Assembly (NCBI GenBank): GCA_943788985.1
Contig: CALSSJ010000023.1
Span: forward strand, 1-64,000
DNA length: 64,000 nucleotides
From: an uncultured Lentisphaerales bacterium
GTDB taxonomy: Bacteria; Verrucomicrobiota; Lentisphaeria; JABSQK01; UBA12247
Reading direction: 5' to 3'
The translations under genes and the position numbers were made by a program. Below, one piece after another: positions 1 to 64,000 of this stretch (positions within the stretch are counted from its first letter, which is position 1; every line of letters starts with the position of its first letter). The notes under the pieces were generated by a model. It searched no databases. It saw only the letters and a list, made by a program, of their open reading frames with translations, and was not told the DNA's origin.

Positions 1-293
1 CTACGCCCCGCTCGCTTGAAACTACGGACTCGGCCTACGATTGCATCTGCGGCCACAGCAGGGTCAAGGTTTGCCCGGTTGTCACCGCGAAACCCAGCGC
101 GCCCGAGGTAGCGATGGACGATGAGCTGGCCATCCCGTACGTAGACACCGACATCACCCGCAGAAAGGGAGCGTCTAAGCGGCGTGACGTGCGCAATATC
201 ACCGGGGAGGAGGGTGGGAACCATGCTGTTGCTAGTGACGCGAAACTCTCCGCTCTGTGCGATAACAGCTCGCCAGGTATTCACCGAAGGCAT
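1..293 (-). CDS. S24/S26-family (signal peptidase I-like, Ser/His) peptidase, truncated by window edge
   Basis: Not in ORF track. Manual translation from ATG at 293: MPSVNTWRAVIAQSGEFRVTSNSMVPTLLPGD...GDVGVYVRDGQLIVHRYLGRAGFRGDNRANLD, with the SMxPTLxPGD, IVHR and RGDN motifs. Confidence 0.8.
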   Translation of the reverse strand, partial: MPSVNTWRAVIAQSGEFRVTSNSMVPTLLPGDIAHVTPLRRSLSAGDVGVYVRDGQLIVHRYLGRAGFRGDNRANLDPAVAADAIVGRVRSFKRAGR

Positions 294-295
294 GG

Positions 296-1240
296 TTAGT
301 TCTGCGGGAAGCTGATCGTGCCGGCGGCGGCCTGTATCCAGTACCCGGAGAAGGCTTCTAGCTGGAGACTTGCTAACGAAAGGGACTGGTATTCCTCGCC
401 ATCCCAGTTCATTGCGGTCTCAACGATCGATTCAGGATCGCTGACATTGCTGCGGATGCCTGAGCCAGTTAAGTTCCAGCCAGCGGCAAGTGAGACTGTG
501 TTGTGGGAGACTGGCTGGCCGCTTACAGGAACCTGTGGGGCACTGTCGCTAGAGAATAGCCAAAAGCCAGCGTAGGCTGCCGGCGTTTCGTCAGCCTGCC
601 AATTATCGCTCTCCCAGATCCAGAGATCACCCACCGAGTGTGTGTGCAACTCTGCCAAGCCCTGATCGGTCGCGTTAAAGGGCAGAGCGAGCAGGTTCCA
701 GCCCTTCTGAAGATCCAAATAGAATTCGTACGGGTGCGAGAGGGCATCGAACTCGTCAATGTTTCTAATGCCATCACGGTCCGAGTCTAGGAGCGGCTCT
801 GCCCCCAGTGCGCCAAAAAAGTCGCTTTCCCAAGCGTCCGACAGCCCGTCAAAATCCAGGTCATCGGCAACGGAGTAGGTAAGGTCAAACAGGCTAAATG
901 AAGACCAGTCGCCGATATTGCCAGCCCTGTCCTTGGCCCGGCAGCGCCACTCATAAAGAGCTGAGTCGAGGTCACGGCGAACGAGAAAGCCTGAGTCAGT
1001 CCACTGTCCTGCTTGGCCTGCAAGCTGGAACTCATACTCGGCGACACCGGACAACGCGTCGGTCGCCGAAGCGGAGAAGCGCACGTAGAAATCTTGAATC
1101 GAGGCGGCGGATTCTGGCGTCAGCAGCGTCGGGGCAAGAGGCGCTGTCATGTCCACGGTAAATGCGCCAGACGTCACCTGCGGAGCGGTAACTGCGCCAA
1201 GCGCGAGAAAACAGAGGATGCAACTGATTCGAGGGATCAT
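296..1240 (-). CDS. Secreted protein: Ig/Fn3-like domain, Ca-binding DxDxDG (TSP3-like) repeats, C-terminal duplicated GWNL domain
   Basis: Signal peptide MIPRISCILCFLALGA; DLDFDGLSDAWE and DSDRDGIRNIDE; LQKGWNLL...LAAGWNLTG...GYWI. Confidence 0.7.
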   Translation of the reverse strand: MIPRISCILCFLALGAVTAPQVTSGAFTVDMTAPLAPTLLTPESAASIQDFYVRFSASATDALSGVAEYEFQLAGQAGQWTDSGFLVRRDLDSALYEWRCRAKDRAGNIGDWSSFSLFDLTYSVADDLDFDGLSDAWESDFFGALGAEPLLDSDRDGIRNIDEFDALSHPYEFYLDLQKGWNLLALPFNATDQGLAELHTHSVGDLWIWESDNWQADETPAAYAGFWLFSSDSAPQVPVSGQPVSHNTVSLAAGWNLTGSGIRSNVSDPESIVETAMNWDGEEYQSLSLASLQLEAFSGYWIQAAAGTISFPQN

Positions 1241-1241
1241 A

Positions 1242-1574
1242 TCAGCCTTCGAAAAACGGATCCGAGAAGTTCGGGCAGTTGTTTGCTGCCACAACAAGTG
1301 GGGCCGAGCTTACGATCGCAGGGGTGCCTGAAAATGTAGCCTGGATTGAAACCGGGGCGTCACTGGTGCCGAGTAGGTCACGCTCGGCGAGTTCGCTAAC
1401 GAAAGCAGAAAGTTCGTGCTCGGCTAGTTCAGCCTCGCCCAAGTGTGCCCAGGCCCAAGCGGCGCTTTCATTCAAGACATGTATGAACTCATTCTTTTGG
1501 TCGATCAGGACAAACTGCCTGTCAACTTCGACGATAATCACGTCGTCACGGCGCTTATTCGGATTCGCTGTCAT
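1242..1574 (-). CDS. PqqD/RRE-family protein with C-terminal precursor-like peptide extension
   Basis: VEVDRQFVLID...IHVLNESAAWAW...LSAFVSELAERDLL is a PqqD-like pattern; tail FSGTPAIVSSAPLVVAANNCPNFSDPFFEG. Confidence 0.7.
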   Translation of the reverse strand: MTANPNKRRDDVIIVEVDRQFVLIDQKNEFIHVLNESAAWAWAHLGEAELAEHELSAFVSELAERDLLGTSDAPVSIQATFSGTPAIVSSAPLVVAANNCPNFSDPFFEG

Positions 1575-1641
1575 CAAGGGTACCACGAGAAAGTATGGGT
1601 GTGCTTAGTTTTGACCCTATACAATACTCCGAGCCAATGAC

Positions 1642-2607
1642 TTGTCACGCCCCGCAGATCATTTTCTTAGGCATGACCCGTCGCCTGGCGGCTGGCGAAT
1701 TGTCGCTGGGAAACTATCTGTACCGCTTTCTGCCAACCCGATCATCCATGCGAGGCCACGCATCTTTATCGCCCTGATATTTCTGAGCATCGCGATGATG
1801 CTCTTCAGCTATCGCTTCAAGAAATTCCGAATTCGAGAAAATGACCACGTCAGCATGATGGCGCGGATCTTCGGAAATGACACGTCCACGACCTTCTTCG
1901 GCTGCGTTTGTCTGCTCGGGGTGATTGCGACGATCGTCAGAGTTCAGCCCGCTCCAACTGTGGCTGCGGAAGAACGAAGAGCACGCCTAGTCCGAGAACG
2001 AATGGCGATGGTCCGGCATCTTGGCAATAAGATTGCTGGTGAAGCCCCCCCCGGAGCACAGGTGTTATTGATTGATTTCGCGCGGGCTACGGGCAGTTCC
2101 ACGGATCCGATGATAGAGCGAACCCGCGAGGTTCTCGATGATTGCTTCAACAACCGGCTGAAGCTTGCGTCCGTCGAGCTCTTCAATTGCAGCCCTACGC
2201 AGCGGGACCACCGCTCGATTGTTGGCGCACTGCAGTTGACCAACAAGCAATTCGATATGTTCGTGAAGCGCAACCCCCAATGCAACGTGATCCTGTCGCT
2301 GGTGGGCTTGCCGAATGAGTTCGAGAACAGCCACTCGTATTTTAAGCTGAGGAAAGGGGAGATCATGCTCGCGGTCTATTCCGAGGACATCTACTACTAC
2401 GGGAGCTATATCGCCTCGGGAGCTGTCACCTTCTGCGCCGCTCCGAAGAGATTTACCGAGTATGACCTCAGCTGGGAGCCCAGCGAAAACACGACGCGAG
2501 ACTTTGAGCATCACCATCTCCTGATTACGAAAGAGAACCTGCTCAGCTTTGCCGAGAAGAATCGGCGCATGATCTGGATTAAGCCACAGGCTGCGATTAG
2601 GAACTAG
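1642..2607 (+). CDS. Hypothetical membrane-anchored protein (start uncertain)
   Basis: 321-aa ORF with N-terminal hydrophobic segments. Confidence 0.55.
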   Translation: MSRPADHFLRHDPSPGGWRIVAGKLSVPLSANPIIHARPRIFIALIFLSIAMMLFSYRFKKFRIRENDHVSMMARIFGNDTSTTFFGCVCLLGVIATIVRVQPAPTVAAEERRARLVRERMAMVRHLGNKIAGEAPPGAQVLLIDFARATGSSTDPMIERTREVLDDCFNNRLKLASVELFNCSPTQRDHRSIVGALQLTNKQFDMFVKRNPQCNVILSLVGLPNEFENSHSYFKLRKGEIMLAVYSEDIYYYGSYIASGAVTFCAAPKRFTEYDLSWEPSENTTRDFEHHHLLITKENLLSFAEKNRRMIWIKPQAAIRN

Positions 2608-2629
2608 CCAAGGCCCTATGGCGGCCCCG

Positions 2630-4795
2630 CTATTGAAATCCGACCCGTCTGCGGATTGCCCATTCAGCTACGAGCGGCAAGACCAACGCCAGCAGCAGCC
2701 ACCAATTATCCCATACCGGCGAGGCCGATGCGATGCGCCGCACGGTCACGACCTTGGCCCCAAACGGTACGTCTGCCATTAAGTCAGCTAGCCCAGCCTG
2801 GGACGTGGCCTGGCCTCCCGTACGATCGGAAATGGCTTGAAGCAGTGCAGGGTCTGCCAGTAGATTCTCGTCCTCAATCCGCGAGGCATTTACCGAGATC
2901 CTAAGCTCGTTGCTCTCAAGTGTCTGGCCCCGGTGTTCTCCCTGAGCGCGAATGGAATAGATTCCCGTACTCAGGCGGAGGGCGGCGACCAGACTATCAC
3001 CACTTGGTAACGCAGGCTGAGAGGTGACAGCGCTGCTTTCAAGATCGGTAATCGTTAACGCGACGGCCAGGTTGGGAATTCCAACGTTGTTTTCATCTGT
3101 TGCTGAGGCGATAACTTCCAATGGCTCGCCTGCCCTCACATAGGTCGTGCCCGCCGAAATCGAGAGCCGGCGCGCCATGTCGTCCTCCTGCGATGCCAGC
3201 CAATACAGAGTCCGCATCCAGAGGTGGTCGTAGAGCCTCTTGGGGGTCTCGGGGTTCAGCCGCCAGGTCCAGGTCACAGGCGTGGTCCAAGCCGCCACCC
3301 GGCCCCGACCTGTCTGATCCGTCACCAGCAGCGGGTAATTTCGCTGATCGACGAACAGGACCTCGCTCATAGCCCGTGCCGTCAGAGACCGTAGCCGCAT
3401 CCCATGCCCCGGCAGTCGCTCCCAGGCAAAGTCCCGCGAGCCCAACAGCTGATCCAGTTCCCCCAGAATAAAGTGGCTCTTCTGCGCACCTACGACCTTG
3501 GGGGCAAACTCACGATGCTCCAGGGTCGAGTCGTTCGCCCGTACCGGGAGAATGCTTTGCAGGGGCCGCAACCGATCATCAAGCAGATCATTGAAAGTCG
3601 AACCAATCGCCAGCAGGCCCGCACCCCGGTTCTTCACCAAGGACGGCAGCCGTCGCCACTGATTCGCAGTCAATGTCTCCGGGGCGATTCCGCCGAGAAT
3701 AATGACGTTATAGGCGGACAAATCCAGCCCCTGCACCTCGGCGATACCCCGCTTCGTGCGCAGATAAAACGGCGATGGCGATTCGAGCGTAAAGCCCTCG
3801 TCGGCGGAAATTAACCGCCTAAGAAACTTGTACTGCGGGTTGATCGACGCCTCCAGATACAACACTTGGATCCCTTCTTCCTTCACCCGGACAAACACCT
3901 GCATTTCGTTATTATCCGGCGAGATCTCCCCCGGGAGCGGCACCAGACGCAGTGTCACCAGATAGAACCCTGGCTCATTAATCGCCGGGAGCATCAAGCG
4001 TTGCTTAACCTTCTCGTCAGCGGTCTCGCACTGAATCCTACGGTCTGCGACCCGCTTATCATCCACCAGACACTCCAGCTGGCAGCTACGCCCCTCAGCC
4101 CCTCGAATCAGGCCGGAGATATTGATGGGGAACGGCTTTCCCGCCTCTACCACTGGCGGCACCAGCACGTCGGTCACCACTGCATCAACGATTCCAGCTG
4201 CGAACTCCGCACGCCCAAACTGTGCCGTGTGGATGGGAATCCCGGCTTCGATATAGGGAGCGAGTGCAGGAAGAGGATCTCGCCCGGCAGTGTTGCGCCC
4301 ATCGGACAGCAGAATCACGCCGTGGAGCTTTGCGCCTCGTTCGGCGCGCAGTGCTGAGGACAGCACATCCCCCACAGCTGTCGCCTCCCCCACATCAGCC
4401 CCGTTGTGGGCTAATCGGTCACCGAAGTCGTACTCGGCAAGCTCCAGTAACTGGCCCACCTCGGGGGCTGCCGCGAGCGCCTTCTCCCAGGCTGCATCCA
4501 TCTGCCCTGCTCGCGTCTCACCGCCCCTTCCATCTGCCACCGCCATACTGCCCGACCGGTCCCGAAGTACGATCAGCTTTCCTTTCTCGGCAGTCTCGTG
4601 CACCACCGCGCGGGAGGGCCGCAACGCCATCGTCAGAAGCAGGCCCCAGGCGCAGGCCCGCAGGAACAGCAACAGCACTTTCGGCTTCCAGCCCAGTTGC
4701 GGAGTCCGCACATAGCGAACAAAGGCAGGCGCCATTCCCGCTGCGGCAATGCACAACAGCCACGGGAGTGGTAGAACTGGTGACGTCGCAAGCAT
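2630..4795 (-). CDS. vWA-domain membrane protein with CARDB-like and glutamine amidotransferase-like domains
   Basis: DRSGSM MIDAS motif, LLSDG, N- and C-terminal TM helices, EWAIRRR terminus. Confidence 0.8.
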   Translation of the reverse strand: MLATSPVLPLPWLLCIAAAGMAPAFVRYVRTPQLGWKPKVLLLFLRACAWGLLLTMALRPSRAVVHETAEKGKLIVLRDRSGSMAVADGRGGETRAGQMDAAWEKALAAAPEVGQLLELAEYDFGDRLAHNGADVGEATAVGDVLSSALRAERGAKLHGVILLSDGRNTAGRDPLPALAPYIEAGIPIHTAQFGRAEFAAGIVDAVVTDVLVPPVVEAGKPFPINISGLIRGAEGRSCQLECLVDDKRVADRRIQCETADEKVKQRLMLPAINEPGFYLVTLRLVPLPGEISPDNNEMQVFVRVKEEGIQVLYLEASINPQYKFLRRLISADEGFTLESPSPFYLRTKRGIAEVQGLDLSAYNVIILGGIAPETLTANQWRRLPSLVKNRGAGLLAIGSTFNDLLDDRLRPLQSILPVRANDSTLEHREFAPKVVGAQKSHFILGELDQLLGSRDFAWERLPGHGMRLRSLTARAMSEVLFVDQRNYPLLVTDQTGRGRVAAWTTPVTWTWRLNPETPKRLYDHLWMRTLYWLASQEDDMARRLSISAGTTYVRAGEPLEVIASATDENNVGIPNLAVALTITDLESSAVTSQPALPSGDSLVAALRLSTGIYSIRAQGEHRGQTLESNELRISVNASRIEDENLLADPALLQAISDRTGGQATSQAGLADLMADVPFGAKVVTVRRIASASPVWDNWWLLLALVLPLVAEWAIRRRVGFQ

Positions 4796-4843
4796 CTCAA
4801 TCTACCTGCATTTGCAAAGTCATCGCGTCAGTGAGAACACGGC

Positions 4844-5827
4844 TTAGCGTTTCATCCGTTCATCGATCAGCAGCACGACATCATCCTTGCGCAGCGTTTC
4901 CTGTTCGACGTTATAGCGATACTCACCATCCGTGTACAAGGCGACCGCGCGCGGGAATGCCTCCCGGACCGCCTTGCCGATATCCTCCTCGAGCGGCTCA
5001 ACCTGCTTGATAAACGGGTCTTGCGTCCGGGTGTTAAGCTGCACCAAAAACTTACTGCAGATTGGGCTTACGGCCGCCTGCGACAGCATCCGTCCCAGAA
5101 TTGTAGCCGATGGCAGCAAATAATCCGCGCCCACAGTAAGGAACCGGGCCTGGGTCGCCTCTTCGTTCACGCGAACCGTAGCCTTGATCTCCGGATTAAG
5201 CCCCTTTGCCGTGACCAGAACATAGAGATTTTCGGCATCGGACTGCGTTGCGATAATGATGTGAGCGGCCTTTTTTACGCCAGCCTGAATCAAGGTTTCA
5301 TCGCTCCCCTGATTGCCATAGAGAAAGTTTGAGTCGTTCACCGCCTCGGCGACCGCCTGCGGCAAGTCCAGCATGGGCGCGCTATGTAAGATCACGTACG
5401 GGCTCTCGTGTGCATCAAGCTCGTGCACGATGCTCGCAAGTAAGTCCGTGTGAGCGATCACGATCGTATGATTGTTATTTTTGCCGAGCATCCATTTCCT
5501 CCAGATCTGTTCGAGTGACTTCATTGCGGTCTCGAGCACCACCAACGATGCCCCAAGAAACACCGTGGCTGGTAAAAGCGCGAGCAGGATGGTGCCAATC
5601 CTTCCAGCGTTCGTCTGCGGCGAGTAATCTCCGAACCCGATCGTTCGCACCGTGACGATCACGAAATAGAATGTTTCCAGAACGCCGCCGAAATCTTCTA
5701 CCACCAAGAAATAGGCAGTGAATCCCACCACCATCACAGCCATAAAAATGAACGAGGTCACCAGATAAAAGCTCATCTGGCGCGCCGCGGTCGCAGGCAG
5801 CCGCTTGGTGGACCGAGTATCAGTCAT
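4844..5827 (-). CDS. 2-TM potassium channel with RCK/TrkA-N domain
   Basis: TIGFGD selectivity filter and C-terminal RCK domain (DAENLYVLVTAKGLNP); start overlaps upstream stop (ATGACTGA). Confidence 0.85.
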   Translation of the reverse strand: MTDTRSTKRLPATAARQMSFYLVTSFIFMAVMVVGFTAYFLVVEDFGGVLETFYFVIVTVRTIGFGDYSPQTNAGRIGTILLALLPATVFLGASLVVLETAMKSLEQIWRKWMLGKNNNHTIVIAHTDLLASIVHELDAHESPYVILHSAPMLDLPQAVAEAVNDSNFLYGNQGSDETLIQAGVKKAAHIIIATQSDAENLYVLVTAKGLNPEIKATVRVNEEATQARFLTVGADYLLPSATILGRMLSQAAVSPICSKFLVQLNTRTQDPFIKQVEPLEEDIGKAVREAFPRAVALYTDGEYRYNVEQETLRKDDVVLLIDERMKR

Positions 5828-6311
5828 CCAGCGGGCGCGCTTCAATTCTGTCTCGCTGCACCACCAATTCCAGTGGCTCTTCCCAGATGGTTTCGCACTC
5901 GATCGCGATCTCCTGCTCTTCCTCATCCAAATAGATCCGGACCGGATGAACCAGCGGGAGCAGGGCCTCCGGCGTGCGCGGTACCCTGAATCCCTCTTCA
6001 GCCGCAATCTCGGCAACCATCTCTTCTAAGGCTGAATCCTCGTTAAGTAGGCGAAAGATGTCATGCAACGCCATCGGCTCCAGGTTGGGCCAGTTATCGC
6101 CGAGTTGCCCAAGCAGCAAATCGTGCTGCTCGCCAAAATCTGTTTCCTGAACCACCAGCTCGAACTGCCCAGGCGGTAAATCTTCCTCATTGCCCGCCGC
6201 CAAGTGCCGCATCAGTTCGCCCCATTGCAGCAGAAAAGGAAGCTCTACCAGATACATAGTGGCGTCATCATCGATCTCTGTCCGGTCACTTAACGCGTAC
6301 CGCATCTGCAT
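5820..6311 (-). CDS. Hypothetical acidic protein
   Basis: Open frame with GGAG RBS; coupled to the channel gene. Confidence 0.6.
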   Translation of the reverse strand: MQMRYALSDRTEIDDDATMYLVELPFLLQWGELMRHLAAGNEEDLPPGQFELVVQETDFGEQHDLLLGQLGDNWPNLEPMALHDIFRLLNEDSALEEMVAEIAAEEGFRVPRTPEALLPLVHPVRIYLDEEEQEIAIECETIWEEPLELVVQRDRIEARPLDD

Positions 6312-6492
6312 CTCTCCGCCTTTGGTTGGTCTCATATTTGCCGAACATACTGAGACTCTTACGAGAGGCAAGCACATCCGTCGCCTGAGTCGCCGGATCG
6401 CCGGTTGAATCACCCAAGAAATGCGCTTTGGCGAAGTGGTCTTGCAATTTGGCTGTCTACGGGCAATTTACCCAGCTCGCTGATAGCGAAGT

Positions 6493-6570
<78 letters not shown>

Positions 6571-6718
6571 TTTTCCTGCGTAAATCCGGGAATTTGACGC
6601 CTCTTGGCATTTCCTGAGTTTGCCTGTCTCGTCGCAGCAATTGTACCCAATATTCTCGTGGATCTGGGGCATTGCGCTACTTTTTCCGTCATCGGGGATC
6701 TAGTAGGGCGGGAAATAA

Positions 6719-6990
6719 TCGTGAAGCTGCATAAAAATTCCCTGCCAAATGCGCTCCTATTACTGCCAGGCTACAGTGGAACGCGAGGACCTGAGTGCTT
6801 TACTCGTGACTATGGCGCCAAGTGGAAGGCCAGCACGACGGCTCAAGAAGTCACTGAGAAATTTCGCCAGGTACTTTCCGACGGCGAGCCTGTCACCTTG
6901 CGCGACGCCTTTAACCGCTTCATCAAGAAGCCGCGTCAGCCTCCAATGAGCGAGCGTTGTGAAAGCCCAGGCGCGAAATGCACTCGCTGA
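6719..6990 (+). pseudogene. Possible integrase N-terminal remnant downstream of tRNA-Pro
   Basis: Short ORF (...VTLRDAFNRFIKKPR) directly after the tRNA; no catalytic domain visible. Confidence 0.3.
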
Positions 6991-7380
6991 CTTTGTTGGC
7001 TTTCTCAACTGGCTCCAGGGCAAGACAGCGCCCGTCTTCGTCATTGCTACTGCCAACGACGTCAGCCAGCTCCCAGCCGGGTTTCTGCGCATGGGCCGCT
7101 TCGACGAGATGTTTTTCGTCGATCTACCCGGTCCTGAGGAACGTGAAGCCATCTGGAGAATCAACTGCAGAAGCACCAGCGCCCTACTGAGGCCTTCAGT
7201 ATTCGTGACTTGAATAACGGCACCGACAAGTTCACTGGTGCCGAGATCGCAGCCGTCGTCGAGTCCTTCGATGCCGGTGAGGAACTATCCGACATGTCAT
7301 TGCTCCGCGCGCCCCATGCCACCGTTCCTCTGGCCAGCGCCCTCGAATCCCCACCTGTGCTCACCCGCGCCCTAGGCTGA
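6985..7380 (+). pseudogene. AAA+ ATPase (Ycf46-like) C-terminal fragment
   Basis: FLNWLQ..VFVIATANDVSQLP..LRMGRFDEMFFVDLP..EREAIW, later FTGAEIAAVV; Walker A/B missing and frame broken. Confidence 0.75.
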
Positions 7381-7413
7381 GCGCTACGCTGCCCACCCTG
7401 CGGGCGGCACCAG

Positions 7414-7440
7414 AAGGCGAGCTCACCAGCTCGCCTTTTT
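7414..7440 (+). terminator. Intrinsic terminator
   Basis: GGCGAGCT-CACC-AGCTCGCC stem followed by a T run. Confidence 0.7.
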
Positions 7441-7896
7441 GGCTATTACCGATCAACGAGCATGGAATAACCGACAGTTTTACGACATGCATAAAACTGT
7501 CACTATTCAGTACTGATTGGTCTTGAGTCAATAGGTAGAATCACTCCTTCTCTGCTAAAAGGATACTGCGAAAAGCGCTATGATCAGCATGCTGTGTTCT
7601 GTGGTGAAAATCGGTCATTCGCAAGCCGCACAGGCTCTGTCTCCGCAGTGCCTTCAGGCGGTCTGCCTCTGCATTCAACTGGCCTGAGTAGCCCCTTTCA
7701 AGGTGAAGGAGCCTGTAGCCGTCAAACTCCAAGCCGCGCTCTCGAGGATTGGAGGCACGGGCCCAGCGCACCCAGACTCAACCACCCGCTTCGCTGGAGA
7801 CACGGAAGCACCGAGGAACGTTGGGTCTTTTCAAGACTCCCCCTCCATCTTCTCCGCACCACCATGGTAGATTTTTCCTTCCGCCGCCGGGCATCC

Positions 7897-8598
7897 CTAT
7901 TCTGTGATGGGCTTGAGATAGATGTTTTTCCAGCGCACGCTCATAGGCGTCTGATTGTTCCCGACGCCATGCACCTGCAGGCCGATGAAACCTTCTGTAT
8001 TTTTTTTATAACGGCCCTCATCGTAGGCCAAATCGGCAATCTTATTGCCGTTGATCCAGGTCTCGATCTTGCGACCGACAGCTCGGATGCGATAGACGTT
8101 CCAGTCATCGTTTTTGAAGTAGTCATGGCTGTTTACGGCCTTGTCTTTGCTCTTCGGCTCGGGGGACTGCCAACCGCCCGCTGACTCCCCATAGATATAG
8201 CCGGACTGGCCCGGCCCCTTTTCGATCTCGACCTGCGGCCCGTACACGCGGCCTCCGTATTTATCGCTCTTCTTGTCGGCTTTGAGCTTGGAGCGAATCT
8301 GGCAGCCGGAGTTGAAGAATTGGTCGAATTTCACCTCGAAGGTGAGCTCGAAGTTGGCAAAGGTCTCATTGCTGCAGAGAAAGGTGTTGGGGCTCTTGGC
8401 AATCGTCGTGCCAACAACGCAGCCGGCATCCACTTTGTAGGTGCCGAATCCACTTTTGATCGACCAGCCTGCCAAGGTCTTGCCATCAAAAAGGGCTTGC
8501 CAGCCAGCGGCTTTCTGGTCGTCGCTGAGCGTATTGTCTTGGGCGACGAGAGGCGCTGCGGCGAGCAACAAGATGGAGAAGGTGAGACGGAGAATCAT
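7897..8598 (-). CDS. DUF1080 (3-keto-disaccharide hydrolase family) secreted protein
   Basis: Signal peptide; LFDGKTLAGW, NSGCQIRS, GFIGLQVH, WKNIYLKP. Confidence 0.9.
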   Translation of the reverse strand: MILRLTFSILLLAAAPLVAQDNTLSDDQKAAGWQALFDGKTLAGWSIKSGFGTYKVDAGCVVGTTIAKSPNTFLCSNETFANFELTFEVKFDQFFNSGCQIRSKLKADKKSDKYGGRVYGPQVEIEKGPGQSGYIYGESAGGWQSPEPKSKDKAVNSHDYFKNDDWNVYRIRAVGRKIETWINGNKIADLAYDEGRYKKNTEGFIGLQVHGVGNNQTPMSVRWKNIYLKPITE

Positions 8599-8658
8599 GA
8601 GGGAACCTTGTGTTTTTGGCTGGGTTTAGGAAGTGGCAAATTGAGCTTATCAGACAGG

Positions 8659-11600
8659 CTACTCTGCCTGCGGGCGCAGCATCTTCGGAGTTACAACGGT
8701 GGAACTGCCTGGTTTCGGGCTAAGCTCGACGCTTCTTCCTTGGTAGGTGACCCAGGTGGAACCTGCCGAGTTGTTGCCTGCATGGACGACGGCTTCGACC
8801 AAGGCGCCGGCCTGCCAGCGAATGTCAACGGTGTAGTCGCCGCGGCCTCGCAGGCCGCTGATTTGGCCGTCGAGCCATTGCGCGGGCAGGGCGGGAAGCA
8901 AGGTGAGTTTATGATTATGGCTGTGCAGAAGCATCTCGGCTACCGCCGCGGTGGAGCCGAAGTTGCCGTCGATCTGGAAAGGCGGATGGTTGTCCCAGAG
9001 GTTGTCGAGCGTGGAGCGAGTGAGGATTGCGTGCAGGTTTTCGTAGGCACGGGCCCCGTCGGAGAAGCGAGCATACATGCCGATCGTCCAGGCTCGACTC
9101 CACCCGGTACCGGCGCCGCCTTTGGCCAGACGGCCGTCGATCGCTTTGATGACGGCATCGCGCATCGCTGGGTCGTCGTCCAGGTTGATCTGGTTGCCCG
9201 GATAGGCTCCGATAACGTGGGAGATGTGGCGGTGGCCAGCGTGCTGCTCGCCAAAGGGCTCACGCCATTCCAGGAGGCGTCCGTCTTTGCCGACGCGCGG
9301 GCGGTAGATCTTGGGCACGATCGCCTTGATCCTCTGCACAAAGTCGTCGTCGGATTTGCCTAGTGCCGCAGCGGCCTCGACATAATCGTTGAACACCTGC
9401 AGGATCATGAATTGGTCGTAGCTGTTGCCGGCCGAGATCGCGGCCTTCTGGGTCTTTCCTGCCTGGTCGGTGTATGTGAAGGTATTCTCAGGCGAAGCGC
9501 CCGGCCGTGCCATCAGCGTACCGTCCGGCCCGGGAATCAGCCACGACTCGGTGAACTCAACCGAGGCTGTAAGGATGTCCCAGTTTTCAGCGAGCACCGT
9601 GGTGTCCTGGTTGAAGCGATAATGCTCGAGGATGTGGAAGGTCATCCACTGGCCACCGAAGAAGGAGCCTGCCCAACAAGGATTGCTGCCCATCAGACGA
9701 GCGCTGCCCCAGACATCGCTGGCATGGCCCATGCACCAGCCTTTCATGCCGAGGCGGCGCGCCATCTCCTTGCCGCTGCTCTGGTACGAGCGAATGAGGT
9801 CGAAGAAGGGCGTGTGCAACTCGCCAAGGTGGGTGGTCTCGGCGGGCCAATAGTTCATCTGGATATTGATGTTCAGGTGGTAATCCGAGCCCCACGGCGC
9901 GCTTGTGTGGGGATTCCAGAGCCCTTGCAGATTGGCTGGCAGACACCCCGGTCGGGAACTGGCGATGAGCAGGTAGCGGCCAAACTGAAAGTAGGTCTCG
10001 ATCAGATCGGGGTCGTCGTCTGCCCCTTTCTTGAGACGGTCCAAGCGCGCCGGAATCGACAGCGAGCGGATCTCGTCGGAGGTCTGGCCAAAGTCGGCCT
10101 GGACGCGATCGAAGTAGGTTTGATGGTCGGCAATGGAGGCTTGCTTGACTTGGTCGAGTGATTTTCCGGTGAGAGCATCCAGGTCAACTAGAGCTTGGGC
10201 CTGCCAGCCGTCGGGCCGCTTCTGAGCGGGCGCCTGACGGTTGAAGTCGGTGGCGGCCGAAAGGTACAGGGTGACTTCGCTGGCCTGCTTGATCTCCAGG
10301 GCATCGTCCTGAGCGGTGGCCGGCGTGGGCTGGGCCACGCTCACGCGACTGACAAAGCGGGTGCCAGCATCGCCACTTCCAGAGCTGTTTTTGACGAGCT
10401 GAGTGCCCTCGACCTTGGCGCCATCGAGACTGATGCGTAGATCAAGGGGCTTCTCGGCTCTGATCGCCACGACGATGACGTCGTCGGGGGTGCTGGCGAA
10501 GACCTCCTGCGTGATGATTGAACCATCTACGAGGGTGTAGGTATTGCGGGCAATGCCGGTTTTGAGGTCAAGGGCGCGGTGGATGTGCTGGAGCTCGGCA
10601 CTGTTCTGGTAGTGAAGCTGCAGCCAGCCCAGCAGTTGATAGCTGTGGGCATTTTTCTTGTTGCTTCCGGCACCAGAAAGGTACTTTTGGAAATACTGAT
10701 CGGCAGCCAGGTAATCCCCGGTGGCTTCCAACTCTCTAACTTTTTCCAGGTGTTCAAAGCCGTTCTCAGCCATAAACATCGGCTCTGAGTTTGCCCAGAT
10801 CGTCTCTTCGTTGATCAAGATTCTCTCTTCTGGGAAGGCGCCAAAGGGCACTGCCCCTAGCCGGCCATTGCCCACTGGGTAGGCTACTTCAAAGTCATAG
10901 GCAGTGGTCTCGTCCCAGATGACAAGCGCGTCGGCTGGTGGGTAAGCGACCGGTTGGGTTGGCGCTGGGGCAGAGTCACGGTTTTTTGCGAGATGGTCAG
11001 CTACGGTTTTGGCCATGGCGGCGGCTCCTTTAATATTGGGGTGAACTTTGTCTGGGAAGAATTCTGGGTGCTTTTTCAGCGAGGCATAGAGATCAATCAC
11101 GGGCACGCCCGCTTTCCGGGCAATATGCCCAATGCGCGGGATAATTTCCTGGCGCACGACACTGTCTTTGATGCCCCATTGCTCCGGAAAGACCGGAACG
11201 GGGTTGCAGATCCAGACGACAGGTTTGCTCTCGAGGATGCGGAAGCTGTTGATTAGGTCGAGGTAATCGCCTATAAAGCCGATTTTGTGTCGCCAGTTTT
11301 GAGGTTTCGAGTCGTTGGTGCCGAGTTTAATAATGACGACATCCGGCTGATACGCTTTCGCGGCCCGATACCGGGCGTGCTTGACATAGGGGGCATCGCC
11401 GCGTTTCAGCAGCGTATGGCCACTCACCCCAAAGTTCTGCACGTCCCAGCCCGCACCCAGCATCTTGCCCAGCTGTCCGGGATAGCTGTTGTTGTCTCGG
11501 TCGGGAATGCCGTGGCCAAAGGTGATGCTGTCGCCGATACAGGCGACTCGGATCACAGCTGGTCTGGGCGGCTCGCTGCGGGTCAGCTTACCGTCCCGTG

Positions 11601-12057
11601 AGAAAAACGCAATAGCTTCTCCAGATGCCTGGTTGACGCTGGTCAGGACAACGTTGCGCTCCTCGTCCAGGACTGTCAGCGTGAAGCCGTGTAGGCGCTC
11701 ATCACAGCAATCGGTGCGGTTGTAAATCTTGATGCTCTCGATCTCCACCGCCCGGCCGAGATCCACTTCCCACCAGGGATTAGCTTCAGTCCTACTATGG
11801 GTGACCGAGCGTCTCCCGTAGGTACCATCGATGTTACCGTCCACCGCCAAGGAGCTACCGCCCGCAACTTCAGAGCTGGCCGATGCCTTTTGCCTGAGCG
11901 CGACATTCTTCCCGGTCGCAAAGACCTCCACTTCCGCCAGCGACAGGATGCGCTGCTTGCCCGGTAGTTCGATGCGGACGAAACGCCCAGCCGAAGCTGC
12001 CTGCGCTACTACGGTTATCAACAGGCAGAGGATGACATATTTTCGCATGAGACTCAT
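8659..12057 (-). CDS. Multimodular GH95 alpha-L-fucosidase with N-terminal F-type lectin and SGNH esterase domains
   Basis: THS..NPWWEVDLG..NRTDCCDERL (F-type lectin); GDSIT..GTND..DKVHP (SGNH); PVGNGRLG, NINIQMNYW, HRHISH, FQIDGNFG (GH95). Confidence 0.9.
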   Translation of the reverse strand: MSLMRKYVILCLLITVVAQAASAGRFVRIELPGKQRILSLAEVEVFATGKNVALRQKASASSEVAGGSSLAVDGNIDGTYGRRSVTHSRTEANPWWEVDLGRAVEIESIKIYNRTDCCDERLHGFTLTVLDEERNVVLTSVNQASGEAIAFFSRDGKLTRSEPPRPAVIRVACIGDSITFGHGIPDRDNNSYPGQLGKMLGAGWDVQNFGVSGHTLLKRGDAPYVKHARYRAAKAYQPDVVIIKLGTNDSKPQNWRHKIGFIGDYLDLINSFRILESKPVVWICNPVPVFPEQWGIKDSVVRQEIIPRIGHIARKAGVPVIDLYASLKKHPEFFPDKVHPNIKGAAAMAKTVADHLAKNRDSAPAPTQPVAYPPADALVIWDETTAYDFEVAYPVGNGRLGAVPFGAFPEERILINEETIWANSEPMFMAENGFEHLEKVRELEATGDYLAADQYFQKYLSGAGSNKKNAHSYQLLGWLQLHYQNSAELQHIHRALDLKTGIARNTYTLVDGSIITQEVFASTPDDVIVVAIRAEKPLDLRISLDGAKVEGTQLVKNSSGSGDAGTRFVSRVSVAQPTPATAQDDALEIKQASEVTLYLSAATDFNRQAPAQKRPDGWQAQALVDLDALTGKSLDQVKQASIADHQTYFDRVQADFGQTSDEIRSLSIPARLDRLKKGADDDPDLIETYFQFGRYLLIASSRPGCLPANLQGLWNPHTSAPWGSDYHLNINIQMNYWPAETTHLGELHTPFFDLIRSYQSSGKEMARRLGMKGWCMGHASDVWGSARLMGSNPCWAGSFFGGQWMTFHILEHYRFNQDTTVLAENWDILTASVEFTESWLIPGPDGTLMARPGASPENTFTYTDQAGKTQKAAISAGNSYDQFMILQVFNDYVEAAAALGKSDDDFVQRIKAIVPKIYRPRVGKDGRLLEWREPFGEQHAGHRHISHVIGAYPGNQINLDDDPAMRDAVIKAIDGRLAKGGAGTGWSRAWTIGMYARFSDGARAYENLHAILTRSTLDNLWDNHPPFQIDGNFGSTAAVAEMLLHSHNHKLTLLPALPAQWLDGQISGLRGRGDYTVDIRWQAGALVEAVVHAGNNSAGSTWVTYQGRSVELSPKPGSSTVVTPKMLRPQAE

Positions 12058-12074
12058 CTTATATTCCAATGTTT

Positions 12075-12945
12075 AGTGACGCTAGAGATGGAGGGAGTTT
12101 GGCGAACCGCCCCAGCGCACCCAGACGCAACCACCCGCTTCGCGCCAGGTACCGAGAACACCTCAGTGCCGGCGCGGCGGCCGCTAGTGCGCAGAATGTC
12201 GGTTGCCGCATTCTGGTTAGACGGCCCCGACAGCAGACGCTCCGAAACGATCAGGTTTGCGGTGCAGTCGTTGAGCGGCGTTCGCGCCAATGAGGGCACT
12301 TGAATGGCAGTAAAGCGGACGCCATAGAGCCCCGTTTCGTAGAGCCGCTCGCGGACGGCAGCGATCCACGCCGGGTCCTCGTCCAAGACCAATAGTGTCA
12401 AGCCGCTCTGGCGGGCTAGTTCAAGCACCAACTGGCCACTACCACAGCCGTAGACGACGCACAATCCTCGGCTGCTGGGACTTTGCGCCAAGATCGCGGC
12501 CGCGGCTAGCCTGGTGCTGGCTGAGAGCAAAGTTGAGGGCCATCTCAAGTTCGAATATCTCGCTTTTCAGTTCAGTCTCTTCGTATCTGCAGACGATCCG
12601 GCAGTGGTACTGCTGCCGCAGCCCAAGTGCGGGAATCGTCACTGCGCGGCGGGTGCCGTCAGCACCGCTCTCGAGCCTGCCGACCACCGCCGTGACCTGC
12701 GCATTCCGCACATGCTCTGCGGCGAACTGCCAATGATGCACTGGAGGATTCAAAGAAACCGGCACACTGCCAGGTACCTCCTGCGGGGCACAATGACAGC
12801 CGGGAGCTGTGAGGATCAGCAAAGCCATCAAGACAGCGAACGACAAAAATCGATTCACAACGGAACTCACGCGACCTCCGACTCCTATGGCTTGCAGCGC
12901 GTTCTCGCGCAGCGATTCAGCACAGCGCGGGCGCGCGACGAACAA
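12075..12945 (-). pseudogene. Fragments of a secreted methyltransferase-like/PQQ-repeat protein
   Basis: GLCVVYGCGSGQLVLELARQS...GLYGVRFT..ANLIVSE is split from an upstream signal-peptide fragment; truncated. Confidence 0.55.
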
Positions 12946-13334
12946 GATAGCTACGGCGCTTCGCCCCGCAAGCTCGGCGCTCGAACCCTGAGGTTACGAC
13001 ACTTATGCTTACAAGCACTCACGTCGCGAGAGTGAGCCACTCTGAGCCGAATTCCAAGCTTGCTGGTGCGGCAAAGCTTTGGCCATTGCATGAGCCGATT
13101 GACGGAGCATGACGAGATCGGCACTTTGGCACTTTGTTACCGGGGCGAGCCCGGGCGATTTCGCTGCGCTCAACTGGAGCTGTTTCGCAGGAAATGTTTG
13201 CCATTCTCCTCGTTCCCTCACGCTAAGCGGGCTATCTCAACTCTCGCAGGCTCGCGCACCTCCGCACCGATGGGACACCACCGCGGCATCCGAATCCACT
13301 CGTCTAATTGATTCAGTGCGCTCCGCGCGGGTCC

Positions 13335-14789
13335 TTAGAACGCGGCCTGGACGCCGATCACGAAGATGTCTGATTCAGCATCACGAACACTATGAGTAAC
13401 TCCGTCACCCAGATTGCCGCCGCTGATCCAGTTAAGCGGGACATAGCCTGCGGTGTGAATGTATTCTGCGAATAGTTTTACACTGGGCTGCACACGTGTC
13501 GCAATCCCAAGTACAAGCTGGTCCTGACGCTCCCACGGGGCACCAGCCGGACCTGCGACAAAGCGACTGAATTCTACAGACAGATCAACGTCGCGCTCTA
13601 ACATTGTAGCCGTGTACTTGCCACCAAGATTCCAGCTGGAGACTTCATGAGCAGCAAACTCTGGTATGGTCGGGTTGAAGGTCCCCGGCCAATCATTCAC
13701 CGTCTGCGCATATTCAGCATGGATCAAAACACGGTCCAGACGAAGCTGGCCGTAGACATCCCACGCCGGGTTCTCCTCTCCGCACGCTTCAAAATGAGTC
13801 ACCGGAAAATCCTGGCAGTACGCGCTACCGCGCTGATAGGACGCTCCGAACAGCAGGCTGTCGTCTTCACCAAAATCAATCGTATAGTTCCCGTCCAGCA
13901 CGTAATTATTCAACTGACTCGGGACATTGGTACCATCGACAGGAGTATTATTGGATCGAAACTGAGCGCCCCCCTGAACTGCCATGGCCGAAAGGCTCAG
14001 GCCATCACGGATGTAGCCGAGGTTTGCCCCATATGCCAGACCGCCAAAAGCGTGCCATACCCCCGAGGCTGTGAAAGGACTGACCGTATCGGTGAGGCCG
14101 AACGGCGTCGCCATTTTGCCGACACTCAGATATGCTGGGAATTCGTCGAGATCCCCGAACATCACGTACCCGCGGCGTAGCTGCAGCTGGTTTCGTTCAA
14201 GAGCCGTAATGCTACCTTTCCCGAAGCTCTGCTCAGGATCGTACAGTACCTCGGCATAGCCAGTGATCCAAGAGCCCAAGTTGGCTGTCAACCCCAGCTG
14301 CGCTGAGTGGATTACCGCCTCCGAAGCACTCTCGGCGACCTGATTGGAGGCTGTCGGATGCCGCATCAGATAGCCGAACTTTCCCTCTGTGTTGCTGCTC
14401 TGGATGTTGGCGATCGCTGTGACCGCCCCGCTTGCCACGACGGTATCAGGCGCAAGATTTCCTGCCTGTTTCTGCTCGAGAAGGTACTGCTGCTTCCGGT
14501 TGATCCGGGTCGTGGGGTCGAGCATATCGTAGCCGTACTCCGGAGCGATGCGCAACACCCCATCCATTGCTATCGGCCTTGCCGCGACCGAACTCGCCGC
14601 GCCTGACTGCGACGTATCCTGCGAGCTTTCCAACCGCGACACCTTTGCGCGGAGCTCGCGGTTCTCCTCTTCCAGCCGTTCCAGCCGGGCGGCAAGTTCC
14701 TCCAGCGTCACTGCGAATGCGGGAGCTGTCGTGAAAAACAAAAGAAGGCAGCTGACGATGAGCCAGCGTAGGCGAGGAGTGACGGCCAT
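13335..14789 (-). CDS. Outer-membrane beta-barrel porin (LbtU-like)
   Basis: Signal peptide, coiled coil (LERLEEENRELR), amphipathic strands, C-terminal Phe (VQAAF). Confidence 0.7.
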   Translation of the reverse strand: MAVTPRLRWLIVSCLLLFFTTAPAFAVTLEELAARLERLEEENRELRAKVSRLESSQDTSQSGAASSVAARPIAMDGVLRIAPEYGYDMLDPTTRINRKQQYLLEQKQAGNLAPDTVVASGAVTAIANIQSSNTEGKFGYLMRHPTASNQVAESASEAVIHSAQLGLTANLGSWITGYAEVLYDPEQSFGKGSITALERNQLQLRRGYVMFGDLDEFPAYLSVGKMATPFGLTDTVSPFTASGVWHAFGGLAYGANLGYIRDGLSLSAMAVQGGAQFRSNNTPVDGTNVPSQLNNYVLDGNYTIDFGEDDSLLFGASYQRGSAYCQDFPVTHFEACGEENPAWDVYGQLRLDRVLIHAEYAQTVNDWPGTFNPTIPEFAAHEVSSWNLGGKYTATMLERDVDLSVEFSRFVAGPAGAPWERQDQLVLGIATRVQPSVKLFAEYIHTAGYVPLNWISGGNLGDGVTHSVRDAESDIFVIGVQAAF

Positions 14790-14966
14790 GATGGAATCTC
14801 CCGGGGTCTTAAAGAGCAGATAAGCTACACGAACGCATGCTGTCCGCAATATCGTTCCCCCCAAAAAAAGGATGACTTGGATACGCAAGCGATCCGCTCA
14901 GTTCTGTTCGGGTCGCACGACCGCCCCCATAGCAACTCCAGATACGAGCGTCTGCTAGCGATGTGC

Positions 14967-17900
14967 TCAGTTCAGCTCGAGCCGCAAGGCCTCGGTCGCG
15001 AAGACCCAGTATCCTTTGCCCTGCTTGAGCTCGGTCGGCAGATCGAAGTTTCCATTCTCGTAGCTCTGGACCACGCTGATCCGAGGATCGGCCGGCAAGC
15101 GGTCGGTGTTTACTGGCCCAAGCAAGTTCCAGCCTTGCACCAGCTCAACGGCTGGGGCGTCAGCAGGCTCACCGAGATACTCTAGTGTCAGCGGCTCACC
15201 CGTGTGCAACCAGACGCCCTCCCCCACGCGGATCTCATGTGCCGCTGCATATTCACCACTGCGCCACGCCCAGACAGCACCATCAGGAATACGCGCCAGA
15301 AGCGCATCCACAGGCTCGAATGGCTGGGTCGGGAACGAAATCAGGTTCCAGCCCTTGGCCAACTCCAGCGAGAATGTCTGAGGCCCGACCCGCAGGCGCC
15401 GCATCCCGGTGGTTCCGTTGCCATCCGAGAACAGAAAGAAGTCCTCACCACCAAAAGTATCTTCCGGCTCGTAGCGCGGCGGGCCATCGCCTTCATCCAC
15501 AATTGTGCCGCCATCTCCCCGGTTCATAATCGAGAATCCGGCCGGCAGAAAGTTCAGTAGCACCCCGCGCGGCCCGACAATGAGGTCAATGATGTCGTCA
15601 AGGGTTTCGGGACCAAATGGACGTGGCCCCGGCAGGGGAAACGGCCCCAGATCTCCCACGACTGTATCTGCGGCAAAATCAGTGCCGACCAGCTCTGCCC
15701 GCACATGCCACGGAAGTGGCATCTCAGGCAGGTCGCTAAGCGCGGCCCGCTGTGTCCACTGGTAGGTCTCGCCAGGGCTAATCGTCACCTCGGTGAGCGC
15801 CAGCGTAAACGCCTTGTCAGCGGACCAGCGATGCCGCTCGTTCACGACAAAATCCATTTGTAGGCCAGAGGCGAAACCAAGCGTCAGCGACGCACTGCCC
15901 GGGTTGGTCAGGGAGCCATTCACAAGCAGGTAGGAGGCAGTGCCGGTGTTGGCATCCTCCACGATTCTGGCAGATACCTCAAACACGGCTTGCGGCTCAG
16001 GTGGCTCAACGGCGATGACTTCGCAGCCGTTGTTCGCCTCATCAACTTCTTCCACCTTGCCATCCGGATCGGCCGTGACGCGTATCGTGGCCCCTGTTTC
16101 GGCCCGTACCAGCGCCATTGCCCGGTGATGGCCGTACCATGACAGATAGTCCCGGGCGCTCTCGCCATTCGCCGTATCGGCGGTGAACTCCACGGCTACA
16201 TCCTGCAGCTCTGGTCCCGGCCAGATCAGATCCAGCCCGAACAGCCCGGTTGCGTTGGGATCTTCTTCCCACAGCACCGGCACATGCACTTCCTGATACA
16301 CCACCGCGGCATCCGAATCCACCAAGGTCAGCCCAATTGTCACCGGATTGCCGTATGGCATGATCACCGTGCTAAGGTCATCCCAGCGACCATAGCCATC
16401 CAGTTGCACGGCAGACGCTGCGTACCAGGCCGCGTTGTACGCCGCCACCAGTCCTTCGGCGACAGGGCTGGCCTCGCGGGCAATGTAGCTGATCTCCGGA
16501 ACGACCACCACCAAATCAAACTCGCGTTCATGCACAATACTCGGATGCAGAAACTGGTCCAGCGCGGCAATGCCGTCGTGCCACGGAAAGACCATCAGAT
16601 GCAACGGCTCACCCAGTTCGCCGAGCACTTGCAGCCCCATCTGTCGGACCAGTTGTTGGAGAAAGGGATTGTCCAGCGAGGCGGTGATATCCACGGCCTG
16701 CACGTGTGCCTTGTCGCAGACGACACTCAGATCCTCGCCAGGCGTCTCCGACTCGACGCTGAACGTAATCGCGTTGTTGGTCTCGTCCGCTTCGGCGATG
16801 ACATTCTCGGGATCCAGCGTGACCGTCACAGTCAAACCGTTGGGATCATCCGCCAAAAATGCGGTGCTAATGTCTTCGCCGCCGTACGGCAAGCGCACGT
16901 AGCTGACGGCGTCCGTGGTGGCCGCTGTCGATTGAAAGGCAACTGCAATCGGCGTGCCGGGAGTCGGTGCGAACGGGATCGGGCCGTAGTAGTCATAAAA
17001 AACCGGCACCGCTACTCGCCACAACGTCTCAGCGCGCTCGCTTGGGTTCAGGGTCACAGCCAGCGAGGTCACCTGCAGCTCGAAAATCGGCGGCGAGACT
17101 CGCGAGACCGCCAGTATCGAAGGCAATTGCTCGACCGCGGAGACGTACCACTGCTCGCTGATCGCTCGAATCGCGGCCGACACGTCGCTAAGCGGGGTGC
17201 CAAAGTTCTGCGAGTGAATGTCCACCATGAGCGTTGCTGTGGTACTGGCGCCATGCGCGTCATTCGCTGGGTAGACATCGACAAACTGGAATGCCTCGTG
17301 CGCGCCAACTGCAGATACGGTAAGGGCGTCCAAGTGGGCATGCATCGCTTCATTCTCGATGGCTGACGTAATCGTCACCTGGTGGCTCCGAATACGATTG
17401 GCAGCAAAGGACAGATCGTCGCGAACCGGTTCAACCTCATAGGCGAAGCGCGCCTGATTGTTGTCCTCGTCATATTCTTCGACTGCTTCTCGGGCATCCA
17501 CCGTCATCACGCCCTCGATCGTGGTGCTTTCCGCGACGGGAAAAAAGGCCACAGCCGGAGTCTGGTCCCCAACCCACGGCCGCACAAAAATGGTTTTCTT
17601 CGGCGCCGGTTGCGGAGTTCGCAAACCGCACGGAAATCGGCGACGGCCAATAGTCAGCAATCAGCAGAAACATCAGCCAATCATGCCCGACAGCTGCCTC
17701 GACCCGCCAGTAATCCATCGCCAGATCCACCTGGCTGAGCGTCACGTCAATCGAAACTAGCGCCATCGGTTCGAAAAAGCGCACCGGAGTCAGCGCCTCC
17801 ACGTCCGGGGCCCGAACCACAGCCGCATCCACAAACCACAGCGCTTCGAGTGCCTCAACTAGCCCCTCGTACTCTTCGGTCGCGGTGTCACGTGCCCAAG

Positions 17901-18552
17901 CGGTCAGTTCGATCACCAAGCTGCCATCGCTGCCGGACGTCGCCGAGACCTGTACGTCATCTACACCGCTGTTGGGTCCCAGAACCGAACGGGCCGTCAT
18001 TTCGAGGATCTCGCTCACTGCGCGATTGTTCGCCACAGCTACCGCCTCGACCCGGGTCACGGAGGTACTTTCTGGCACTACGTATAGATCACGATCTGGC
18101 TGGTAGACCACGGAAAAAGTCGACTCAGCCGTGTTGTTCTCCTCGTGCAGCTCGTTGATGACATTGTGCGGATCCACCATCGCAGTCAACACGTACTCGC
18201 CGACCCCCAAGTTGGTGTGCAGCACGTGCTGGCCAGCCAGCGGCACAGGCTCTTCATAGGACCAAACCACGTTCCCGGACGCATCCGTAATCACCAGCGA
18301 AAGCGGCGCTTCATCCGGCCAGGCGTCGGTCAAATTCCGCACATCTACCACGATCTCGACAAAGTCGAAGCCGATCACGTCCGTAAAAAGCTTTGGAGTC
18401 TCGAGTGGAAGCACCTGCGCGCCACTCACGGAAACCGCCGTCAGGTCAGGTCGCGGATCTAAGGTCTCTTGGCCGAAACTCAGCCAACTGCAGGCCATCA
18501 AGGCAGCAAGGCAAACCAGAACCCTTCGCTGCCACATCATTAATGCATTCAT
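14967..18552 (-). CDS. Large secreted CARDB-repeat protein with BsuPI-like domain and C-terminal GWNL domain; +1 frameshift at ~17594-17597
   Basis: Repeated DP.N.I.E.DE.NN CARDB motifs in both ORFs; removing one A from GAAGAAAACC joins ...GAEE-TIFVRP... Confidence 0.75.
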
Positions 18553-18789
18553 ACTTTCGACCTTAAAACGGTGCGCTTGCGTGGGCGGCAATATAACACC
18601 ACTGTTCTCAGGTAAAGTACGTTCCTTCACTAAGAATCTTACAGCTGGCCCAGATTCCCGGGCGCCCGCATCAAGCACTGGGAGCGCTGGCGGCCCGCCA
18701 GCCCACATCCCCTCGCCCCCCAAAGCTGGCCAGACGCCTACAATAACGGCGATGCATATCGCATGTCCCTAAGCTGCATCAACGGCCTG

Positions 18790-19096
18790 CTATTCTCCAG
18801 GCTCCACTGACACCTTGACCTTCTTGCCTTCGCGATCGAAGCGAATCTGCGCGGCGGCATCAAACTCGGGGCGATGCAGCTCTAGGCCCAGCCCACTGGG
18901 AATCGCTCTCCAGATCGTCGAAGTTTGCCAGGTTCTTGAAGGTCAGCCTAACCCGCTAGTTGTCGATCATGTTAAGGTCGGGAGACACCTGCTAGACCGT
19001 ACCAGAGCCGAGCCGGATCAGGCCCTGATGGCTACCGGCGATCCGCGCCACGTCGGCGATGGCGAGATTTTTGATGCCTACGAATATGTCGGTCAT
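18790..19096 (-). pseudogene. Decayed gene remnant
   Basis: Protein-like frame MTDIFVGIKNLAI... with two in-frame TAG stops and a frameshift, ending ...FDREGKKVKVSVEPGE*. Confidence 0.35.
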
Positions 19097-19249
19097 GACC
19101 GCGCAAAGCACTCGTGGCGCGCCTGTAGAACGGGAGCCTGAAAGCCGCAAGCCTATTAAGAGATCGCCTTCTTACTGCAACTCTGATTCCCATTCATGCG
19201 GCATGGTTCACTGTTGCGAACATTGCAAAACCTGTCGTGAGACCAACTC

Positions 19250-20152
19250 GTGCCCCCTGATGAACCACCCGTTACCGCACAAGCAATCGCTGACGCAGCC
19301 GTCGATGCATCTGCAGGAGCGCCTTCTGTCGAAGAAATTGACGTTCTCAAGCGAGTTGTGGAAACATTGACCGATTTCCTAACTTCCTACAGCCTACAAA
19401 TTGTAGGCGCGTTGGTTGTGCTCGTTCTCGGCACGATAGTGGCCCGCATTCTCAGCCACATCCTGCTGCGCTTCCTCGAGCGTCGTAATTTCGACGTCAC
19501 CCTCTCGCGCTTTATTGCCAGCTGCATGCGCGGTTCGGTCGTCGGTTTTGCCTTCGTGGTCGCCTTGGGAAAATTTGGCATCACCATTGCCCCGATTCTC
19601 GCTGCGCTTGGCGCGCTGGCCTTTGGTGCCAGCATCGCCGTTCAGGGCCCACTAAGCAACTTCGGCAGCGGCTTGGCGATCATCTTTCTGCGACCATTCG
19701 TCGTCGATGATACCGTAGCCGTTTCAGGCGTAGAGGGCGTCGTCGTCGAAGTCAAGCTCGGCTACACTGTCCTCTGTGACGAAGACGGCATCGAAATTAT
19801 CGTCCCGAACAAGGAAGTGTTCGGCCAGGTGATGCATAACTCGAAAGGCCGCAGACTGGTCGAGGGCGTCATCGGCATCAGCTATGGCGATGCCCCGCGC
19901 GAGGCGATTTCAGTCATCGAGAAGATTATTGCAGCCGACGAAGGCGTTCTCCAAGACCCGCCGCCGCTGGTCGGTGTCGGCGAGTTCGCAGACTCATCGG
20001 TAAGCATTCATTATCGTTACTGGGTCTCTACGCCGAGCTACTTCGAGGTCATGTACACCGTGAATCTCGCAGTCTTCGATGGCCTAGCTGAAGCCGGAAT
20101 CACGATCCCATTTCCACAACGCGATGTCCACCTTATCCCGCAGGAATCATGA
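19250..20152 (+). CDS. mscS: Small-conductance mechanosensitive channel
   Basis: Three TM helices; LSNFGSG, RPF, IIVPN, GITIPFPQRDVH. Confidence 0.92.
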   Translation: MPPDEPPVTAQAIADAAVDASAGAPSVEEIDVLKRVVETLTDFLTSYSLQIVGALVVLVLGTIVARILSHILLRFLERRNFDVTLSRFIASCMRGSVVGFAFVVALGKFGITIAPILAALGALAFGASIAVQGPLSNFGSGLAIIFLRPFVVDDTVAVSGVEGVVVEVKLGYTVLCDEDGIEIIVPNKEVFGQVMHNSKGRRLVEGVIGISYGDAPREAISVIEKIIAADEGVLQDPPPLVGVGEFADSSVSIHYRYWVSTPSYFEVMYTVNLAVFDGLAEAGITIPFPQRDVHLIPQES

Positions 20153-20538
20153 GCGACGCCCGACCGTTCAGTCGCGGTTCCCTGCCCATTCGCAATGGGC
20201 ATTGCCCGCAATGCCAGAGCCGCTTGCCCCGCGCCTCCGCGTTCCGTGCCGAACTTGAGTGTGCTGCCTGCTGCGCCCAGCTCATGTTCGATACGCAGCA
20301 TGAGGGGCTAGTGAAGCTAGTCCTCGGCGGAGGCTCGACGCTGCTCACCGCCTTTTTCGCCTGGCAGTCTGGCTGGCTTGGTGCGGGCTGCTCCCTACTT
20401 GCCATGATGGCCATCGCCTGGCTTTGTTATCCTTGGCTAGCGCGCTATCACCTCAAACTAAGCGATAGAACTCGCCAGCGGCCCATCACCGCGCAGGCCG
20501 CCATTCATACACCCATACAAAACGGAGCAAACCCATGA
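20149..20538 (+). CDS. Hypothetical membrane protein with CxxC zinc ribbon
   Basis: CPQC..CAAC and two TM helices; ATGA overlaps on both sides. Confidence 0.6.
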   Translation: MSDARPFSRGSLPIRNGHCPQCQSRLPRASAFRAELECAACCAQLMFDTQHEGLVKLVLGGGSTLLTAFFAWQSGWLGAGCSLLAMMAIAWLCYPWLARYHLKLSDRTRQRPITAQAAIHTPIQNGANP

Positions 20539-20996
20539 GTCTTGCAGACCAGGTAAATGCCGATCTCAAACAAGCCATGCGTGACAAAGATCAAGTGAAA
20601 CTCGCGTCCATCCGCGCGCTACGTGGCGAGATTATCAAGTTCAACAAGAGCGGTGCCGATCAGGAGATCTCAGATGCAGATGTCACTGGCTTTATTAAGC
20701 GTCTGATCAAGCAGCGCCAAGACAGCATCACCATGTTCTCCGAAGCTGGCCGTACAGAGTTGGCCGAGAAAGAGCAGGCGCAAATTGACGTGCTACAGGC
20801 CTACTTGCCCGCAGCTCTTAGCGAAGACGAGCTTGCCGCGCTTGTGGCCCAAGCCGTGAGCGAGACTGGTGCCACCAGCCAGCGCGACATGGGTGGCGTT
20901 ATGAAGGCACTCAAGGGCCTCGTCGCGGCCTCCGGTAAAGATGCGGATAACCGCGTCGTCGCAGCCTTGGTCAAATCCACGCTCGCAGCGTTGTAG
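20535..20996 (+). CDS. yqeY: GatB/YqeY domain protein
   Basis: DLKQAMRDKD, KQRQDSI..F..AGR.ELAEKE, YLP, DMGGVMK. Confidence 0.92.
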   Translation: MSLADQVNADLKQAMRDKDQVKLASIRALRGEIIKFNKSGADQEISDADVTGFIKRLIKQRQDSITMFSEAGRTELAEKEQAQIDVLQAYLPAALSEDELAALVAQAVSETGATSQRDMGGVMKALKGLVAASGKDADNRVVAALVKSTLAAL

Positions 20997-21006
20997 GAGA
21001 ATCGTC

Positions 21007-21639
21007 ATGTATGTAGGTCGCATCGTTTCGATTGCTCGCACTCAAGCTGGCAACGTCGCTGGCATGTATCGCGTCTCCTCCCGGTCCTTCCCGAACCGTC
21101 AGGCCAATCTGCTCGAGAGCAGTGCAGCCATCGTGCCCAAGCCAGGCCATGAGAACGACATTCACAAGAATCCGTACATTGCCTACAGCTGCCTGATGCA
21201 GGTCGGGACCCGGTTGGTGGTGAGCAACGGCTCGCACACCGACCCGATTGCTGGCAAGCTCTCCGACGGAGCTTCGCCACGCGATGCCCTGGCCTCCGTG
21301 CTGCACGGGATGGATTTTGAGCACGATCACCTCTCGACACCGCGCATTGCAGCCATTGTCGACACAGCCGATGAGTGCGGCTATCTCGGCATTGTCCGGG
21401 CGAACGAGCTTCTCGTTCGTTGTCTGCCCATCGGCGCTGGCCAGGCTTGGTACGTGGCCACCTATGAGCACACCGTCCCTGGCGACTACGCAGACGACAG
21501 CTTCGACTGCGCCAGCGGAGATGACGCCTGCGCCTACATCATGGGTCGAGGGGCCTTTGCCGATCTAGAGAGGCCGATCACTGCGGCCTGCGGCGTAGCG
21601 ACAGGAGCCACCAGCTACGACATTGCCGTTCGCGGCTGA
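21007..21639 (+). CDS. purO: Archaeal-type IMP cyclohydrolase
   Basis: MYVGRI, YRVSSRSFPNR, NPYIAY.C, SNGSHTDPI, TPRIA, TYE motifs; AGGAGA RBS. Confidence 0.9.
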   Translation: MYVGRIVSIARTQAGNVAGMYRVSSRSFPNRQANLLESSAAIVPKPGHENDIHKNPYIAYSCLMQVGTRLVVSNGSHTDPIAGKLSDGASPRDALASVLHGMDFEHDHLSTPRIAAIVDTADECGYLGIVRANELLVRCLPIGAGQAWYVATYEHTVPGDYADDSFDCASGDDACAYIMGRGAFADLERPITAACGVATGATSYDIAVRG

Positions 21640-21792
21640 CCCGGCGCGCCGCCAGCTTTCATCGGAATCAGGATCTTCTTCTGCGAAGTTTTCGTTACAG
21701 AAAGCGAAGTCTTATCCTTTGACCCGTTGGGCCTGAACCTTCGCTCGGCAAGACCCGCGCCACTGTAACGGGCGTACCCGCTGGTGCAGCAC

Positions 21793-22659
21793 CTACAACC
21801 GGAAGTGGGCCAGCAGTTCACTCTCGGGTGCCGAACCACTCGCAGCGGCCTGTAAAATGCTATCGTAACGCGGCTTGTCCGCGTCTTTGTAGATTAGGCC
21901 AAAGTGCGTATGTGCGGAGTCCGCAAGCCGCATCGCAGCATGATAATCCGTCGGGTCGTGGGCCTCGTTCGCCGCGTCTTTGTAACGCTTGTCGGGTGGA
22001 ATCCCGGCCTCGTCGGTCAGGAATACCGGCCAGCTTCGGTCCCGGTGGTTGAAGGCGTTCGGGTCATAGTGCGGGCAGCGTTGAAACACGTGCACGAACG
22101 AAAAGCCTTGATGCTCTCGCGCAGCAGCGAGCGTATGCGCCAAATGATCGCTCATCCAGTCCGCGGTATTGGCCACAAACGAGGGCGAGAAGCCCAGCAC
22201 GATACGCAGTGGGTTAATGGGCGGCAGCCAAGTGCCGTCGGGCTGCGTGTTGGTCGGGTGTCCTTGCCGTGTGGTTGGCGAGGTCTGGCTCTTGGTCAAC
22301 GCGTAAAGCTCGTTGTTGAACAACACAAAGACGCAGTTGACGTTCTTGTTGATGCCGTGCAGCAGGTGATTTCCGCCGATGCTAAGCGCGTCGCCGTCGC
22401 CAGACTCGATATACACCTGCAACTCCGGACGGGTCAGGATCAACCCGGTCGCAAACGGAATGGCTCGGCCGTGCAGCGTATGCGCGCCGTAGGAGTTGAT
22501 GTAGTTCGGGACGCGGCCTGAACAGCCAATCCCTGACACGTGGACGGTCTGCTCCGGCGCAATCCCGGACGCGGCCATGTCATTCTTGAGGGCAGACAGA
22601 ATGCCAAAGTCGCCACAGCCTTTGCACCAACGCGGTGCCTCCATAGTAGAATCAGCCAT
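21793..22659 (-). CDS. 2-oxoacid:ferredoxin oxidoreductase beta subunit
   Basis: WCKGCGDF, SGIGCSGR, HGRAIP, GDGD..NN TPP motif. Confidence 0.93.
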   Translation of the reverse strand: MADSTMEAPRWCKGCGDFGILSALKNDMAASGIAPEQTVHVSGIGCSGRVPNYINSYGAHTLHGRAIPFATGLILTRPELQVYIESGDGDALSIGGNHLLHGINKNVNCVFVLFNNELYALTKSQTSPTTRQGHPTNTQPDGTWLPPINPLRIVLGFSPSFVANTADWMSDHLAHTLAAAREHQGFSFVHVFQRCPHYDPNAFNHRDRSWPVFLTDEAGIPPDKRYKDAANEAHDPTDYHAAMRLADSAHTHFGLIYKDADKPRYDSILQAAASGSAPESELLAHFRL

Positions 22660-24460
22660 GTGCCCCCTCCTTTACCGCGTCTACAATTGTGCCCGGGGTC
22701 AGGGGGCGTCCGGTGGCTTGGCCGACCAAAGTGCGGACATCGCAAGCAGTTTCTTGGCGCAGCAGCGCGGCGAACGGCCCTGGATGCCGCGCATCACCGT
22801 ATGCCTGCTCCACCGTAAATACTTGATCATAGCCGTGCAGCACAGAAGTAAGTGCCTGCGGCAGCGGGAAAACCGTATGGAAATGCATACCAGCGATCCG
22901 AACTCCGGCTGCCGCGAGCTCATCCACGGCTTCGTACAACGCCCCGCGTGAGCTTCCCCAACCACATAAAAGAACACCGGCCGCGGTATCGCCGTGGATG
23001 GTAGGCACGGCCAGTGCATCGCGCACCGCATCTAATTTTGCTACGCGCGTCGCGTGGGCCTGCTGTGCGGTCTCCGCACGGTAGGAGATTGATCCCTCGG
23101 AGTCCGTGTTGAGACCAGTAATGCGGCGCATATCCGGCGAGTGCCCGGGCGCGGCCTGATTCGGATGAATCAGCGGTGCGACGGCGAGTGGTTGCAGGTC
23201 GAAGCGCTCCAGAACGTCTGTTGCGATGTCCGCAACATCGTCCAGTTGGCAGCTGCGCATCTCGTTCACCACGCCAAAGCTGTTGGCGACATGAAAGTCA
23301 CTCAGGATGGTGATCGGCGTCCGAAGCGTCTCGGCCAGATAACGCGCCACATGCGGGGCGTAGAAACAGTCGCTGACATTGGCCACGCTAAGAACGATCG
23401 CCGCGTTCTGGCCATGCCTGCCGTGCACGGCAATCTCCAGGTCCGATTGTTCGGTCTTGGTCGGCATCCCGGTCGATGGCCCGGCCCGTTGCACATCCAC
23501 CACCACGCCAGGCAGCTCGGCCATCTGCGCGTAGCCGAGAAACTCCTGCTTGAGACTAAAGCCCGGCCCCGAGGTCACGGTAAAGGACGGCGTACCGCCA
23601 AAGTATGCGCCGAGCATAGCCCCAACAGCCGCAATCTCGTCCTCTGCCTGATGGACCATGCCACCGCACCGCGGGAGATCGTGCGCAAGCGCATGCAGGA
23701 TGGAACTGGCGGGCGTAATCGGGTAGCCGGAAAGAAAGCGGAAGCCAGCGTCAATCGCGCCGGCCGAGATCGCTTGATTGCCATCCAGCAGAATCGGAGA
23801 TTCGAGCCTCTCAGCGCAAACCGGCAGCACGAATCCCAGCGCTGGCGCATGACTCCGCCCGTAATGAAACAGCTCCAGATTAAGCGCAAGTTTTTCGGCG
23901 CTCAGGCGAGAAAAGACTCTGCGAATCGCCTGCACCACGTGGTCCTCGTCAATCCCGTAAACGCCGGAAAGGATGCCCACGTAGTAGAGATTTCGCCCGG
24001 CGCCCTTCAACGATCGAATCAGCGCCTCAGCCTCGGGGACCACCGTAAACAGCTGGACTGAACCTCCCGCTGCGTCGACCTGCCGAATGACGCGGTCATA
24101 GGCATCGCCGTGGCGCTTGCTGTCATGCGCATCCAGCAACACGATCACGTCCGCCGCATACTCGCCATCGAGCATCCGGGTCTCCAGATTCATCTCATGC
24201 TGGGCGAGAATCACCTCTGTGGCATTGCCAATGGATTGGATCGGTGCGCTGGCTATACGAATCACGGCACCGGAAAGAGCCGGGGGCGTGCGCACGGGCG
24301 GGCTGATCTCGGCGGGAATCACTGGCTCGCTGTACACACGGCAACCGTGCCAGGCCAGTGCGCGAATCAGGATGTCACCCGCTTTTTGAGCACCGCAGCC
24401 GGCATCCATGAGTATTTCGAATCGGTGGCTGTGCAAACCACTCGTACTTATATTCGACAT
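22652..24460 (-). CDS. 2-oxoacid:ferredoxin oxidoreductase alpha subunit (gamma-alpha fusion)
   Basis: GYPITPAS, QAEDEIAA, TSGPG, QRAGPSTGMPTKTEQSD. Confidence 0.93.
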   Translation of the reverse strand: MSNISTSGLHSHRFEILMDAGCGAQKAGDILIRALAWHGCRVYSEPVIPAEISPPVRTPPALSGAVIRIASAPIQSIGNATEVILAQHEMNLETRMLDGEYAADVIVLLDAHDSKRHGDAYDRVIRQVDAAGGSVQLFTVVPEAEALIRSLKGAGRNLYYVGILSGVYGIDEDHVVQAIRRVFSRLSAEKLALNLELFHYGRSHAPALGFVLPVCAERLESPILLDGNQAISAGAIDAGFRFLSGYPITPASSILHALAHDLPRCGGMVHQAEDEIAAVGAMLGAYFGGTPSFTVTSGPGFSLKQEFLGYAQMAELPGVVVDVQRAGPSTGMPTKTEQSDLEIAVHGRHGQNAAIVLSVANVSDCFYAPHVARYLAETLRTPITILSDFHVANSFGVVNEMRSCQLDDVADIATDVLERFDLQPLAVAPLIHPNQAAPGHSPDMRRITGLNTDSEGSISYRAETAQQAHATRVAKLDAVRDALAVPTIHGDTAAGVLLCGWGSSRGALYEAVDELAAAGVRIAGMHFHTVFPLPQALTSVLHGYDQVFTVEQAYGDARHPGPFAALLRQETACDVRTLVGQATGRPLTPGTIVDAVKEGAHG

Positions 24461-24478
24461 CGGAGCAGCTGAGTTTGG

Positions 24479-26458
24479 TTAGATCTTAAAGCGAAGTTCT
24501 TGCCGACGAGCCTTGGCGCGATGAATGCGTACGGCCACAATCGCGTCGGGCCTGAAGCTTTCACCGCTGACCAACAGGCCGCGAATCGGGTAATCACACA
24601 GCTCTACCATGTAACCGCCCCTGACGTCGTACAATACTCGCACACGCAGGATCTCGTCACTGAAATTCGCGACTAAAAACTGAATCTGCCAGTAGCGCTT
24701 GGACTGCCCCTCGAGCGCCCGAAGATCAGGCTCGACCTGTTCCGCGCCGCCGATAAAAGACATCAACTCCTCGCTGCTGTGCGTGGGCGAAAAACCCTGG
24801 CACCGTGACGCGAGCTGCCGCTGCACCAGCATGTCAGAATAGCGCCGAATCGGCGAAGTGGCCTGCGTGTATGCAGGCAGGCCCAGGCTCGCATGCTCTC
24901 TCGGACTGACGGACAGACAAGTCCGGTTCATCCCGCGCAGAGTCGATTGTAGATTGGCCGGGTCATACTGCAAGACCCGGCCTTGCGGCACGCCCTGCGC
25001 TCGGTCCTGAATGCGGTACACAAGCGGCGTCTTGGTGTCGATCCCGAACTGAGCCGAGACGCGGTTTGCTAAGATCATAAACTCCCCGACGAGGTCCCGC
25101 GCGGGCGAATCAGCGCCAATGACTCGCACGCTAACGTCCTCTTCACTCACGACAGTAAACTTCAATTCCGGGCGGAGGACGATGAGCGCGCCATCGTTCA
25201 GGCGCTGATCCCGCAGCGCGAGAGCCGCGCGATTAAAGCAGTGGCTCAGCTGCACCAGCGGCTCCGTAGACTCTGCGGACTCCGCAAGATACGAGGCGAC
25301 GTCGTCATAGGTCAGTCGATGATTCACGCGCACAATCGCGGACATGATCTCGTACTCCTCCACGCTGCCGTCCTTCGTCAACTCGATGCGATATACGATC
25401 GCTGGCCGGTCTTGGTCTGCGTGCAGGCTCGCCCGATCGCAGCCCAGCTCTGACGGTAACATGTGGGCAGTACGTGTCGGCAGGTAAATGCTGGTGTGGC
25501 GACGCATGGCGAGATCATCCAAGATTGAACCTGGTGTGATATAGGCTGTCATGTCAGCAATCGCGATTGTGATCGACCAGCCATTCGCGGTTTCGCTAAT
25601 CCCGATTGCGTCGTCGATGTCCGTTGTTTCGGCATCATCGATCGATACCAGCATACACTCACGCAGGTCTTTTCGCCCAGCGGCTGTCGGCGGCTCGATG
25701 GCTTCGACGGCGGCCAAAATATCCGGGGTGAACGTCTCACGAATCCCAGCCAGAGCCAGGTAGCGATCGGTACCGGGCGGCAGTTTCCCCAGCATGCCCA
25801 GTAAGTCCAACGCAGCCTCGCGAAGGGTACGGTCCCCGGCAGCCCTCTTAATCAAAGGCTCCAATTCATCCGCTTCCTGCCAAATCAACGCCGAAAGCTT
25901 TCCCGGCAAACTCTCGATGCTGCTCGGCAATGGCGGAGCTTCCGGAGAATTCAGCGCCAGTTTCATCCAGCGCACCGCGCCGGCCTCCCAGGCTGTCTTC
26001 TCGGCGCGCTTTCGTTCTGCCACACGTTTCTGTTCCACAGTCTGGCGGGTTTGGGCAGTGAACGTCAGCCCACGCTGGCGGAAATAAGCGCTCTGCTTCA
26101 GCAGGACGCGAAGCATGGCCGAGTTTTGTATGGCGGACGCCTCGCCAAAGAATTCTCGGGCCAGGCTCTCGCTGTCCCATTCCTTGGTTTCACTGTCTAC
26201 AGCAGTTTCCCAGACCAGATCCATATCGATCTCGGCCACCATATCGGCGACAGCGGTCATCAGGTTCCGGATGGTCCCGCCCAGCTCGGACTGCGCACAG
26301 GGACCGTGCACGACAGCTACATGCTTGGGCTGAATCTTCTGACGACGGCCCTTCGCATCCGTGGCCTGAAGTTTAGGCCCAATCTGCTGGGTGATCAGTA
26401 CGGGGCGAAGTTTGTCTCCATCGAAATATTCAACAACCCGGCCGCATAGCTCAGTCAT
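24479..26458 (-). CDS. RNB-domain exoribonuclease (RNase II/R family)
   Basis: SIDDAETTDIDDA, EFMILAN, TSPIRRYSD. Confidence 0.9.
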   Translation of the reverse strand: MTELCGRVVEYFDGDKLRPVLITQQIGPKLQATDAKGRRQKIQPKHVAVVHGPCAQSELGGTIRNLMTAVADMVAEIDMDLVWETAVDSETKEWDSESLAREFFGEASAIQNSAMLRVLLKQSAYFRQRGLTFTAQTRQTVEQKRVAERKRAEKTAWEAGAVRWMKLALNSPEAPPLPSSIESLPGKLSALIWQEADELEPLIKRAAGDRTLREAALDLLGMLGKLPPGTDRYLALAGIRETFTPDILAAVEAIEPPTAAGRKDLRECMLVSIDDAETTDIDDAIGISETANGWSITIAIADMTAYITPGSILDDLAMRRHTSIYLPTRTAHMLPSELGCDRASLHADQDRPAIVYRIELTKDGSVEEYEIMSAIVRVNHRLTYDDVASYLAESAESTEPLVQLSHCFNRAALALRDQRLNDGALIVLRPELKFTVVSEEDVSVRVIGADSPARDLVGEFMILANRVSAQFGIDTKTPLVYRIQDRAQGVPQGRVLQYDPANLQSTLRGMNRTCLSVSPREHASLGLPAYTQATSPIRRYSDMLVQRQLASRCQGFSPTHSSEELMSFIGGAEQVEPDLRALEGQSKRYWQIQFLVANFSDEILRVRVLYDVRGGYMVELCDYPIRGLLVSGESFRPDAIVAVRIHRAKARRQELRFKI

Positions 26459-26942
26459 TCCGCCCCAGCGCTATTAACGACTCGCGCTTGTGAAAGCTGC
26501 CTACCTTGGGACCGTAGTCATCCCAAGTGATGTAGGCCATATCGCTGGTGCGCATGTGCGGTGTGCCTGCTCCACCGAGCAGGCCCAGCAGCGCAGAAAC
26601 CTGCGGATTATGCCCGACAATAATCAGGCCAGCGTCCGGACACTCCGCATAGAGACCGTCTAGCAGCTCTAGCAGCCCGTCAAGATCAGCCATTGGCGAC
26701 AGGGCTTCCTGCTTCTCGCCGGGAATATCGGACTGCAGTTCGCGGGCAATTACTTCATAGGTCTGGCGGGCGCGCTTCAGGGGGGAGACCCAGGCATGGG
26801 TATATACGAAACCAATGGTCTTCATGCCGCGAGTCACCGCACGATGCCTGTTTCTACCCTCATCTGCAATGGGCCAATCATGGCTGTCTTCGGGGAAATC
26901 GTCGCGTGCGCTTTTCGCATGACGAAACAGATAGATCTTCAT
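26451..26942 (-). CDS. sixA: Phosphohistidine phosphatase SixA-like
   Basis: RHAKS, SPLKRARQT, VGHNP. Confidence 0.85.
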   Translation of the reverse strand: MKIYLFRHAKSARDDFPEDSHDWPIADEGRNRHRAVTRGMKTIGFVYTHAWVSPLKRARQTYEVIARELQSDIPGEKQEALSPMADLDGLLELLDGLYAECPDAGLIIVGHNPQVSALLGLLGGAGTPHMRTSDMAYITWDDYGPKVGSFHKRESLIALGRND

Positions 26943-27337
26943 CTGGCGGCTCTTTTCGAATGAACAGATTCTGGGATAGGCTCTCGGAAAAATCGGTATT
27001 ATAGCACACCCATCGGAATCTTGCTATAAATTCATTGTCCCAGAAAGGTCACCCTCACGCTCAAAAATCTGGAATTTCTGTCCGCAAGACTGGCCGTGAG
27101 TGAGGGCATTCGTCGGCGAATGCCCGCATGCAGGCGAGATCGTCGGTAGGACCGAAGCACAAACGAAGGGCCTCCAGCAGCCGTTCGGGCCTCCTGGCGT
27201 TGCGGACTCCGCAACCGGATAGCTGGTCTTGCCAGCAAGCCGTCGTCGAATCAGCGGGGTGGTTTCCGCGGTAGGAGGCTGACTAGCAATCGCCTTGAGC
27301 ACGGCGACCTAGTCGTCGAGAGTCTGGCGCTTTGCCG

Positions 27338-27604
27338 TCAGCGATTCAGCAAGAGCCAGATGTGCATAGCGGCGCTGAGCAGGAGTGCGCCCGCCAAACG
27401 CACCAGATAGCGAGTCTTGCGCGTTTTATGGCGAAGCAGCCAGACGCCGAGCAGCGCACCGACGGGGCCGACCACACTCCAACGCAAAAGGCGACCTTCC
27501 GAGACTCGCCGCCCACCAGTTCGCGCCCGGTGCTTGTCGAACACGTGTAGACATAAGCAGATGAGGTTTGCGCTGAGAAGCGCAAGGATGGCGTTGCGTC
27601 CCAT
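27338..27604 (-). CDS. DUF1294 family membrane protein
   Basis: FDKHRA..RRVSEGRL..GPVGALLG..RHKTRK. Confidence 0.85.
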   Translation of the reverse strand: MGRNAILALLSANLICLCLHVFDKHRARTGGRRVSEGRLLRWSVVGPVGALLGVWLLRHKTRKTRYLVRLAGALLLSAAMHIWLLLNR

Positions 27605-27718
27605 CTTCGACGGCTCTCCAGATCCGATGGCAGTAGATGGGCGCACAATACCTGCCCTCGCGGAAGATGGGGACAAAACGATTGGTCGAGCCTTGATCGC
27701 AAGCGTACACTACTGCCC

Positions 27719-27946
27719 ATGGGCACAGATAATGACACCTCTCCGAAGGATTTGACGATCTTGGAGCCAGATCCGTTTGGTGCGGCAGTCTGCGATGGCC
27801 AGGAAGTCGCAAGTGAAAATTCTGGCACGGTAGACATACGCCGGGCCTTTTCCTCGCAGCAGCGAGCGCGAGTCGATACCGACTCGCGGATGGCAGTTTC
27901 CCTGACCGCACTGCTCCTATTGACGGCGCTCGGAGGCGGGATATGA
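27719..27946 (+). CDS. Small hypothetical protein with C-terminal TM helix
   Basis: ATGA overlap with the downstream gene. Confidence 0.45.
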   Translation: MGTDNDTSPKDLTILEPDPFGAAVCDGQEVASENSGTVDIRRAFSSQQRARVDTDSRMAVSLTALLLLTALGGGI

Positions 27947-28527
27947 AACGCTGGGAGTTCTCACTGCCACCAACCGCGCAGAAACTCGAAACCGGCACAC
28001 TGCTGGTAGCCACGCCGGCCCTAGCCGGAAGCTTTTTTGCCAAGAGCCTGATCCTCCTCTGTGAGCATGACGCTGGCGGGAGCTTTGGCCTGGTCCTAAA
28101 CAATCGCCTACCAGTAATGCTCAGCGACGCAATCGATGGGCTGGATGACTGGGACGTTTCGGTCTTTCAGGGCGGGCCAGTACAACCGCACACTCTACAT
28201 TTCCTCCACCGAGCGCCTGACGCAGCAGTGGAGGGCAAAGAGGTCGCCGACGGTATTTTCTGGGGCGGCTCCATGACCGATATGCTGCGCGAAGTGAAGC
28301 TCGGCCACGTAAATCCGAATGATATCCGCTTCATGGTGGGTTACACCGGATGGGGCGAGGAGCAGCTCGCGAGCGAGATGGAAGATGAATCCTGGTTCCT
28401 GTTGCCCGCGACCTCCGACCTGATTTTTGAATCTGACACAGATAAACAATGGAGCACTGCGCTCCGTGCCATGGGACCTGCACATGCTGTATTTTCCAAC
28501 TTCCCCGATGATCCGCGCTGTAACTAG
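27943..28527 (+). CDS. YqgE/AlgH family protein
   Basis: LLVATP, GSFGLVLN, GGPV, GYTGWGEEQL..E. Confidence 0.92.
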   Translation: MKRWEFSLPPTAQKLETGTLLVATPALAGSFFAKSLILLCEHDAGGSFGLVLNNRLPVMLSDAIDGLDDWDVSVFQGGPVQPHTLHFLHRAPDAAVEGKEVADGIFWGGSMTDMLREVKLGHVNPNDIRFMVGYTGWGEEQLASEMEDESWFLLPATSDLIFESDTDKQWSTALRAMGPAHAVFSNFPDDPRCN

Positions 28528-29524
28528 GCTGATTACGCTGCTTTGGCTTGCTGGCTCCCTAGGAGCACAGGAACAAAGGCCCTCTGCAATAGGCAAGGTG
28601 CTAACCTGGCAAAAGGCCAAAGCACGGATGGGAAAACAAGTCACGGTTGAATCCCTCGTCACCACAGCGTTCACCACGCGAGAAGGCACGTTTTTGCGGT
28701 TCTCTGCAGACCCCGCTGGCCTGGTGGTGCAAATCGTGGCGGATACATCGGCACTGCCACTGCCGCGCCCCTTACACGTGGTGCTGGCAGCTCAGACCGT
28801 CCGAGTTCAGGGTAAGGTCACCGCCTCGGATTCCGGGCATCCCCTAATTGTCCTAGATGATCTCCAAAATCTGGAGTGCAAGGCATTGGCCATATTTCTC
28901 CCGCGGCCTGCGGCAGTAACCGCCCCAGAACCAGCTAAACCTGTGAAGCCAGCAAAGCCAGTTCCGCCCCCTCAGGTCGCTGAGCTCATGAAGGTGGCAG
29001 CGGTTGCTGAGCTGCCCATCGCCGACATTGTCACTGTCGAGGAGGCGGCCGCGCCGCCAGAACCGGCTCCCGTAGCCGAGACCGGGGCACCTGCGCCCGA
29101 GCGCGACGCCCGTGTGCTCGACCTGATCGCGCTCGGCGCGGACATCAATGCCACCTCCAAACAGGTTGCCTGGGCCGGGGAGGGCCCCGAGGTTGCGATC
29201 ATCGACGGCAATCCAGCCACCCGCTGGTCCAGTGAGTACGCAGACAATCAATCCGTGACAATCGACATGAAGCGAGCCGTAACAGTCGAGGGAGCCAGCC
29301 TCAGTTGGGAGGTGGCCTCGCCCAAAAACTATGATTTGAAGGTCTCGCTGGATGGCCTGCGCTGGGACGTGGTAAGCACGTGGACGGACGCTACCCGTGG
29401 CCCGCGCCTAGACCAGGCTGACTTCCCCCCCACTGAGGCGCGTTATATCCGACTGCATCTCAAAGAACGCGCGACAGAGTATGGGTTCTCACTCTATGAA
29501 CTCGAACTGTACGGACAGGACTGA
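28508..29524 (+). CDS. Secreted protein: OB-fold-like domain, Pro-rich linker, F5/8 type C (discoidin/CBM32) domain
   Basis: IDGNPATRWSS, LSWE, ARYIRL, YGFSLYE. Confidence 0.8.
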   Translation: MIRAVTRLITLLWLAGSLGAQEQRPSAIGKVLTWQKAKARMGKQVTVESLVTTAFTTREGTFLRFSADPAGLVVQIVADTSALPLPRPLHVVLAAQTVRVQGKVTASDSGHPLIVLDDLQNLECKALAIFLPRPAAVTAPEPAKPVKPAKPVPPPQVAELMKVAAVAELPIADIVTVEEAAAPPEPAPVAETGAPAPERDARVLDLIALGADINATSKQVAWAGEGPEVAIIDGNPATRWSSEYADNQSVTIDMKRAVTVEGASLSWEVASPKNYDLKVSLDGLRWDVVSTWTDATRGPRLDQADFPPTEARYIRLHLKERATEYGFSLYELELYGQD

Positions 29525-30319
29525 ATGAAGATCACGTTCATTGGTGCTGGCAAAATGGCGACAGCTATGGCCGGTGGAATTGTAGAGCGCGGGGTTTGCG
29601 CACCAGCTGACATCATCGGCACCGACGTGCTGCCACGTGCACGCCAAGCCTTCAGTGACGCCACCGGGTGTCAGACGATGGAGGAAAACCACGCTGCAAT
29701 CGCAGAGGCAGATGTGATTATTCTAGCTGTAAAACCACAGGTGGCGCAGATGGTCCTCGCCCCCTTGAATGGCCATTTTCATCACGCGCTGGTGGTTTCG
29801 ATCGCTGCGGGGCTGACGCTACGCTCGCTGATCGAATGGTGCCAGACCAACCGCGTGGTCCGCGTGATGCCGAACACACCCGCACTTGTCGGCCTGGGAG
29901 CCAGCGCCTACGCCTGCGCCGATGGCGTGAAGCAGGCAGACCGAGAAGCCGTGGAACAGATTCTGGGCGCGATTGGCGTCGTGGCTTGCATGGATGAGGT
30001 GCACCTGGACGCGGTAACCGGCCTCTCCGGAAGCGGCCCAGCCTACGTCTTTGAATTTATTCAGGCCATGATTGACGGTGGCGTCGCTATGGGGCTTGAT
30101 GCGGAGTCCGCAAAAACCCTGACTGTCCAGACGTTGGCCGGAGCTGCGGAAATGGTCAGCCGTGGGCTCGGCACTCCGGACGAGCTGCGCAAAGCCGTAA
30201 CCTCGCCCAACGGCACCACCGCGGCAGGCCTCGAGGTCTTGGCAGAAGGCGACCTCCGTGGCTTGATGGCCCACGTGATCAAGCGCGCCACAGAGCGATC
30301 ATTAGAACTGGGCAGCTGA
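29525..30319 (+). CDS. proC: Pyrroline-5-carboxylate reductase
   Basis: FIGAGKMA, LAVKPQ, RVMPNTP, LSGSGPAY, VTSPNGTT. Confidence 0.96.
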   Translation: MKITFIGAGKMATAMAGGIVERGVCAPADIIGTDVLPRARQAFSDATGCQTMEENHAAIAEADVIILAVKPQVAQMVLAPLNGHFHHALVVSIAAGLTLRSLIEWCQTNRVVRVMPNTPALVGLGASAYACADGVKQADREAVEQILGAIGVVACMDEVHLDAVTGLSGSGPAYVFEFIQAMIDGGVAMGLDAESAKTLTVQTLAGAAEMVSRGLGTPDELRKAVTSPNGTTAAGLEVLAEGDLRGLMAHVIKRATERSLELGS

Positions 30320-31011
30320 TGGCCAGTTCACCAGCGCCCCAAATTGATCCCTCCTGGCTGGAAGTCATCGGCGATCAGTTCGACGCGGATTACATGCAGC
30401 AGCTGCGTGCCTTCCTGAAGGAGGAAAAGAAAAGCCATGCCATCTATCCGCGGGGTCCGGACATCTTCAACGCCTTCAATCACACGCCGTTTGATCGCGT
30501 GCGCGTGGTGATTCTCGGCCAGGATCCCTACCACAATCCGGGAGAGGCCCACGGCCTGTGCTTCTCCGTGCAGCCCGGCGTAAAGCTACCGCCTTCGCTC
30601 GTCAACATCTTCAAAGAGCTGGAGACCGACCTTGGCGTTCCTTCTCCCGATCACGGCTGCCTTACCAGTTGGGCGCAGCAAGGCGTCTTTCTCCTGAATT
30701 CCAAACTCACGGTCCGGGCACATCAGGCGAACTCGCACCGAAATCGCGGCTGGGAGACATTCACCACCCGCGCCATTGAGCTACTGAATGAAAAGCGCCA
30801 ACACTTGGTGTTCATCCTCTGGGGAGCTAGCGCGCAGAAAAACGCCACGCTGATCAACGAAGACCGCCATTTAATCTTGCAAGGGCCTCATCCGTCACCT
30901 CTGTCTGCCTACCGCGGCTTCTTCGGCTGCCGTCACTTCTCCATCGCAAACAGCTACCTGCAGGTGCACGGCTACTCCCCCATCGACTGGCGCTTGCGAG
31001 AATCCCAGTAA
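30319..31011 (+). CDS. ung: Uracil-DNA glycosylase (family 1)
   Basis: GQDPYH, PPSL, HPSPLS. Confidence 0.97.
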   Translation: MASSPAPQIDPSWLEVIGDQFDADYMQQLRAFLKEEKKSHAIYPRGPDIFNAFNHTPFDRVRVVILGQDPYHNPGEAHGLCFSVQPGVKLPPSLVNIFKELETDLGVPSPDHGCLTSWAQQGVFLLNSKLTVRAHQANSHRNRGWETFTTRAIELLNEKRQHLVFILWGASAQKNATLINEDRHLILQGPHPSPLSAYRGFFGCRHFSIANSYLQVHGYSPIDWRLRESQ

Positions 31012-31058
31012 TGCAGTTGCCGGTTGCCGGTTTGCAGGCATTGTACCGCTTGATTTTT

Positions 31059-31181
31059 GATCGGCGTCGTTGTTGGCGGGCGTCATGCGATAGGCTTAAT
31101 GTGAACCGAGTCAGGCGGGGAACCGAGCAGCTCTAACGGACAGTCTATGCGCCTGAATTACCTGTTGGCACGACGTCGATC
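31059..31181 (+). ncRNA. ffs: Signal recognition particle RNA (4.5S)
   Basis: Helix-8 core TCAGG-CGG-GGAA-CCG-AGCAG inside a long hairpin closed by GATCGGCGTCGT/ACGACGTCGATC; lies directly upstream of dnaX, a common synteny. Confidence 0.85.
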
Positions 31182-31208
31182 TTTTCTTGCTTTTCGATGC
31201 GGTGATTC

Positions 31209-33056
31209 ATGGGATATCAGGTACTTGCTCGAAAATGGCGGCCACAGCGTTTCGCTGATGTGCTGGGCCAATCCCATATCACGCGCACGCTGCAAAATGC
31301 CATCGAGCAGGATCGCGTCGGGCACGGCTATTTGTTCGTTGGCCCGCGGGGAATCGGCAAGACCACATCAGCCCGCATTTTTGCCAAGGCGCTGAACTGT
31401 CCCACTCCGATCCGCGACGGCGAAGGCGGCCTCGAGCCATGCTGCACCTGCCACACATGCCAAGAAATCGCCGCCGGCTCCTGCCTCGACGTGCTCGAGA
31501 TCGACGGTGCCTCGCACAATAAAGTCGACGATATTCGCGAGATCCGAGAGGGCGTCCAATACACCCCCACAAACGGCCGCAAGTACAAAATCTACATCAT
31601 CGACGAAGTCCACATGCTCACCGCGCAGGCATGGAATGCGTTGCTCAAGACACTGGAAGAGCCGCCCCCACATGTAAAGTTTCTGTTTGCCACCACCGAG
31701 GCCCACAAGGTCCTGGCCACGATCGTCTCTCGCTGTCAACGCTTCGATCTCAAGCCCATCGAAGTCCCGACCATTGTCGGGCGGCTGCACCAGATTGCCG
31801 AGGAAGAAAAAGTCTTAGTGGACGAAGAAGCGCTGACCTTGATCGCTCGCGCCGCAGAAGGCGGTATGCGCGACGCCCAATCTATTTTCGACCAGATGAT
31901 CTCATTCTGCGGCGGCACCAATGAAGAGCAGCGCATCCATCAGAACGACGTGGTCGAGGTCTTCGGCCTATCCTCCTCAAGCGAGCTGAACCATTTGACC
32001 CGGGCGATGATAAGTAATGATGCGGTGGAACTTCTGGATGCCGTGCACGCGCTCGCAGACAAAGGCCGTGACCTCGAGCGCATGTATACCGACGTCCTCG
32101 GCTACCTTCGCAACATCATGGTCTTTCAGCTCAGCAAGGAGCCCACCCGGATCGTAGATGTATCGGAGACAGAGCGCGTGCAGCTGGTCGCGCTGGCGCA
32201 AAGCAGCGCCTCGATCGTGCAACGGTTGATTGATGGGCTGATGGATGATGATGGCGGCGTGCGCATGACCTTGAACAAGCGCCTCTATATCGAAGCCACA
32301 TTCCTCCGCGTCATGCGCGACGCCCATGCCGTGCGTGTCGATGACCTGCTCGCCAAGCTGCGCGAGCTGGAAGCAAACGGACGCTTGAATGATCTTCCTC
32401 GGGGAAATGAACCAGCCATACAAGTTTCCCAGATTGCCCAGATTCACGCGCCACTGGTCCAACCTCCCCCCCCGCCGACCGCCACTGCCGTCGTCGCGCA
32501 GCCGATGGCAGCCGCGCCTCCAGCACCGGTGCCCCCGCGATTTCCAGCGGTCGATCAGACACCAGAGCCAATCGCTGCGGAGCCGCCTCAGCAGCCAGAG
32601 ATCATCACTGCAGCTCCGCTGACACCTGAAACAGCGCCAGTCGCTGTGCCAGAGCCCTCAACGCCGCCTGAGCAGCCAGCGCCGGCTCCGCCGACACACA
32701 CCGAGACCCCCGTCAGCCTGCAAGCTGTACGCACAGCACATGAGCTTTGGGCACACCTGCTCTCCGTCCATGGGGAGTCAGTCGCAGCCCTGCGCGACGC
32801 TGGTACCGCCATCGGCCTCGAACAAGACACCCTTTTGTTGTCCGCAACCGCCGAGCCAAGCCAGGCCATTCGCCAAAAGGCCGCGGAAGTTGGTAGCGCG
32901 CACACGCCTCCCTTGACCATCAACTGGCAGGTAGACATCCCGCTGAAGCGCAAGAAGACCGCATCCTCAGAAGCATGGGAGGCTGCCGAAGGAAGCGAAT
33001 TCGTCCAATCGCTCTGTGACCTGTTCGGAGGCAAGGTCGTCGATGTCCGCGGCTAG
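31209..33056 (+). CDS. dnaX: DNA polymerase III subunit gamma/tau
   Basis: YQVLARKWRPQ, GPRGIGKT, IIDEVHML, LLKTLEEPP, SRCQRF. Confidence 0.97.
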   Translation: MGYQVLARKWRPQRFADVLGQSHITRTLQNAIEQDRVGHGYLFVGPRGIGKTTSARIFAKALNCPTPIRDGEGGLEPCCTCHTCQEIAAGSCLDVLEIDGASHNKVDDIREIREGVQYTPTNGRKYKIYIIDEVHMLTAQAWNALLKTLEEPPPHVKFLFATTEAHKVLATIVSRCQRFDLKPIEVPTIVGRLHQIAEEEKVLVDEEALTLIARAAEGGMRDAQSIFDQMISFCGGTNEEQRIHQNDVVEVFGLSSSSELNHLTRAMISNDAVELLDAVHALADKGRDLERMYTDVLGYLRNIMVFQLSKEPTRIVDVSETERVQLVALAQSSASIVQRLIDGLMDDDGGVRMTLNKRLYIEATFLRVMRDAHAVRVDDLLAKLRELEANGRLNDLPRGNEPAIQVSQIAQIHAPLVQPPPPPTATAVVAQPMAAAPPAPVPPRFPAVDQTPEPIAAEPPQQPEIITAAPLTPETAPVAVPEPSTPPEQPAPAPPTHTETPVSLQAVRTAHELWAHLLSVHGESVAALRDAGTAIGLEQDTLLLSATAEPSQAIRQKAAEVGSAHTPPLTINWQVDIPLKRKKTASSEAWEAAEGSEFVQSLCDLFGGKVVDVRG

Positions 33057-33720
33057 CACATCACGGTTTGACGCCGTCATTTTCGACATGGATGGCGTTT
33101 TGGTAGACTCAGAAGCATTCATCTGCCAGGCAGCCATTGCGATGTTCGCAGAGCTCGGCGTCCAGGCACAGGAGAGTGACTTCCTACCATTCGTCGGCAT
33201 GGGGGAAAATCGCTATCTCGGAGGCGTCGCAGAGAAGTACGCGGCTCCTTTTTCGCTGGAGCGGGATAAAGCGCGAACATACGCCATCTATCTGGACTTG
33301 ATCGTTGGCCAGCTGGACGCACTGCCGGGGGTTCACGACTTTATTGGCGAGCTCAAGGCACACGGCTTCAAGACAGCTGTCGCCTCCTCTGCGGATTTGG
33401 TCAAAGTGGCCGCCAATCTCCGCGAGATCGGCCTGCCGTTCGACTCCTTTGAGGCCGTCGTCAATGGCATGGATGTCGAGCACAAGAAGCCTGCGCCCGA
33501 CATATTTCTGCTGGCAGCGGAGCGCATCCAAGTCGATCCCCAGCGGTCCCTCGTGGTAGAGGATGCCATCAGCGGGGTCACTGCAGCGAAAGCAGCTGGC
33601 GCGCAATGCCTAGGCCTGACGACAAGTTTCCCTGCTGGAGACATGCACGAGGCGGATTGGATAGCACCGGACCTTTCCGCTGTCCCAGCCGCGCTTCGCG
33701 GCCTCCTGTTTGGCCCCTAA
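33043..33720 (+). CDS. HAD-superfamily phosphatase (beta-PGM-like)
   Basis: FDMDGVLVDS, KPAPDIF, VEDA. Confidence 0.9.
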   Translation: MSAASTSRFDAVIFDMDGVLVDSEAFICQAAIAMFAELGVQAQESDFLPFVGMGENRYLGGVAEKYAAPFSLERDKARTYAIYLDLIVGQLDALPGVHDFIGELKAHGFKTAVASSADLVKVAANLREIGLPFDSFEAVVNGMDVEHKKPAPDIFLLAAERIQVDPQRSLVVEDAISGVTAAKAAGAQCLGLTTSFPAGDMHEADWIAPDLSAVPAALRGLLFGP

Positions 33721-33985
33721 AAGTCTTTATTCGGCGATTGGATATTGGCGCTTCGCTCCCGATCCAGCTGGTCAGGCTCTGCCCCTTGGGCGGTCCGTGT
33801 TGGCTGTTGGATATTTTCGCTCCCGCGCCCCGGCTGTTGACGATTGTTCGGCCTCGGGACGAATCGGCGGGCTTGGCATCCCCCTCCGGCACGCAGAAAA
33901 CACGCACTCTAAGTTGTGTCCTGCGTATTTAGAAGTACCCTACTAAAGACAACAAGATCCCCCCGTAAACCAGAGGAACTCAGCC

Positions 33986-34330
33986 ATGCCAGATGCACAC
34001 GACCATAGCAACGAGAAAATCCAGGAAGCATTGAAGCTGCTTGAGGAAGCGGCATGCGAGAAACGCGACGCCCTAAAAACACTGATTTCGGAGCGCTACA
34101 CGCACCTGAAAGACGCCATGTCGGATAGCGAATCGAATGTCAAGGAATCCTTCAATCGCATGAGTCATCGCACCGCCGAGCAAGCACAGCGCTTCCGCGA
34201 AGTCGGCGAAGACCGCGTCCGTGAAGTGGCCAGCCAGGTCGACGAGAACGTCCACAACAATCCCTGGCCTTACATCGGCGGTGCCGCGGTGGCATCGCTC
34301 ATGCTCGGGTACATCCTCGGGCGCAAGTAA
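33986..34330 (+). CDS. DUF883/ElaB-YqjD family protein
   Basis: Helical body, VHNNPW and a C-terminal TM helix ending GRK. Confidence 0.85.
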   Translation: MPDAHDHSNEKIQEALKLLEEAACEKRDALKTLISERYTHLKDAMSDSESNVKESFNRMSHRTAEQAQRFREVGEDRVREVASQVDENVHNNPWPYIGGAAVASLMLGYILGRK

Positions 34331-34350
34331 GGCTACTGCCAGCGGAGCAC

Positions 34351-34872
34351 ATGAAGAAACTGCCGAAAAAGCTCCTGGCGCAGGTAGCAAGACGGCTGAT
34401 CCGTAAGAACGGCAGGAAGTGGGCCGTCCTTGCGCTCCGCTCCCTGCTGAGGGCGCAGTCTGTACGTCGCGTCCGCGCTGAACTGTACGCCAGCGCAGCG
34501 ACCGTTCGGGCCGCCGCCCAGGAAGCTGCGCTCGTCCGCGCCAAAGTTGAGATCGCCAAGATCGCCGTTCGCCAATGCGGCCGGCCGCCACGCAAACCGC
34601 TGATCGGCTTGGTTTTCGCCTATGGCTTGCCCACTCTAATCTGTGCCTTCGGGCTTGCCTCCGCTGCCACCGGAAGCGGAGTCTATCTCGCGACAAAATC
34701 CGTAAGCCCCGCCCTCTGGACCGTGACCCTTCTCTGGGGGCTCGCTGGCTTTGGCCTACTTGGCGTCTTTCTCGCAGTCATTTGGCGGATTGCTAGACAG
34801 GAAACCTGGAACGATTTGGCGTGGAAGATACAACGCTGGGCAAGAAGAACGCCAGACAAGGGTAAAGAATGA
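34351..34872 (+). CDS. Basic membrane protein
   Basis: Two TM helices; GGAG RBS; in operon context. Confidence 0.55.
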   Translation: MKKLPKKLLAQVARRLIRKNGRKWAVLALRSLLRAQSVRRVRAELYASAATVRAAAQEAALVRAKVEIAKIAVRQCGRPPRKPLIGLVFAYGLPTLICAFGLASAATGSGVYLATKSVSPALWTVTLLWGLAGFGLLGVFLAVIWRIARQETWNDLAWKIQRWARRTPDKGKE

Positions 34873-37800
34873 TCCGGCTTGTGTCTTTACTGCTTGCCAC
34901 CGCCGTGTGGCTCTCTGCTGCCAAATCCAGCTGGACAGAGCACCCAGTCCCAGCCCGTGATATCCTTACCTCGGGCTCATTCGTCGATGATGTATCCGGT
35001 TGGGTAATTGGCCCGCAGACCGTACTTCATACCATGGACGGAGCCAAAACCTGGTATCCGCAAACACTTCCCGACCTGGATAACGTCTGGCTCACAGCCG
35101 TCCAAGCTCTAAGCGACTCCACCGCCGTGATCACCGCCTCCGCTTACGGCCGAAACAAAATTGGCATGGTCGTCAGAACCGAGGACAGCGGTCGCTCCTG
35201 GACCAAGCTTGCGCTGCGCAAGGGCACCTTTTCCTCCGTGGTCTTCCATGCGGACAGGACGCGCGGCTACCTGATCTCCAGCAGCCAGGGGCTGCTTCGC
35301 ACCAACGACCGCGGTATCTCGTGGGCCCCCGTCCGCATGCCTCGCCCACTCGTTCTGCGCAAGGACAACCATCAGAGCATGATCTCGCTGCCAGATGACA
35401 AAACGGCCTGGGTCGCATCGCGCAACGGCCTGTGGCGCTCGGACAACGATGGTGCCGACTGGCAATGGGTCCCGTTACCAATCGGTGAGATGGCGCTGGA
35501 TGCCGCGATTCATCAGATCTCATTCGCAACCAGCCAGATCGGCTGGGCCCTCCTGAGCGGCAATACCTTGGAAACCCGCGACGGCGGCCGCACTTGGGCT
35601 CAAATCAACGTCTCCGGTCTCCCCTATGCCGTTTCCTCGGAACGCGTCTGGATCCTCAGCAGCATTCAGGCATGGCAATCCAAAGACAGCGGCCGCAGTT
35701 GGGTCCCCAATCTATCCTTGGATCAGCGCAAAGGTCGCCTCATTGGCCTCGCCTTTACGCCCACCCGCGTCTTCGCCCTTGGCGGTACGCAGGCCATTCG
35801 CCAACCATATATTGCCGAGCGCTCGATGATCGGCAACCGACATGCCGCTGAGGACGTCGCCGTCAACGTGCCCATTCGCGTAGCCAAGCCTGGTTTCGTC
35901 GGCCTGCAGATTCAGAATAATGCGAACCGTGTCGTCCAGAACATGGCCGATATTCCCGCGGCTGCCGGTGAAAGCGCAGTGCAGTGGGACCTCTCAACAG
36001 TGGACGACCTCTGGCGCGACACCCCCAGGCTGCATAACAACCTCCTTCCCGAGGCAGACAATAAAACCCTGACCGCCGATTCCGGGAGATATCTCATCCG
36101 CGGCATCTGGCGACCGCAGCTAGACCTGCGTTATAGCGGCTCCTTCCTCCCGATCAAGGACCACGGCATGCCGTGGTTGACTGAGGACCGTCGCGGCGGT
36201 TGGGTCGGCGACTTAAAGCCAGCCAGCACCATCGCCGCCACTAGCAACGGCATGTGGCTTGGTGCCTATGCCAAGAAAGGCGATGCACTGATCCAATGTG
36301 ACCTCAACATGGAGAAGTTGTGGGGCACGCCGCGCATCCAGTTGGCCTGCCCACGCGTGATGACCGCCGCTGGCGACCACCTTTATTTTGTCGATCACGG
36401 CCTGGCGGCAGATAACCTCGTCCTCATTCAGTTCAATACCATCACCCGCCAAGTCCGCCGCGTGCGCGTGATGGGCCGAGAGCCCAACAGAAAGCCCCAG
36501 ATCAGCGGCATCGCAGTCACCGATAACCGCCTCTACCTCGCCGACCGCATGCAGAATCAGATCTTAGTCTGCACGCTTGACAGCAGCCTCACCCGCAACA
36601 GGAAAAACCCACTTCCACTCGCAAACCTAGGGCGAGACATGTCCGCGGTTGCCACCATCCTGAATACCTTCTCGCTCCCGAAGCCTGGTCGCATCCGGGT
36701 TCTGGATGATCGTCACCTACTCGTCGTCAGCGACGATCGCATCGTCCAGATCCACCGCGGCACGGGCGGCGTAGAGGTCGTCGTTTCTGGATTGGTCAAC
36801 CCCCTCGGCCTGGCTGTCGACGGCACCGGTAATTTCTTCGTCGGCGAGATGGCGCCGCAACATCAGGTCAAGATGTACTCCCGCGATGGCAGGATGTTGC
36901 GCAGCATAGGCCTGATTGGCCCCCACCGCATCGGCGAGTTCGACCGAAATAACCTCGAAAGCCCAGCAGGTCTCGCAGTCGCAGCCGACGGAAACCTATG
37001 GGTCTGTGAGGCCAACGACGAACTACGACGCGTTAGCGTCTGGGACCGAAATGGCACCTGTGTCCGCCAAGTGATTGGCCCAGCCCTCTACAGCGGTGGC
37101 GGTACCATCGATCCCCAGAACCCAAACCGCTTCTTCTACCTAGGCAAAGAATTCCACCGCGACAGCAACGGGAAAGTTTCGCTCACCCGAATCCTCTGGC
37201 GCAGAAACGGGCTTGATTACGATTCATTCGCTGGCTCTCGGCGACTGAACTCCAACGGCGACGCACCATCTCACCCGTTCTACAACAATCGCAGCCTTTT
37301 CTTCAGTCAGTGGGGTGGCTACGGGATGGGAAATGTGAACACCATCTGGCGCAATGTCGATGACCACCTGCGGCCCGTCGCCGCCGTAGGCGTAATTCCA
37401 GACTGGCTACGAGAACGCCTCTCTCTCCCGGTAGACAGCACCATTTTTGCCTGGACCGATCGAGACCGGGACGGCCGCGTCCAGGCTCGTGAACTCACCA
37501 CTGGCACCTTGCCCAAGCCCGACTCCGTCTGGGGCACACGCGTCAGCAAGACCTTCGAGGTCGCCTTCTCGGCCCTCACCGGCCGCCTTGGCTTTGCCTT
37601 GTTCCGCGTCCAGGGAGCGACTCCAGACGGAAATCCCCTCTACGAGTTACCGCAAGCCTACCAGTACGTCGATGACATCGTCCTACCCCCTACCCAGCAG
37701 ATTCAGTCGGTCGCCATGGACAGCCTCGGCCAACCCATACTCTGCGGCCCCTATCTTTACGGCGTCACCCGCGGCGGGCGCACCCGCTGGCGCTACCCAA

Positions 37801-38963
37801 ATCGCTGGCCCAGCCTATTCGACAGCCTCTTTACCTCAGCCAGTGGGGCCGAGCGCGGCATGATCATTGGCGGCACGCGCTTCATGGGCATCACCCAAGT
37901 GGGCACCAGAATGGGGGACATTGCCTGCCTCGGCACCAACTTTGGTAGCGCCCACCTCATCAGCGGGGACGGAATCTACATCGGCCAAGTCTTTCGTGAT
38001 GTTCGCCGTGGCCGCAGCTGGACCTTTAATTCCCTACCCACATCGGCAGACCTTCACAGCGTATCACTTGGGCAGGAACACTTTGGTGGCACCTTTCAGC
38101 GCGTCGTGGGCCCTGACGGCCGTGAGCGTTACATGATGGTCGTCAGCGGCGCTGGCGGAACCTGCTCCGTCGTGGAGATCGCAAACTTGGGCAGTATCCA
38201 GCGTCTCAGTGACACGCCCATCGCCGTGTTCGAGGAACAGGCCGCCGTAGTCAAGCAGCAGGCAGAGTTGCGACAGCCATACGTCCAGCCCACTGCCTAC
38301 CTCCAAATTCAGCAGCGCACCATCCATGTCGATGGCGACCTCGCAGAGTGGCCTGAGGAGCAGGCCCTCGGCATGCGCTTCGCCTACGATGATCGCTTCC
38401 TCTATATTGGCTATCAGCGGCAATTCGGCTTTCCCGGATTCGAAAACGCCGCCACCGCCGGAGACTTCCTCGAGTGCTTTCGCCGCGGCAATGGTCTCGA
38501 ACTCCACTTCTCTACGGAGCCCACCGCCGATCCCAATCGCACGGCCCCCGTGAAGGGAGATCGCCGCCTTGTCATCTGCAAAGTCGACGGCACACTCCAG
38601 GCCGTTCTATTCGACTATCGGCGCGACAGCATCATGCCACTGGCAAAAATCCACTACCCCACCTTCTGGAGCGACGCAACTGTCGATCACGTGGAGATCC
38701 TCCCCGGTGCCGTGATTGCCGGTCGAGAGGGCGACACCTACCAGCTCGAAGCCGCGATCCCCCTCCAGGCTCTTGGCCTGCAGCCCACCCGCATCCCGCG
38801 AATTAGGGCCGACTTTGGCATTGACCTCGGTGATCAAACAGGACGGCAGACTATCGAGCGCGCCTTCTGGAGTAATCCCAACACCAAGCTAATCTCAGAC
38901 GTGACCAGCGAAGTCACCCTCACCCCGCGCCGCTGGGGCACCTTTCACTTTATCCAGCCCTAA
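34869..38963 (+). CDS. Large secreted protein: YCF48/BNR propeller, NHL repeats, CBM9-like C-terminal domain
   Basis: Repeated T.DGG.(T/S)W Asp-boxes; PLGLAVDGTG and PAGLAVAADG NHL repeats; VDGDLAEW..EAAIPL. Confidence 0.8.
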   Translation: MIRLVSLLLATAVWLSAAKSSWTEHPVPARDILTSGSFVDDVSGWVIGPQTVLHTMDGAKTWYPQTLPDLDNVWLTAVQALSDSTAVITASAYGRNKIGMVVRTEDSGRSWTKLALRKGTFSSVVFHADRTRGYLISSSQGLLRTNDRGISWAPVRMPRPLVLRKDNHQSMISLPDDKTAWVASRNGLWRSDNDGADWQWVPLPIGEMALDAAIHQISFATSQIGWALLSGNTLETRDGGRTWAQINVSGLPYAVSSERVWILSSIQAWQSKDSGRSWVPNLSLDQRKGRLIGLAFTPTRVFALGGTQAIRQPYIAERSMIGNRHAAEDVAVNVPIRVAKPGFVGLQIQNNANRVVQNMADIPAAAGESAVQWDLSTVDDLWRDTPRLHNNLLPEADNKTLTADSGRYLIRGIWRPQLDLRYSGSFLPIKDHGMPWLTEDRRGGWVGDLKPASTIAATSNGMWLGAYAKKGDALIQCDLNMEKLWGTPRIQLACPRVMTAAGDHLYFVDHGLAADNLVLIQFNTITRQVRRVRVMGREPNRKPQISGIAVTDNRLYLADRMQNQILVCTLDSSLTRNRKNPLPLANLGRDMSAVATILNTFSLPKPGRIRVLDDRHLLVVSDDRIVQIHRGTGGVEVVVSGLVNPLGLAVDGTGNFFVGEMAPQHQVKMYSRDGRMLRSIGLIGPHRIGEFDRNNLESPAGLAVAADGNLWVCEANDELRRVSVWDRNGTCVRQVIGPALYSGGGTIDPQNPNRFFYLGKEFHRDSNGKVSLTRILWRRNGLDYDSFAGSRRLNSNGDAPSHPFYNNRSLFFSQWGGYGMGNVNTIWRNVDDHLRPVAAVGVIPDWLRERLSLPVDSTIFAWTDRDRDGRVQARELTTGTLPKPDSVWGTRVSKTFEVAFSALTGRLGFALFRVQGATPDGNPLYELPQAYQYVDDIVLPPTQQIQSVAMDSLGQPILCGPYLYGVTRGGRTRWRYPNRWPSLFDSLFTSASGAERGMIIGGTRFMGITQVGTRMGDIACLGTNFGSAHLISGDGIYIGQVFRDVRRGRSWTFNSLPTSADLHSVSLGQEHFGGTFQRVVGPDGRERYMMVVSGAGGTCSVVEIANLGSIQRLSDTPIAVFEEQAAVVKQQAELRQPYVQPTAYLQIQQRTIHVDGDLAEWPEEQALGMRFAYDDRFLYIGYQRQFGFPGFENAATAGDFLECFRRGNGLELHFSTEPTADPNRTAPVKGDRRLVICKVDGTLQAVLFDYRRDSIMPLAKIHYPTFWSDATVDHVEILPGAVIAGREGDTYQLEAAIPLQALGLQPTRIPRIRADFGIDLGDQTGRQTIERAFWSNPNTKLISDVTSEVTLTPRRWGTFHFIQP

Positions 38964-38975
38964 CAGGCTAGAGCC

Positions 38976-39272
38976 ATGCGCATCTTAAGCGGAATTACCC
39001 TCCTAATCTGCGGGCTGCTCGCGCATCTCGCCATTGCCTTGCCAATCGGCTTTCTGGCCATTGCTGTCTACACCACAGCGCATCTGGATCCTAGCTGGCC
39101 CGACGAAAAGATCGTGCTCGTCATCAGCGCCATCTGCTGGCCGATGTCCATTCTGGCTACCTTGCTCTACGGCAACAAGTACACTGCCTATCCAACCATG
39201 CTCAGCTGGGTTCTTACCGGCTGCGAAAGATTGCGCATCCGGCATTCTCCTGAGAGCGATCCGACGCTCTGA
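38976..39272 (+). CDS. Small membrane protein
   Basis: Two TM helices. Confidence 0.5.
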   Translation: MRILSGITLLICGLLAHLAIALPIGFLAIAVYTTAHLDPSWPDEKIVLVISAICWPMSILATLLYGNKYTAYPTMLSWVLTGCERLRIRHSPESDPTL

Positions 39273-39309
39273 CACCCCCTAATTTCCCTGAAACTGTTGC
39301 GGAACCACT

Positions 39310-40449
39310 ATGCCCCCCCCAGAAGAAGACTTGGCCCCCACACTCGTTCTCTCAGAGGACCAACTCAGCCGCCCCAATCCCTTGCGGCGCACGAGCGATG
39401 ACCAGTCTCTAATTTTTGCCTACGATGCGTTTCGTGACCTACAACTCGCCAAAGATCTGTCCATTGAGCTAGACTACAACGTCACTAAATTACTCGGACG
39501 GGGCTCCCAAGGCGTAGTCATGGGCCTCGAACGGCGCTCCCATCGCGCCTGTGTCACCCATCATGCACTCAAGATCTTCGATCCCTCCGTCTATAGCGCC
39601 TTCGAAGATTACGAAGTAGACATCCAGCGCATCGCCATCCAGGTCGGGGTCCTTCAGCGCCTCTCGCACCCCAACCTCGTGAGCTGTAACTGGATGTACG
39701 AGAATGATGGCGTCGGGATGATGCTCATGGAGAACATCGAGGGTCTCAGCCTGGATCAAGTACTTGACCGGAAGGCACATGCCGCTTTAAAGGACCCCTT
39801 GGCACCTAAGCAATGGGAACACTTCAACCGCGTTATCTTCAACCGGCACCGGTCCCTCCAGGCAGGAATCGCACTCTACATCCTGCGGAAAGTGCTCCGC
39901 GGTATCGACGTTCTCCATCAAGTCGGTTATATCCACTGTGACATCAAGCCGTCCAACATCATGGTCGACCGCTTTGGTACCGTCAAACTCATTGACTTTG
40001 GCCGTGCCATCCCCGCCGAGAACCCCGAGAATATCCTCCTTGGCAGCTATCTCTATATGGCGCCAGAGGTGCACCAGCGCCAGCGACTTACCCCCCAATC
40101 AGACCTCTACAGCGCTGGGATTGTCGCGCTTGAGCTTCTCCATGGCGGCCACCTGATCGACACCGCCACTTCCGAAGAAGACATCCTCGCCTTCAAGCTC
40201 CAGCTGCCCGAAAAAATCGGTAGCTACCTCGCGCCCGAACTGCGCGAAAATACGTTGCTCATGGAAATTCTGCGGCGGCTGTTGGCCGTCAACCCACAGG
40301 ATCGCTTCGCCAGCGCGGGCGAGGCTGACACCGGCGACAGCGGCGTGCGGCTCATTCATCGCCAGCTCCTCGTTGCCAGTCTCGACACCGACTACGGCCG
40401 GGAGATGGAATCCTACCTCGGGCTTCGGCTCCAACACCGCACCGCCTGA
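39310..40449 (+). CDS. Hanks-type Ser/Thr protein kinase
   Basis: LGRGSQG, ALK, HCDIKPSN, DFG, YMAPE, DLYS. Confidence 0.92.
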   Translation: MPPPEEDLAPTLVLSEDQLSRPNPLRRTSDDQSLIFAYDAFRDLQLAKDLSIELDYNVTKLLGRGSQGVVMGLERRSHRACVTHHALKIFDPSVYSAFEDYEVDIQRIAIQVGVLQRLSHPNLVSCNWMYENDGVGMMLMENIEGLSLDQVLDRKAHAALKDPLAPKQWEHFNRVIFNRHRSLQAGIALYILRKVLRGIDVLHQVGYIHCDIKPSNIMVDRFGTVKLIDFGRAIPAENPENILLGSYLYMAPEVHQRQRLTPQSDLYSAGIVALELLHGGHLIDTATSEEDILAFKLQLPEKIGSYLAPELRENTLLMEILRRLLAVNPQDRFASAGEADTGDSGVRLIHRQLLVASLDTDYGREMESYLGLRLQHRTA

Positions 40450-40453
40450 ACGC

Positions 40454-40499
40454 AAAAAAGCACTGAGCGCGCCTCGCGATGCGATCGCGCACTCAGTGC
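40454..40499 (-). terminator. Probable terminator between the convergent kinase and glnK genes
   Basis: GCACTGAG...CTCAGTGC stem preceded by an A6 run on the + strand. Confidence 0.55.
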
Positions 40500-40529
40500 C
40501 TTGGCTCAGAGAGGGCAGACGCTCAATTC

Positions 40530-40865
40530 CTAGATAGCGTCCGACCCTGTCTCACCAGTTCGGATTCGAACCACTTCGTCCAGCGTGGTGACGAAAATCT
40601 TACCATCGCCGACAGCACCCGTGCGAGCGCCCTTGACGATCGCATCGATTGCTATCTGCACGAATTCTTGGTTCACCGCGATTTCCAGGCGCACCTTGGG
40701 AATCAACCCAGGTGCGACCTGTTGGCCACGATAAAGGTCCACGGCTTCTGCATTTCCGCGCCCGGTACAACGGCTGGCGGTAATGCGGCTAATTCCGGCT
40801 CCAATCAGTTCTTCGCGAACCGCGTCCAGATTATCCGGCTGAATGATTGCTGTGACAAGCTTCAT
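40530..40865 (-). CDS. glnK: Nitrogen regulatory protein P-II
   Basis: LYRG T-loop, PKVRLEI, ARTGAVGDGKIFV, RIRTGE; directly downstream of amtB. Confidence 0.95.
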   Translation of the reverse strand: MKLVTAIIQPDNLDAVREELIGAGISRITASRCTGRGNAEAVDLYRGQQVAPGLIPKVRLEIAVNQEFVQIAIDAIVKGARTGAVGDGKIFVTTLDEVVRIRTGETGSDAI

Positions 40866-40884
40866 CGTTCTTTTCTCCGCTTGC

Positions 40885-42207
40885 TCAATTAAGGTTTAGC
40901 AGGCCGTAACCATGCTCACCGTGAAGGCTGCTGTCCATACCCGCATTCTCGTCGTCCTTGCTCATGCGCAGACCGATTGTCTTATCCACCAGGATTACCA
41001 AGATCAGGCTCACAACGCCAGCGTAGATCGCCGAAACCAACACACCTTCAGTTTGATACCACAGCTGCTGGCTGAAGCTATCCGGCGCATTGCGCATGAA
41101 GAATGTCAGGCCAATCGCGCCGATGATTCCGGCCACGCCATGAATCCCAAATACATCCAGCGTGTCATCGTAGCCAAGCTTATTCTTCAGCTGGATCGCC
41201 ATGTAGCACCCTACCGAAGCCAGCACAGCCAGCACGATCGCGCCAAGCGCCTGCACATCACCGGCAGCAGGTGTGATCACCACCAGGCCAGCAAGGATAC
41301 CAGACACTAGACCCAGACCCGTTGCTTTACGATGATGCAACCATTCAACCAACATCCAGGCCAACGCACCGGCAGCGGCAGCGATCTGCGTCACAGCCAG
41401 AGCCTGTGCAGTCTGCAGGCCGCTGGCAACAGAGCTACCCGCGTTAAAACCGAACCAGCCTACCCAAAGCAGACCAGCGCCCACCATCGTCATCACCAGG
41501 TTATTCGGATGCATCGCCACCTTCGGATAGCCACGACGAGTGCCCAAATAGAGCGCCATTACCAGACCGGCTACGCCAGCCGAAATGTGGATCACCGTGC
41601 CACCGGCAAAGTCGATCGCCTTCCCTGTTAGGAAGCCGCCGCCCCAGACCCAATGGCATAGCGGGTTGTACACCAGCAGGCTCCACAGCGTGATCAACAC
41701 CAGAAACCCACCGAAACGCACGCGCTCCGCAAACGCACCAGCCAGAATCGCCGGGGTAATCATCGCGAACTTGCCCTGGAACATGACAAACACCAGAGTC
41801 GGGATCGCCATTGCCACCCCGTTCACTTCTATTTCATAAAGTGCGGAGTCCGCACTGCCGAGCAGGATCAGCGAGCTGTCCCAGCCACACCAGCCATTAC
41901 TCACGCCAAAACACATCGCGTAGCCACACACTGCCCAGACCACACCGATCACAGCCATCGAACCGAAGCTGTGCATCATCGTGCCCACCACGTTCTTTGT
42001 CCGGACCAGGCCGCCATAGAACATGGCCAGTGCCGGGATCATCAATAGAACCAACGTTGTTGATGCCAGCATCCAAGCTGTCGTTCCTGTGTCAATCGGA
42101 AGCGGCGCCACAACCTCTGCTGCCTCTCCCAACTCCTGCGCCCAGCTGCCGAACGCTGCAAGCGTCAGCCCGAGCCCCATCCCGTGTTTCCAATGCCTCA
42201 TCCTCAT
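40885..42207 (-). CDS. amtB: Ammonium transporter
   Basis: FYGGLVR, DFAGGTVIH, GWFGFNAGS, DDTLDVFGIHG. Confidence 0.96.
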   Translation of the reverse strand: MRMRHWKHGMGLGLTLAAFGSWAQELGEAAEVVAPLPIDTGTTAWMLASTTLVLLMIPALAMFYGGLVRTKNVVGTMMHSFGSMAVIGVVWAVCGYAMCFGVSNGWCGWDSSLILLGSADSALYEIEVNGVAMAIPTLVFVMFQGKFAMITPAILAGAFAERVRFGGFLVLITLWSLLVYNPLCHWVWGGGFLTGKAIDFAGGTVIHISAGVAGLVMALYLGTRRGYPKVAMHPNNLVMTMVGAGLLWVGWFGFNAGSSVASGLQTAQALAVTQIAAAAGALAWMLVEWLHHRKATGLGLVSGILAGLVVITPAAGDVQALGAIVLAVLASVGCYMAIQLKNKLGYDDTLDVFGIHGVAGIIGAIGLTFFMRNAPDSFSQQLWYQTEGVLVSAIYAGVVSLILVILVDKTIGLRMSKDDENAGMDSSLHGEHGYGLLNLN

Positions 42208-42287
42208 TCCTCGCCCTATTAGGGTTGCCATTTCGTTCACAAGTCCCATTGTGAACCAACATCACCACGGAAACGTAAGCAGAAACC

Positions 42288-42809
42288 ATGCCAACGACAA
42301 CCAACCCCGCTGTTTCCTGCCTGAAGGCACAACCGCCAAATACGTTTCCTACAATATTGTATTACTTTTTTGTAGGATTGCTCTGCGCGGGCTGTGTCTC
42401 CAGCTCACCGCATCGAGCCTGTCGCAAAGCCACCATTCCTGAGTACAAGGGCAGCTACCTTTGCGGAGTTCGCAAAGCAAATCCAGCCTGGTGGCTGGCC
42501 AACACAGACTCCCCATTGCCCGACTGGTGGCAGCCAGACCTTCACCCGGACAAGCGCCTCCGTAGCTGGAACCGACGCAATCCGCTGCATAACTTCACCC
42601 ACTACATCATTGGCATCTCAGACCGGGACTTCTGCCGTTACGGCATCAACCCAGATGGCGTTTGGGGACCATATGGCATCAATGCCACAGTCCTTCACAC
42701 CGGGCCCATCGTCCTGCCCTTTCTCAGCCTCCAGTCGCCGTGGATCGAGGCCTACGCAGGCTGGCGGGATCGCGGAAACTTCGGCCTTGCCCTCCGCCGC
42801 CGCGACTGA
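42288..42809 (+). CDS. Hypothetical Trp-rich protein, possibly a lipoprotein (start uncertain)
   Basis: LLCAGC lipobox-like sequence; W..RNPLHNFTHYIIG. Confidence 0.55.
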   Translation: MPTTTNPAVSCLKAQPPNTFPTILYYFFVGLLCAGCVSSSPHRACRKATIPEYKGSYLCGVRKANPAWWLANTDSPLPDWWQPDLHPDKRLRSWNRRNPLHNFTHYIIGISDRDFCRYGINPDGVWGPYGINATVLHTGPIVLPFLSLQSPWIEAYAGWRDRGNFGLALRRRD

Positions 42810-42814
42810 GCCCT

Positions 42815-45610
42815 CTACCGAGGCCTACTGCGCCGCCGCCTCTTCTGTGGTTCTGTGAGCACCAGCGCCAGGTTCCCCGTAACCCTCGGCAACACCCAAG
42901 TCGCCACTTCGGCGTCCCCTAGTTTCATCAGTGCCGACCCAGGCTTGGCAGTAGCCAGATCCCAGATCCGCACCTCCCGGCTCGTCCCCGACCCCAAACC
43001 CGGCAGGCTGAGTAGCGCCCCAGCCACCGCCAGCTCCGACGAATTCTCCACGTAGATCAGGCCCGTGCGAGCCGCCAGCACCGAGTCGCAACGTAACGCC
43101 ATCACCTGCTCGTCCGCCGGCTCCAGCCGAATACTTGACCACCGCAGCCACCCCGCGCCAGTGCACGCCAACTCCACAACATGGGCTCCCCCCGGAATCC
43201 GCACCCGCATCCGTGCCCCGGTTGCGAACTTCGCAACTGGCCAGCTTGTCTCGGAGATCGGCTTCCCATCCAGCAGGATCCGCAGCCCACTCCCCCGGTC
43301 GTCCACACTCTCCACCGTAAGGACCAACTCCAGCGCTGCATTCGTGCTCAGCTCCAGTCGCATCCCCGCGGACGCCTCCGGGTGCAAGTATGCTGGCAGC
43401 GGCTCGCGCATAGAAACAGTCAACAGCTCATCAATCCCCGCCGTCCCCGCCTCGCCGTCAGGATCGAACCCCACAGCCACCGGGACCAGAGTCAGCTCTC
43501 CAGCCTTGCCGCGCGCAGGTGCCCTCACCACCACCCGGTCCATCGCCATTACTCGGCCATCGAGAAACCGCCGCCAAGCCACTAGCGACTCACCCAGCCC
43601 ATCATCGGCCGCAAACGGAGCGGGTGCCCCAGCCAGTGCTGCCTTATACAAAGCCGAACGCACCACCGACTCATGCCATAGACGCAGGCCATGCCCATCA
43701 CCCGCCACCACCGCCTGAATCTCCCCGTCACTCACAATCCAGCGACGATTCATCACCATCCCCAGTGCTTGGTCCCACTCCTCCAGCAGCCATTCCCCCT
43801 CGCGCACATCCGAGATCGTCAAGGACAACGCCCCTGTCGCCGCCGCCTGCCCCTCTGGAGACAACAGCATCGCCGTCTCACCACGAAGCCCATGTGCAGG
43901 CACTGCCGAAAAAGCCGGGACCAGCCGAATCCCCTTCAGCTGAAACCAGTCCGCTCCCCCGTTATAGATCCTGAGCGTATGCTGCCCAGCTGGCACCCAA
44001 GTCGAATAGGTCCCCTGATGCCGCATCACCGGCCTGGCCCGCTCACGTTCCAGGCGTGAAATCGAAAACACCTCGCTCTCTCCGCCAACGCCATCCAGCT
44101 CAAACCCAAGCGTCGCGCCCACATAGGACACCTCGCCCACCTCCAGTTCTACCGAAACCCCATGTGCCGCGTCCACTTCCACCGTGATCTCGTTTAGTTG
44201 ATCCGGCCTCACTGCGCCGTGTACGTAGGCTGGCAGCTCACCCTGCAGCGCTGGATTTGCGGAGTTCGCAAACAGCGTCACCGGATTCGCATCCGTACGC
44301 TCAAACACCCCGTCAGGCGGCCGAAACTCTCCCGCGCCGAGTGCTCCAGCGGGCTGCAACTGCACCGTCAGCGGCCGTGCATGCTCCCTGCGCGCATCGA
44401 ACGGCCCCAGCCACGCCTCATGGCGCGCGTACTCCGGATACAGACTCTTGCCTCTGGCCGCGACGCTCCGATACAACGCCCGCTCCAGCCAGGCCCCATG
44501 CGCCTCCACACGAGCCCCCGGAACCGCAGTCATCTCCGGCAGTTGGCCCGACAGCAACGTCAGCGGCTGCTCACACGCCGCCACAAAATTCGCCGCGGCC
44601 GCATGCCCCGCATAGGGCGCGTAATGGTGCTTGGCATCGTGATTGCGCCAGAACATCACAAAGCTGATCCGCCGCGCCACCGGATCCGCCAGAATCGGGC
44701 CGAGCAGACAGTCTGTAAACCAATTCTCAGTCGGCAGGCCTTCCTCGCCACACTCCGTCAGGGCCGCCACCTTGTCGCGCTCGTCTGCCAGCGCCACCAT
44801 CACCCGCAAGCGCCGCACCAGCGCGTCCCGCTGTTCTTCAGACTGCAGCGATTCATAGCTATCGTGCCCCAGCACATCCACCACATCATCCCCCGGATAG
44901 CGCAGTAAGTATGACTCTCGATCCACAAAATGATCCGGTGCATACGCAATCAGCAACTGATGCAAATCATAGGTTTTGCGGAGTTCGCAAACCGTCCAGC
45001 GAAACAGCTGCCGATACGCCTCATCCGAGCACGCCCCCGTCCCCCACCAAAACCACGGCCGATTGGGTTCGTGGTACGGCCGCAAAATGAGCGGAATCCG
45101 CGCGCCATTGTCATCCGTCAGGGCCGCCAAAATCCGCGCCACGCGCCGCACCTCCCGAAGCAACAGCCCGTGGTGAGTCCCGCCCGGCAACAACTCCGCC
45201 ACCCGCATCGACTCCGTGTCCTTGAACGACCCGCCCGTGACCAACTCATGCATATGCCAGGTCACGGTCTGCACCTCGCCTCGCCGATGCGACTCCTGCA
45301 CCAGCGTGCGCAGGCTCGACTCCGTCAGCCCGTTCAGCAGCGCCTCTCCGGTTCCGCCATCGGCGCTGCCCACATCCCAGCCCAGCACCGCCGGATGGGC
45401 CCCACAGACACTCTTGAAGTCCGAGCGTCCTGCCTCGCCCTGCCAGCCGACACCATATGCCGTGGCATCCTGATGCCCCAGCATGATCCCAAACGCCGCC
45501 AGATCCTGCAGATTTGCGAACAGCGCACGCGCCGCCGGGTCGGCTGCCGGGTCGCTTGGCCTAGAGAAGACAACAGAGCAAAGAACAACAGATGTCAGAA
45601 TAGCGCGCAT
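42815..45610 (-). CDS. GH26 beta-mannanase-like protein with C-terminal beta-sandwich domains
   Basis: GHQD, RPYHE..WFWWG, YPGDDVVDVLGHDSY, ALTECG, WRN. Confidence 0.85.
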   Translation of the reverse strand: MRAILTSVVLCSVVFSRPSDPAADPAARALFANLQDLAAFGIMLGHQDATAYGVGWQGEAGRSDFKSVCGAHPAVLGWDVGSADGGTGEALLNGLTESSLRTLVQESHRRGEVQTVTWHMHELVTGGSFKDTESMRVAELLPGGTHHGLLLREVRRVARILAALTDDNGARIPLILRPYHEPNRPWFWWGTGACSDEAYRQLFRWTVCELRKTYDLHQLLIAYAPDHFVDRESYLLRYPGDDVVDVLGHDSYESLQSEEQRDALVRRLRVMVALADERDKVAALTECGEEGLPTENWFTDCLLGPILADPVARRISFVMFWRNHDAKHHYAPYAGHAAAANFVAACEQPLTLLSGQLPEMTAVPGARVEAHGAWLERALYRSVAARGKSLYPEYARHEAWLGPFDARREHARPLTVQLQPAGALGAGEFRPPDGVFERTDANPVTLFANSANPALQGELPAYVHGAVRPDQLNEITVEVDAAHGVSVELEVGEVSYVGATLGFELDGVGGESEVFSISRLERERARPVMRHQGTYSTWVPAGQHTLRIYNGGADWFQLKGIRLVPAFSAVPAHGLRGETAMLLSPEGQAAATGALSLTISDVREGEWLLEEWDQALGMVMNRRWIVSDGEIQAVVAGDGHGLRLWHESVVRSALYKAALAGAPAPFAADDGLGESLVAWRRFLDGRVMAMDRVVVRAPARGKAGELTLVPVAVGFDPDGEAGTAGIDELLTVSMREPLPAYLHPEASAGMRLELSTNAALELVLTVESVDDRGSGLRILLDGKPISETSWPVAKFATGARMRVRIPGGAHVVELACTGAGWLRWSSIRLEPADEQVMALRCDSVLAARTGLIYVENSSELAVAGALLSLPGLGSGTSREVRIWDLATAKPGSALMKLGDAEVATWVLPRVTGNLALVLTEPQKRRRRSRPR

Positions 45611-45748
45611 GCCAGCTAGTAACACGCACCTCGGCTCACGCAACAGCGCTCCGCATATCCCCAGCAAGAATCGCAGGACACCGCGCCCGAGAATAGAGGT
45701 TTTCCGCTATGAAGGCTGTAAAATAGGGCCCTACTTAGATGCCCGCCG

Positions 45749-45988
45749 TTATCCGTCAGTTGTGCCCGACGATTCGGGTTCGCAACATTGCAGGGAAACG
45801 ATCGCCGTGGCGATAAGGCTCGTGCAAACGAACAACGCGCCCGCCGCAAATCCTGAGGAGCCAGCGGTAATATCCCGCGGATCCGCGGACGCCATAAAAA
45901 TGAAACTCAGCACCATCCCGATACCTCCTGCCGCGGTGAGAACTGCACTGCCAACCAGCACAATCGTCTTCAATTGCTTTCCAATCAT
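45749..45988 (-). CDS. Small 2-TM membrane protein
   Basis: GGAGG RBS; two hydrophobic helices. Confidence 0.55.
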   Translation of the reverse strand: MIGKQLKTIVLVGSAVLTAAGGIGMVLSFIFMASADPRDITAGSSGFAAGALFVCTSLIATAIVSLQCCEPESSGTTDG

Positions 45989-46042
45989 AGTCAGTCTCCT
46001 CCCTCTGCATCTTGAATCAGTGACTATTTTTGGTCACACCCG

Positions 46043-48154
46043 TCAGCCCATATCGCGCACAAGCTGCTCACTGCAGCGAAAGGCCAAGGCGTAAATTGTC
46101 AGCACCGGGTTGAAGCCGCCATTTGTCACGTGTAACGACCCGTCGATGACGGACAGGCCCTCGTGGCCGTGCACCCGACCGTATGAATCACAGACCGATG
46201 TCGCCGGATCATCCCCCATGCGACAAGTCCCCGCCTGATGCTGACCGCCCGGTCTCCCAGGCCGACGCGGGGCATTGCGCCACAAACGCTCGGCATCCGA
46301 CGCCCCAACCCAGTCCGCAGCCCGGTCGGCCAGAAACTGTGATGCGCGTACACTCTCCTCGTGGCATACCCCCGAAAGAACCGCCGCTGGAATCCCCAAC
46401 GAATCACGGACACCGGGATCCACTCGTACGCGGCAATCCGGCGTGGGAATCTCCTGAATCGGCCCACAGACATGGATCATACGCCGAGCATCTTCACGCA
46501 TGAATCGCTTATTCTCCGCACCCCAGCCGGGCACTCCCGGCGGCAGATGGCCATGCCACGTGATCACCGGCAGCAACACAAACTCATCGCACAGCATCCC
46601 ACCGCCAATAATCCCCTCGTTGCCGTGACTCCAGTGCGTCGTACCGATCCGGACCCCAGGCCCAGTATAATCCACCACCTCTCGGCGCAAAATCCCACGC
46701 GCACCGCTGTACAGATGGCCCTGCAGGTTGCGACCCACCTGATCGTTCTGATTGCCCAAGCCCTGCGGAAACCGATCTGTCGCGCTGTTCAGCAACAATC
46801 GCGCCGACTCAATCGCCCCCGCACTGCACACCACTTGGCGTGCCTGCACCGTGTGACAGCTCGGCCCATGATTTCCCTGGCGCCGCAGTTCCACAGCGGT
46901 CGCCCGCCCCTCGTCATCCACCAACACCCGGGCCGCAGAAGTCTCCGTCAACAGATCGCAGTTTCCCGTCGCCAGCGCGCGCGGAATCACGCTGTTGTGC
47001 GAGCCTGTTTTGGCATCCACCGGGCACTCAAAGCCCACACAGGCGCCACACCCAGCGCAGGCTGGCCTGCCGCCGTAATCCGTCGAGTTGATCAGCAATG
47101 GCGGAGCCCCTGTCGCAATCCCTAGCTTCTCCGCGCCTTTGCGGAGTTCGCAAGCCGCCGGGGTATCCGGCAGTGGTGGCATTGGGTACGGCGCAGACCG
47201 CGGTGCAGCGTGAAATGCGGAGTCCGCAACCCCGCAGACGCCCAGCTCTGCCTCCGCCTGCGCATAGTGCGGGGCCAACTCCTCGTAAGAAATGGGCCAA
47301 TCGGCGAGCGAACTTCCCTTTGGCACGCCGTAGTCGCTCGCCATGCGAAAATCCTTCGCTAAAAACCGCCAAGCCTGCGCACCGTACAGGCGAGTCCCCC
47401 CGCCCAGCATCTGCGCGTTATTACTCCAGCCCCCATGGTTGGGCTGAAGTACCCGCCGGGTCCCGTCCTCGCCAATTACCACGCGCGGGTTGCCCGCCAA
47501 CGCCGGGCCGCCATTGATTCCGTAACGGCTCAGGCGATGATTGCGCAGATGATCGCTGCCAACCGTGCCCTGCGGGCGCCAGCTGCCCCGCTCCACCAAG
47601 AGCACCGTCTTACCAGCTTCTGCCAGCTGACAAGCCACCACCCCGCCCCCTGCTCCGGCACCAATCACCACAGCATCGTATCGTTCGCGCAACTGCTCGG
47701 GTGCGATCTCCGCAAGCTCCGCTGGAGTGTGCGCGCGGGTAGGCCGCTTAATCGCCGGGCTGTAGCTCATCATCGGCCAGCCTGCCTCCGGGCCATGCGC
47801 CCCGCTGCTTGCGTCCGAGTAGTAATTCTCCGCCACCAGCGCATTCGCATCCCGAAACCAGCCAGCCTGCTCTCCAGTTGCGAACTCCGCAAGCAGCGCG
47901 TCCTGCGCCGCTGCGGCCAACTCTGCGAACTCCGCATCAGCCAGCCTTTCGAGGCCAGCCAGAAACTCGTCCTGCTTGTGCGCCCAATCGCCCGCCAGCA
48001 ACCGCGAGACATAGTCCTCACATTCCGCCTCGGCACCATCCGGCCAGCCGTCGCCTCCCGGAATTACCCGCCGGGCAAACGCCCGCAGCACCTCTCTCTG
48101 CTTATCTGTGACAGCTCTACGCCCCGTTTTGCTTCGCAACCGCGAACAATCCAT
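46043..48154 (-). CDS. GMC oxidoreductase fused to an N-terminal gluconate-2-dehydrogenase subunit-3-like domain
   Basis: IGAGAGG FAD motif, LGGGT, HQAGTCRMG, NPVLTI; N-terminal RRVIPG..P.GA.A..YV..L. Confidence 0.85.
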   Translation of the reverse strand: MDCSRLRSKTGRRAVTDKQREVLRAFARRVIPGGDGWPDGAEAECEDYVSRLLAGDWAHKQDEFLAGLERLADAEFAELAAAAQDALLAEFATGEQAGWFRDANALVAENYYSDASSGAHGPEAGWPMMSYSPAIKRPTRAHTPAELAEIAPEQLRERYDAVVIGAGAGGGVVACQLAEAGKTVLLVERGSWRPQGTVGSDHLRNHRLSRYGINGGPALAGNPRVVIGEDGTRRVLQPNHGGWSNNAQMLGGGTRLYGAQAWRFLAKDFRMASDYGVPKGSSLADWPISYEELAPHYAQAEAELGVCGVADSAFHAAPRSAPYPMPPLPDTPAACELRKGAEKLGIATGAPPLLINSTDYGGRPACAGCGACVGFECPVDAKTGSHNSVIPRALATGNCDLLTETSAARVLVDDEGRATAVELRRQGNHGPSCHTVQARQVVCSAGAIESARLLLNSATDRFPQGLGNQNDQVGRNLQGHLYSGARGILRREVVDYTGPGVRIGTTHWSHGNEGIIGGGMLCDEFVLLPVITWHGHLPPGVPGWGAENKRFMREDARRMIHVCGPIQEIPTPDCRVRVDPGVRDSLGIPAAVLSGVCHEESVRASQFLADRAADWVGASDAERLWRNAPRRPGRPGGQHQAGTCRMGDDPATSVCDSYGRVHGHEGLSVIDGSLHVTNGGFNPVLTIYALAFRCSEQLVRDMG

Positions 48155-48224
48155 AGCACGTCATAGCTCATCCTGCAACAAAGCGTACATTCTCACATAG
48201 GGCCATATTCAGGACCTTTGCCAG

Positions 48225-49135
48225 ATGATCGCAGTGAACCGCCCACAATCAACAATCAACCGCCTATTGTTGACCCTGTTCGGAATTGCGATCCTCATCG
48301 GCGCCGGGAAAGTCACTTGGACCGAGTTCCAATCCTACCTCTCGTTGCGGAGTTCGCAACAGTGGGGACAGCGCCCGGCCACCTTTACCAAGATCCTGAA
48401 GGACGCCGACGATAGCATCATCGGCGCCGAGTTCACCTACAGCTTTGACGGAACACTGCGGACCGGCGATCAACTCTACCTGCGAGGCCTCACTCCGCCT
48501 GCGCAGCTGAAGTCCATCACCCTAGGTGACCAGACCACCTGCTACGTCAGCTCGCAAGGCGAAGCGGTGTGGACGCCACAGTTCACCGACCTTACGGCTT
48601 CGGCCCTGTATGTGATGATTCCCATCCTCATTCTATTTCCGTTCTTCATCATCATTCTGTCCCTACTTCACCAAAATTTCAGTGGTTCGCTGGGGTGCCA
48701 TCATCGGGGATGCAGTTTGTTTTTCTTGGCTTACGGATTGTTCTTGACCTGACAGCGCTATGCCTGGCGTGGAAACTCTTGCGTCACGGTAAAGGCATAG
48801 ATTCAATTCTCGAGTGGGAGGATACAAATGTCATCGGCGACGTTCTGCGCGGACGCCTGCTAGTGGGGACTAAGTCCTCACCTGACTCGGTAAAACTCAA
48901 GCTCTCCCACACTACAGAAAAATCCGATAACAACACAGCCGTAGCAGAGTGTACTGTGGACACACGCCAGATTGATGGCCGTAGTGTTGCGGAGTTCGCA
49001 ATTCCAATCCCCGGCTATTGCCCGCCCACAGCTGAGAACGTTACCTGGAAACTGCAATTTCACGACGGCAAGCGCTGGTCATGGGCGCTTGAACTCCCCC
49101 TGGCTCGCGCTCCTACTGAGGCTTTTCAATGGTAG
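48225..49135 (+). pseudogene. DUF3592-like membrane protein, split by a frameshift at ~48700-48750
   Basis: TM helix, S..W..P..I..FTYSFDG..G, TM helix; continues in another frame. Confidence 0.5.
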
Positions 49136-49830
49136 GCTGCAAAGAGGAACCGAAGTATAGTCTACAAGGCAAAGTCGTCTGGTGGGTCGGCGGACTCTGG
49201 ACGTGCTTGATTCTCCTCATTTGGGGAATTTCGCCTCTTATTACAACGACAGCGTCAACTTGTACAAAGCACACCGATGGTGTGGGGCAAGCGGTTAAGC
49301 TCCACCGCAGCAACGCAGCCAGGGAGCAAAATGGCCGCAGCCCTCCGGGGCGGGGCGGCGAACGACCATCTGCGGCGTTGCGTGTCGCACACGTACCTAC
49401 GGGTACGCGTCGCTCCACGCGCCTGGCAGCTAACCATTCGGCGCTCCCGCCAAAGTGTAACGTTAATTCCGCGCGGGCCCTTAGAACACGACGGGAGCTC
49501 AAACAGCAACTTGATGCTGGCACGGTCCGCATTTGCCATGGTGCTGCGGCGGAAGCAGAAAGTGAGCTGCGGCCAATGGTGATGTACGATATGGTAGGCC
49601 TCTGCTCCCTCATCTTCGCTATCCTGTCAGGGGTATATGGCGCCCTATCGCATGTCAATCAGGGCTGGATCACATGCAGCGCAGTAGGAGCAATCAGCAC
49701 GGTTGTCTGCTTGATCCGGCGCAGGAGGATTCTCAATCGGGCCAAAGAAATATTCCTCAGCGACAGTGCATTCTTTCGTCGGTGGGCCGACGCTGGTCTC
49801 TTCTGGTGTAAGCTAACCCAACTGGACTCA
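49129..49830 (+). pseudogene. Second membrane-protein gene, apparently interrupted by a non-coding insert
   Basis: TM-bearing N- and C-terminal parts flank a non-protein-like block at ~49295-49484. Confidence 0.4.
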
Positions 49831-51552
49831 AGCAGAGGCAATCGCTGGGATCACGCCGCGGACGGAGTTGAGGATGGCCAGGGCATCGCTGCGGGGCAGG
49901 TCTTGGGGCGTGATTGGGGCCTCGACGAGCTCTCCGCTGGCCAGCAGTTCACTGCGCAGGGTCCCGGCCAGCAGGCCGCAATCGATAGGCGGTGTCAGCC
50001 ACTGCCCGCGCAAGAGCACGGCCAGGTTGCCAATGGAGGTCTCGGTGCACTCGCCGCGCTCATTGACGAGGATGACGTCATCGGCCGCAGGGGCGGACTG
50101 GCGTGCGGTGTCGTAGGCGAGGCGATGTGTGGTTTTGTGGCGCAGAAACAGGTCCTGACTGTGGACGGAGTCGGGCACGACCTTGAGCCTCCAAGGCTCG
50201 CCGGTGAGGCAGTGAAGGGTCTGTGAGCGAGGCGTCGATACGGCGGATGCTGTGAGTTCGACCCTGCCTTGGGGATCACAGGTCAGACGAAGGCGGGTAG
50301 GCTCTTGGTCCTGACGGTGCCTGAGCCGTTCACGCAGGGCGGGCAGGTCCAGGGCAAAGCCAAAGTAGGATGCGGAGTCCGCAAGTCTGGCCAGATGGCG
50401 GTCCAACAGCCAGATGCCCTCTCCGGGCAGGCTGATCATGGTCTCGAGCAGGGAGAATCGTGGCTGTGGGCGCTGCATGATCTGCGCCTTGAGCAGGCAT
50501 TCGGCATACTCGAGCTGGGTTGCGGAGTCCGCAATCACGCCGCTGCCTACGCGATAGTGCGCGCGCCCGTCGGCTGCGACCTGAAGGGTGCGTATGGCCA
50601 CGTTGAACAGGGACCGCCCATCGGGCAGCAGGCAGCCGATGGCCCCGCAGTAGGCGCCACGCGGTGCTTCTTCCAGCTGATCGATCAAGCCCATCGTCTG
50701 GACTTTGGGCGTACCAGTGACGGAGCCGCAGGGAAATAATGCTTGCAGGCAGTCCCAGAGCGTGGTGGCCTCGGAAATCTTGGCGCTGACGGTGGAGGTC
50801 ATCTGCAGCACGGTGGGGTGCCGCTCGACCTCGAATAATGCCGTGGGCTCGACACTGCCGAAGTCGGCGATACGGCCAAGGTCGTTGCGGAGCAAGTCGA
50901 CGATCATCACGTTCTCGGCACGGTCTTTCTCGGAACTGGCCAGTTCGTGCGCCAAGGCATCATCTTGAGAGGTGCTGAGTCCGCGTGGCCGGGTGCCCTT
51001 CATCGGGCGGCAGGTCAGGGTGGTCCCCTCGCGCTTGAAGAACAGTTCCGGCGACAGTGAGATTAGGGACCAGTCCTCGGTTTCGATGCAGGCGAAGTAG
51101 CCGAGCTGTGTGGTGGGACATAGATCTTGAAACAGCGCCATGGGGCTACCAGTGAGGGTGCCGTGCATGCCAAAGGAATAGTTGACCTGATAGGTCTCGC
51201 CGTCTTTGATCCGCTGGTGGATATCGGCCATGTGTCGGCGATAGGTGCTGGCACTGATGGCAGGCACGAGCGGGGAGAGTGAGGCGGCGGATCGTTCAAT
51301 GGGAGCGGTTTCGCCACAGACGCCGAACCAGGCAAGCGGCAGGTCGAGCTCCCGACTGGCCAAGGCGCTGTCGAAGGCTGGTGCAGCGTCGTAGGCGATG
51401 TAGCCGACAACGGTGGCTCCGCCTGCGGCGGCGGCTTCGGCCGCGGTGATGACAGCGCGAACGTCGGCCAGATCGTGGGCGACGAACTGTCGCGATATCT
51501 TAGTGAAGAAGTGGACGCCCTCGGACCGAAAGTCAATCCGGGCGCGGTTCAT
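49828..51552 (-). CDS. pabB: Aminodeoxychorismate synthase component I fused to ADC lyase (PabB-PabC)
   Basis: SPELFF, PMKGT, AENVMIVDLLRNDLGR, FPCGSVTGTPK; class IV aminotransferase C-terminus (HKTT.R, CGLLAGT, NSVRG). Confidence 0.92.
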   Translation of the reverse strand: MNRARIDFRSEGVHFFTKISRQFVAHDLADVRAVITAAEAAAAGGATVVGYIAYDAAPAFDSALASRELDLPLAWFGVCGETAPIERSAASLSPLVPAISASTYRRHMADIHQRIKDGETYQVNYSFGMHGTLTGSPMALFQDLCPTTQLGYFACIETEDWSLISLSPELFFKREGTTLTCRPMKGTRPRGLSTSQDDALAHELASSEKDRAENVMIVDLLRNDLGRIADFGSVEPTALFEVERHPTVLQMTSTVSAKISEATTLWDCLQALFPCGSVTGTPKVQTMGLIDQLEEAPRGAYCGAIGCLLPDGRSLFNVAIRTLQVAADGRAHYRVGSGVIADSATQLEYAECLLKAQIMQRPQPRFSLLETMISLPGEGIWLLDRHLARLADSASYFGFALDLPALRERLRHRQDQEPTRLRLTCDPQGRVELTASAVSTPRSQTLHCLTGEPWRLKVVPDSVHSQDLFLRHKTTHRLAYDTARQSAPAADDVILVNERGECTETSIGNLAVLLRGQWLTPPIDCGLLAGTLRSELLASGELVEAPITPQDLPRSDALAILNSVRGVIPAIASA

Positions 51553-52739
51553 GGCTGCTCGGCTGCCAGCTGTTCCACGAGGCTGCGGTCGAGCGCATTG
51601 AGGTTGGTCACGGAACCGAGTGGATTTGGCAGGGCAATGGAGAGTTCGCCGCCGAGATGCTCGCGAAACTCGTCAAGCCCCTGCCAGACCGCCTGGAAGT
51701 CGGTCTGCAGCAGTGTGTGTGTGGTCGGCAGTCCGACGGCCCGCAAGGCACCCACCACACGATCGCAGTCCGCCTTCTCGATGAGCCTGACTCGAGCTGC
51801 GTAGCGGAGATCAAGCGCGACGCCAATGGCCACGGCCTCGCCGTGCAGTAAGGAAAAGTCGGTGAGACATTCGAGACGGTGGGCGGACCAATGGCCAAAG
51901 TCCAGAGGCCGACTCGTCCCTTGCTCGAACGGATCGCCGCCCGCGCAGATGTGGGCCATGTGCAGTTGAGCCGTGCGCTCAATCATGTGGGCCTCTGCCT
52001 CCGCTTCGCGGTTGCGCAGTTCGCACACATGGTCGCAAAGCCAGTCGAGGAAGTCTCGGTCCTTGATGATGCCCACTTTGAATGCCTCGGCGAGGCCACT
52101 TACCCAGGTGCGCTGATCAAGCGTAGGCAGGAAATCATAGTCACAGACGACTAGATCCGGGACTTTGAAGGCGCCCCAGAAATTCTTGGTGCCGAAGCCA
52201 TTTATGCCATTCTTCACACCGACCCCGGAATCGTTCATGGACAGGACGGTGGTAGGCATGCGCACCAGGCGGAGTCCGCGATGGGCGGTGGCAGCGACAA
52301 AGCCAACGGCGTCCAGCACGGCACCGCCCCCAATGGCGATCAGATAGGAATGGCGACAGAGCTTGTGGTCCCGAATCCAGCCACCAAGGTCCTCGATCAC
52401 TGGCCATCCGGCTTTGGCTGCCTCGCCGCCAGCGATGGTGCGAATGTCGATGAGCTGGAGTGCCGGCGCATGGCGAGCGGCCCAACGACGAATACGATCG
52501 AAGAGCCCGGGGTGCGCCACCGCAACATTCTCATCGATTACCACAGCGATCCGTGCGGGTACCATTTCGTCCGGAAGCCAGGCATAGTCGTCAAAGGCGC
52601 CGCGCAGGAAATGCACGGCGTAGGCCGCCTCTAGGGTGAAGCGGCTGCTTTGGATGTTGGTCGCGGCAATGGTGGGCAAAGTAAGAATCCCCGACGGCTG
52701 AAAAGCCTCAATTTCTACAGGAGCGCGCCGGGCGTGCAA
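51549..52739 (-). CDS. 3-dehydroquinate synthase family protein (EboD-like; start uncertain)
   Basis: GGEAAK, GGGAVLD, MPTT, GDPFE..RPLDFGHWSAH, HGEAVAIG. Confidence 0.85.
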   Translation of the reverse strand: MHARRAPVEIEAFQPSGILTLPTIAATNIQSSRFTLEAAYAVHFLRGAFDDYAWLPDEMVPARIAVVIDENVAVAHPGLFDRIRRWAARHAPALQLIDIRTIAGGEAAKAGWPVIEDLGGWIRDHKLCRHSYLIAIGGGAVLDAVGFVAATAHRGLRLVRMPTTVLSMNDSGVGVKNGINGFGTKNFWGAFKVPDLVVCDYDFLPTLDQRTWVSGLAEAFKVGIIKDRDFLDWLCDHVCELRNREAEAEAHMIERTAQLHMAHICAGGDPFEQGTSRPLDFGHWSAHRLECLTDFSLLHGEAVAIGVALDLRYAARVRLIEKADCDRVVGALRAVGLPTTHTLLQTDFQAVWQGLDEFREHLGGELSIALPNPLGSVTNLNALDRSLVEQLAAEQP

Positions 52740-52768
52740 CCAGAGCCGGACAGAGAAACACAGTTAGG

Positions 52769-53188
52769 CTATTTTTCGCTCTTCTCTTTCCGCAGTGCTT
52801 TTAGCTTGTGGGTGTCTCCAACCAGGCAGACGCCGCCGCATTGGGGGCACATTTTGGCGGACATTTCTACGTTCCCGTCTCGAAACGTCCAGAACTTCGT
52901 CTCCCTCGGACGGAAGTAGATTTTTCCGGTGCTTTGCACACCACCGTCAACGATTCCGTCGTGATTGCAGTAGGGGCAAAGATGCAACGCGGTCTGGGCA
53001 TCGCGCTCGCTTGGAAACACGCGAACCATGGCGTCGAGATCTTCTTGGAGGAAGCGGGTAGAGTCGCCTACTTTGCGAAAGGTGATTTTCTTCTCTCGCA
53101 TCCAGCGATACAGCGTCGGCTCGCCGATTTCCAGATAAGCGGCGGCGTCTTTAATCGTGTACCAGTCTGGACGGTCATTGGAAGGCAT
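52769..53188 (-). CDS. Excisionase-like HTH (HTH_17) protein with C-terminal zinc ribbon
   Basis: YTIKDAAAYLEIGEPTLYRW..KVG..RF; CPYC and CPQCG. Confidence 0.85.
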   Translation of the reverse strand: MPSNDRPDWYTIKDAAAYLEIGEPTLYRWMREKKITFRKVGDSTRFLQEDLDAMVRVFPSERDAQTALHLCPYCNHDGIVDGGVQSTGKIYFRPRETKFWTFRDGNVEMSAKMCPQCGGVCLVGDTHKLKALRKEKSEK

Positions 53189-53511
53189 ACCTAGTTCCTA
53201 CGCAAAAGTTAAAGAGAAAACTACGACACGATAGCTCAAGATCGCGTACTGACAAGATGGCTGTGGCGACATACGCTGATTACGCGCCCGGTAGTACCGT
53301 TCCTAGCGGCCTAGCGGGCTTAGCTGAATCTGCTGCAAAATCGAGCAGTCGACACCATCTCTTAGCCCGTTTCGGTTGTATATGGCCCATATACGCCCTT
53401 CAACGGGCCAATTCTGGCGCTCGATTGCTCGATTTCTCGCTACGATCCCCTAAGTCCCACAAGCTGCTAGAAAACAAAAACGCAAGCGAACGCCTGCAAG
53501 GAGATGAGAGA

Positions 53512-53763
53512 GTGCCCACATACGACTACGAGTGCCCGGCGACCGGCGAGGTTGTGGAAGTGCGCCACGGAATGATGGAATCGCTGGAGACTTGGGGCCA
53601 GCTGTGCGCGCGCGCAGAGCAGCCTCTGGGCTCGACGCCGCCCGATGCTCCCGTACGACGCAAGTTGAGCGGCGGCAACCTAATGGTCAAGGGCGGGGCT
53701 GCACCACCGCCATCACCTAGCGCCGGCGGCGGTGGCTGTAGGCCATCTTGCGGCTGCTGCTGA
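53512..53763 (+). CDS. FmdB-family zinc ribbon protein
   Basis: MPTYDYEC..EVRHGM; GGAG RBS upstream. Confidence 0.8.
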   Translation: MPTYDYECPATGEVVEVRHGMMESLETWGQLCARAEQPLGSTPPDAPVRRKLSGGNLMVKGGAAPPPSPSAGGGGCRPSCGCC

Positions 53764-53776
53764 ACCGAGAAGAATC

Positions 53777-54961
53777 ATGCAGATTCTACTAGGAATCACG
53801 GGTGGTATCGCGGCGTACAAAATGGTGGACGTCTCGAGTACGCTGCGGCAGCGGGGATGCGATGTCCGCGTTGCGATGACCCCCAGTGCACAGGCTTTTG
53901 TACAGCCGACTACGTTCGCGGCCGTCTCAGGCGCAGGGGTTCTGACTGAGATGTTCGGCGATGCACGCACGGATGACCTAAAGGCGCATTACCCCCACCT
54001 GTACCCGGCGATGGAGGCAGACGCCTTTGTGCTCGCACCGGCCACAGCCAACACGATTGCGAAGATCGCGACCGGAATCGCCGACAACGTGGTGACCTGC
54101 TCGGCGATCTCGCTGCCAAAATCTGCCCGGCGATTCTTTTGCCCGGCGATGAACGCGCGCATGTGGGAGCAGGATGTCGTGCAGGAGAACGCGGCCTTGC
54201 TTCGTGAACGAGGCTGGCAGCAACTGGGCCCGGATAACGGACACCTGGCCTGCGGAGTGCTGGGAGCAGGCCGCATGGTCGATCCCGCGAGTATCGTAGA
54301 AGCGGTCCTAGCGACCGAGGACCGGGTGCTCGCTGGCAAGCGAGTCTTGATCTTGTCCGGCCCGACCCGCGAGCCGATCGATGCGGTGCGCTACATCACC
54401 AACCACAGCAGCGGCCTGATGGGTAAACTCCTCGCGGAGCAGGCTGTGGCGGCAGGTGCGACGGTAGACTTTGTGACCGGCCCGGTGACGACGGAGAATC
54501 TCCCGAGCGGCCCCGGCATCCAGCGGCATCCGGTGGGAACTGCCGCCGAGATGCTCGCTGCTGGTCAAGCGCATTTCGCGGATGCGGACATCGCAATCTT
54601 TGTCGCTGCGGTGGCAGACTTCACCATCTCCGATGCGGACACCGCAATCAAGATGGCGCGTGGTGCAGGCGTTCAGCTTAGCCTGACGCCCACCGTGGAT
54701 ATCGCGGCGACGCTGTCGGCGCAGAAGCGCCCTGATCAGTGCTGCGTGGGGTTTTCGCTCGAGGCCACTGCAGACGTCGAACGGGCAACTGCGAAACGGG
54801 CACGGAAACAGCTCGACGGCATGGTCCTGAATACGGTAGAAGCGATGAACGCCGAGGGTGGTACGTTTACCTGGATCGGGCAGTCTACGTCCGACTGGGG
54901 ACCACTCAGCAAGCGTGAATGTGCCGGGAAGATTCTACAGCAAGTCGCAGCGCTGGTATAG
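53777..54961 (+). CDS. coaBC: Bifunctional phosphopantothenoylcysteine decarboxylase/ligase
   Basis: GITGGIAAYK, APATAN, PAMN, LACG..G.GRM, GPTREPIDAVRYITNHSSG. Confidence 0.95.
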   Translation: MQILLGITGGIAAYKMVDVSSTLRQRGCDVRVAMTPSAQAFVQPTTFAAVSGAGVLTEMFGDARTDDLKAHYPHLYPAMEADAFVLAPATANTIAKIATGIADNVVTCSAISLPKSARRFFCPAMNARMWEQDVVQENAALLRERGWQQLGPDNGHLACGVLGAGRMVDPASIVEAVLATEDRVLAGKRVLILSGPTREPIDAVRYITNHSSGLMGKLLAEQAVAAGATVDFVTGPVTTENLPSGPGIQRHPVGTAAEMLAAGQAHFADADIAIFVAAVADFTISDADTAIKMARGAGVQLSLTPTVDIAATLSAQKRPDQCCVGFSLEATADVERATAKRARKQLDGMVLNTVEAMNAEGGTFTWIGQSTSDWGPLSKRECAGKILQQVAALV

Positions 54962-55274
54962 GAAGCGCTCGGCCTCCCTCCTCTTGCGGTAGCGTGGCCA
55001 AAAATCTTGCTCGGCAGCAAAAGCCTTTAGAGCTTCGTTTTCCTCACCCACGAAGGCCGCGTAGTCCACTGCTCCTGCAGAATCAGGACCTGAAAAATTC
55101 CGCCGTAATGGGTCGATTGCTTTGGCAAAGGATGGTGCCATCGGCAACGACCTTCCTAATCCGAACCGCTGATTTCATCTCTCACGCCGTTGTTTACCAT
55201 GTGGGCTTGTTTTCTGTGCAGTAAACCACCCCACACAGTAAACTATTCAATCTCAGCCGCAGTCAGGAGTATGA

Positions 55275-55769
55275 TCAGTACTCCTTAAGGCTGCGAGACG
55301 AAGCGCGCACTAGATCAACGGTTACCGTGATGACGCCAACGTTGTCGCCGGGCTTGCCGTCGTTGCAGCGCAGCCAGACCTCGCCGAAGCCGGTGCTGAT
55401 CATCTCCGCCTCGGTGCCGATGGGAAAGGCCTGGGTATCTCCGATCCGGGCAATGAGCATGCCATGGGATTCGCGCGGCAACGGATTGCGCGCAGGCAAC
55501 CGGATACCCAGCGACGAGTACTCAATTCCATTGGCATTGCAGACTTCTACCTCATCTTTGAGAGACCAGATGCCGTCGGCCTGGAAGCCGATGCGATCGC
55601 CAATGTTCGCGAAGATTCCAGTCTTCTGCCAGCCATCTGAGGCGAAGATCTCGAAGCGCGGCGCGGTAGCCGGCATTTGGATGCGCACGCCCGGCTGATA
55701 GGTTTGCTGCGTGCGGCATCCGCAAAGTAGGCAGACCACGCCAACAATATTCAATAGCTTGCGAGTCAT
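55275..55769 (-). CDS. Lipoprotein with a LecA/PA-IL-like beta domain
   Basis: LLCGC lipobox; WQKTGI..GD...GMLIARIG..ND...DNVG. Confidence 0.6.
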   Translation of the reverse strand: MTRKLLNIVGVVCLLCGCRTQQTYQPGVRIQMPATAPRFEIFASDGWQKTGIFANIGDRIGFQADGIWSLKDEVEVCNANGIEYSSLGIRLPARNPLPRESHGMLIARIGDTQAFPIGTEAEMISTGFGEVWLRCNDGKPGDNVGVITVTVDLVRASSRSLKEY

Positions 55770-57120
55770 CGTAGTTGCTCCTCTAACCATTCTAAGGCCT
55801 GCTCACGAGAAGTGAGCGCGCCATCCAGCTGTAAATCTTGAGCCTTCCGCAGCAGTTCGCCAATCCTTGGCCCCGGCGCGATGCCGAGCGCCATGGCATC
55901 GCCGCCGCGCAGCAGCGGCTCGGGAACTGGCGGTTCGTTGGCCAGCGCAGCCAGCTCATCCAGGCAAAAGACGTAGTTGTCTAAGATCCCATGGCAGGCC
56001 AAACAGTCGATGCGATGCAGGTCTAGCTCGAGCTCGAAGGTGTCGCGCCCAAACATGCGCCGCAGTGTTGCCTTGCGCATCTTTTTTACGTCGGCAAAGG
56101 ACATGTGGTAGTAGACTAGCTCGCGGACTTGGCGGATGTGCTCATTGGAGGCTTTGAGGCGCTTGAGGATGTCCTCGGCCATGTCCGCGCCGACGGCTGC
56201 GTGACAAGGAAAGGTCTCGCGACCATGGGACCCAATCTCAAAGGTGGGTGGCTTGCCTACATCGTGCAGCAGCACGCCCCAGGCCAACGCCGAACAGGGA
56301 TGCACCATATTGCGCAGCAGCAGCATGTTGTGGACCCAAACGTCCCCTTCCGGGTGATATTCTGGCGGCTGGGTCACGCCATGCATACAGGTCAGCTCCG
56401 GCAGAATCTCTTCCAACAGCCCAAGGCGGTCCAGAAGTTCGAATGCCTCGGCGGGTTGCGCCCCGGTGAGCATCTTGTCTAGTTCCGAAAAAATTCGCTC
56501 GGCGCTGATCTGGGTGATCGAGCCGGAAAACTCCTGAATTGCTGACTCCGCAGCGGAGTCGAGCGGGAACTGAAACCGGGCGGAGAAGCGGACGGCGCGC
56601 AGCATGCGCAGGTAGTCTTCCTCGAAACGACGGGAAGCATCACCGACGGTTCGAATGATGCCCTTTTTAAGGTCTGTCAGGCCGCCGATAAAATCTACGA
56701 TTTCATGGGAAACGGGGTCGTAGAAGAGCGCGTTGATGGTGAAGTCTCGGCGCTTGGCGTCCTCTCGGGCATCGGCAAAGGTTACGCCTTCCGGCCTGCG
56801 GCCATCGACGTAGCCGCCATCAATGCGGAACGTGGCAACTTCGGTTTGGACCTCTTCTCCCACGACGACGATGACGCCAAAGGCAGCGCCGACGGCGACG
56901 TTGCGGCGAAAGAGCTTCTGCACCTGCTTCGGAGTTGCGCCGGTGGCTACGTCTACATCGTTGGGGGCCCGGCCAAGTAGACGGTCGCGGACCGCACCGC
57001 CGACCACATAGGCCCTCGTGACCGTGCTCCCGTAGAGTCTGCACGATGAACGCCGCGTGTTCCTCGGCGGGAGTCAGGCCGGCTTGCTGGCCAGATCTGG
57101 TTATGAATTCGTTCGGACAT
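55766..57120 (-). CDS. cca: CCA-adding tRNA nucleotidyltransferase/poly(A) polymerase with HD domain; two apparent +1 frameshifts at the 5' end
   Basis: VGGAVRD, DVDVAT, RRDFTINAL, EDYLRMLRAVRF, HDVGKP; N-terminus recovered by removing a base at ~57080 and at ~57013-57015. Confidence 0.9.
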
Positions 57121-57180
57121 GGTGAGGTTCTCCGTTCGGCAAATCACCGGCTGATGCCGCACTCGCCTGTTCTTTCAAGC

Positions 57181-57885
57181 TCAACGTCGCCGCAGAGTCG
57201 CTAAAGCGCGCAAAGTAAATAATGCCTCTTTGCGCACCCAGGGAGGGGCGTCCGGAGCTTCGCTTAGTGTTTCGACCGCCTCCAGAAAGCCAGGTGCCTC
57301 GTTGCGGAGTTTACGCACCATATAGACGGACGCCCAGCGCGCCTCCCAGAAGCTGCGCGTCTTTTCCTGGCCTGCGTGGGCGTCTGGATTAAGATGATCG
57401 GCGAGCAGTTGAATCTCTTCGGCACTTTCACCACCTGGCTGCAGGGCGATAATTGCCCCAGCTGCGTAGGTGTGTAGAACCGGGTCTTCGGACCAGAAGA
57501 ACACGCGTCGGATGCTGGCCATAGTCTCGTCTTCGACCTCGCCGAAGTTGGCAAATGCGCGCATCATGAAGGCACGATTTACGGGATCGGGCTCGACGTC
57601 GAAGGCCGCTCGCAGTGCGAACTCCGCAATGCTGCCGTCATGCCGCAGCAACTCAAGAATGTGGGCGGCTCTCCGACGCTCCCATTGATCGCCCCGCAAG
57701 TCACCGCGCAGCATCTCAGCAGTCTGCTCAAGGGTGGCCCGCAGCTTGCGAATCTCTGGCAGAGTTGGGGGGCGGCTTCCAGAATCCCGCCAGGAGGTTT
57801 GCCGAAGTTCTGGTTGACCCCGAGGGGGCGTGACGCATCCACAGAGCGCGCTAGCCAGTAGGCCTAGGCCAATCAGGCTTCGCAT
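57181..57885 (-). CDS. Helical-repeat lipoprotein
   Basis: ALCGC lipobox; HEAT-like helices. Confidence 0.55.
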   Translation of the reverse strand: MRSLIGLGLLASALCGCVTPPRGQPELRQTSWRDSGSRPPTLPEIRKLRATLEQTAEMLRGDLRGDQWERRRAAHILELLRHDGSIAEFALRAAFDVEPDPVNRAFMMRAFANFGEVEDETMASIRRVFFWSEDPVLHTYAAGAIIALQPGGESAEEIQLLADHLNPDAHAGQEKTRSFWEARWASVYMVRKLRNEAPGFLEAVETLSEAPDAPPWVRKEALFTLRALATLRRR

Positions 57886-58385
57886 GGGGGCTTGTCTCCC
57901 AGAACGCCCCTGAGAGCCGTGGCCATGCCCTGAAGCCAGAGTAGGACGAAGCTGAACGGGATGAGCGCACGGACGATGCCGCGCAGTGGCAGGCCGTTAT
58001 CGTTGGCACTGGCTTCCCAGCCGGAGGGGAGAAAGGCAGCACGGGTGAACTGCATTCCTTCCCAGATCACCACGCCGCAGAATGGCGTAAGCAGGGCTGC
58101 AACGCCAACGAGATTGATCCAGGCTCGGGTCTTTGGCCTACACTTGTGATAGAACACATCGACGCGCACGTGCCGGTCTTCTGCGAGCGTCATCGGCGCG
58201 GTAAGCAGCAGCAGGCCTGCGAACAGGTGCCAGCCCACTTCCTGCCAGGCGACACTGCCACCACGCAACGCGGAGCTAAGCACATCGATCGCCACAACGG
58301 CAACCAGACCAGCGCCGTACCATGAAATCAGATTACCCAGTGCGAGGTTCGCATCGGTGACGGCCTGACCAACCCGGCGTACCAT
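57873..58385 (-). CDS. TRAP transporter small permease (DctQ-like)
   Basis: WQEVGWHLF, HVRVDVFY, four TM helices. Confidence 0.85.
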   Translation of the reverse strand: MVRRVGQAVTDANLALGNLISWYGAGLVAVVAIDVLSSALRGGSVAWQEVGWHLFAGLLLLTAPMTLAEDRHVRVDVFYHKCRPKTRAWINLVGVAALLTPFCGVVIWEGMQFTRAAFLPSGWEASANDNGLPLRGIVRALIPFSFVLLWLQGMATALRGVLGDKPPCEA

Positions 58386-60497
58386 CAATGCCGCCCCGTG
58401 CGCCACAGGTAGTACATGAACTCGGAGCGACGACGTCTAGACCTTGGAGTGACGTTTACACCTTTCAGATTTCGCCGACGCTTGCGCACGCGTGCGTCTC
58501 CCGGCGCCCCACCAAGCGTATATTTCTCAACATAGCCTGCCCACGGCAAGCGCGACAAGGCAAGCCAGCGCAGCCACATTCCCAGATAGAGCGCCCAGGC
58601 AAACACGGAGAGAGTCGTCAGCACATACATGCCAGACCAGATCACGCCAGGGCTTCGGTTCGGCCCACTGGGACCGGCCAAGCCAGCGCGCAGAGCGCTT
58701 GGCGAAACCAGAAACTCTACGTGCGGTTCGATGACCTCGGGTACTGCGGTTGGAATCAGCGAGTTGACCACGCCGCAACTAAAGTCAGCCACAAAGGTGG
58801 GAAGCGAGCGTCCACGTACAATCTCAAGGCGCATCACGCCGAAGGACACAGTGAGCACGATCGAAATGGCTAACGCTAGCAGAACGCCATGTAAAAAGGG
58901 AAAACGTCGTATGTCCCGCGTCCAGTGCCTGGCACCATCGCGCAGGTACTTGCTGATCCACTCACGGCTCTCGCCGACAATGCTGGCCTTGCAGATCGAT
59001 GCGTTGCACAAGTGGACTGCGTAGGGGACGCGGTCGCCTTCCTCACGTCGCCAGACGATCTCTCCTGCGGTGGCGAGGCGGGGATCATCCTCTGCGGCAG
59101 CATCGGTGCGCTTCTTTCCCTTCTCTCGCTCCTCGCTGCTGCGCTTCGTCCCTCCTCGCTTCTCGCCGAGTTTTTTTTGGCGCTTGCGGGACGATTTGCT
59201 CTCCTTCCCTTCTGGGTTGACCGCTTTGGGGCGCGTTTCTTCCACCTTCTTGCGCGCCGCTTTGAGTTCATCGCCACGGCGTTGGGCGGCCAGAATCGGC
59301 ATGGGCACAGGATCCGGCTGCGTGATCGCAGGATGCAATTCAGGAACGCGTTTTCTCAGAGCCTGCTTGGCCAGCAGAGAGCCATGATGAACCAGAAGCT
59401 CTGCTTCTAAGGGAGTGATGGGCGTGAACCCATCGCGCAATGCGGCAAGGGCCGGCACGAACTCATCAGGCAGTGCAACCCCAAGTGAGTCATCCGCCTG
59501 CATGGTCAGGTGGGCGAAGGCATAGCTGCTCAATAATTGGCTGCGCTGGCATTCCTGCAGCATCTGCATGCTGCGCCGGCGGTTTGCTGCCTGCAATGCC
59601 GCCACGCACTGGCTACGGCCGCTGTGCCGGATTGCCGAAAGGCTCCCTGAACCATCAGCCACAAGCACGACGATGTCATGCTCTGGGCCGGGGCGCAGAG
59701 TGGGCTGTCGAAACTCTGCGCGAAGGCGATTGTCATGCGGATGGGATAACTCGAAGTAGTCGAGCAATGACTCCAGCCCCAGGCTGTCTACTAGACTGCC
59801 ATCCAACAGCCGGTCTCCGGCCATGTTTACGGGACGCCATTGCCCGGGCGTTGCGCAGGAGGCTCCTACGATCTGGCCAAGTTCCAGCACGTTAATTCCG
59901 CGCTGTGCGATTTGCGCGTCGAGCCCCGTCTCTGGCTCCTGACTGAAGACGCGACGCTGGCCAGTGCCCAAGGAGGCAGTTCCTAGTAGGATCCGGCTGC
60001 CGGTAAACCGAATCTCATCCCCCCCCGCCCGTCACCTCTTGGCGAGGCAAGTCGCCAAGCGTCAGGCTGGGGCGAAAGAAGTGTCGCTGGATCTCAGCGC
60101 CTAGGGCACCATCACCGCCGGCTGTGCCAAGACCGAAAATGCGAAGCGGATGTTGCAAGGGCCGGTAGAGCCCAGCCGCAGCAGCTAGATCATGCGATGC
60201 GAGGGAAATAAACTGGCGGATAATTTCATCCGCGGCTTCTTCGCGCTCGCGAAACGGATTCACCTGCAACTTGCGTTGCATCTCGATCAGGTAATAGGCT
60301 GCTGCCAGAGAGCCGCCGGAGACGGCTGAGATCGCTTCGGCCCTGCCCAAGATTCCGTATGATTCAAGCCGTCGCAGAAATCCAAGGTGGAAGCAACTGG
60401 CACGAAAGCCACTGCCCGAGAGGGCAACGCCGATCCTAGGAGCTAGCGCGGCAGGCTGAGACCTACGCACCGCTCGGGGCGTAGTGGCCGCTTCCAC
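58385..60497 (-). CDS. Patatin-like phospholipase with C-terminal TM segments; frameshift in a G8 tract at 60019-60026
   Basis: GVALSGSGFRA, AVSGGS, LLDGS; deleting one G gives ...GGG-DEIRFTGSRILLGTASLGTGQRR. Confidence 0.7.
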
Positions 60498-60502
60498 AGA
60501 AA

Positions 60503-62803
60503 TTAGTAAACCTGCGTGCTTTCTTCTTCGACAAGTGGTGGATCAAGCAAGCGTGAAGATAACTTCACGCTCAGACGTGCATCACCGGCGACTTTGGCAC
60601 GAGCCCTGATCGAGTACTCTATGGTCTCGTGACCGGCGAGCCGCGCATATGGGCGAAAGGTGACCACCTGCCCAAGCATATCGGCGACGGTGGGACCCTG
60701 AGTTTTCATTGGCTCAAATTCAGGCGGAAACTCTGCGATCACAACGATACTCTCCTCCGGTGCCGAGCCTTGATTGCGTACCTTAATCACAAAGGAGGTC
60801 TCGGCGCCAATTACGACGGGATCGGCGGTATCGATCACTTCGAGAAGAATAGCAGATTTTCCGGTCCACTCTGTGCAGCCTTCACCACTGGCCTCAAGTC
60901 CTTCCGCACAGGCGGAGGTCAGGGCAGTACAGTGGGTGCCAACAATAGCCGAAACGACGCGGTAGTTATAGGTGCGGGTTTCACCCGCTTCGAGTCTGCG
61001 CGCCAGCCATGTCGCCCGATTCCCGCTGAGGGTGGCGTCCGGGGCTTCGACCAAGCGTATGGCAGCGGGCGCGGCCAGGGCAAGGGCTACATTGGTCAGT
61101 GTGGTTTCACCGCTATTTGTCAGCTTGGCTACATAGTTTGCATGCTTGCCGACAACACGTGTCTCTGGACCAGTGATTGTCAGCGAAACGGACTCGGCTT
61201 CGACGAGGGTGCAGGCCTCAGCCATGACTTGAGGGGTAAAGTCTGCGGTAGCCACGGCCCGGCTGCAAAGCTGACCTGTGTCAATGGCTCGAAACGTGGC
61301 TTCGATTGCACGCGATTCACCGGGGAGCAGATCGCCAACGTTATAGGTGAACGTCCGCTGACCAGTGTGATGATCCAGGCCGCGGGGCACTACGTCGGTC
61401 ACAACCGTATTCCGTGCTGCGACACTGCCGGTATTTTCGACTACGGTCTTGATCAGGACTTCTTCGCCTTTTCGAGCACGAACTGGCGCATTCTTGGTGA
61501 TGTTCAGAACGGCTTCGCCAACTTCGGTGATCAGGCGACCGCGAGGCGTTACGTTCACCACTGCACAGCCAGTGATGTCCCCCTCGCGAAGCGCACGCAA
61601 ATGAATCTTGATGGTCTTCTTTTCACCCGCCCGCACGTCGTCGAAACGCCAGGTGAGGCGATGATGGAATACGTCGGCTGGCGGCGTGCTGCGAAGATAA
61701 CCTACTGGGTCGGGGATCACGTCTTGCACCACAATGGACTGCGTGTCCTGTAGAGCCATCACCTCAATCACGGCTTCAAAGTCCTCATCAACGGCGACAT
61801 CAGTCGGCAGCATCTTACGCATGTCGATCAATTCGGTCTGCACGTGGCAATCGCTGGTGAACCCTGGAACGGTCGGCCGCGGCACGGCTGTGGAATGATA
61901 GAAGATTTTGAGCGGATTTCCCTCACCATCGGTGAAGTAGAAGCTGGCGTTGGCGTAGGCCTGCGTTCCCTTGGTAATGGTGTAAAGCATGCGCTCGCTT
62001 TGATCTTGCACGCGAACAGGAAGCTCGTTGCTGGCCCATTTACCAGTGCCAGAGGTGACCACATCCATCAGCCGCTCATTATTGCGATAAATGGAGGCAC
62101 GCCCACCACGGTCAAAATCGTAGTTATACTCGATGACGCGCTTGGTGTAGGGCGGGACCTCGAACTCGAAGTTCATGTGATCGCCCATGTCCCGTGCCAG
62201 GTGTGCGGATACGTTGTAGGTAAAGGCCACTGCTTCATACGGGCAGACGGCGGTCTTAAAGAAGTTCCGTTCGGAACCTTCGGGTGCATGGACGACAAGC
62301 TTGAAGTAGATCCAATCACCAATGCGTTCGCCCTGAGCCGGGGAGTAGGGGCCGAATTGCGCCCAAGTCTGTTCGGAATAGGCTGAAAAGGATTGTGAAT
62401 CCAATAACTTGCCAGCCTGCTGTGCGCTCGGCCGTGGATTACGTGACTGGGGATCGGAATGAGCACCGATCCCGCCATAAACACTCAGCGTGGTCATGGT
62501 CGGCAACCCCGCCCGGAGCGGCCAACGCTTGGGGTCGACATTGTTTCCAGATGCGGGGTCAAAGACGTAGATTGTCACGTGCTCGTTGGCGTCGGCGCGC
62601 ACACGGTAGAAGTTTACCTGCACGGTGTCATCGCGCCCTTCTCCCTTGTGGGCCTGTGGGCCAAAGACGTAGAGATACTGCACGTTATTCACGCCGCCAG
62701 GCACGGACTTGCAGACTCCCTCCAGACCTTCCTGGGCGAGACAGGCGATTCCCGCCAGCAACAGAGCAAGGGTCAGGAAGAGCTTGGTTGGTCGGTTTAC
62801 CAT
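60503..62803 (-). CDS. Secreted DUF11-repeat protein (chlamydial OmcB-like C-terminal region)
   Basis: EVIDTADPVVIG..NQGSA..GDAR..EESTQVY pattern; signal peptide. Confidence 0.8.
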   Translation of the reverse strand: MVNRPTKLFLTLALLLAGIACLAQEGLEGVCKSVPGGVNNVQYLYVFGPQAHKGEGRDDTVQVNFYRVRADANEHVTIYVFDPASGNNVDPKRWPLRAGLPTMTTLSVYGGIGAHSDPQSRNPRPSAQQAGKLLDSQSFSAYSEQTWAQFGPYSPAQGERIGDWIYFKLVVHAPEGSERNFFKTAVCPYEAVAFTYNVSAHLARDMGDHMNFEFEVPPYTKRVIEYNYDFDRGGRASIYRNNERLMDVVTSGTGKWASNELPVRVQDQSERMLYTITKGTQAYANASFYFTDGEGNPLKIFYHSTAVPRPTVPGFTSDCHVQTELIDMRKMLPTDVAVDEDFEAVIEVMALQDTQSIVVQDVIPDPVGYLRSTPPADVFHHRLTWRFDDVRAGEKKTIKIHLRALREGDITGCAVVNVTPRGRLITEVGEAVLNITKNAPVRARKGEEVLIKTVVENTGSVAARNTVVTDVVPRGLDHHTGQRTFTYNVGDLLPGESRAIEATFRAIDTGQLCSRAVATADFTPQVMAEACTLVEAESVSLTITGPETRVVGKHANYVAKLTNSGETTLTNVALALAAPAAIRLVEAPDATLSGNRATWLARRLEAGETRTYNYRVVSAIVGTHCTALTSACAEGLEASGEGCTEWTGKSAILLEVIDTADPVVIGAETSFVIKVRNQGSAPEESIVVIAEFPPEFEPMKTQGPTVADMLGQVVTFRPYARLAGHETIEYSIRARAKVAGDARLSVKLSSRLLDPPLVEEESTQVY

Positions 62804-63999
62804 CAGTAGATCCTCGTCGCCTCTTCTTCAATCACAGGATTCTCGAGAACATCCGAGATCAAGGTAAATCTTGCACGTACCTCGCCGCTATCAACAGCCA
62901 CAGCCTTCACCACAAATTCCAAGTAGCGCTTAGGCTCGAGGGTATCAATGGCGGGAAACTCTACCCGGCGGCCCTGGATATCTCCGACGGCGTCGCCGCT
63001 GGCCTCGACCGGCGAAATAGCAGCTGGAAACTCTGCCACCACACGCAAGTTACGCCCGTCTGCAGTGCCTTGGTTGGTTACCCGGATGCGGTACTCTGTC
63101 TTATCCCCAATAAGCACCGGGTCATTCGTGTCCACGACTTCGAACAGTAAACCGGGATACCCTTGCCAGACTGTCGGTGCCGAGGTTGTGGCGTTGATCT
63201 GCTCCGTACATGTCGCACTCACAGCGTTCTCAATTAGCCCCGTGGTTTCTGCGCTGGTGGCGATTAGCTCGAAAGCGCGCGTTTCGCCGGTCTTTAATGT
63301 TGGAATGGTCCACACTGCAAAGCCGTCCGACGTGGTAGCTTTCTTTGCCTGAACAACAGTGACGCCTTCGCCCACAAGGTCCGCAATCGTGACATCAGTC
63401 AGCGTGAAGTCGCCGGTGTTGGTCACTTGAATCGCGTAGGACGCGTGTTTGCCGAGGCGCTGCGAACGAGGCCCGACCTTAGACAATTTAAGGATACCTT
63501 CGATGATTCGTGTGCAGGCACGGCCTTCGGCTATTTTGGCATTCCTAGCGGTTGCAATCGCGACATCGCAGCCTTCCCCGCGAGCGACGCCGCGCAGCAT
63601 GACCGGCACCGCTCTGGAGTCTCCAGGCGAAATGTCGCCGAGCTGAAAGTCGAGCGAGTTGAAACCGCTCGCATGCTCGAATCTCAACGGGATCGGATTG
63701 GTCAGCAGAACGCCCTTGGCGGTAACCGTGCCGCGGTTCTGGACTTCGATTTCGAATAGTCCATGCCCGTTCAGTGGCACGCTCTCTGGAGCGGTCACAT
63801 GAACCACGAGCTGTGCACGCCCGACAGTGGTAACGGCACAGCAATGGCGAGAGGCGGTCATCGGGGTGCACGCGCTCAAGATGCCGCCACGCTCCGCACG
63901 AAGCACGAAGCGAATCACCTGCTTCTCGCCTGCGGTGATGGAGCGAATCGTCCAGTTCAGTGATGTGCCTTCAAGCGAGCCAACGGGTTCGCTGCGCAG
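62803..63999 (-). CDS. Paralogous DUF11/OmcB-like protein, 5' end beyond the window
   Basis: EVVDTNDPVLIG..TNQGTA..EEEATRIY; frame open to the window edge. Confidence 0.8.
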   Translation of the reverse strand: MRSEPVGSLEGTSLNWTIRSITAGEKQVIRFVLRAERGGILSACTPMTASRHCCAVTTVGRAQLVVHVTAPESVPLNGHGLFEIEVQNRGTVTAKGVLLTNPIPLRFEHASGFNSLDFQLGDISPGDSRAVPVMLRGVARGEGCDVAIATARNAKIAEGRACTRIIEGILKLSKVGPRSQRLGKHASYAIQVTNTGDFTLTDVTIADLVGEGVTVVQAKKATTSDGFAVWTIPTLKTGETRAFELIATSAETTGLIENAVSATCTEQINATTSAPTVWQGYPGLLFEVVDTNDPVLIGDKTEYRIRVTNQGTADGRNLRVVAEFPAAISPVEASGDAVGDIQGRRVEFPAIDTLEPKRYLEFVVKAVAVDSGEVRARFTLISDVLENPVIEEEATRIY

Positions 64000-64000
64000 G

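Follow-up and report, generated by a model that had tools for sequence, protein, structure and literature searches.

The parS sites bound by ParB, the KorB operators, the matS sites bound by MatP and the sites of Noc and SlmA are perfect palindromes of 13–16 bp, of odd or even length, that are read by protein dimers, and parS, matS and Noc/SlmA-type sites are not known to prefer intergenic DNA. HIP1 is a short, mostly intragenic palindrome of cyanobacteria, unevenly distributed along the DNA, for which the published accounts are divided between a role in nucleoid structure and one in uptake (PMC5861425, PMC13756078, PMC4390886). Uptake sequences favor a reading frame, enrich the peptides that they encode and fall on poorly conserved residues (PMC2817400). 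NTS repeats, which are Ssn-related, cluster non-randomly around genes according to a further report (PMC11893778). The Ssn-related and REP elements lie outside genes, as hairpins of 20–40 bp that have loops and flanks of defined orientation and are accompanied by a linked ssnA or RAYT gene.

The window analyzed here, a stretch of 64 kb, contains 21 exact copies of the 13-bp palindrome TGCGRASTYCGCA. The motif resembles HIP1 (GCGATCGC) in being over-represented, palindromic, mostly genic, present in all frames, unevenly placed along the DNA and shared by a deep lineage of varied GC content, and the candidate functions of both are divided between nucleoid structure and uptake. Unlike HIP1, it is 13–17 bp rather than 8 bp long, occurs in Lentisphaerota rather than cyanobacteria and lacks a fully contained methyltransferase site; its copies are estimated at tens to low hundreds whereas HIP1 reaches one per gene, and its local enrichment is ~2000-fold, compared with 15- to 300-fold for HIP1. 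With the USS of Pasteurellaceae and the DUS of Neisseriaceae the motif shares the character of an information-rich word imposed on coding DNA, and its exact copies exceed those with a single mismatch ~2 to 1. However, it is palindromic with dimer symmetry and strongly clustered, and its seed counts (see below) argue against thousands of copies; to our knowledge, USS and DUS have no strict dimer symmetry. Like the organizer sites of the parS, KorB, matS, Noc and SlmA type, as we know them, the motif is mostly coding, shows no promoter bias, forms arrays or regional sets and keeps its sequence across genomes of different GC content. The 6-1-6 architecture of matS is also that of the motif, but the sequences differ; the motif is unrelated in sequence to the other organizer sites as well, and its copies outside the densest region are closer together than matS, Noc or SlmA sites are known to us to be. 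Ssn-related motifs (NTS/dRS3) and REP elements are likewise repeated palindromes, from which the motif differs in being 13–17 bp long, loopless and intragenic, without stem covariation and without an associated gene in the window. The literature searched contained no matching described motif and no paper on this one, in agreement with the initial annotation, which had recognized no known motif in it.

Abundance and architecture of the motif

All 21 exact copies were verified at the positions first reported. Dinucleotide shuffles contained a mean of 0.01 copies, and 21 or more were reached in 0 of 100 shuffles; the zero-order per-gene expectation for the motif in the window is 0.0095. Both values reproduce the initial estimate of ~0.01 copies per 64 kb. 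The excess also survives the codon-preserving shuffle that the initial annotation had proposed: 500 synonymous-codon shuffles of 53 greedy ORFs gave a mean of 2.33 and a maximum of 5 copies, counts that include two untouched real copies located outside the 53-ORF set. The motif is the top over-represented 8-mer and 10-mer of the window. Relaxing the pattern to TGCGRWSWYCGCA gives 28 hits, made up of the 21 exact copies and seven variants, where six variants had been claimed. One-mismatch copies number 10 versus 0.7 expected, a ratio of exact to one-mismatch copies of 21 : 10, and two-mismatch copies (10 versus 8.2 expected) are at background. The shorter palindromes GCGRASTYCGC and CGRASTYCG occur 22 and 24 times, respectively; since the full motif accounts for 21 of the occurrences of each, no shorter sub-palindrome is enriched by itself.

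The motif varies least in its arms, TGCG/CGCA. The half-sites pair as GG in nine copies, AG in 11 and AA in one, which is the expectation for independently varying halves, and positions 5 and 9 thus lack hairpin-type covariation. The center base is always G or C, W being found there in none of the 21 exact and none of the 10 one-mismatch copies. GASTC occupies the center of nine of the 21 copies, and only those nine contain GANTC. T occupies the flanking position -1 in 29 of the 42 symmetrized views, and T/A flanks lengthen the site to 15–17 bp; the 17-mers quoted earlier at 27199, 43221, 42460, 44256 and 44975 are correct. Homology around the copies ends by ~17–24 nt, and the claimed absence of flanking homology holds past that distance. 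Single-stranded copies can fold into hairpins of 5–10 bp with energies of -5 to -9.4 kcal/mol. Judged from its sequence, the site looks like the target of a symmetric dimer on duplex DNA.

Location of the copies and their coding context

The earlier statement that 20 of the 21 copies lie inside ORFs holds mechanically: 16 are in ORFs with family support (Pfam, Atlas), four are in family-less ORFs (57616, 48346, 48988 and 42462, the last ORF being doubtful) and the copy at 27201 is intergenic. Coding copies in the window number 18–20 of 21 and intergenic copies one or two, and promoter-proximal bias is absent. The ORF at 2630–4795 (-), a GATase1_like/BatA-type look-alike, carries TGCGAACTCCGCA at 4199–4211, which encodes AEFA in the sense frame, and TGCGGAGTCCGCA at 4698–4710 in frame 1 (VRTPQ). 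TGCGGAGTTCGCA at 17611–17623 lies in the CARDB/BsuPI ORF 14967–17660 (-), also in frame 1 (LRTPQ). TGCGGAGTCCGCA recurs at 21913–21925 in the 2-oxoacid:ferredoxin oxidoreductase beta gene (21793–22659, -), where it encodes ADSA at a position that reads AAEP in the closest homolog (79% identity), and at 30100–30112 in proC (29525–30319, +), where it encodes AESA. The latter peptide is also specified by TGCGGACTCCGCA at 25274–25286 in the RNase II gene (24479–26458, -). The intergenic copy at 27201–27213 is the core of a perfect 17-bp palindrome (27199–27215), and the copy at 57616–57628 encodes AEFA in the family-less ORF 57181–57885 (-).

The other 13 exact copies and one variant form a dense array of 8.7 kb (41842–50533). 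The array starts in amtB (40885–42249, -) with the copy at 41842–41854 (ADSA). The copy at 42462–42474, part of the 17-mer TTTGCGGAGTTCGCAAA, is probably intergenic, being covered only by unsupported ORFs in the gap between amtB and the GH26 gene. The GH26 protein gene (42815–45667, -) contains TGCGAACTTCGCA at 43223–43235 (AKFA), the sole copy with two A-type half-sites, together with copies at 44258–44270 (ANSA) and 44977–44989 (frame 0, CELRK). Four copies lie in the GMC oxidoreductase gene (46043–48154, -), at 47140–47152 (frame 0, CELRK, a variable position in the alignment), 47216–47228 (ADSA), 47879–47891 and 47924–47936, the last two lying 45 bp apart and both encoding AEFA. Two ORFs with no family follow, 48225–48752 (+) with the copy at 48346–48358, which is within the 17-bp palindrome GTTGCGGAGTTCGCAAC, and 48569–49135 (+) with the copy at 48988–49000 (AEFA). 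The array ends in pabB-pabC (49828–51552, -) with copies at 50371–50383 and 50521–50533, both encoding ADSA. The maximum of 13 copies per 10 kb has a p value of 0.0001 in the clustering test, and the family-wise p value over seven window sizes is 0.0003. The sign of the GC3 skew switches at 48.2–49.8 kb, beside the array. Outside the array, eight copies in ~55 kb form a halo that spans at least 53 kb, and copy density differs ~ten-fold inside the 64 kb.

The one-mismatch copies deviate most often at position 6: 23066–23078 and 23222–23234 (both A to T), 33138–33150 in an HAD hydrolase gene, 47702–47714 in the GMC oxidoreductase gene within the dense array, and 58341–58353 (A to G) in a DctQ-like gene. 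Position 8 is altered at 22732–22744 (T to A) in the oxidoreductase alpha gene and at 54583–54595 and 54634–54646, both in coaBC. The remaining two deviate at position 5 (52013–52025, aroB) and position 4 (56540–56552, the CCA-adding enzyme gene).

As first noted, copies are found in either orientation and in each of the three frames, but the frames are unequally used, with 14 of the 19 genic copies in a single frame (T GCG RAS TYC GCA). Peptides of the form A[EDNK][FS]A number 19 in the window, 14 of them encoded by the motif, compared with 3.8 ± 1.9 in residue shuffles (maximum 11 in 1000), a fivefold excess. The motif-coded residues are poorly conserved, with identities of 0.28 versus 0.52 in one alignment (A1) and 0.22 versus 0.66 in another (A2). 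Frame bias, enriched peptides and poorly conserved residues, the marks of USS and DUS copies in coding DNA, are all present. Codon shuffles, frame use and peptide excess agree with the initial view that the constraint is on the DNA rather than the protein. The constraint acts at the DNA level, and the DNA dictates the peptide.

The motif in other Lentisphaerota genomes

An 18-mer scan of 185,579 species genomes yielded 24 loci versus ~17 expected by chance. Within this collection, repetition of the motif is confined to seven loci from six Lentisphaerota-type MAGs, where eight extra copies occur in 65,008 bases, versus none in the 244,940 bases of the 17 other loci (p = 4e-6). The GC content of the seven loci ranges from 35 to 70%; the motif is common to several Lentisphaerota MAGs that differ widely in base composition, and the lineage named in the initial annotation, Lentisphaerae, is backed by these loci. 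All 15 copies at the seven loci sit in ORFs, of unrelated housekeeping families, with 0 of 15 intergenic and 10 of 15 in the preferred frame. The local density, in the window and at the loci, is one copy per 3–8 kb. Neither synteny with the window nor ori-type genes were found at the seven loci.

One positive MAG has two seeds and each of the others has one, for a total of seven in Lentisphaerota-type loci across the collection. Seed statistics over the six MAGs put each MAG at ~5–45 copies and at no more than ~180, if the chance of a copy matching the 18-mer is taken roughly as 0.007 to 0.069; were that probability lower, a genome-wide distribution could fit as well, since 500 evenly spread copies would likewise give eight extra copies. 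Based on six MAGs and on the 64 kb of this genome and 65 kb of relatives seen, the estimate suggests that a genome carries tens to low hundreds of copies rather than thousands. The initial description 'highly iterated' is unsupported in the HIP1 or USS sense of thousands of copies genome-wide. On this estimate the local density near a seed is far above that of an even spread, a pattern more in keeping with regional arrays than with a word spread over the whole genome.

Possible roles of the motif

The repetition of the word in unrelated genes of this bacterium and several relatives suggests that an as yet undescribed DNA-binding system recognizes it. Three mechanisms had been offered at the outset without a choice among them, namely a dimeric organizer, a methylase and an uptake signature; the data favor a symmetric dimer that recognizes duplex DNA, and a clustered arrangement of its sites. 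We tentatively prefer, with somewhat less than even confidence, a binding-site array for a putative dimeric protein that organizes or segregates the chromosome. The 13-bp core would be recognized on duplex DNA by a symmetric dimer of a sequence-specific protein, with the site lengthened to 15–17 bp wherever coding permits. We infer that such a binder exists and may be conserved across a set of Lentisphaerota genomes, probably with tens of sites in each. DNA-level pressure would have written these sites into unrelated genes at protein-tolerated positions. The dense array with its scattered halo could then function in this genome as a chromosomal landmark where the protein would assemble a higher-order complex, most likely as a centromere-like or nucleoid-organizing site set. 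ParB-parS clusters, KorB operators and MatP-matS follow the same landmark logic.

A less likely alternative is a tag that, like USS, DUS or HIP1, would mark self-DNA for uptake or for recombination, in which a receptor or processing protein would prefer tagged DNA, and conspecific transformation together with mutation would spread the word, coding regions included. The information content of the word, its local density and the preponderance of exact over one-mismatch copies, with two-mismatch copies at background, suit such a tag. So do the frame bias, peptide enrichment and poorly conserved residues, as reported for uptake sequences (PMC2817400), and a recent report proposes the palindromic HIP1 as an uptake signal (PMC13756078). 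However, the ~ten-fold variation of density within 64 kb is at odds with this reading, and one or two seeds per MAG, seven in all, speak against genomes with copies in the hundreds to thousands. Strict dimer symmetry is foreign to USS and DUS as we know them, and the literature searched holds no report of competence in Lentisphaerota. Dimer-type symmetry would also suit the operators of a global transcription factor, or sites of another DNA transaction such as Chi-like nuclease control or recombination hotspots, and 2.2 kb from the array, at 52769–53188, lies a gene for an excisionase-family HTH protein. This is rather improbable given that nearly all window copies and every copy at the relatives' loci are coding and not promoter-proximal, that exact copies outweigh degenerate ones, and that a palindrome carries no polarity, as a Chi- or KOPS-type signal would.

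GANTC is the HinfI/CcrM-type methylation target, and its central presence as GASTC in nine copies would suit a highly iterated palindrome strictly of the HIP1 kind, whose abundance would be maintained by orphan methyltransferases or a sequence-biased repair system with targets inside it. Only those nine of 21 copies contain it, however, with no sub-palindrome enriched by itself, no methyltransferase gene seen among the window ORFs and a low genome-wide copy estimate; moreover, 13 to 17 specified bases are far more than in the methyltransferase sites known to us. This explanation is quite improbable, even though the motif is palindromic, intragenic, unevenly dense and shared across a lineage whose GC content varies, as HIP1 is described to be (PMC5861425, PMC4390886). 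The idea that mobile elements (MITE, REP or Ssn-related hairpin repeats) left the copies behind or target them, or that the copies are an assembly artefact, is hardly credible. Single strands do fold into hairpins, and clustered hairpin repeats bound by Ssn nuclease are known in other phyla (PMC11893778). However, the copies lie in frame in intact genes of many families, no GIY-YIG, transposase, RAYT or ssnA gene was seen among the window ORFs, and independent assemblies contain this word as well. The rejection of a MITE or REP in the initial annotation holds, flanking homology being absent and the copies intragenic; together with the missing stem covariation, this largely refutes the mobile-element and artefact explanation.

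Several observations in the surroundings count against the chromosomal landmark reading. The halo is far denser than matS, Noc or SlmA sites as known to us. Among the 68 window ORFs scanned, neither a ParB-like domain or ori gene nor a candidate binding protein for the motif was identified, and none of those near the array encodes MatP or a similar organizer. The canonical 16-bp parS consensus, as known to us, has no match with two or fewer mismatches in the window or the seven loci, no dif-like site was found in the window, and no origin or terminus marker was found beside the array. The six DnaA boxes of the window equal chance expectation (6.3).

Abundance and symmetry of the motif

The strict 13-bp palindrome, TGCGRASTYCGCA, occurs 21 times in the window, and the pattern search reproduced every coordinate listed for it in the initial annotation. 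In 100 dinucleotide-preserving shuffles the mean number of matches was 0.01 and the maximum was 1. The relaxed pattern, TGCGRWSWYCGCA, matches 28 times, the 21 exact copies included, so that seven variants are counted rather than the six originally listed. An unbiased k-mer count of the window places pieces of the motif at the top of both the 8-mer and the 10-mer lists. The excess persists over codon-preserving shuffles, the comparison suggested at the outset: the 21 copies stand against a mean of 2.33 and a maximum of 5 in 500 synonymous-codon shuffles carried out ORF by ORF. The 53 greedy ORFs used (100 aa or longer), some of them doubtful, cover 90.6% of the window, and the mean includes two copies outside the ORF set that were left unshuffled. 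The motif is also sharply bounded. Under a 4th-order Markov model, 10 one-mismatch copies are found versus 0.7 expected, while the 10 two-mismatch copies correspond to background (8.2 expected). Swaps of A and T at positions 6 or 8 account for seven of the 10 one-mismatch copies, and the outer arms TGCG and CGCA are nearly invariant.

When the copies are viewed from both sides, T occupies position -1 (symmetrically, A occupies +1) in 29 of the 42 symmetrised views and G or T occupies position -2 in as many, preferences that extend the effective site length to 15–17 bp. The longest arms belong to copies that are intergenic or lie in unsupported ORFs (27199, 42460 and 48344). At the centre, the 21 exact and the 10 one-mismatch copies all carry G or C, and TGCGRAWTYCGCA has no occurrence in the window. 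None of the sub-words tested in the window carries the enrichment by itself: GCGRASTYCGC occurs 22 times and CGRASTYCG 24 times, 21 of which are the full motif in each case, and 28 of the 34 occurrences of TGCG-N5-CGCA belong to the RWSWY class. The half-sites TGCGGA and TGCGAA pair as GG nine times, AG 11 times and AA once, in agreement with the approximately 10, 9 and 2 predicted by independent choice; hence, positions 5 and 9 lack covariation of the hairpin type. Single strands of the copies fold into modest hairpins of -5 to -9.4 kcal/mol; given this and the absent covariation, selection for an RNA or single-stranded DNA hairpin was rejected. With no covariation and an arm sequence that is fixed, the site points to sequence-specific recognition of duplex DNA by a two-fold symmetric protein, and its symmetry is that expected of a homodimer on duplex DNA. 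The 11 window copies with unlike half-sites are all of the form GGA-G-TTC (or its complement) and none is GGA-C-TTC, a form present in two copies at L008, one of the matching loci in other genomes. The GGA-G-TTC bias could reflect either a coding constraint (Glu-Phe versus Asp-Phe) or a preference of the binder.

Coding context and effect on proteins

With a gene content of PVC type, the window is unremarkable chromosomal DNA. Its genes and families include GH95, DUF1080, DUF11, GMC oxidoreductase, GH26, AmtB, PabB-PabC, AroB, CoaBC, CCA enzyme, DnaX, RNase II and ProC, and an Rfam search of the window returned only tRNA (tRNA-Pro) and SRP RNA. The assignment of 20 copies to ORFs was upheld, 16 being in family-supported ORFs and four in family-less ones, of which the one around copy 42462 is doubtful; copy 27201 is intergenic. 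Both orientations and all three reading frames do occur, as originally described, but frame use is uneven, with a single frame taking 14 of 19 genic copies. This preferred frame, T-GCG-RAS-TYC-GCA, encodes Ala-[Glu/Asp/Asn/Lys]-[Phe/Ser]-Ala. Such A[EDNK][FS]A peptides are five times commoner in the window ORFs than expected (19 versus 3.8 ± 1.9, maximum 11, in 1000 residue shuffles). The exact 13-mer encodes 14 of the 19, although codon-usage arithmetic gives the motif a chance of roughly 0.1–0.3% of encoding any one of them, which bears out the earlier proposal that the constraint acts on the DNA and not on the protein. The five peptides not encoded by the motif are close to the residue-shuffle background.

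In the alignment of the GMC oxidoreductase (46043-48154, minus strand), identity to the query is 0.28 at the 24 motif residues versus 0.52 elsewhere. The corresponding values for the 2-oxoacid:ferredoxin oxidoreductase beta subunit (21793-22659, minus strand) are 0.22 and 0.66, and the window's ADSA is AAEP in the closest beta-subunit homolog (79% identity). The motif-coded residues thus occupy poorly conserved positions in the nearest homologs aligned, although these relatives, 59%, 52% and 79% identical to three window proteins, may derive from lineages without the motif. A protein-level repeat was ruled out because the host genes belong to unrelated families. The hexapeptide FAEFAN, which is found at four of the copies recovered by the 18-mer scan of other genomes (seeds), falls in four different families and likewise argues against such a repeat. 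The DNA-level constraint is strong enough to alter amino acids, and the motif overrides both codon usage and amino-acid choice.

Occurrence and copy number in other genomes

A collection of species-representative genomes was scanned with an 18-mer form of the motif that is present twice in the window. The scan returned 24 loci, compared with about 17 expected by chance in 596 billion bases, and none of them belongs to the window's own genome. Six MAGs account for seven of the loci; their titles name Victivallales, Lentisphaerae, Lentisphaeria or, in one case, Verrucomicrobiota, and NCBI taxonomy places Victivallales in Lentisphaeria, Lentisphaerota, PVC group. The other 17 loci are scattered singletons from unrelated phyla. 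Beyond the seeds, the seven Lentisphaerota-type loci contain eight additional 13-mer copies in 65,008 bases, versus none in the 244,940 bases of the other 17 (binomial p 4e-6). The additional copies are distributed over L001 (two), L007 (two), L008 (three) and L009 (one), with per-locus Poisson p values of 6e-6, 3e-8, 1e-9 and 7.5e-4, and L002, L014 and L024 have none. All 15 copies in the seven loci lie in ORFs and 10 of them use the preferred frame. The loci are not syntenic with the window, and their host genes show no relation to one another or to the window's, encoding sulfatases, an FGE-domain protein, a GFO/IDH/MocA oxidoreductase, argininosuccinate synthase, galactokinase, FAD synthetase, homocysteine methyltransferase, a hydrolase, a class-V aminotransferase and phosphoglucomutase. 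Since the copies reside in unrelated ORFs of loci with GC contents from 35% (L007) to 70% (L008), divergent genomes of a single lineage maintain the word at the DNA level, and it is common to several Lentisphaerota genomes over a two-fold GC range.

The nearest relatives of the window proteins are 52–79% identical and the named matches are a mixture of PVC and other phyla; at this level of similarity, no closely related sequenced organism is present in the collections searched. No PVC replicon was found in PLSDB. Three of the loci also contain intergenic tandem arrays of 7-nt units directly upstream of genes (L001, about 10466-10560; L007, 2560-2610; L008, about 4225-4490); the unit differs in each MAG and the window has no comparable array. 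L009 includes a run of about 100 N, which represents masked sequence or a scaffold gap.

The six positive MAGs contain 2, 1, 1, 1, 1 and 1 seeds, from which a zero-truncated Poisson fit puts the mean at about 0.32 per genome (roughly 0.02–1.3). The probability that a copy matches the 18-mer was taken as 0.007 (the product of single-position frequencies) to 0.069 (2 of 29 non-seed copies). Each MAG would thus hold about 5–45 copies, with about 180 as the upper limit, a rough estimate that ignores MAG incompleteness and differences between genomes. An even spread of 20–150 copies over 4 Mb predicts 0.3–2.4 additional copies in the 65 kb around the seeds, versus the eight seen. These values favour clustered copies numbering in the tens to low hundreds per genome over the thousands typical of USS, DUS and HIP1. 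The word may nevertheless be genome-wide if the true 18-mer match probability is lower than assumed.

Clustering and possible role

The copies are significantly clustered in the window. The segment 41842-50533, termed the array, holds 13 of the 21, and the other eight (the halo) are spread from 4.2 to 57.6 kb; a scan statistic with seven window sizes gives per-size p values of 0.0001–0.005 and a family-wise p of 0.0003. Base composition was rejected as the origin of the hot spot because copy density shows no significant correlation with gene GC or GC3 (Spearman p 0.09 and 0.20). Large, presumably tolerant proteins outside the array have few or no copies.

The motif is best classed with the lineage-specific over-represented recognition words. 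In the library searched, the motif strings occur in no relevant paper, the sole match being a primer-like string in a GPCR paper, and searches on Lentisphaerae, Verrucomicrobia and Planctomycetes found neither such a word nor uptake sequences. To our knowledge, no lineage-specific over-represented word has been described for Lentisphaerota, a poorly studied PVC phylum. The word is unusually long and its dimer symmetry unusually clean. These two properties, the override of codon and amino-acid choice and the constancy of one sequence at 35–70% GC lead us to infer a conserved reader protein with fixed specificity. Tentatively, the motif set is best read as the binding sites of a putative dimeric protein that would build a higher-order complex on the array with its halo of sites, making the array a centromere-like or nucleoid-organising landmark. 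The ParB-parS, KorB-operator and MatP-matS systems are analogues for such a landmark, and by architecture the closest known systems are the 13–16 bp palindromic site sets of chromosome and plasmid organisers.

The main rival, an uptake or recombination self-tag, is unlikely but deserves serious consideration. Frame bias, enriched peptides and placement at poorly conserved residues are all reported for uptake sequences (PMC2817400), and the palindromic HIP1 has lately been put forward as an uptake signal (PMC13756078); the self-tag reading is disfavoured by the clustering of the copies, their dimer symmetry and the small numbers of seeds. By phenomenology HIP1 is the closest match (PMC5861425, PMC4390886). 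A methylation-linked HIP in the strict sense is distinctly improbable, as the motif contains no methyltransferase target, GANTC being present in only nine of the 21 copies, and sites of a transcription-factor regulon or another DNA transaction are improbable to a slightly lesser degree. Homology around any copy ends at about 17–24 nt; the copies are therefore not MITEs or REPs, in line with the initial annotation, nor products of duplication. An origin as a mobile element or an artefact is poorly supported and very improbable. Ssn-related hairpin repeats (PMC11893778) differ from the motif in length, location, flanks and gene association. For both HIP1 (PMC13756078) and Ssn (PMC11893778), motif abundance has been matched to gene families by phylogenetic profiling.

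In a broader and more doubtful formulation, a branch of Lentisphaerota might mark its chromosome with its own 13–17 bp palindromes read by a putative dimeric protein, either as a parS-substitute centromere or nucleoid array or as an uptake or recombination signal, which would be the first palindromic one outside Proteobacteria and Cyanobacteria. Under both readings the system would have the strength to change the amino acids of dozens of housekeeping proteins. USS, DUS, HIP1, Chi, KOPS, parS and matS each led to DNA-handling machinery, and the defined 17-bp duplex makes the putative binder directly fishable. The distribution along complete genomes would distinguish a mark of a chromosomal domain from a whole-genome tag.

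The array adjoins a change in the sign of the skew, located at 48154-49828 and its flanks and independent of gene strand. GC3 skew on the plus strand is mostly negative for genes between 12.5 and 48.2 kb (-0.27 and -0.51 next to the switch) and mostly positive from 49.8 kb on (+0.33 and +0.23), a polarity of the replication-origin type. Gene orientation around the switch does not match an origin. An origin or terminus beside the array finds no support in marker sites: DnaA boxes in the window are at the chance level (six versus 6.3 expected) and neither a canonical parS within two mismatches nor a dif-like site is present in the window, under the consensus patterns applied. The sole DNA-binding candidate in the window is a 139-aa protein (52769-53188, minus strand) with an N-terminal excisionase-family HTH (Pfam HTH_17, TIGR01764) and a C-terminal half without assignment; its gene lies upstream of aroB and pabB, 2.2 kb from the array, and nothing ties it to the motif. 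The plus strand of 34869-48154 is unusually C-rich, with gene skews of -0.12 to -0.26 for genes on both strands; the bias far exceeds that elsewhere in the window and overlaps the array only partially.

Follow-up and report, generated by a model that had tools for sequence, protein, structure and literature searches.

The stretch of DNA analyzed here (the window, 64,000 nt), which comes from a marine bacterium, raises the question of why a single near-palindromic word of 13 bp should recur within otherwise unrelated genes. All 21 exact copies listed in the original prediction match the word at their coordinates, with 0.01 expected by chance, and none of 100 shuffles of the window held more than one copy. 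The number of broader TGCGRWSWYCGCA variants, previously given as six, had to be corrected to seven. Saturation of the genes by a selected DNA word is known from only a few bacterial groups, and no earlier description of the present word was found in the literature searched.

The strand given here for each site is the one having the centre C. Strict sites lie at 4199..4211 (+) and 4698..4710 (-), in different frames of the gene at 2630-4735 (-), and at 21913..21925 (-) in the beta gene of a 2-oxoacid:ferredoxin oxidoreductase, the alpha gene holding three of the broad variants (22732..22744, +; 23066..23078, +; 23222..23234, -). They are followed by sites in an RNase II-family gene (25274..25286, +), in intergenic DNA (27201..27213, +), and in proC (30100..30112, -), where all 10 of the 10 homologs align without gaps to the encoded peptide, in a stretch that is variable; a HAD hydrolase gene carries a broad variant (33138..33150, -). 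Further strict sites occupy an ammonium transporter gene (41842..41854, -), a gene without Pfam match (42462..42474, -), a GH26 gene (43223..43235, +; 44258..44270, -; 44977..44989, -), and a GMC oxidoreductase gene (47140..47152, -; 47216..47228, -; 47879..47891, +; 47924..47936, +), the latter also bearing a broad variant (47702..47714, +). The remainder fall in genes without Pfam match (48346..48358, -; 48988..49000, -; 57616..57628, +) and in a chorismate-binding/aminotransferase IV (pabB-pabC-like) gene (50371..50383, -; 50521..50533, -), and the last two broad variants in a coaBC-like gene (54583..54595, +; 54634..54646, +). The site at 17611..17623 (-) falls at a CARDB gene, either within the 5' portion of its ORF 14967-17660 or immediately ahead of the gene; as it is inside the longer ORF, the earlier statement that 20 of 21 copies are in ORFs holds when this ORF is counted, whereas separate gene calling gives 19 of 21. 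Matrix-only sites were found in aroB (52013..52025, -) and the coaBC-like gene (54058..54070, -), together with weaker ones in intergenic DNA (19215..19227, +), at the 5' end of the GH26 ORF (45515..45527, +), and in a CCA-adding/poly(A) polymerase gene (56540..56552, +), and a weak one in a DctQ gene (58341..58353, -). Rfam matches within the window were one tRNA and the SRP RNA only.

The consensus of the word is (T)TGCG-RW-S-WY-CGCA(A), 13 to 15 bp long and worth ~21 bits, with AACTC as the commonest centre (424 copies), followed by GACTC (239), AACTT (109), ATCTC (100), and AAGTC (78). The supposed palindrome is indeed near-symmetric but is really a quasi-palindrome with polarity, and, of the arm extension to 15 to 17 bp seen earlier, one base stands (T/A at -7/+7, ~0.6) while the next is weak. 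Matrix information beyond +-8 is ~0 bits, thus bearing out the lack of flanking homology. Single changes across the eight arm bases total 129 against 424 exact copies, and the arms alone occur at expectation (TGCG, 0.99; TTGCG, 1.03), the enrichment being confined to the full 21-bit spaced word. The inner variable positions have no excess complementarity (873 versus 874.5 and 473 versus 505 expected); the arms vary independently and the word is therefore no hairpin. Small complementarity excesses were noted at +-7 and +-9 (z 2.4 and 3.5, among 12 positions). This two-fold anatomy, with halves contributing independently, fits the dimeric reader suggested earlier.

The source genome of the window (G000, an assembly 83.6% complete and probably of the class Lentisphaeria) contains 850 strict copies and ~1,770 matrix sites. 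Strict sites within genes number 755 (89%) versus 7 to 19 in 10 synonymous shuffles, and a fifth-order Markov model predicts 8 strand-counts where 1,700 are observed. The genic sites do use all three frames, as claimed, but unevenly (537/112/106 of 755), the encoded peptide being mostly Ala-x-x-Ala, and the peptides AEFA (201 versus 33) and CELR (73 versus 6) are inflated. Enrichment is 186-fold in genes and 83- to 91-fold in intergenic DNA. With core genes approximated by GC3 and paralog number, genes of GC3 below 0.6 have a site density of 50/Mb and those above 0.7 one of ~370/Mb; single-copy genes reach 327/Mb, against 91/Mb for families of more than 30 paralogs. The longest site-free stretches are islands of sulfatases, glycosidases, transposases, and repeat proteins, stretches of 25 to 87 kb being without any broad copy; the ribosomal-protein cluster, over 13 kb, has 0 sites, with ~5 expected. 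Even among native genes, sites are clumped at 1 to 3 kb (dispersion 1.51).

As judged from alignments, the sites are gained by point substitution and not by insertion. Among 176 sites with a paralog, 26 were gapped in the alignment (14.8% versus 11.3% in the control) and 2 look like insertions, and identity was 37.7% at sites versus 42.5%. Orthologs carry stepwise near-matches at the same positions, and the earlier conclusion that the word is neither MITE nor REP agrees with the gap-free paralog alignments and the lack of flanking information. In genus g85 (73 to 80% DNA identity), 19 of 20 comparisons preserve the Ala codons of the arms, against 352 of 875 for Ala codons outside the sites, and the centre base varies; this test covered roughly a dozen sites from two stretches of 20 kb, with non-independent comparisons. 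Across species, the site is shared in 92 of 119 aligned pairs, a small and likewise non-independent sample. On this comparative evidence the arms are maintained across species, and conservation at the same position argues for upkeep by selection. Together with the synonymous shuffles, it upholds the view that the constraint is on the DNA and not on the protein. Site-mediated rearrangement was rejected, the joint 49003/48343 seen in three DNA runs being explained by cross-mapping from contig C38, where three sites are clustered. When metagenomes were scanned with the GMC gene, the matches were one identical contig and 79 distant homologs, hence no close relatives of G000. Many of the contig differences considered for polymorphism derived from other organisms.

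At least 40 copies are present in 39 of 250 genomes of the class Lentisphaeria, covering 15 of 30 families, and in 0 of 134 other genomes of the phylum. Many positive class genomes carry the word hundreds to more than 1,000 times, some families hold both positive and negative genera, and lineages have dialects of its inner five bases. Mapped along near-complete replicons, the sites are spread with no large gap: the distribution is uniform for G028 C1, G028 C2, and G025 C1 (KS p 0.92, 0.78, and 0.47) and skewed for G025 C2 (p 0.001, among 100 of 102 sites listed), and the largest site-free gaps reach 8 to 13% of a replicon, none being significant, with origin and terminus not located. A single 28-kb record of a Mu-like phage holds 14 copies of the broad form and 16 matrix sites, against 0 in the control; of 60 viral loci, 59 lacked another broad copy within 3 kb.

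None of the candidate genes that we profiled as readers tracks the word. ParB_N, absent from G000, was matched in 5 of 30 positives and 11 of 35 negatives (16 of 65 class genomes, mostly weakly), the SMC hinge in 8 of 69 class genomes, and an MksB-like ATPase in 11 of 69, all of one order. Since the sites are spread without a large gap and ParB, SMC, and MksB do not track them, the proposed likeness to matS, parS, and nucleoid-occlusion sites is not supported. ComEC does not discriminate (29 of 30 positives and 33 of 35 negatives, thus 62 of 65 relatives). Another long ComEC, preceded by a DHH-like gene, does not track the word either; it occurs in 7 of 42 enriched genomes versus 1 of 38 others and not in G000. 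RecC is found in 17 of 34 positives versus 26 of 35 negatives and was not found in strong positives such as genus g85 and family f12. The full-length C5 methylase profiled (contig C17; C35 holds a fragment) sits in what looks like a restriction-modification module and is without conserved ortholog, the best full-length relatives being 33 to 38% identical and 14 of 33 other positives having no match; in this profile, limited to the full-length C5 methylase, no support was found for the methylase-driven option. For the single clear TetR of G000 no ortholog is conserved, full-length identity being at most 34%; all five HTH_8 matches in G000 lie in long reading frames of sigma-54-activator type, with no stand-alone Fis-like protein, and HU is represented by one gene. 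Altogether, the original prediction stands for a DNA-level constraint of dimer-type anatomy that is not a MITE or REP, and finds no support in its likeness to matS, parS, and nucleoid-occlusion sites or, as far as the full-length C5 methylase goes, in the methylase option.

We tentatively favor a model, which we would not yet call probable, in which the word is the putative binding site of a homodimer and a self-tag in DNA uptake or recombination. A candidate homodimeric Lentisphaeria protein would bind the double-stranded consensus, and site-bearing DNA would have precedence in uptake, protection, or recombination into the chromosome. Site-creating point mutations could thereby spread by molecular drive where the protein sequence tolerates them, a drive like that of uptake sequences and as proposed for HIP1. 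Long-resident DNA (native genes, temperate phage) would fill, and recent islands and tightly constrained genes would stay empty; loss of the reader would entail loss of the word in some lineages, and drift of the reader or of base composition may result in dialects of the inner five bases. The uptake-type option fits best with the site distribution, a similar pattern of occurrence being reported for uptake sequences (PMC2817400; PMC6776037), although any slow selection at the level of DNA is expected to produce both conservation and an enrichment of core over accessory genes. Against uptake we counted that ComEC is missing from the G000 assembly, that a two-fold site would suit a cytoplasmic dimer better than a minor pilin, and that drive with diminishing returns might space sites out rather than clump them at 1 to 3 kb. 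With less assurance, the word could represent a class-old, methylase-independent self-recognition, a putative dimer reading a spaced 15-bp palindrome and biasing DNA uptake, protection, or recombination. If so, drive would be strong enough to rewrite ~1,000 coding positions per genome and to mark temperate phages, and hyper-abundant genomic tags would have a third origin, in addition to uptake sequences read by pilins and HIPs linked to methylases.

The foremost alternative to this uptake-type reading, rather unlikely in our view, is a general chromosome-organizing protein: an abundant dimeric nucleoid protein would fold or bridge the whole chromosome, and weak architectural selection would keep each site. 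Such a role is consistent with the two-fold anatomy and additive halves, the even spread on three of four near-complete replicons, a length equal to the 13 bp of matS as described in PMC6907758, and the structural role that PMC5861425 proposes for HIP1. Canonical ParB and SMC are mostly not found across the class, but negative genomes are also without them, so that the word is not required as their replacement. The 11 neighbor pairs at 16-bp spacing in G000 (~1 expected) were not replicated in relatives (1 of 26 pairs, 31 genomes), and no periodicity of 8 to 49 kb was detected in contigs >120 kb (p = 0.41 versus 300 block shuffles). Moreover, intergenic DNA, where sites would cost least, is less enriched than genes, and a phage at core-gene density would be harder to fit with the architecture of its putative host. 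The empty accessory islands and the site-dense phage also speak for a further reading, the self-mark of a defense or DNA-quality system, Chi-like but two-fold symmetric. Here DNA would be broken down by a nuclease or helicase up to a bound or marked site, foreign DNA would be lost, and adapted phages would imitate the mark. A Chi-like role has been suggested for HIP1 (bioRxiv 2024.09.10.611283). We nevertheless regard this as unlikely given the distribution of RecC, a replication-strand bias that is not significant (p = 0.067), and the 25 to 87 kb without broad copy that are apparently harmless.

Less likely again, a methyltransferase with biased mismatch repair would create and keep the word without benefit, as in Elhai's HIP model. 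The word is, like HIP1, a GC-rich palindrome gained by substitution, and alternate HIPs are accompanied by a cognate methyltransferase according to PMC4390886; however, the full-length C5 methylase sits in what looks like a restriction-modification module and has only distant full-length relatives, the arms alone are not enriched, and cross-species conservation argues for selective maintenance. The operator of an ordinary or global transcription factor appears improbable, with 89% of sites being genic, a density in divergent intergenic DNA (146/Mb) no higher than in convergent (157/Mb), and neither the unconserved TetR nor the HTH_8 proteins suiting such a role. Operators typically show such a dyad of 13 to 15 bp around a free centre base, and an NtrC-family gene has one site 25 bp upstream of it; among the genes downstream of intergenic sites, inspected by eye, there was no obvious autoregulated DNA-binding gene. 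Finally, short repeats inside genes can be insertion scars, and the word could in principle be the footprint or remnant of a mobile element. This is the most improbable of all and is refuted for the sites tested by the lack of flanking information past +-8, the gap-free alignments to paralogs and homologs, and the stepwise near-matches in orthologs.

The information-rich site (~21 bits), the positive and negative genera within families, and the dialects make the reader findable by a proteome-wide co-occurrence screen or one DNA pull-down. Further uses of the word could be to assign phages and plasmids to Lentisphaeria hosts, to date gene residence in these polysaccharide-degrading bacteria, and, if it biases uptake, to help genetic work on Lentisphaeria.

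Among known systems, parS/ParB and Noc differ in having a ParB-family CTPase that tracks the sites, none being found in G000, and REP/MITE elements in being inserted and mostly intergenic, with flanks or a hairpin. The Chi sites of RecBCD are closer, as ~1,000 coding-compatible sites that favor self DNA in recombination, but Chi is short, asymmetric, and oriented with replication, whereas the word is symmetric, without significant strand bias, and not tied to RecC. MatP/matS of Escherichia coli shares a 13-bp site bound by a dimer, which is only predicted here, and the order of G000 has a Muk/Mks-like operon; however, matS is described as 23 sites confined to the Ter macrodomain (PMC6907758) against hundreds to >1,000 over whole replicons, and the occurrence of the MksB-like gene does not follow that of the word. 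The DUS of Neisseriaceae and USS of Pasteurellaceae resemble the word in that they number hundreds to thousands, inflate certain peptides, favor variable residues and core over accessory genes, and have lineage dialects; they also accumulate in temperate phage, a trait that the single Mu-like record may suggest for the word (PMC2817400; PMC6776037; PMC12616744). They are asymmetric, with a minor pilin as their known or predicted reader (PMC12616744), and often paired as terminator stems, unlike the two-fold symmetric word with its additive halves. Their concentration at terminators is missing here (convergent, 157/Mb; tandem, 163/Mb). The function of HIP1 has been open for three decades. It is a contiguous octamer of cyanobacteria, in a different phylum, and lacks the 13- to 15-bp length, tolerant five-base centre, and polarity of the Lentisphaeria word, for which we found neither a co-distributed C5 methylase as cognate methyltransferase nor, over the 8 to 49 kb covered in G000, the HIP periodicity of 10 to 90 kb. 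Still, HIP1 and alternate HIPs are hyper-abundant GC-rich palindromes in and between genes (PMC4390886; PMC5861425; PMC13756078), with HIP1 described as arising by substitution, conserved between species, distributed patchily in its clade, and tied in function to transformation or chromosome structure. The 83- to 186-fold over-representation of our word by compartment falls within the 15- to 300-fold of HIPs, and HIP1 sites are reported to raise transformation (bioRxiv 2024.09.10.611283).

All 21 copies of the word (T)TGCG-RW-S-WY-CGCA(A) listed in the original prediction were present in the window at their coordinates, and 100 dinucleotide shuffles of the window gave a mean of 0.01 copies. 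A matrix recovered 34 sites in the window (21 strict, 7 broad, and 6 weaker), whose genes are housekeeping and catabolic ones with no relation to each other. The source genome (G000) is a draft of 4.58 Mb in 48 contigs (58.3% GC, 83.6% complete), whose DNA occurs in public sequencing runs of marine or estuarine origin and whose ProC has its best relatives in named Lentisphaerae and Victivallales genomes (50 to 54%), hence its presumed membership of the class Lentisphaeria. We counted 850 strict copies in it (186/Mb), on 47 of 48 contigs; where a fifth-order Markov model predicts 8 strand-counts, 1,700 were observed. TGCG-N5-CGCA occurs 1,749 times versus 142 to 205 for each of 15 other spacer lengths, and an iterated matrix converges on ~1,770 sites; of its 21 bits, almost all sit at positions no further than ±7 from the centre.

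The arms TGCG and CGCA hardly vary in G000, with 424 exact consensus copies versus a total of 129 single changes, mostly transitions, over the 8 arm positions, and the inner positions accept G/A and A/T. Variation in one half is independent of that in the other, and the most frequent form is not its own reverse complement, both of which speak against a hairpin; we infer that a putative homodimer reads half-sites whose contributions add up, on duplex DNA. The centre varies as dialects while the arms stay fixed: on the strand with C at the centre, the ratio of AACTC to GACTT is 424:78 in G000 (54:7 between genes), the relative G028 shows the reverse preference (18:34; p = 6e-14), and AACTT is the most common centre in 277 kb sampled from another relative, G204.

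According to our own gene calls for G000 (4,310 genes, 85% coding), 755 of the 850 strict sites lie in genes, the intergenic share being overcounted because of many apparent frameshifts in the assembly. Synonymous shuffling leaves 7 to 19 sites and codon-order shuffling 0 to 3 (10 replicates each), and most tetrapeptides encoded by the word are inflated 2- to 12-fold. Therefore, the constraint acts on the DNA and not on the protein, as first proposed, and is strong enough to alter proteins. Gain by point substitution is supported both by the proC site peptide, whose counterpart in each of 10 homologs is a variable stretch aligned without gaps, and by paralogs: among 176 sites of G000 with a paralog at 30 to 95% identity, 26 touch a gap (control 11.3%) and 2 are insertion-like, and one- and two-base near-matches occur at site positions in close paralogs. 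In genus g85, where two 20-kb stretches of G204 were compared with five congeners at 73 to 80% identity, 92 of the 119 aligned pairs have the site at the same position, and the arm Ala codons stayed the same 19 times out of 20 comparisons versus 352 of 875 for other GCG/GCA codons; the centre base switches between species while the arm codons stay. This small, non-independent sample points to a word that is maintained and not passively decaying.

The word is spread over the whole chromosome with a preference for native genes. Enrichment in G000 is 186-fold in genes, above the 91-fold upstream and 83-fold in other intergenic DNA, and site density is higher where GC3 is high and lower in genes with many paralogs. 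Site counts per 10 kb are over-dispersed, with a variance of 5.8 around a mean of 2.5. Site density is alike in divergent, tandem, and convergent gaps, no significant strand bias and no periodicity of 8 to 49 kb were found among G000 sites, and an excess of neighbours at 16-bp spacing was not replicated in relatives. The 70 proteins scanned in five long stretches that lack any broad copy are mostly sulfatases, glycosidases, Calx-beta repeats, DUF1553/DUF1501 genes, and one Mutator transposase, and the ribosomal-protein cluster at C11:151-164 kb holds 0 sites. In two near-complete relatives, sites run along whole replicons with no gap larger than 13%, three of four replicons being uniform and one (G025 C2) skewed.

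Altogether, the word is real, selected, and restricted to the class Lentisphaeria, with dialects. At least 40 broad copies occur in 39 of 250 class genomes, in 15 of 30 families, plain counts that include non-independent kin; the maximum is 789, with at most 12 for the reversed control. The three largest families (173 genomes) have at most 27 per genome, the same families contain both positive and negative genomes, and none of 134 phylum genomes outside the class exceeds 11. Named records bear this range out: Lentisphaerae bacterium RIFOXYA12_64_32 has 691 copies, SI037_bin151 has 455, and one Victivallaceae genome has 17, while G000 has the top density among genomes counted (253/Mb). The pattern across families suggests either an ancient system that was lost several times or a word gained repeatedly.

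Among 60 viral loci that carry the exact 15-mer, all but one are without a second broad copy within 3 kb, and four viral records have 1 to 2 copies each. A further 28-kb viral record, G390 (L195-L196), a Mu-like phage as judged by eye from gene content, carries 14 broad copies and 16 matrix sites (control 0), a density (~500/Mb) near the 546/Mb of native G000 genes. Its proteins have no match to any G000 protein at E 1e-8, and the word may help to assign it a Lentisphaeria host.

Searches for the protein reading the word were made in incomplete genomes, and each negative means not found with the query used. ParB_N was absent from the G000 search and present in 5 of 30 positives and 11 of 35 negatives; RecC does not track the word (17 of 34 positives, 26 of 35 negatives), and two RecC-like genes lie in G000 (C9:7553 and C10:180442). 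The SMC hinge was found in 8 of 69 class genomes and an MksB-like protein in 11 of 69, all of them in the order to which G000 belongs, positives and negatives alike. Canonical ParB and SMC went undetected in most Lentisphaeria searched (65 to 69 genomes), including genomes of 1 to 5 contigs. An mksF-mksE-mksB-like operon (L253-L256), its first two labels given by position and size with no Pfam match, occurs in 11 of 14 other genomes of the order; in G000 itself the first two genes are present (C5:123699-125623), with no B subunit adjacent or elsewhere in the assembly. ComEC was not found in G000, at 83.6% completeness, and is present in 62 of 65 relatives; the reader may be encoded in the missing 16%. 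A second ComEC operon was found in 7 of 42 enriched genomes, compared with 1 of the 38 others. In it, a longer ComEC-family gene (930 to 1,050 aa) lies directly 3' of a conserved 670-aa partner gene with DHH/DHHA1-like features, a C-terminal membrane segment, and no Pfam match (8 of 80 genomes searched: L087:2234-7050 in G011, L088:7351-12260 in G005, L089:5821-10970 in G087, L090:3910-8811 in G017, and G013, G159, G197, and G222). This pair may be a unit dedicated to importing and degrading DNA. A C5 methylase gene of G000 (C17:79194-81275; L187:9194-11275) is followed by two small genes, all three with atypical codon use, which looks like an acquired restriction-modification module. The usual shape of operators made TetR and HTH_8 proteins further candidates, and the TetR of G000 has no conserved ortholog.

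Other features of the window and relatives were observed. At 53300-53511, upstream of a small zinc-ribbon-type gene and free of sites, four public DNA runs all contain a form with 210 bases swapped for 46 others. The intergenic stretch 49310-49500, with ~three-fold depth and opposite-strand joints in contigs from public runs, is probably a dispersed repeat. G204:C52:1-88000 (L197-L200, L098), 88 kb at 40 to 45% GC, has 0 sites, other G204 contigs (47 to 51% GC) having several, and is an island or a mis-binned contig. In many bacteria, dnaX usually precedes the ybaB-recR pair; in the window, at 31209-33720, dnaX lies 3' of the SRP RNA (31074-31170) and is instead followed by a HAD hydrolase.

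The word arose by substitution, has independent arms, is retained across species, and is restricted to its class, and a homodimeric binder probably reads it, taking together the uptake or recombination, nucleoid, defence, and transcription-factor readings. Bound at the word, such a homodimer would favour self DNA in uptake or recombination, a role that we tentatively favour because the distributional features of uptake sequences are matched, HIP1 aids transformation, and the phage density fits drive. The main rival, a nucleoid organiser binding the word, is in keeping with its dyad anatomy and with the scarcity of ParB and SMC in the class, but drive explains the phage site density more easily than host architecture does, and we consider this reading unlikely, if a serious one. 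That the word is a defence tag seems rather improbable. A methylase ratchet producing it has a slim chance and a transcription-factor site a slimmer one, no conserved ortholog having been found for the C5 methylase or for the TetR of G000, and an element scar, set beside the substitution origin of the sites, is scarcely credible.

Literature searches by exact spellings of the word returned no relevant description, and in those by topic no word of this kind turned up for Lentisphaeria. Their scope did not extend to subscription journals, bioRxiv supplements, RegPrecise, or REBASE, so that a prior mention is possible. The main text and four supplements of a survey of spaced motifs in prokaryotic genomes (PMC5217627) do not mention Lentisphaera or Victivallis. 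Published work on HIPs (PMC13756078, PMC5861425, PMC4390886), uptake sequences (PMC12616744), and matS (PMC6907758) served for comparison. The word behaves like HIP1, reported in one preprint to improve transformation (bioRxiv 2024.09.10.611283), but with no periodicity of 8 to 49 kb and no co-distributed C5 methylase found here. It lacks the asymmetry of uptake sequences but behaves as they do, matching the distributional features reported for them in two papers (PMC2817400, PMC6776037), with accumulation in a phage seen in one record.
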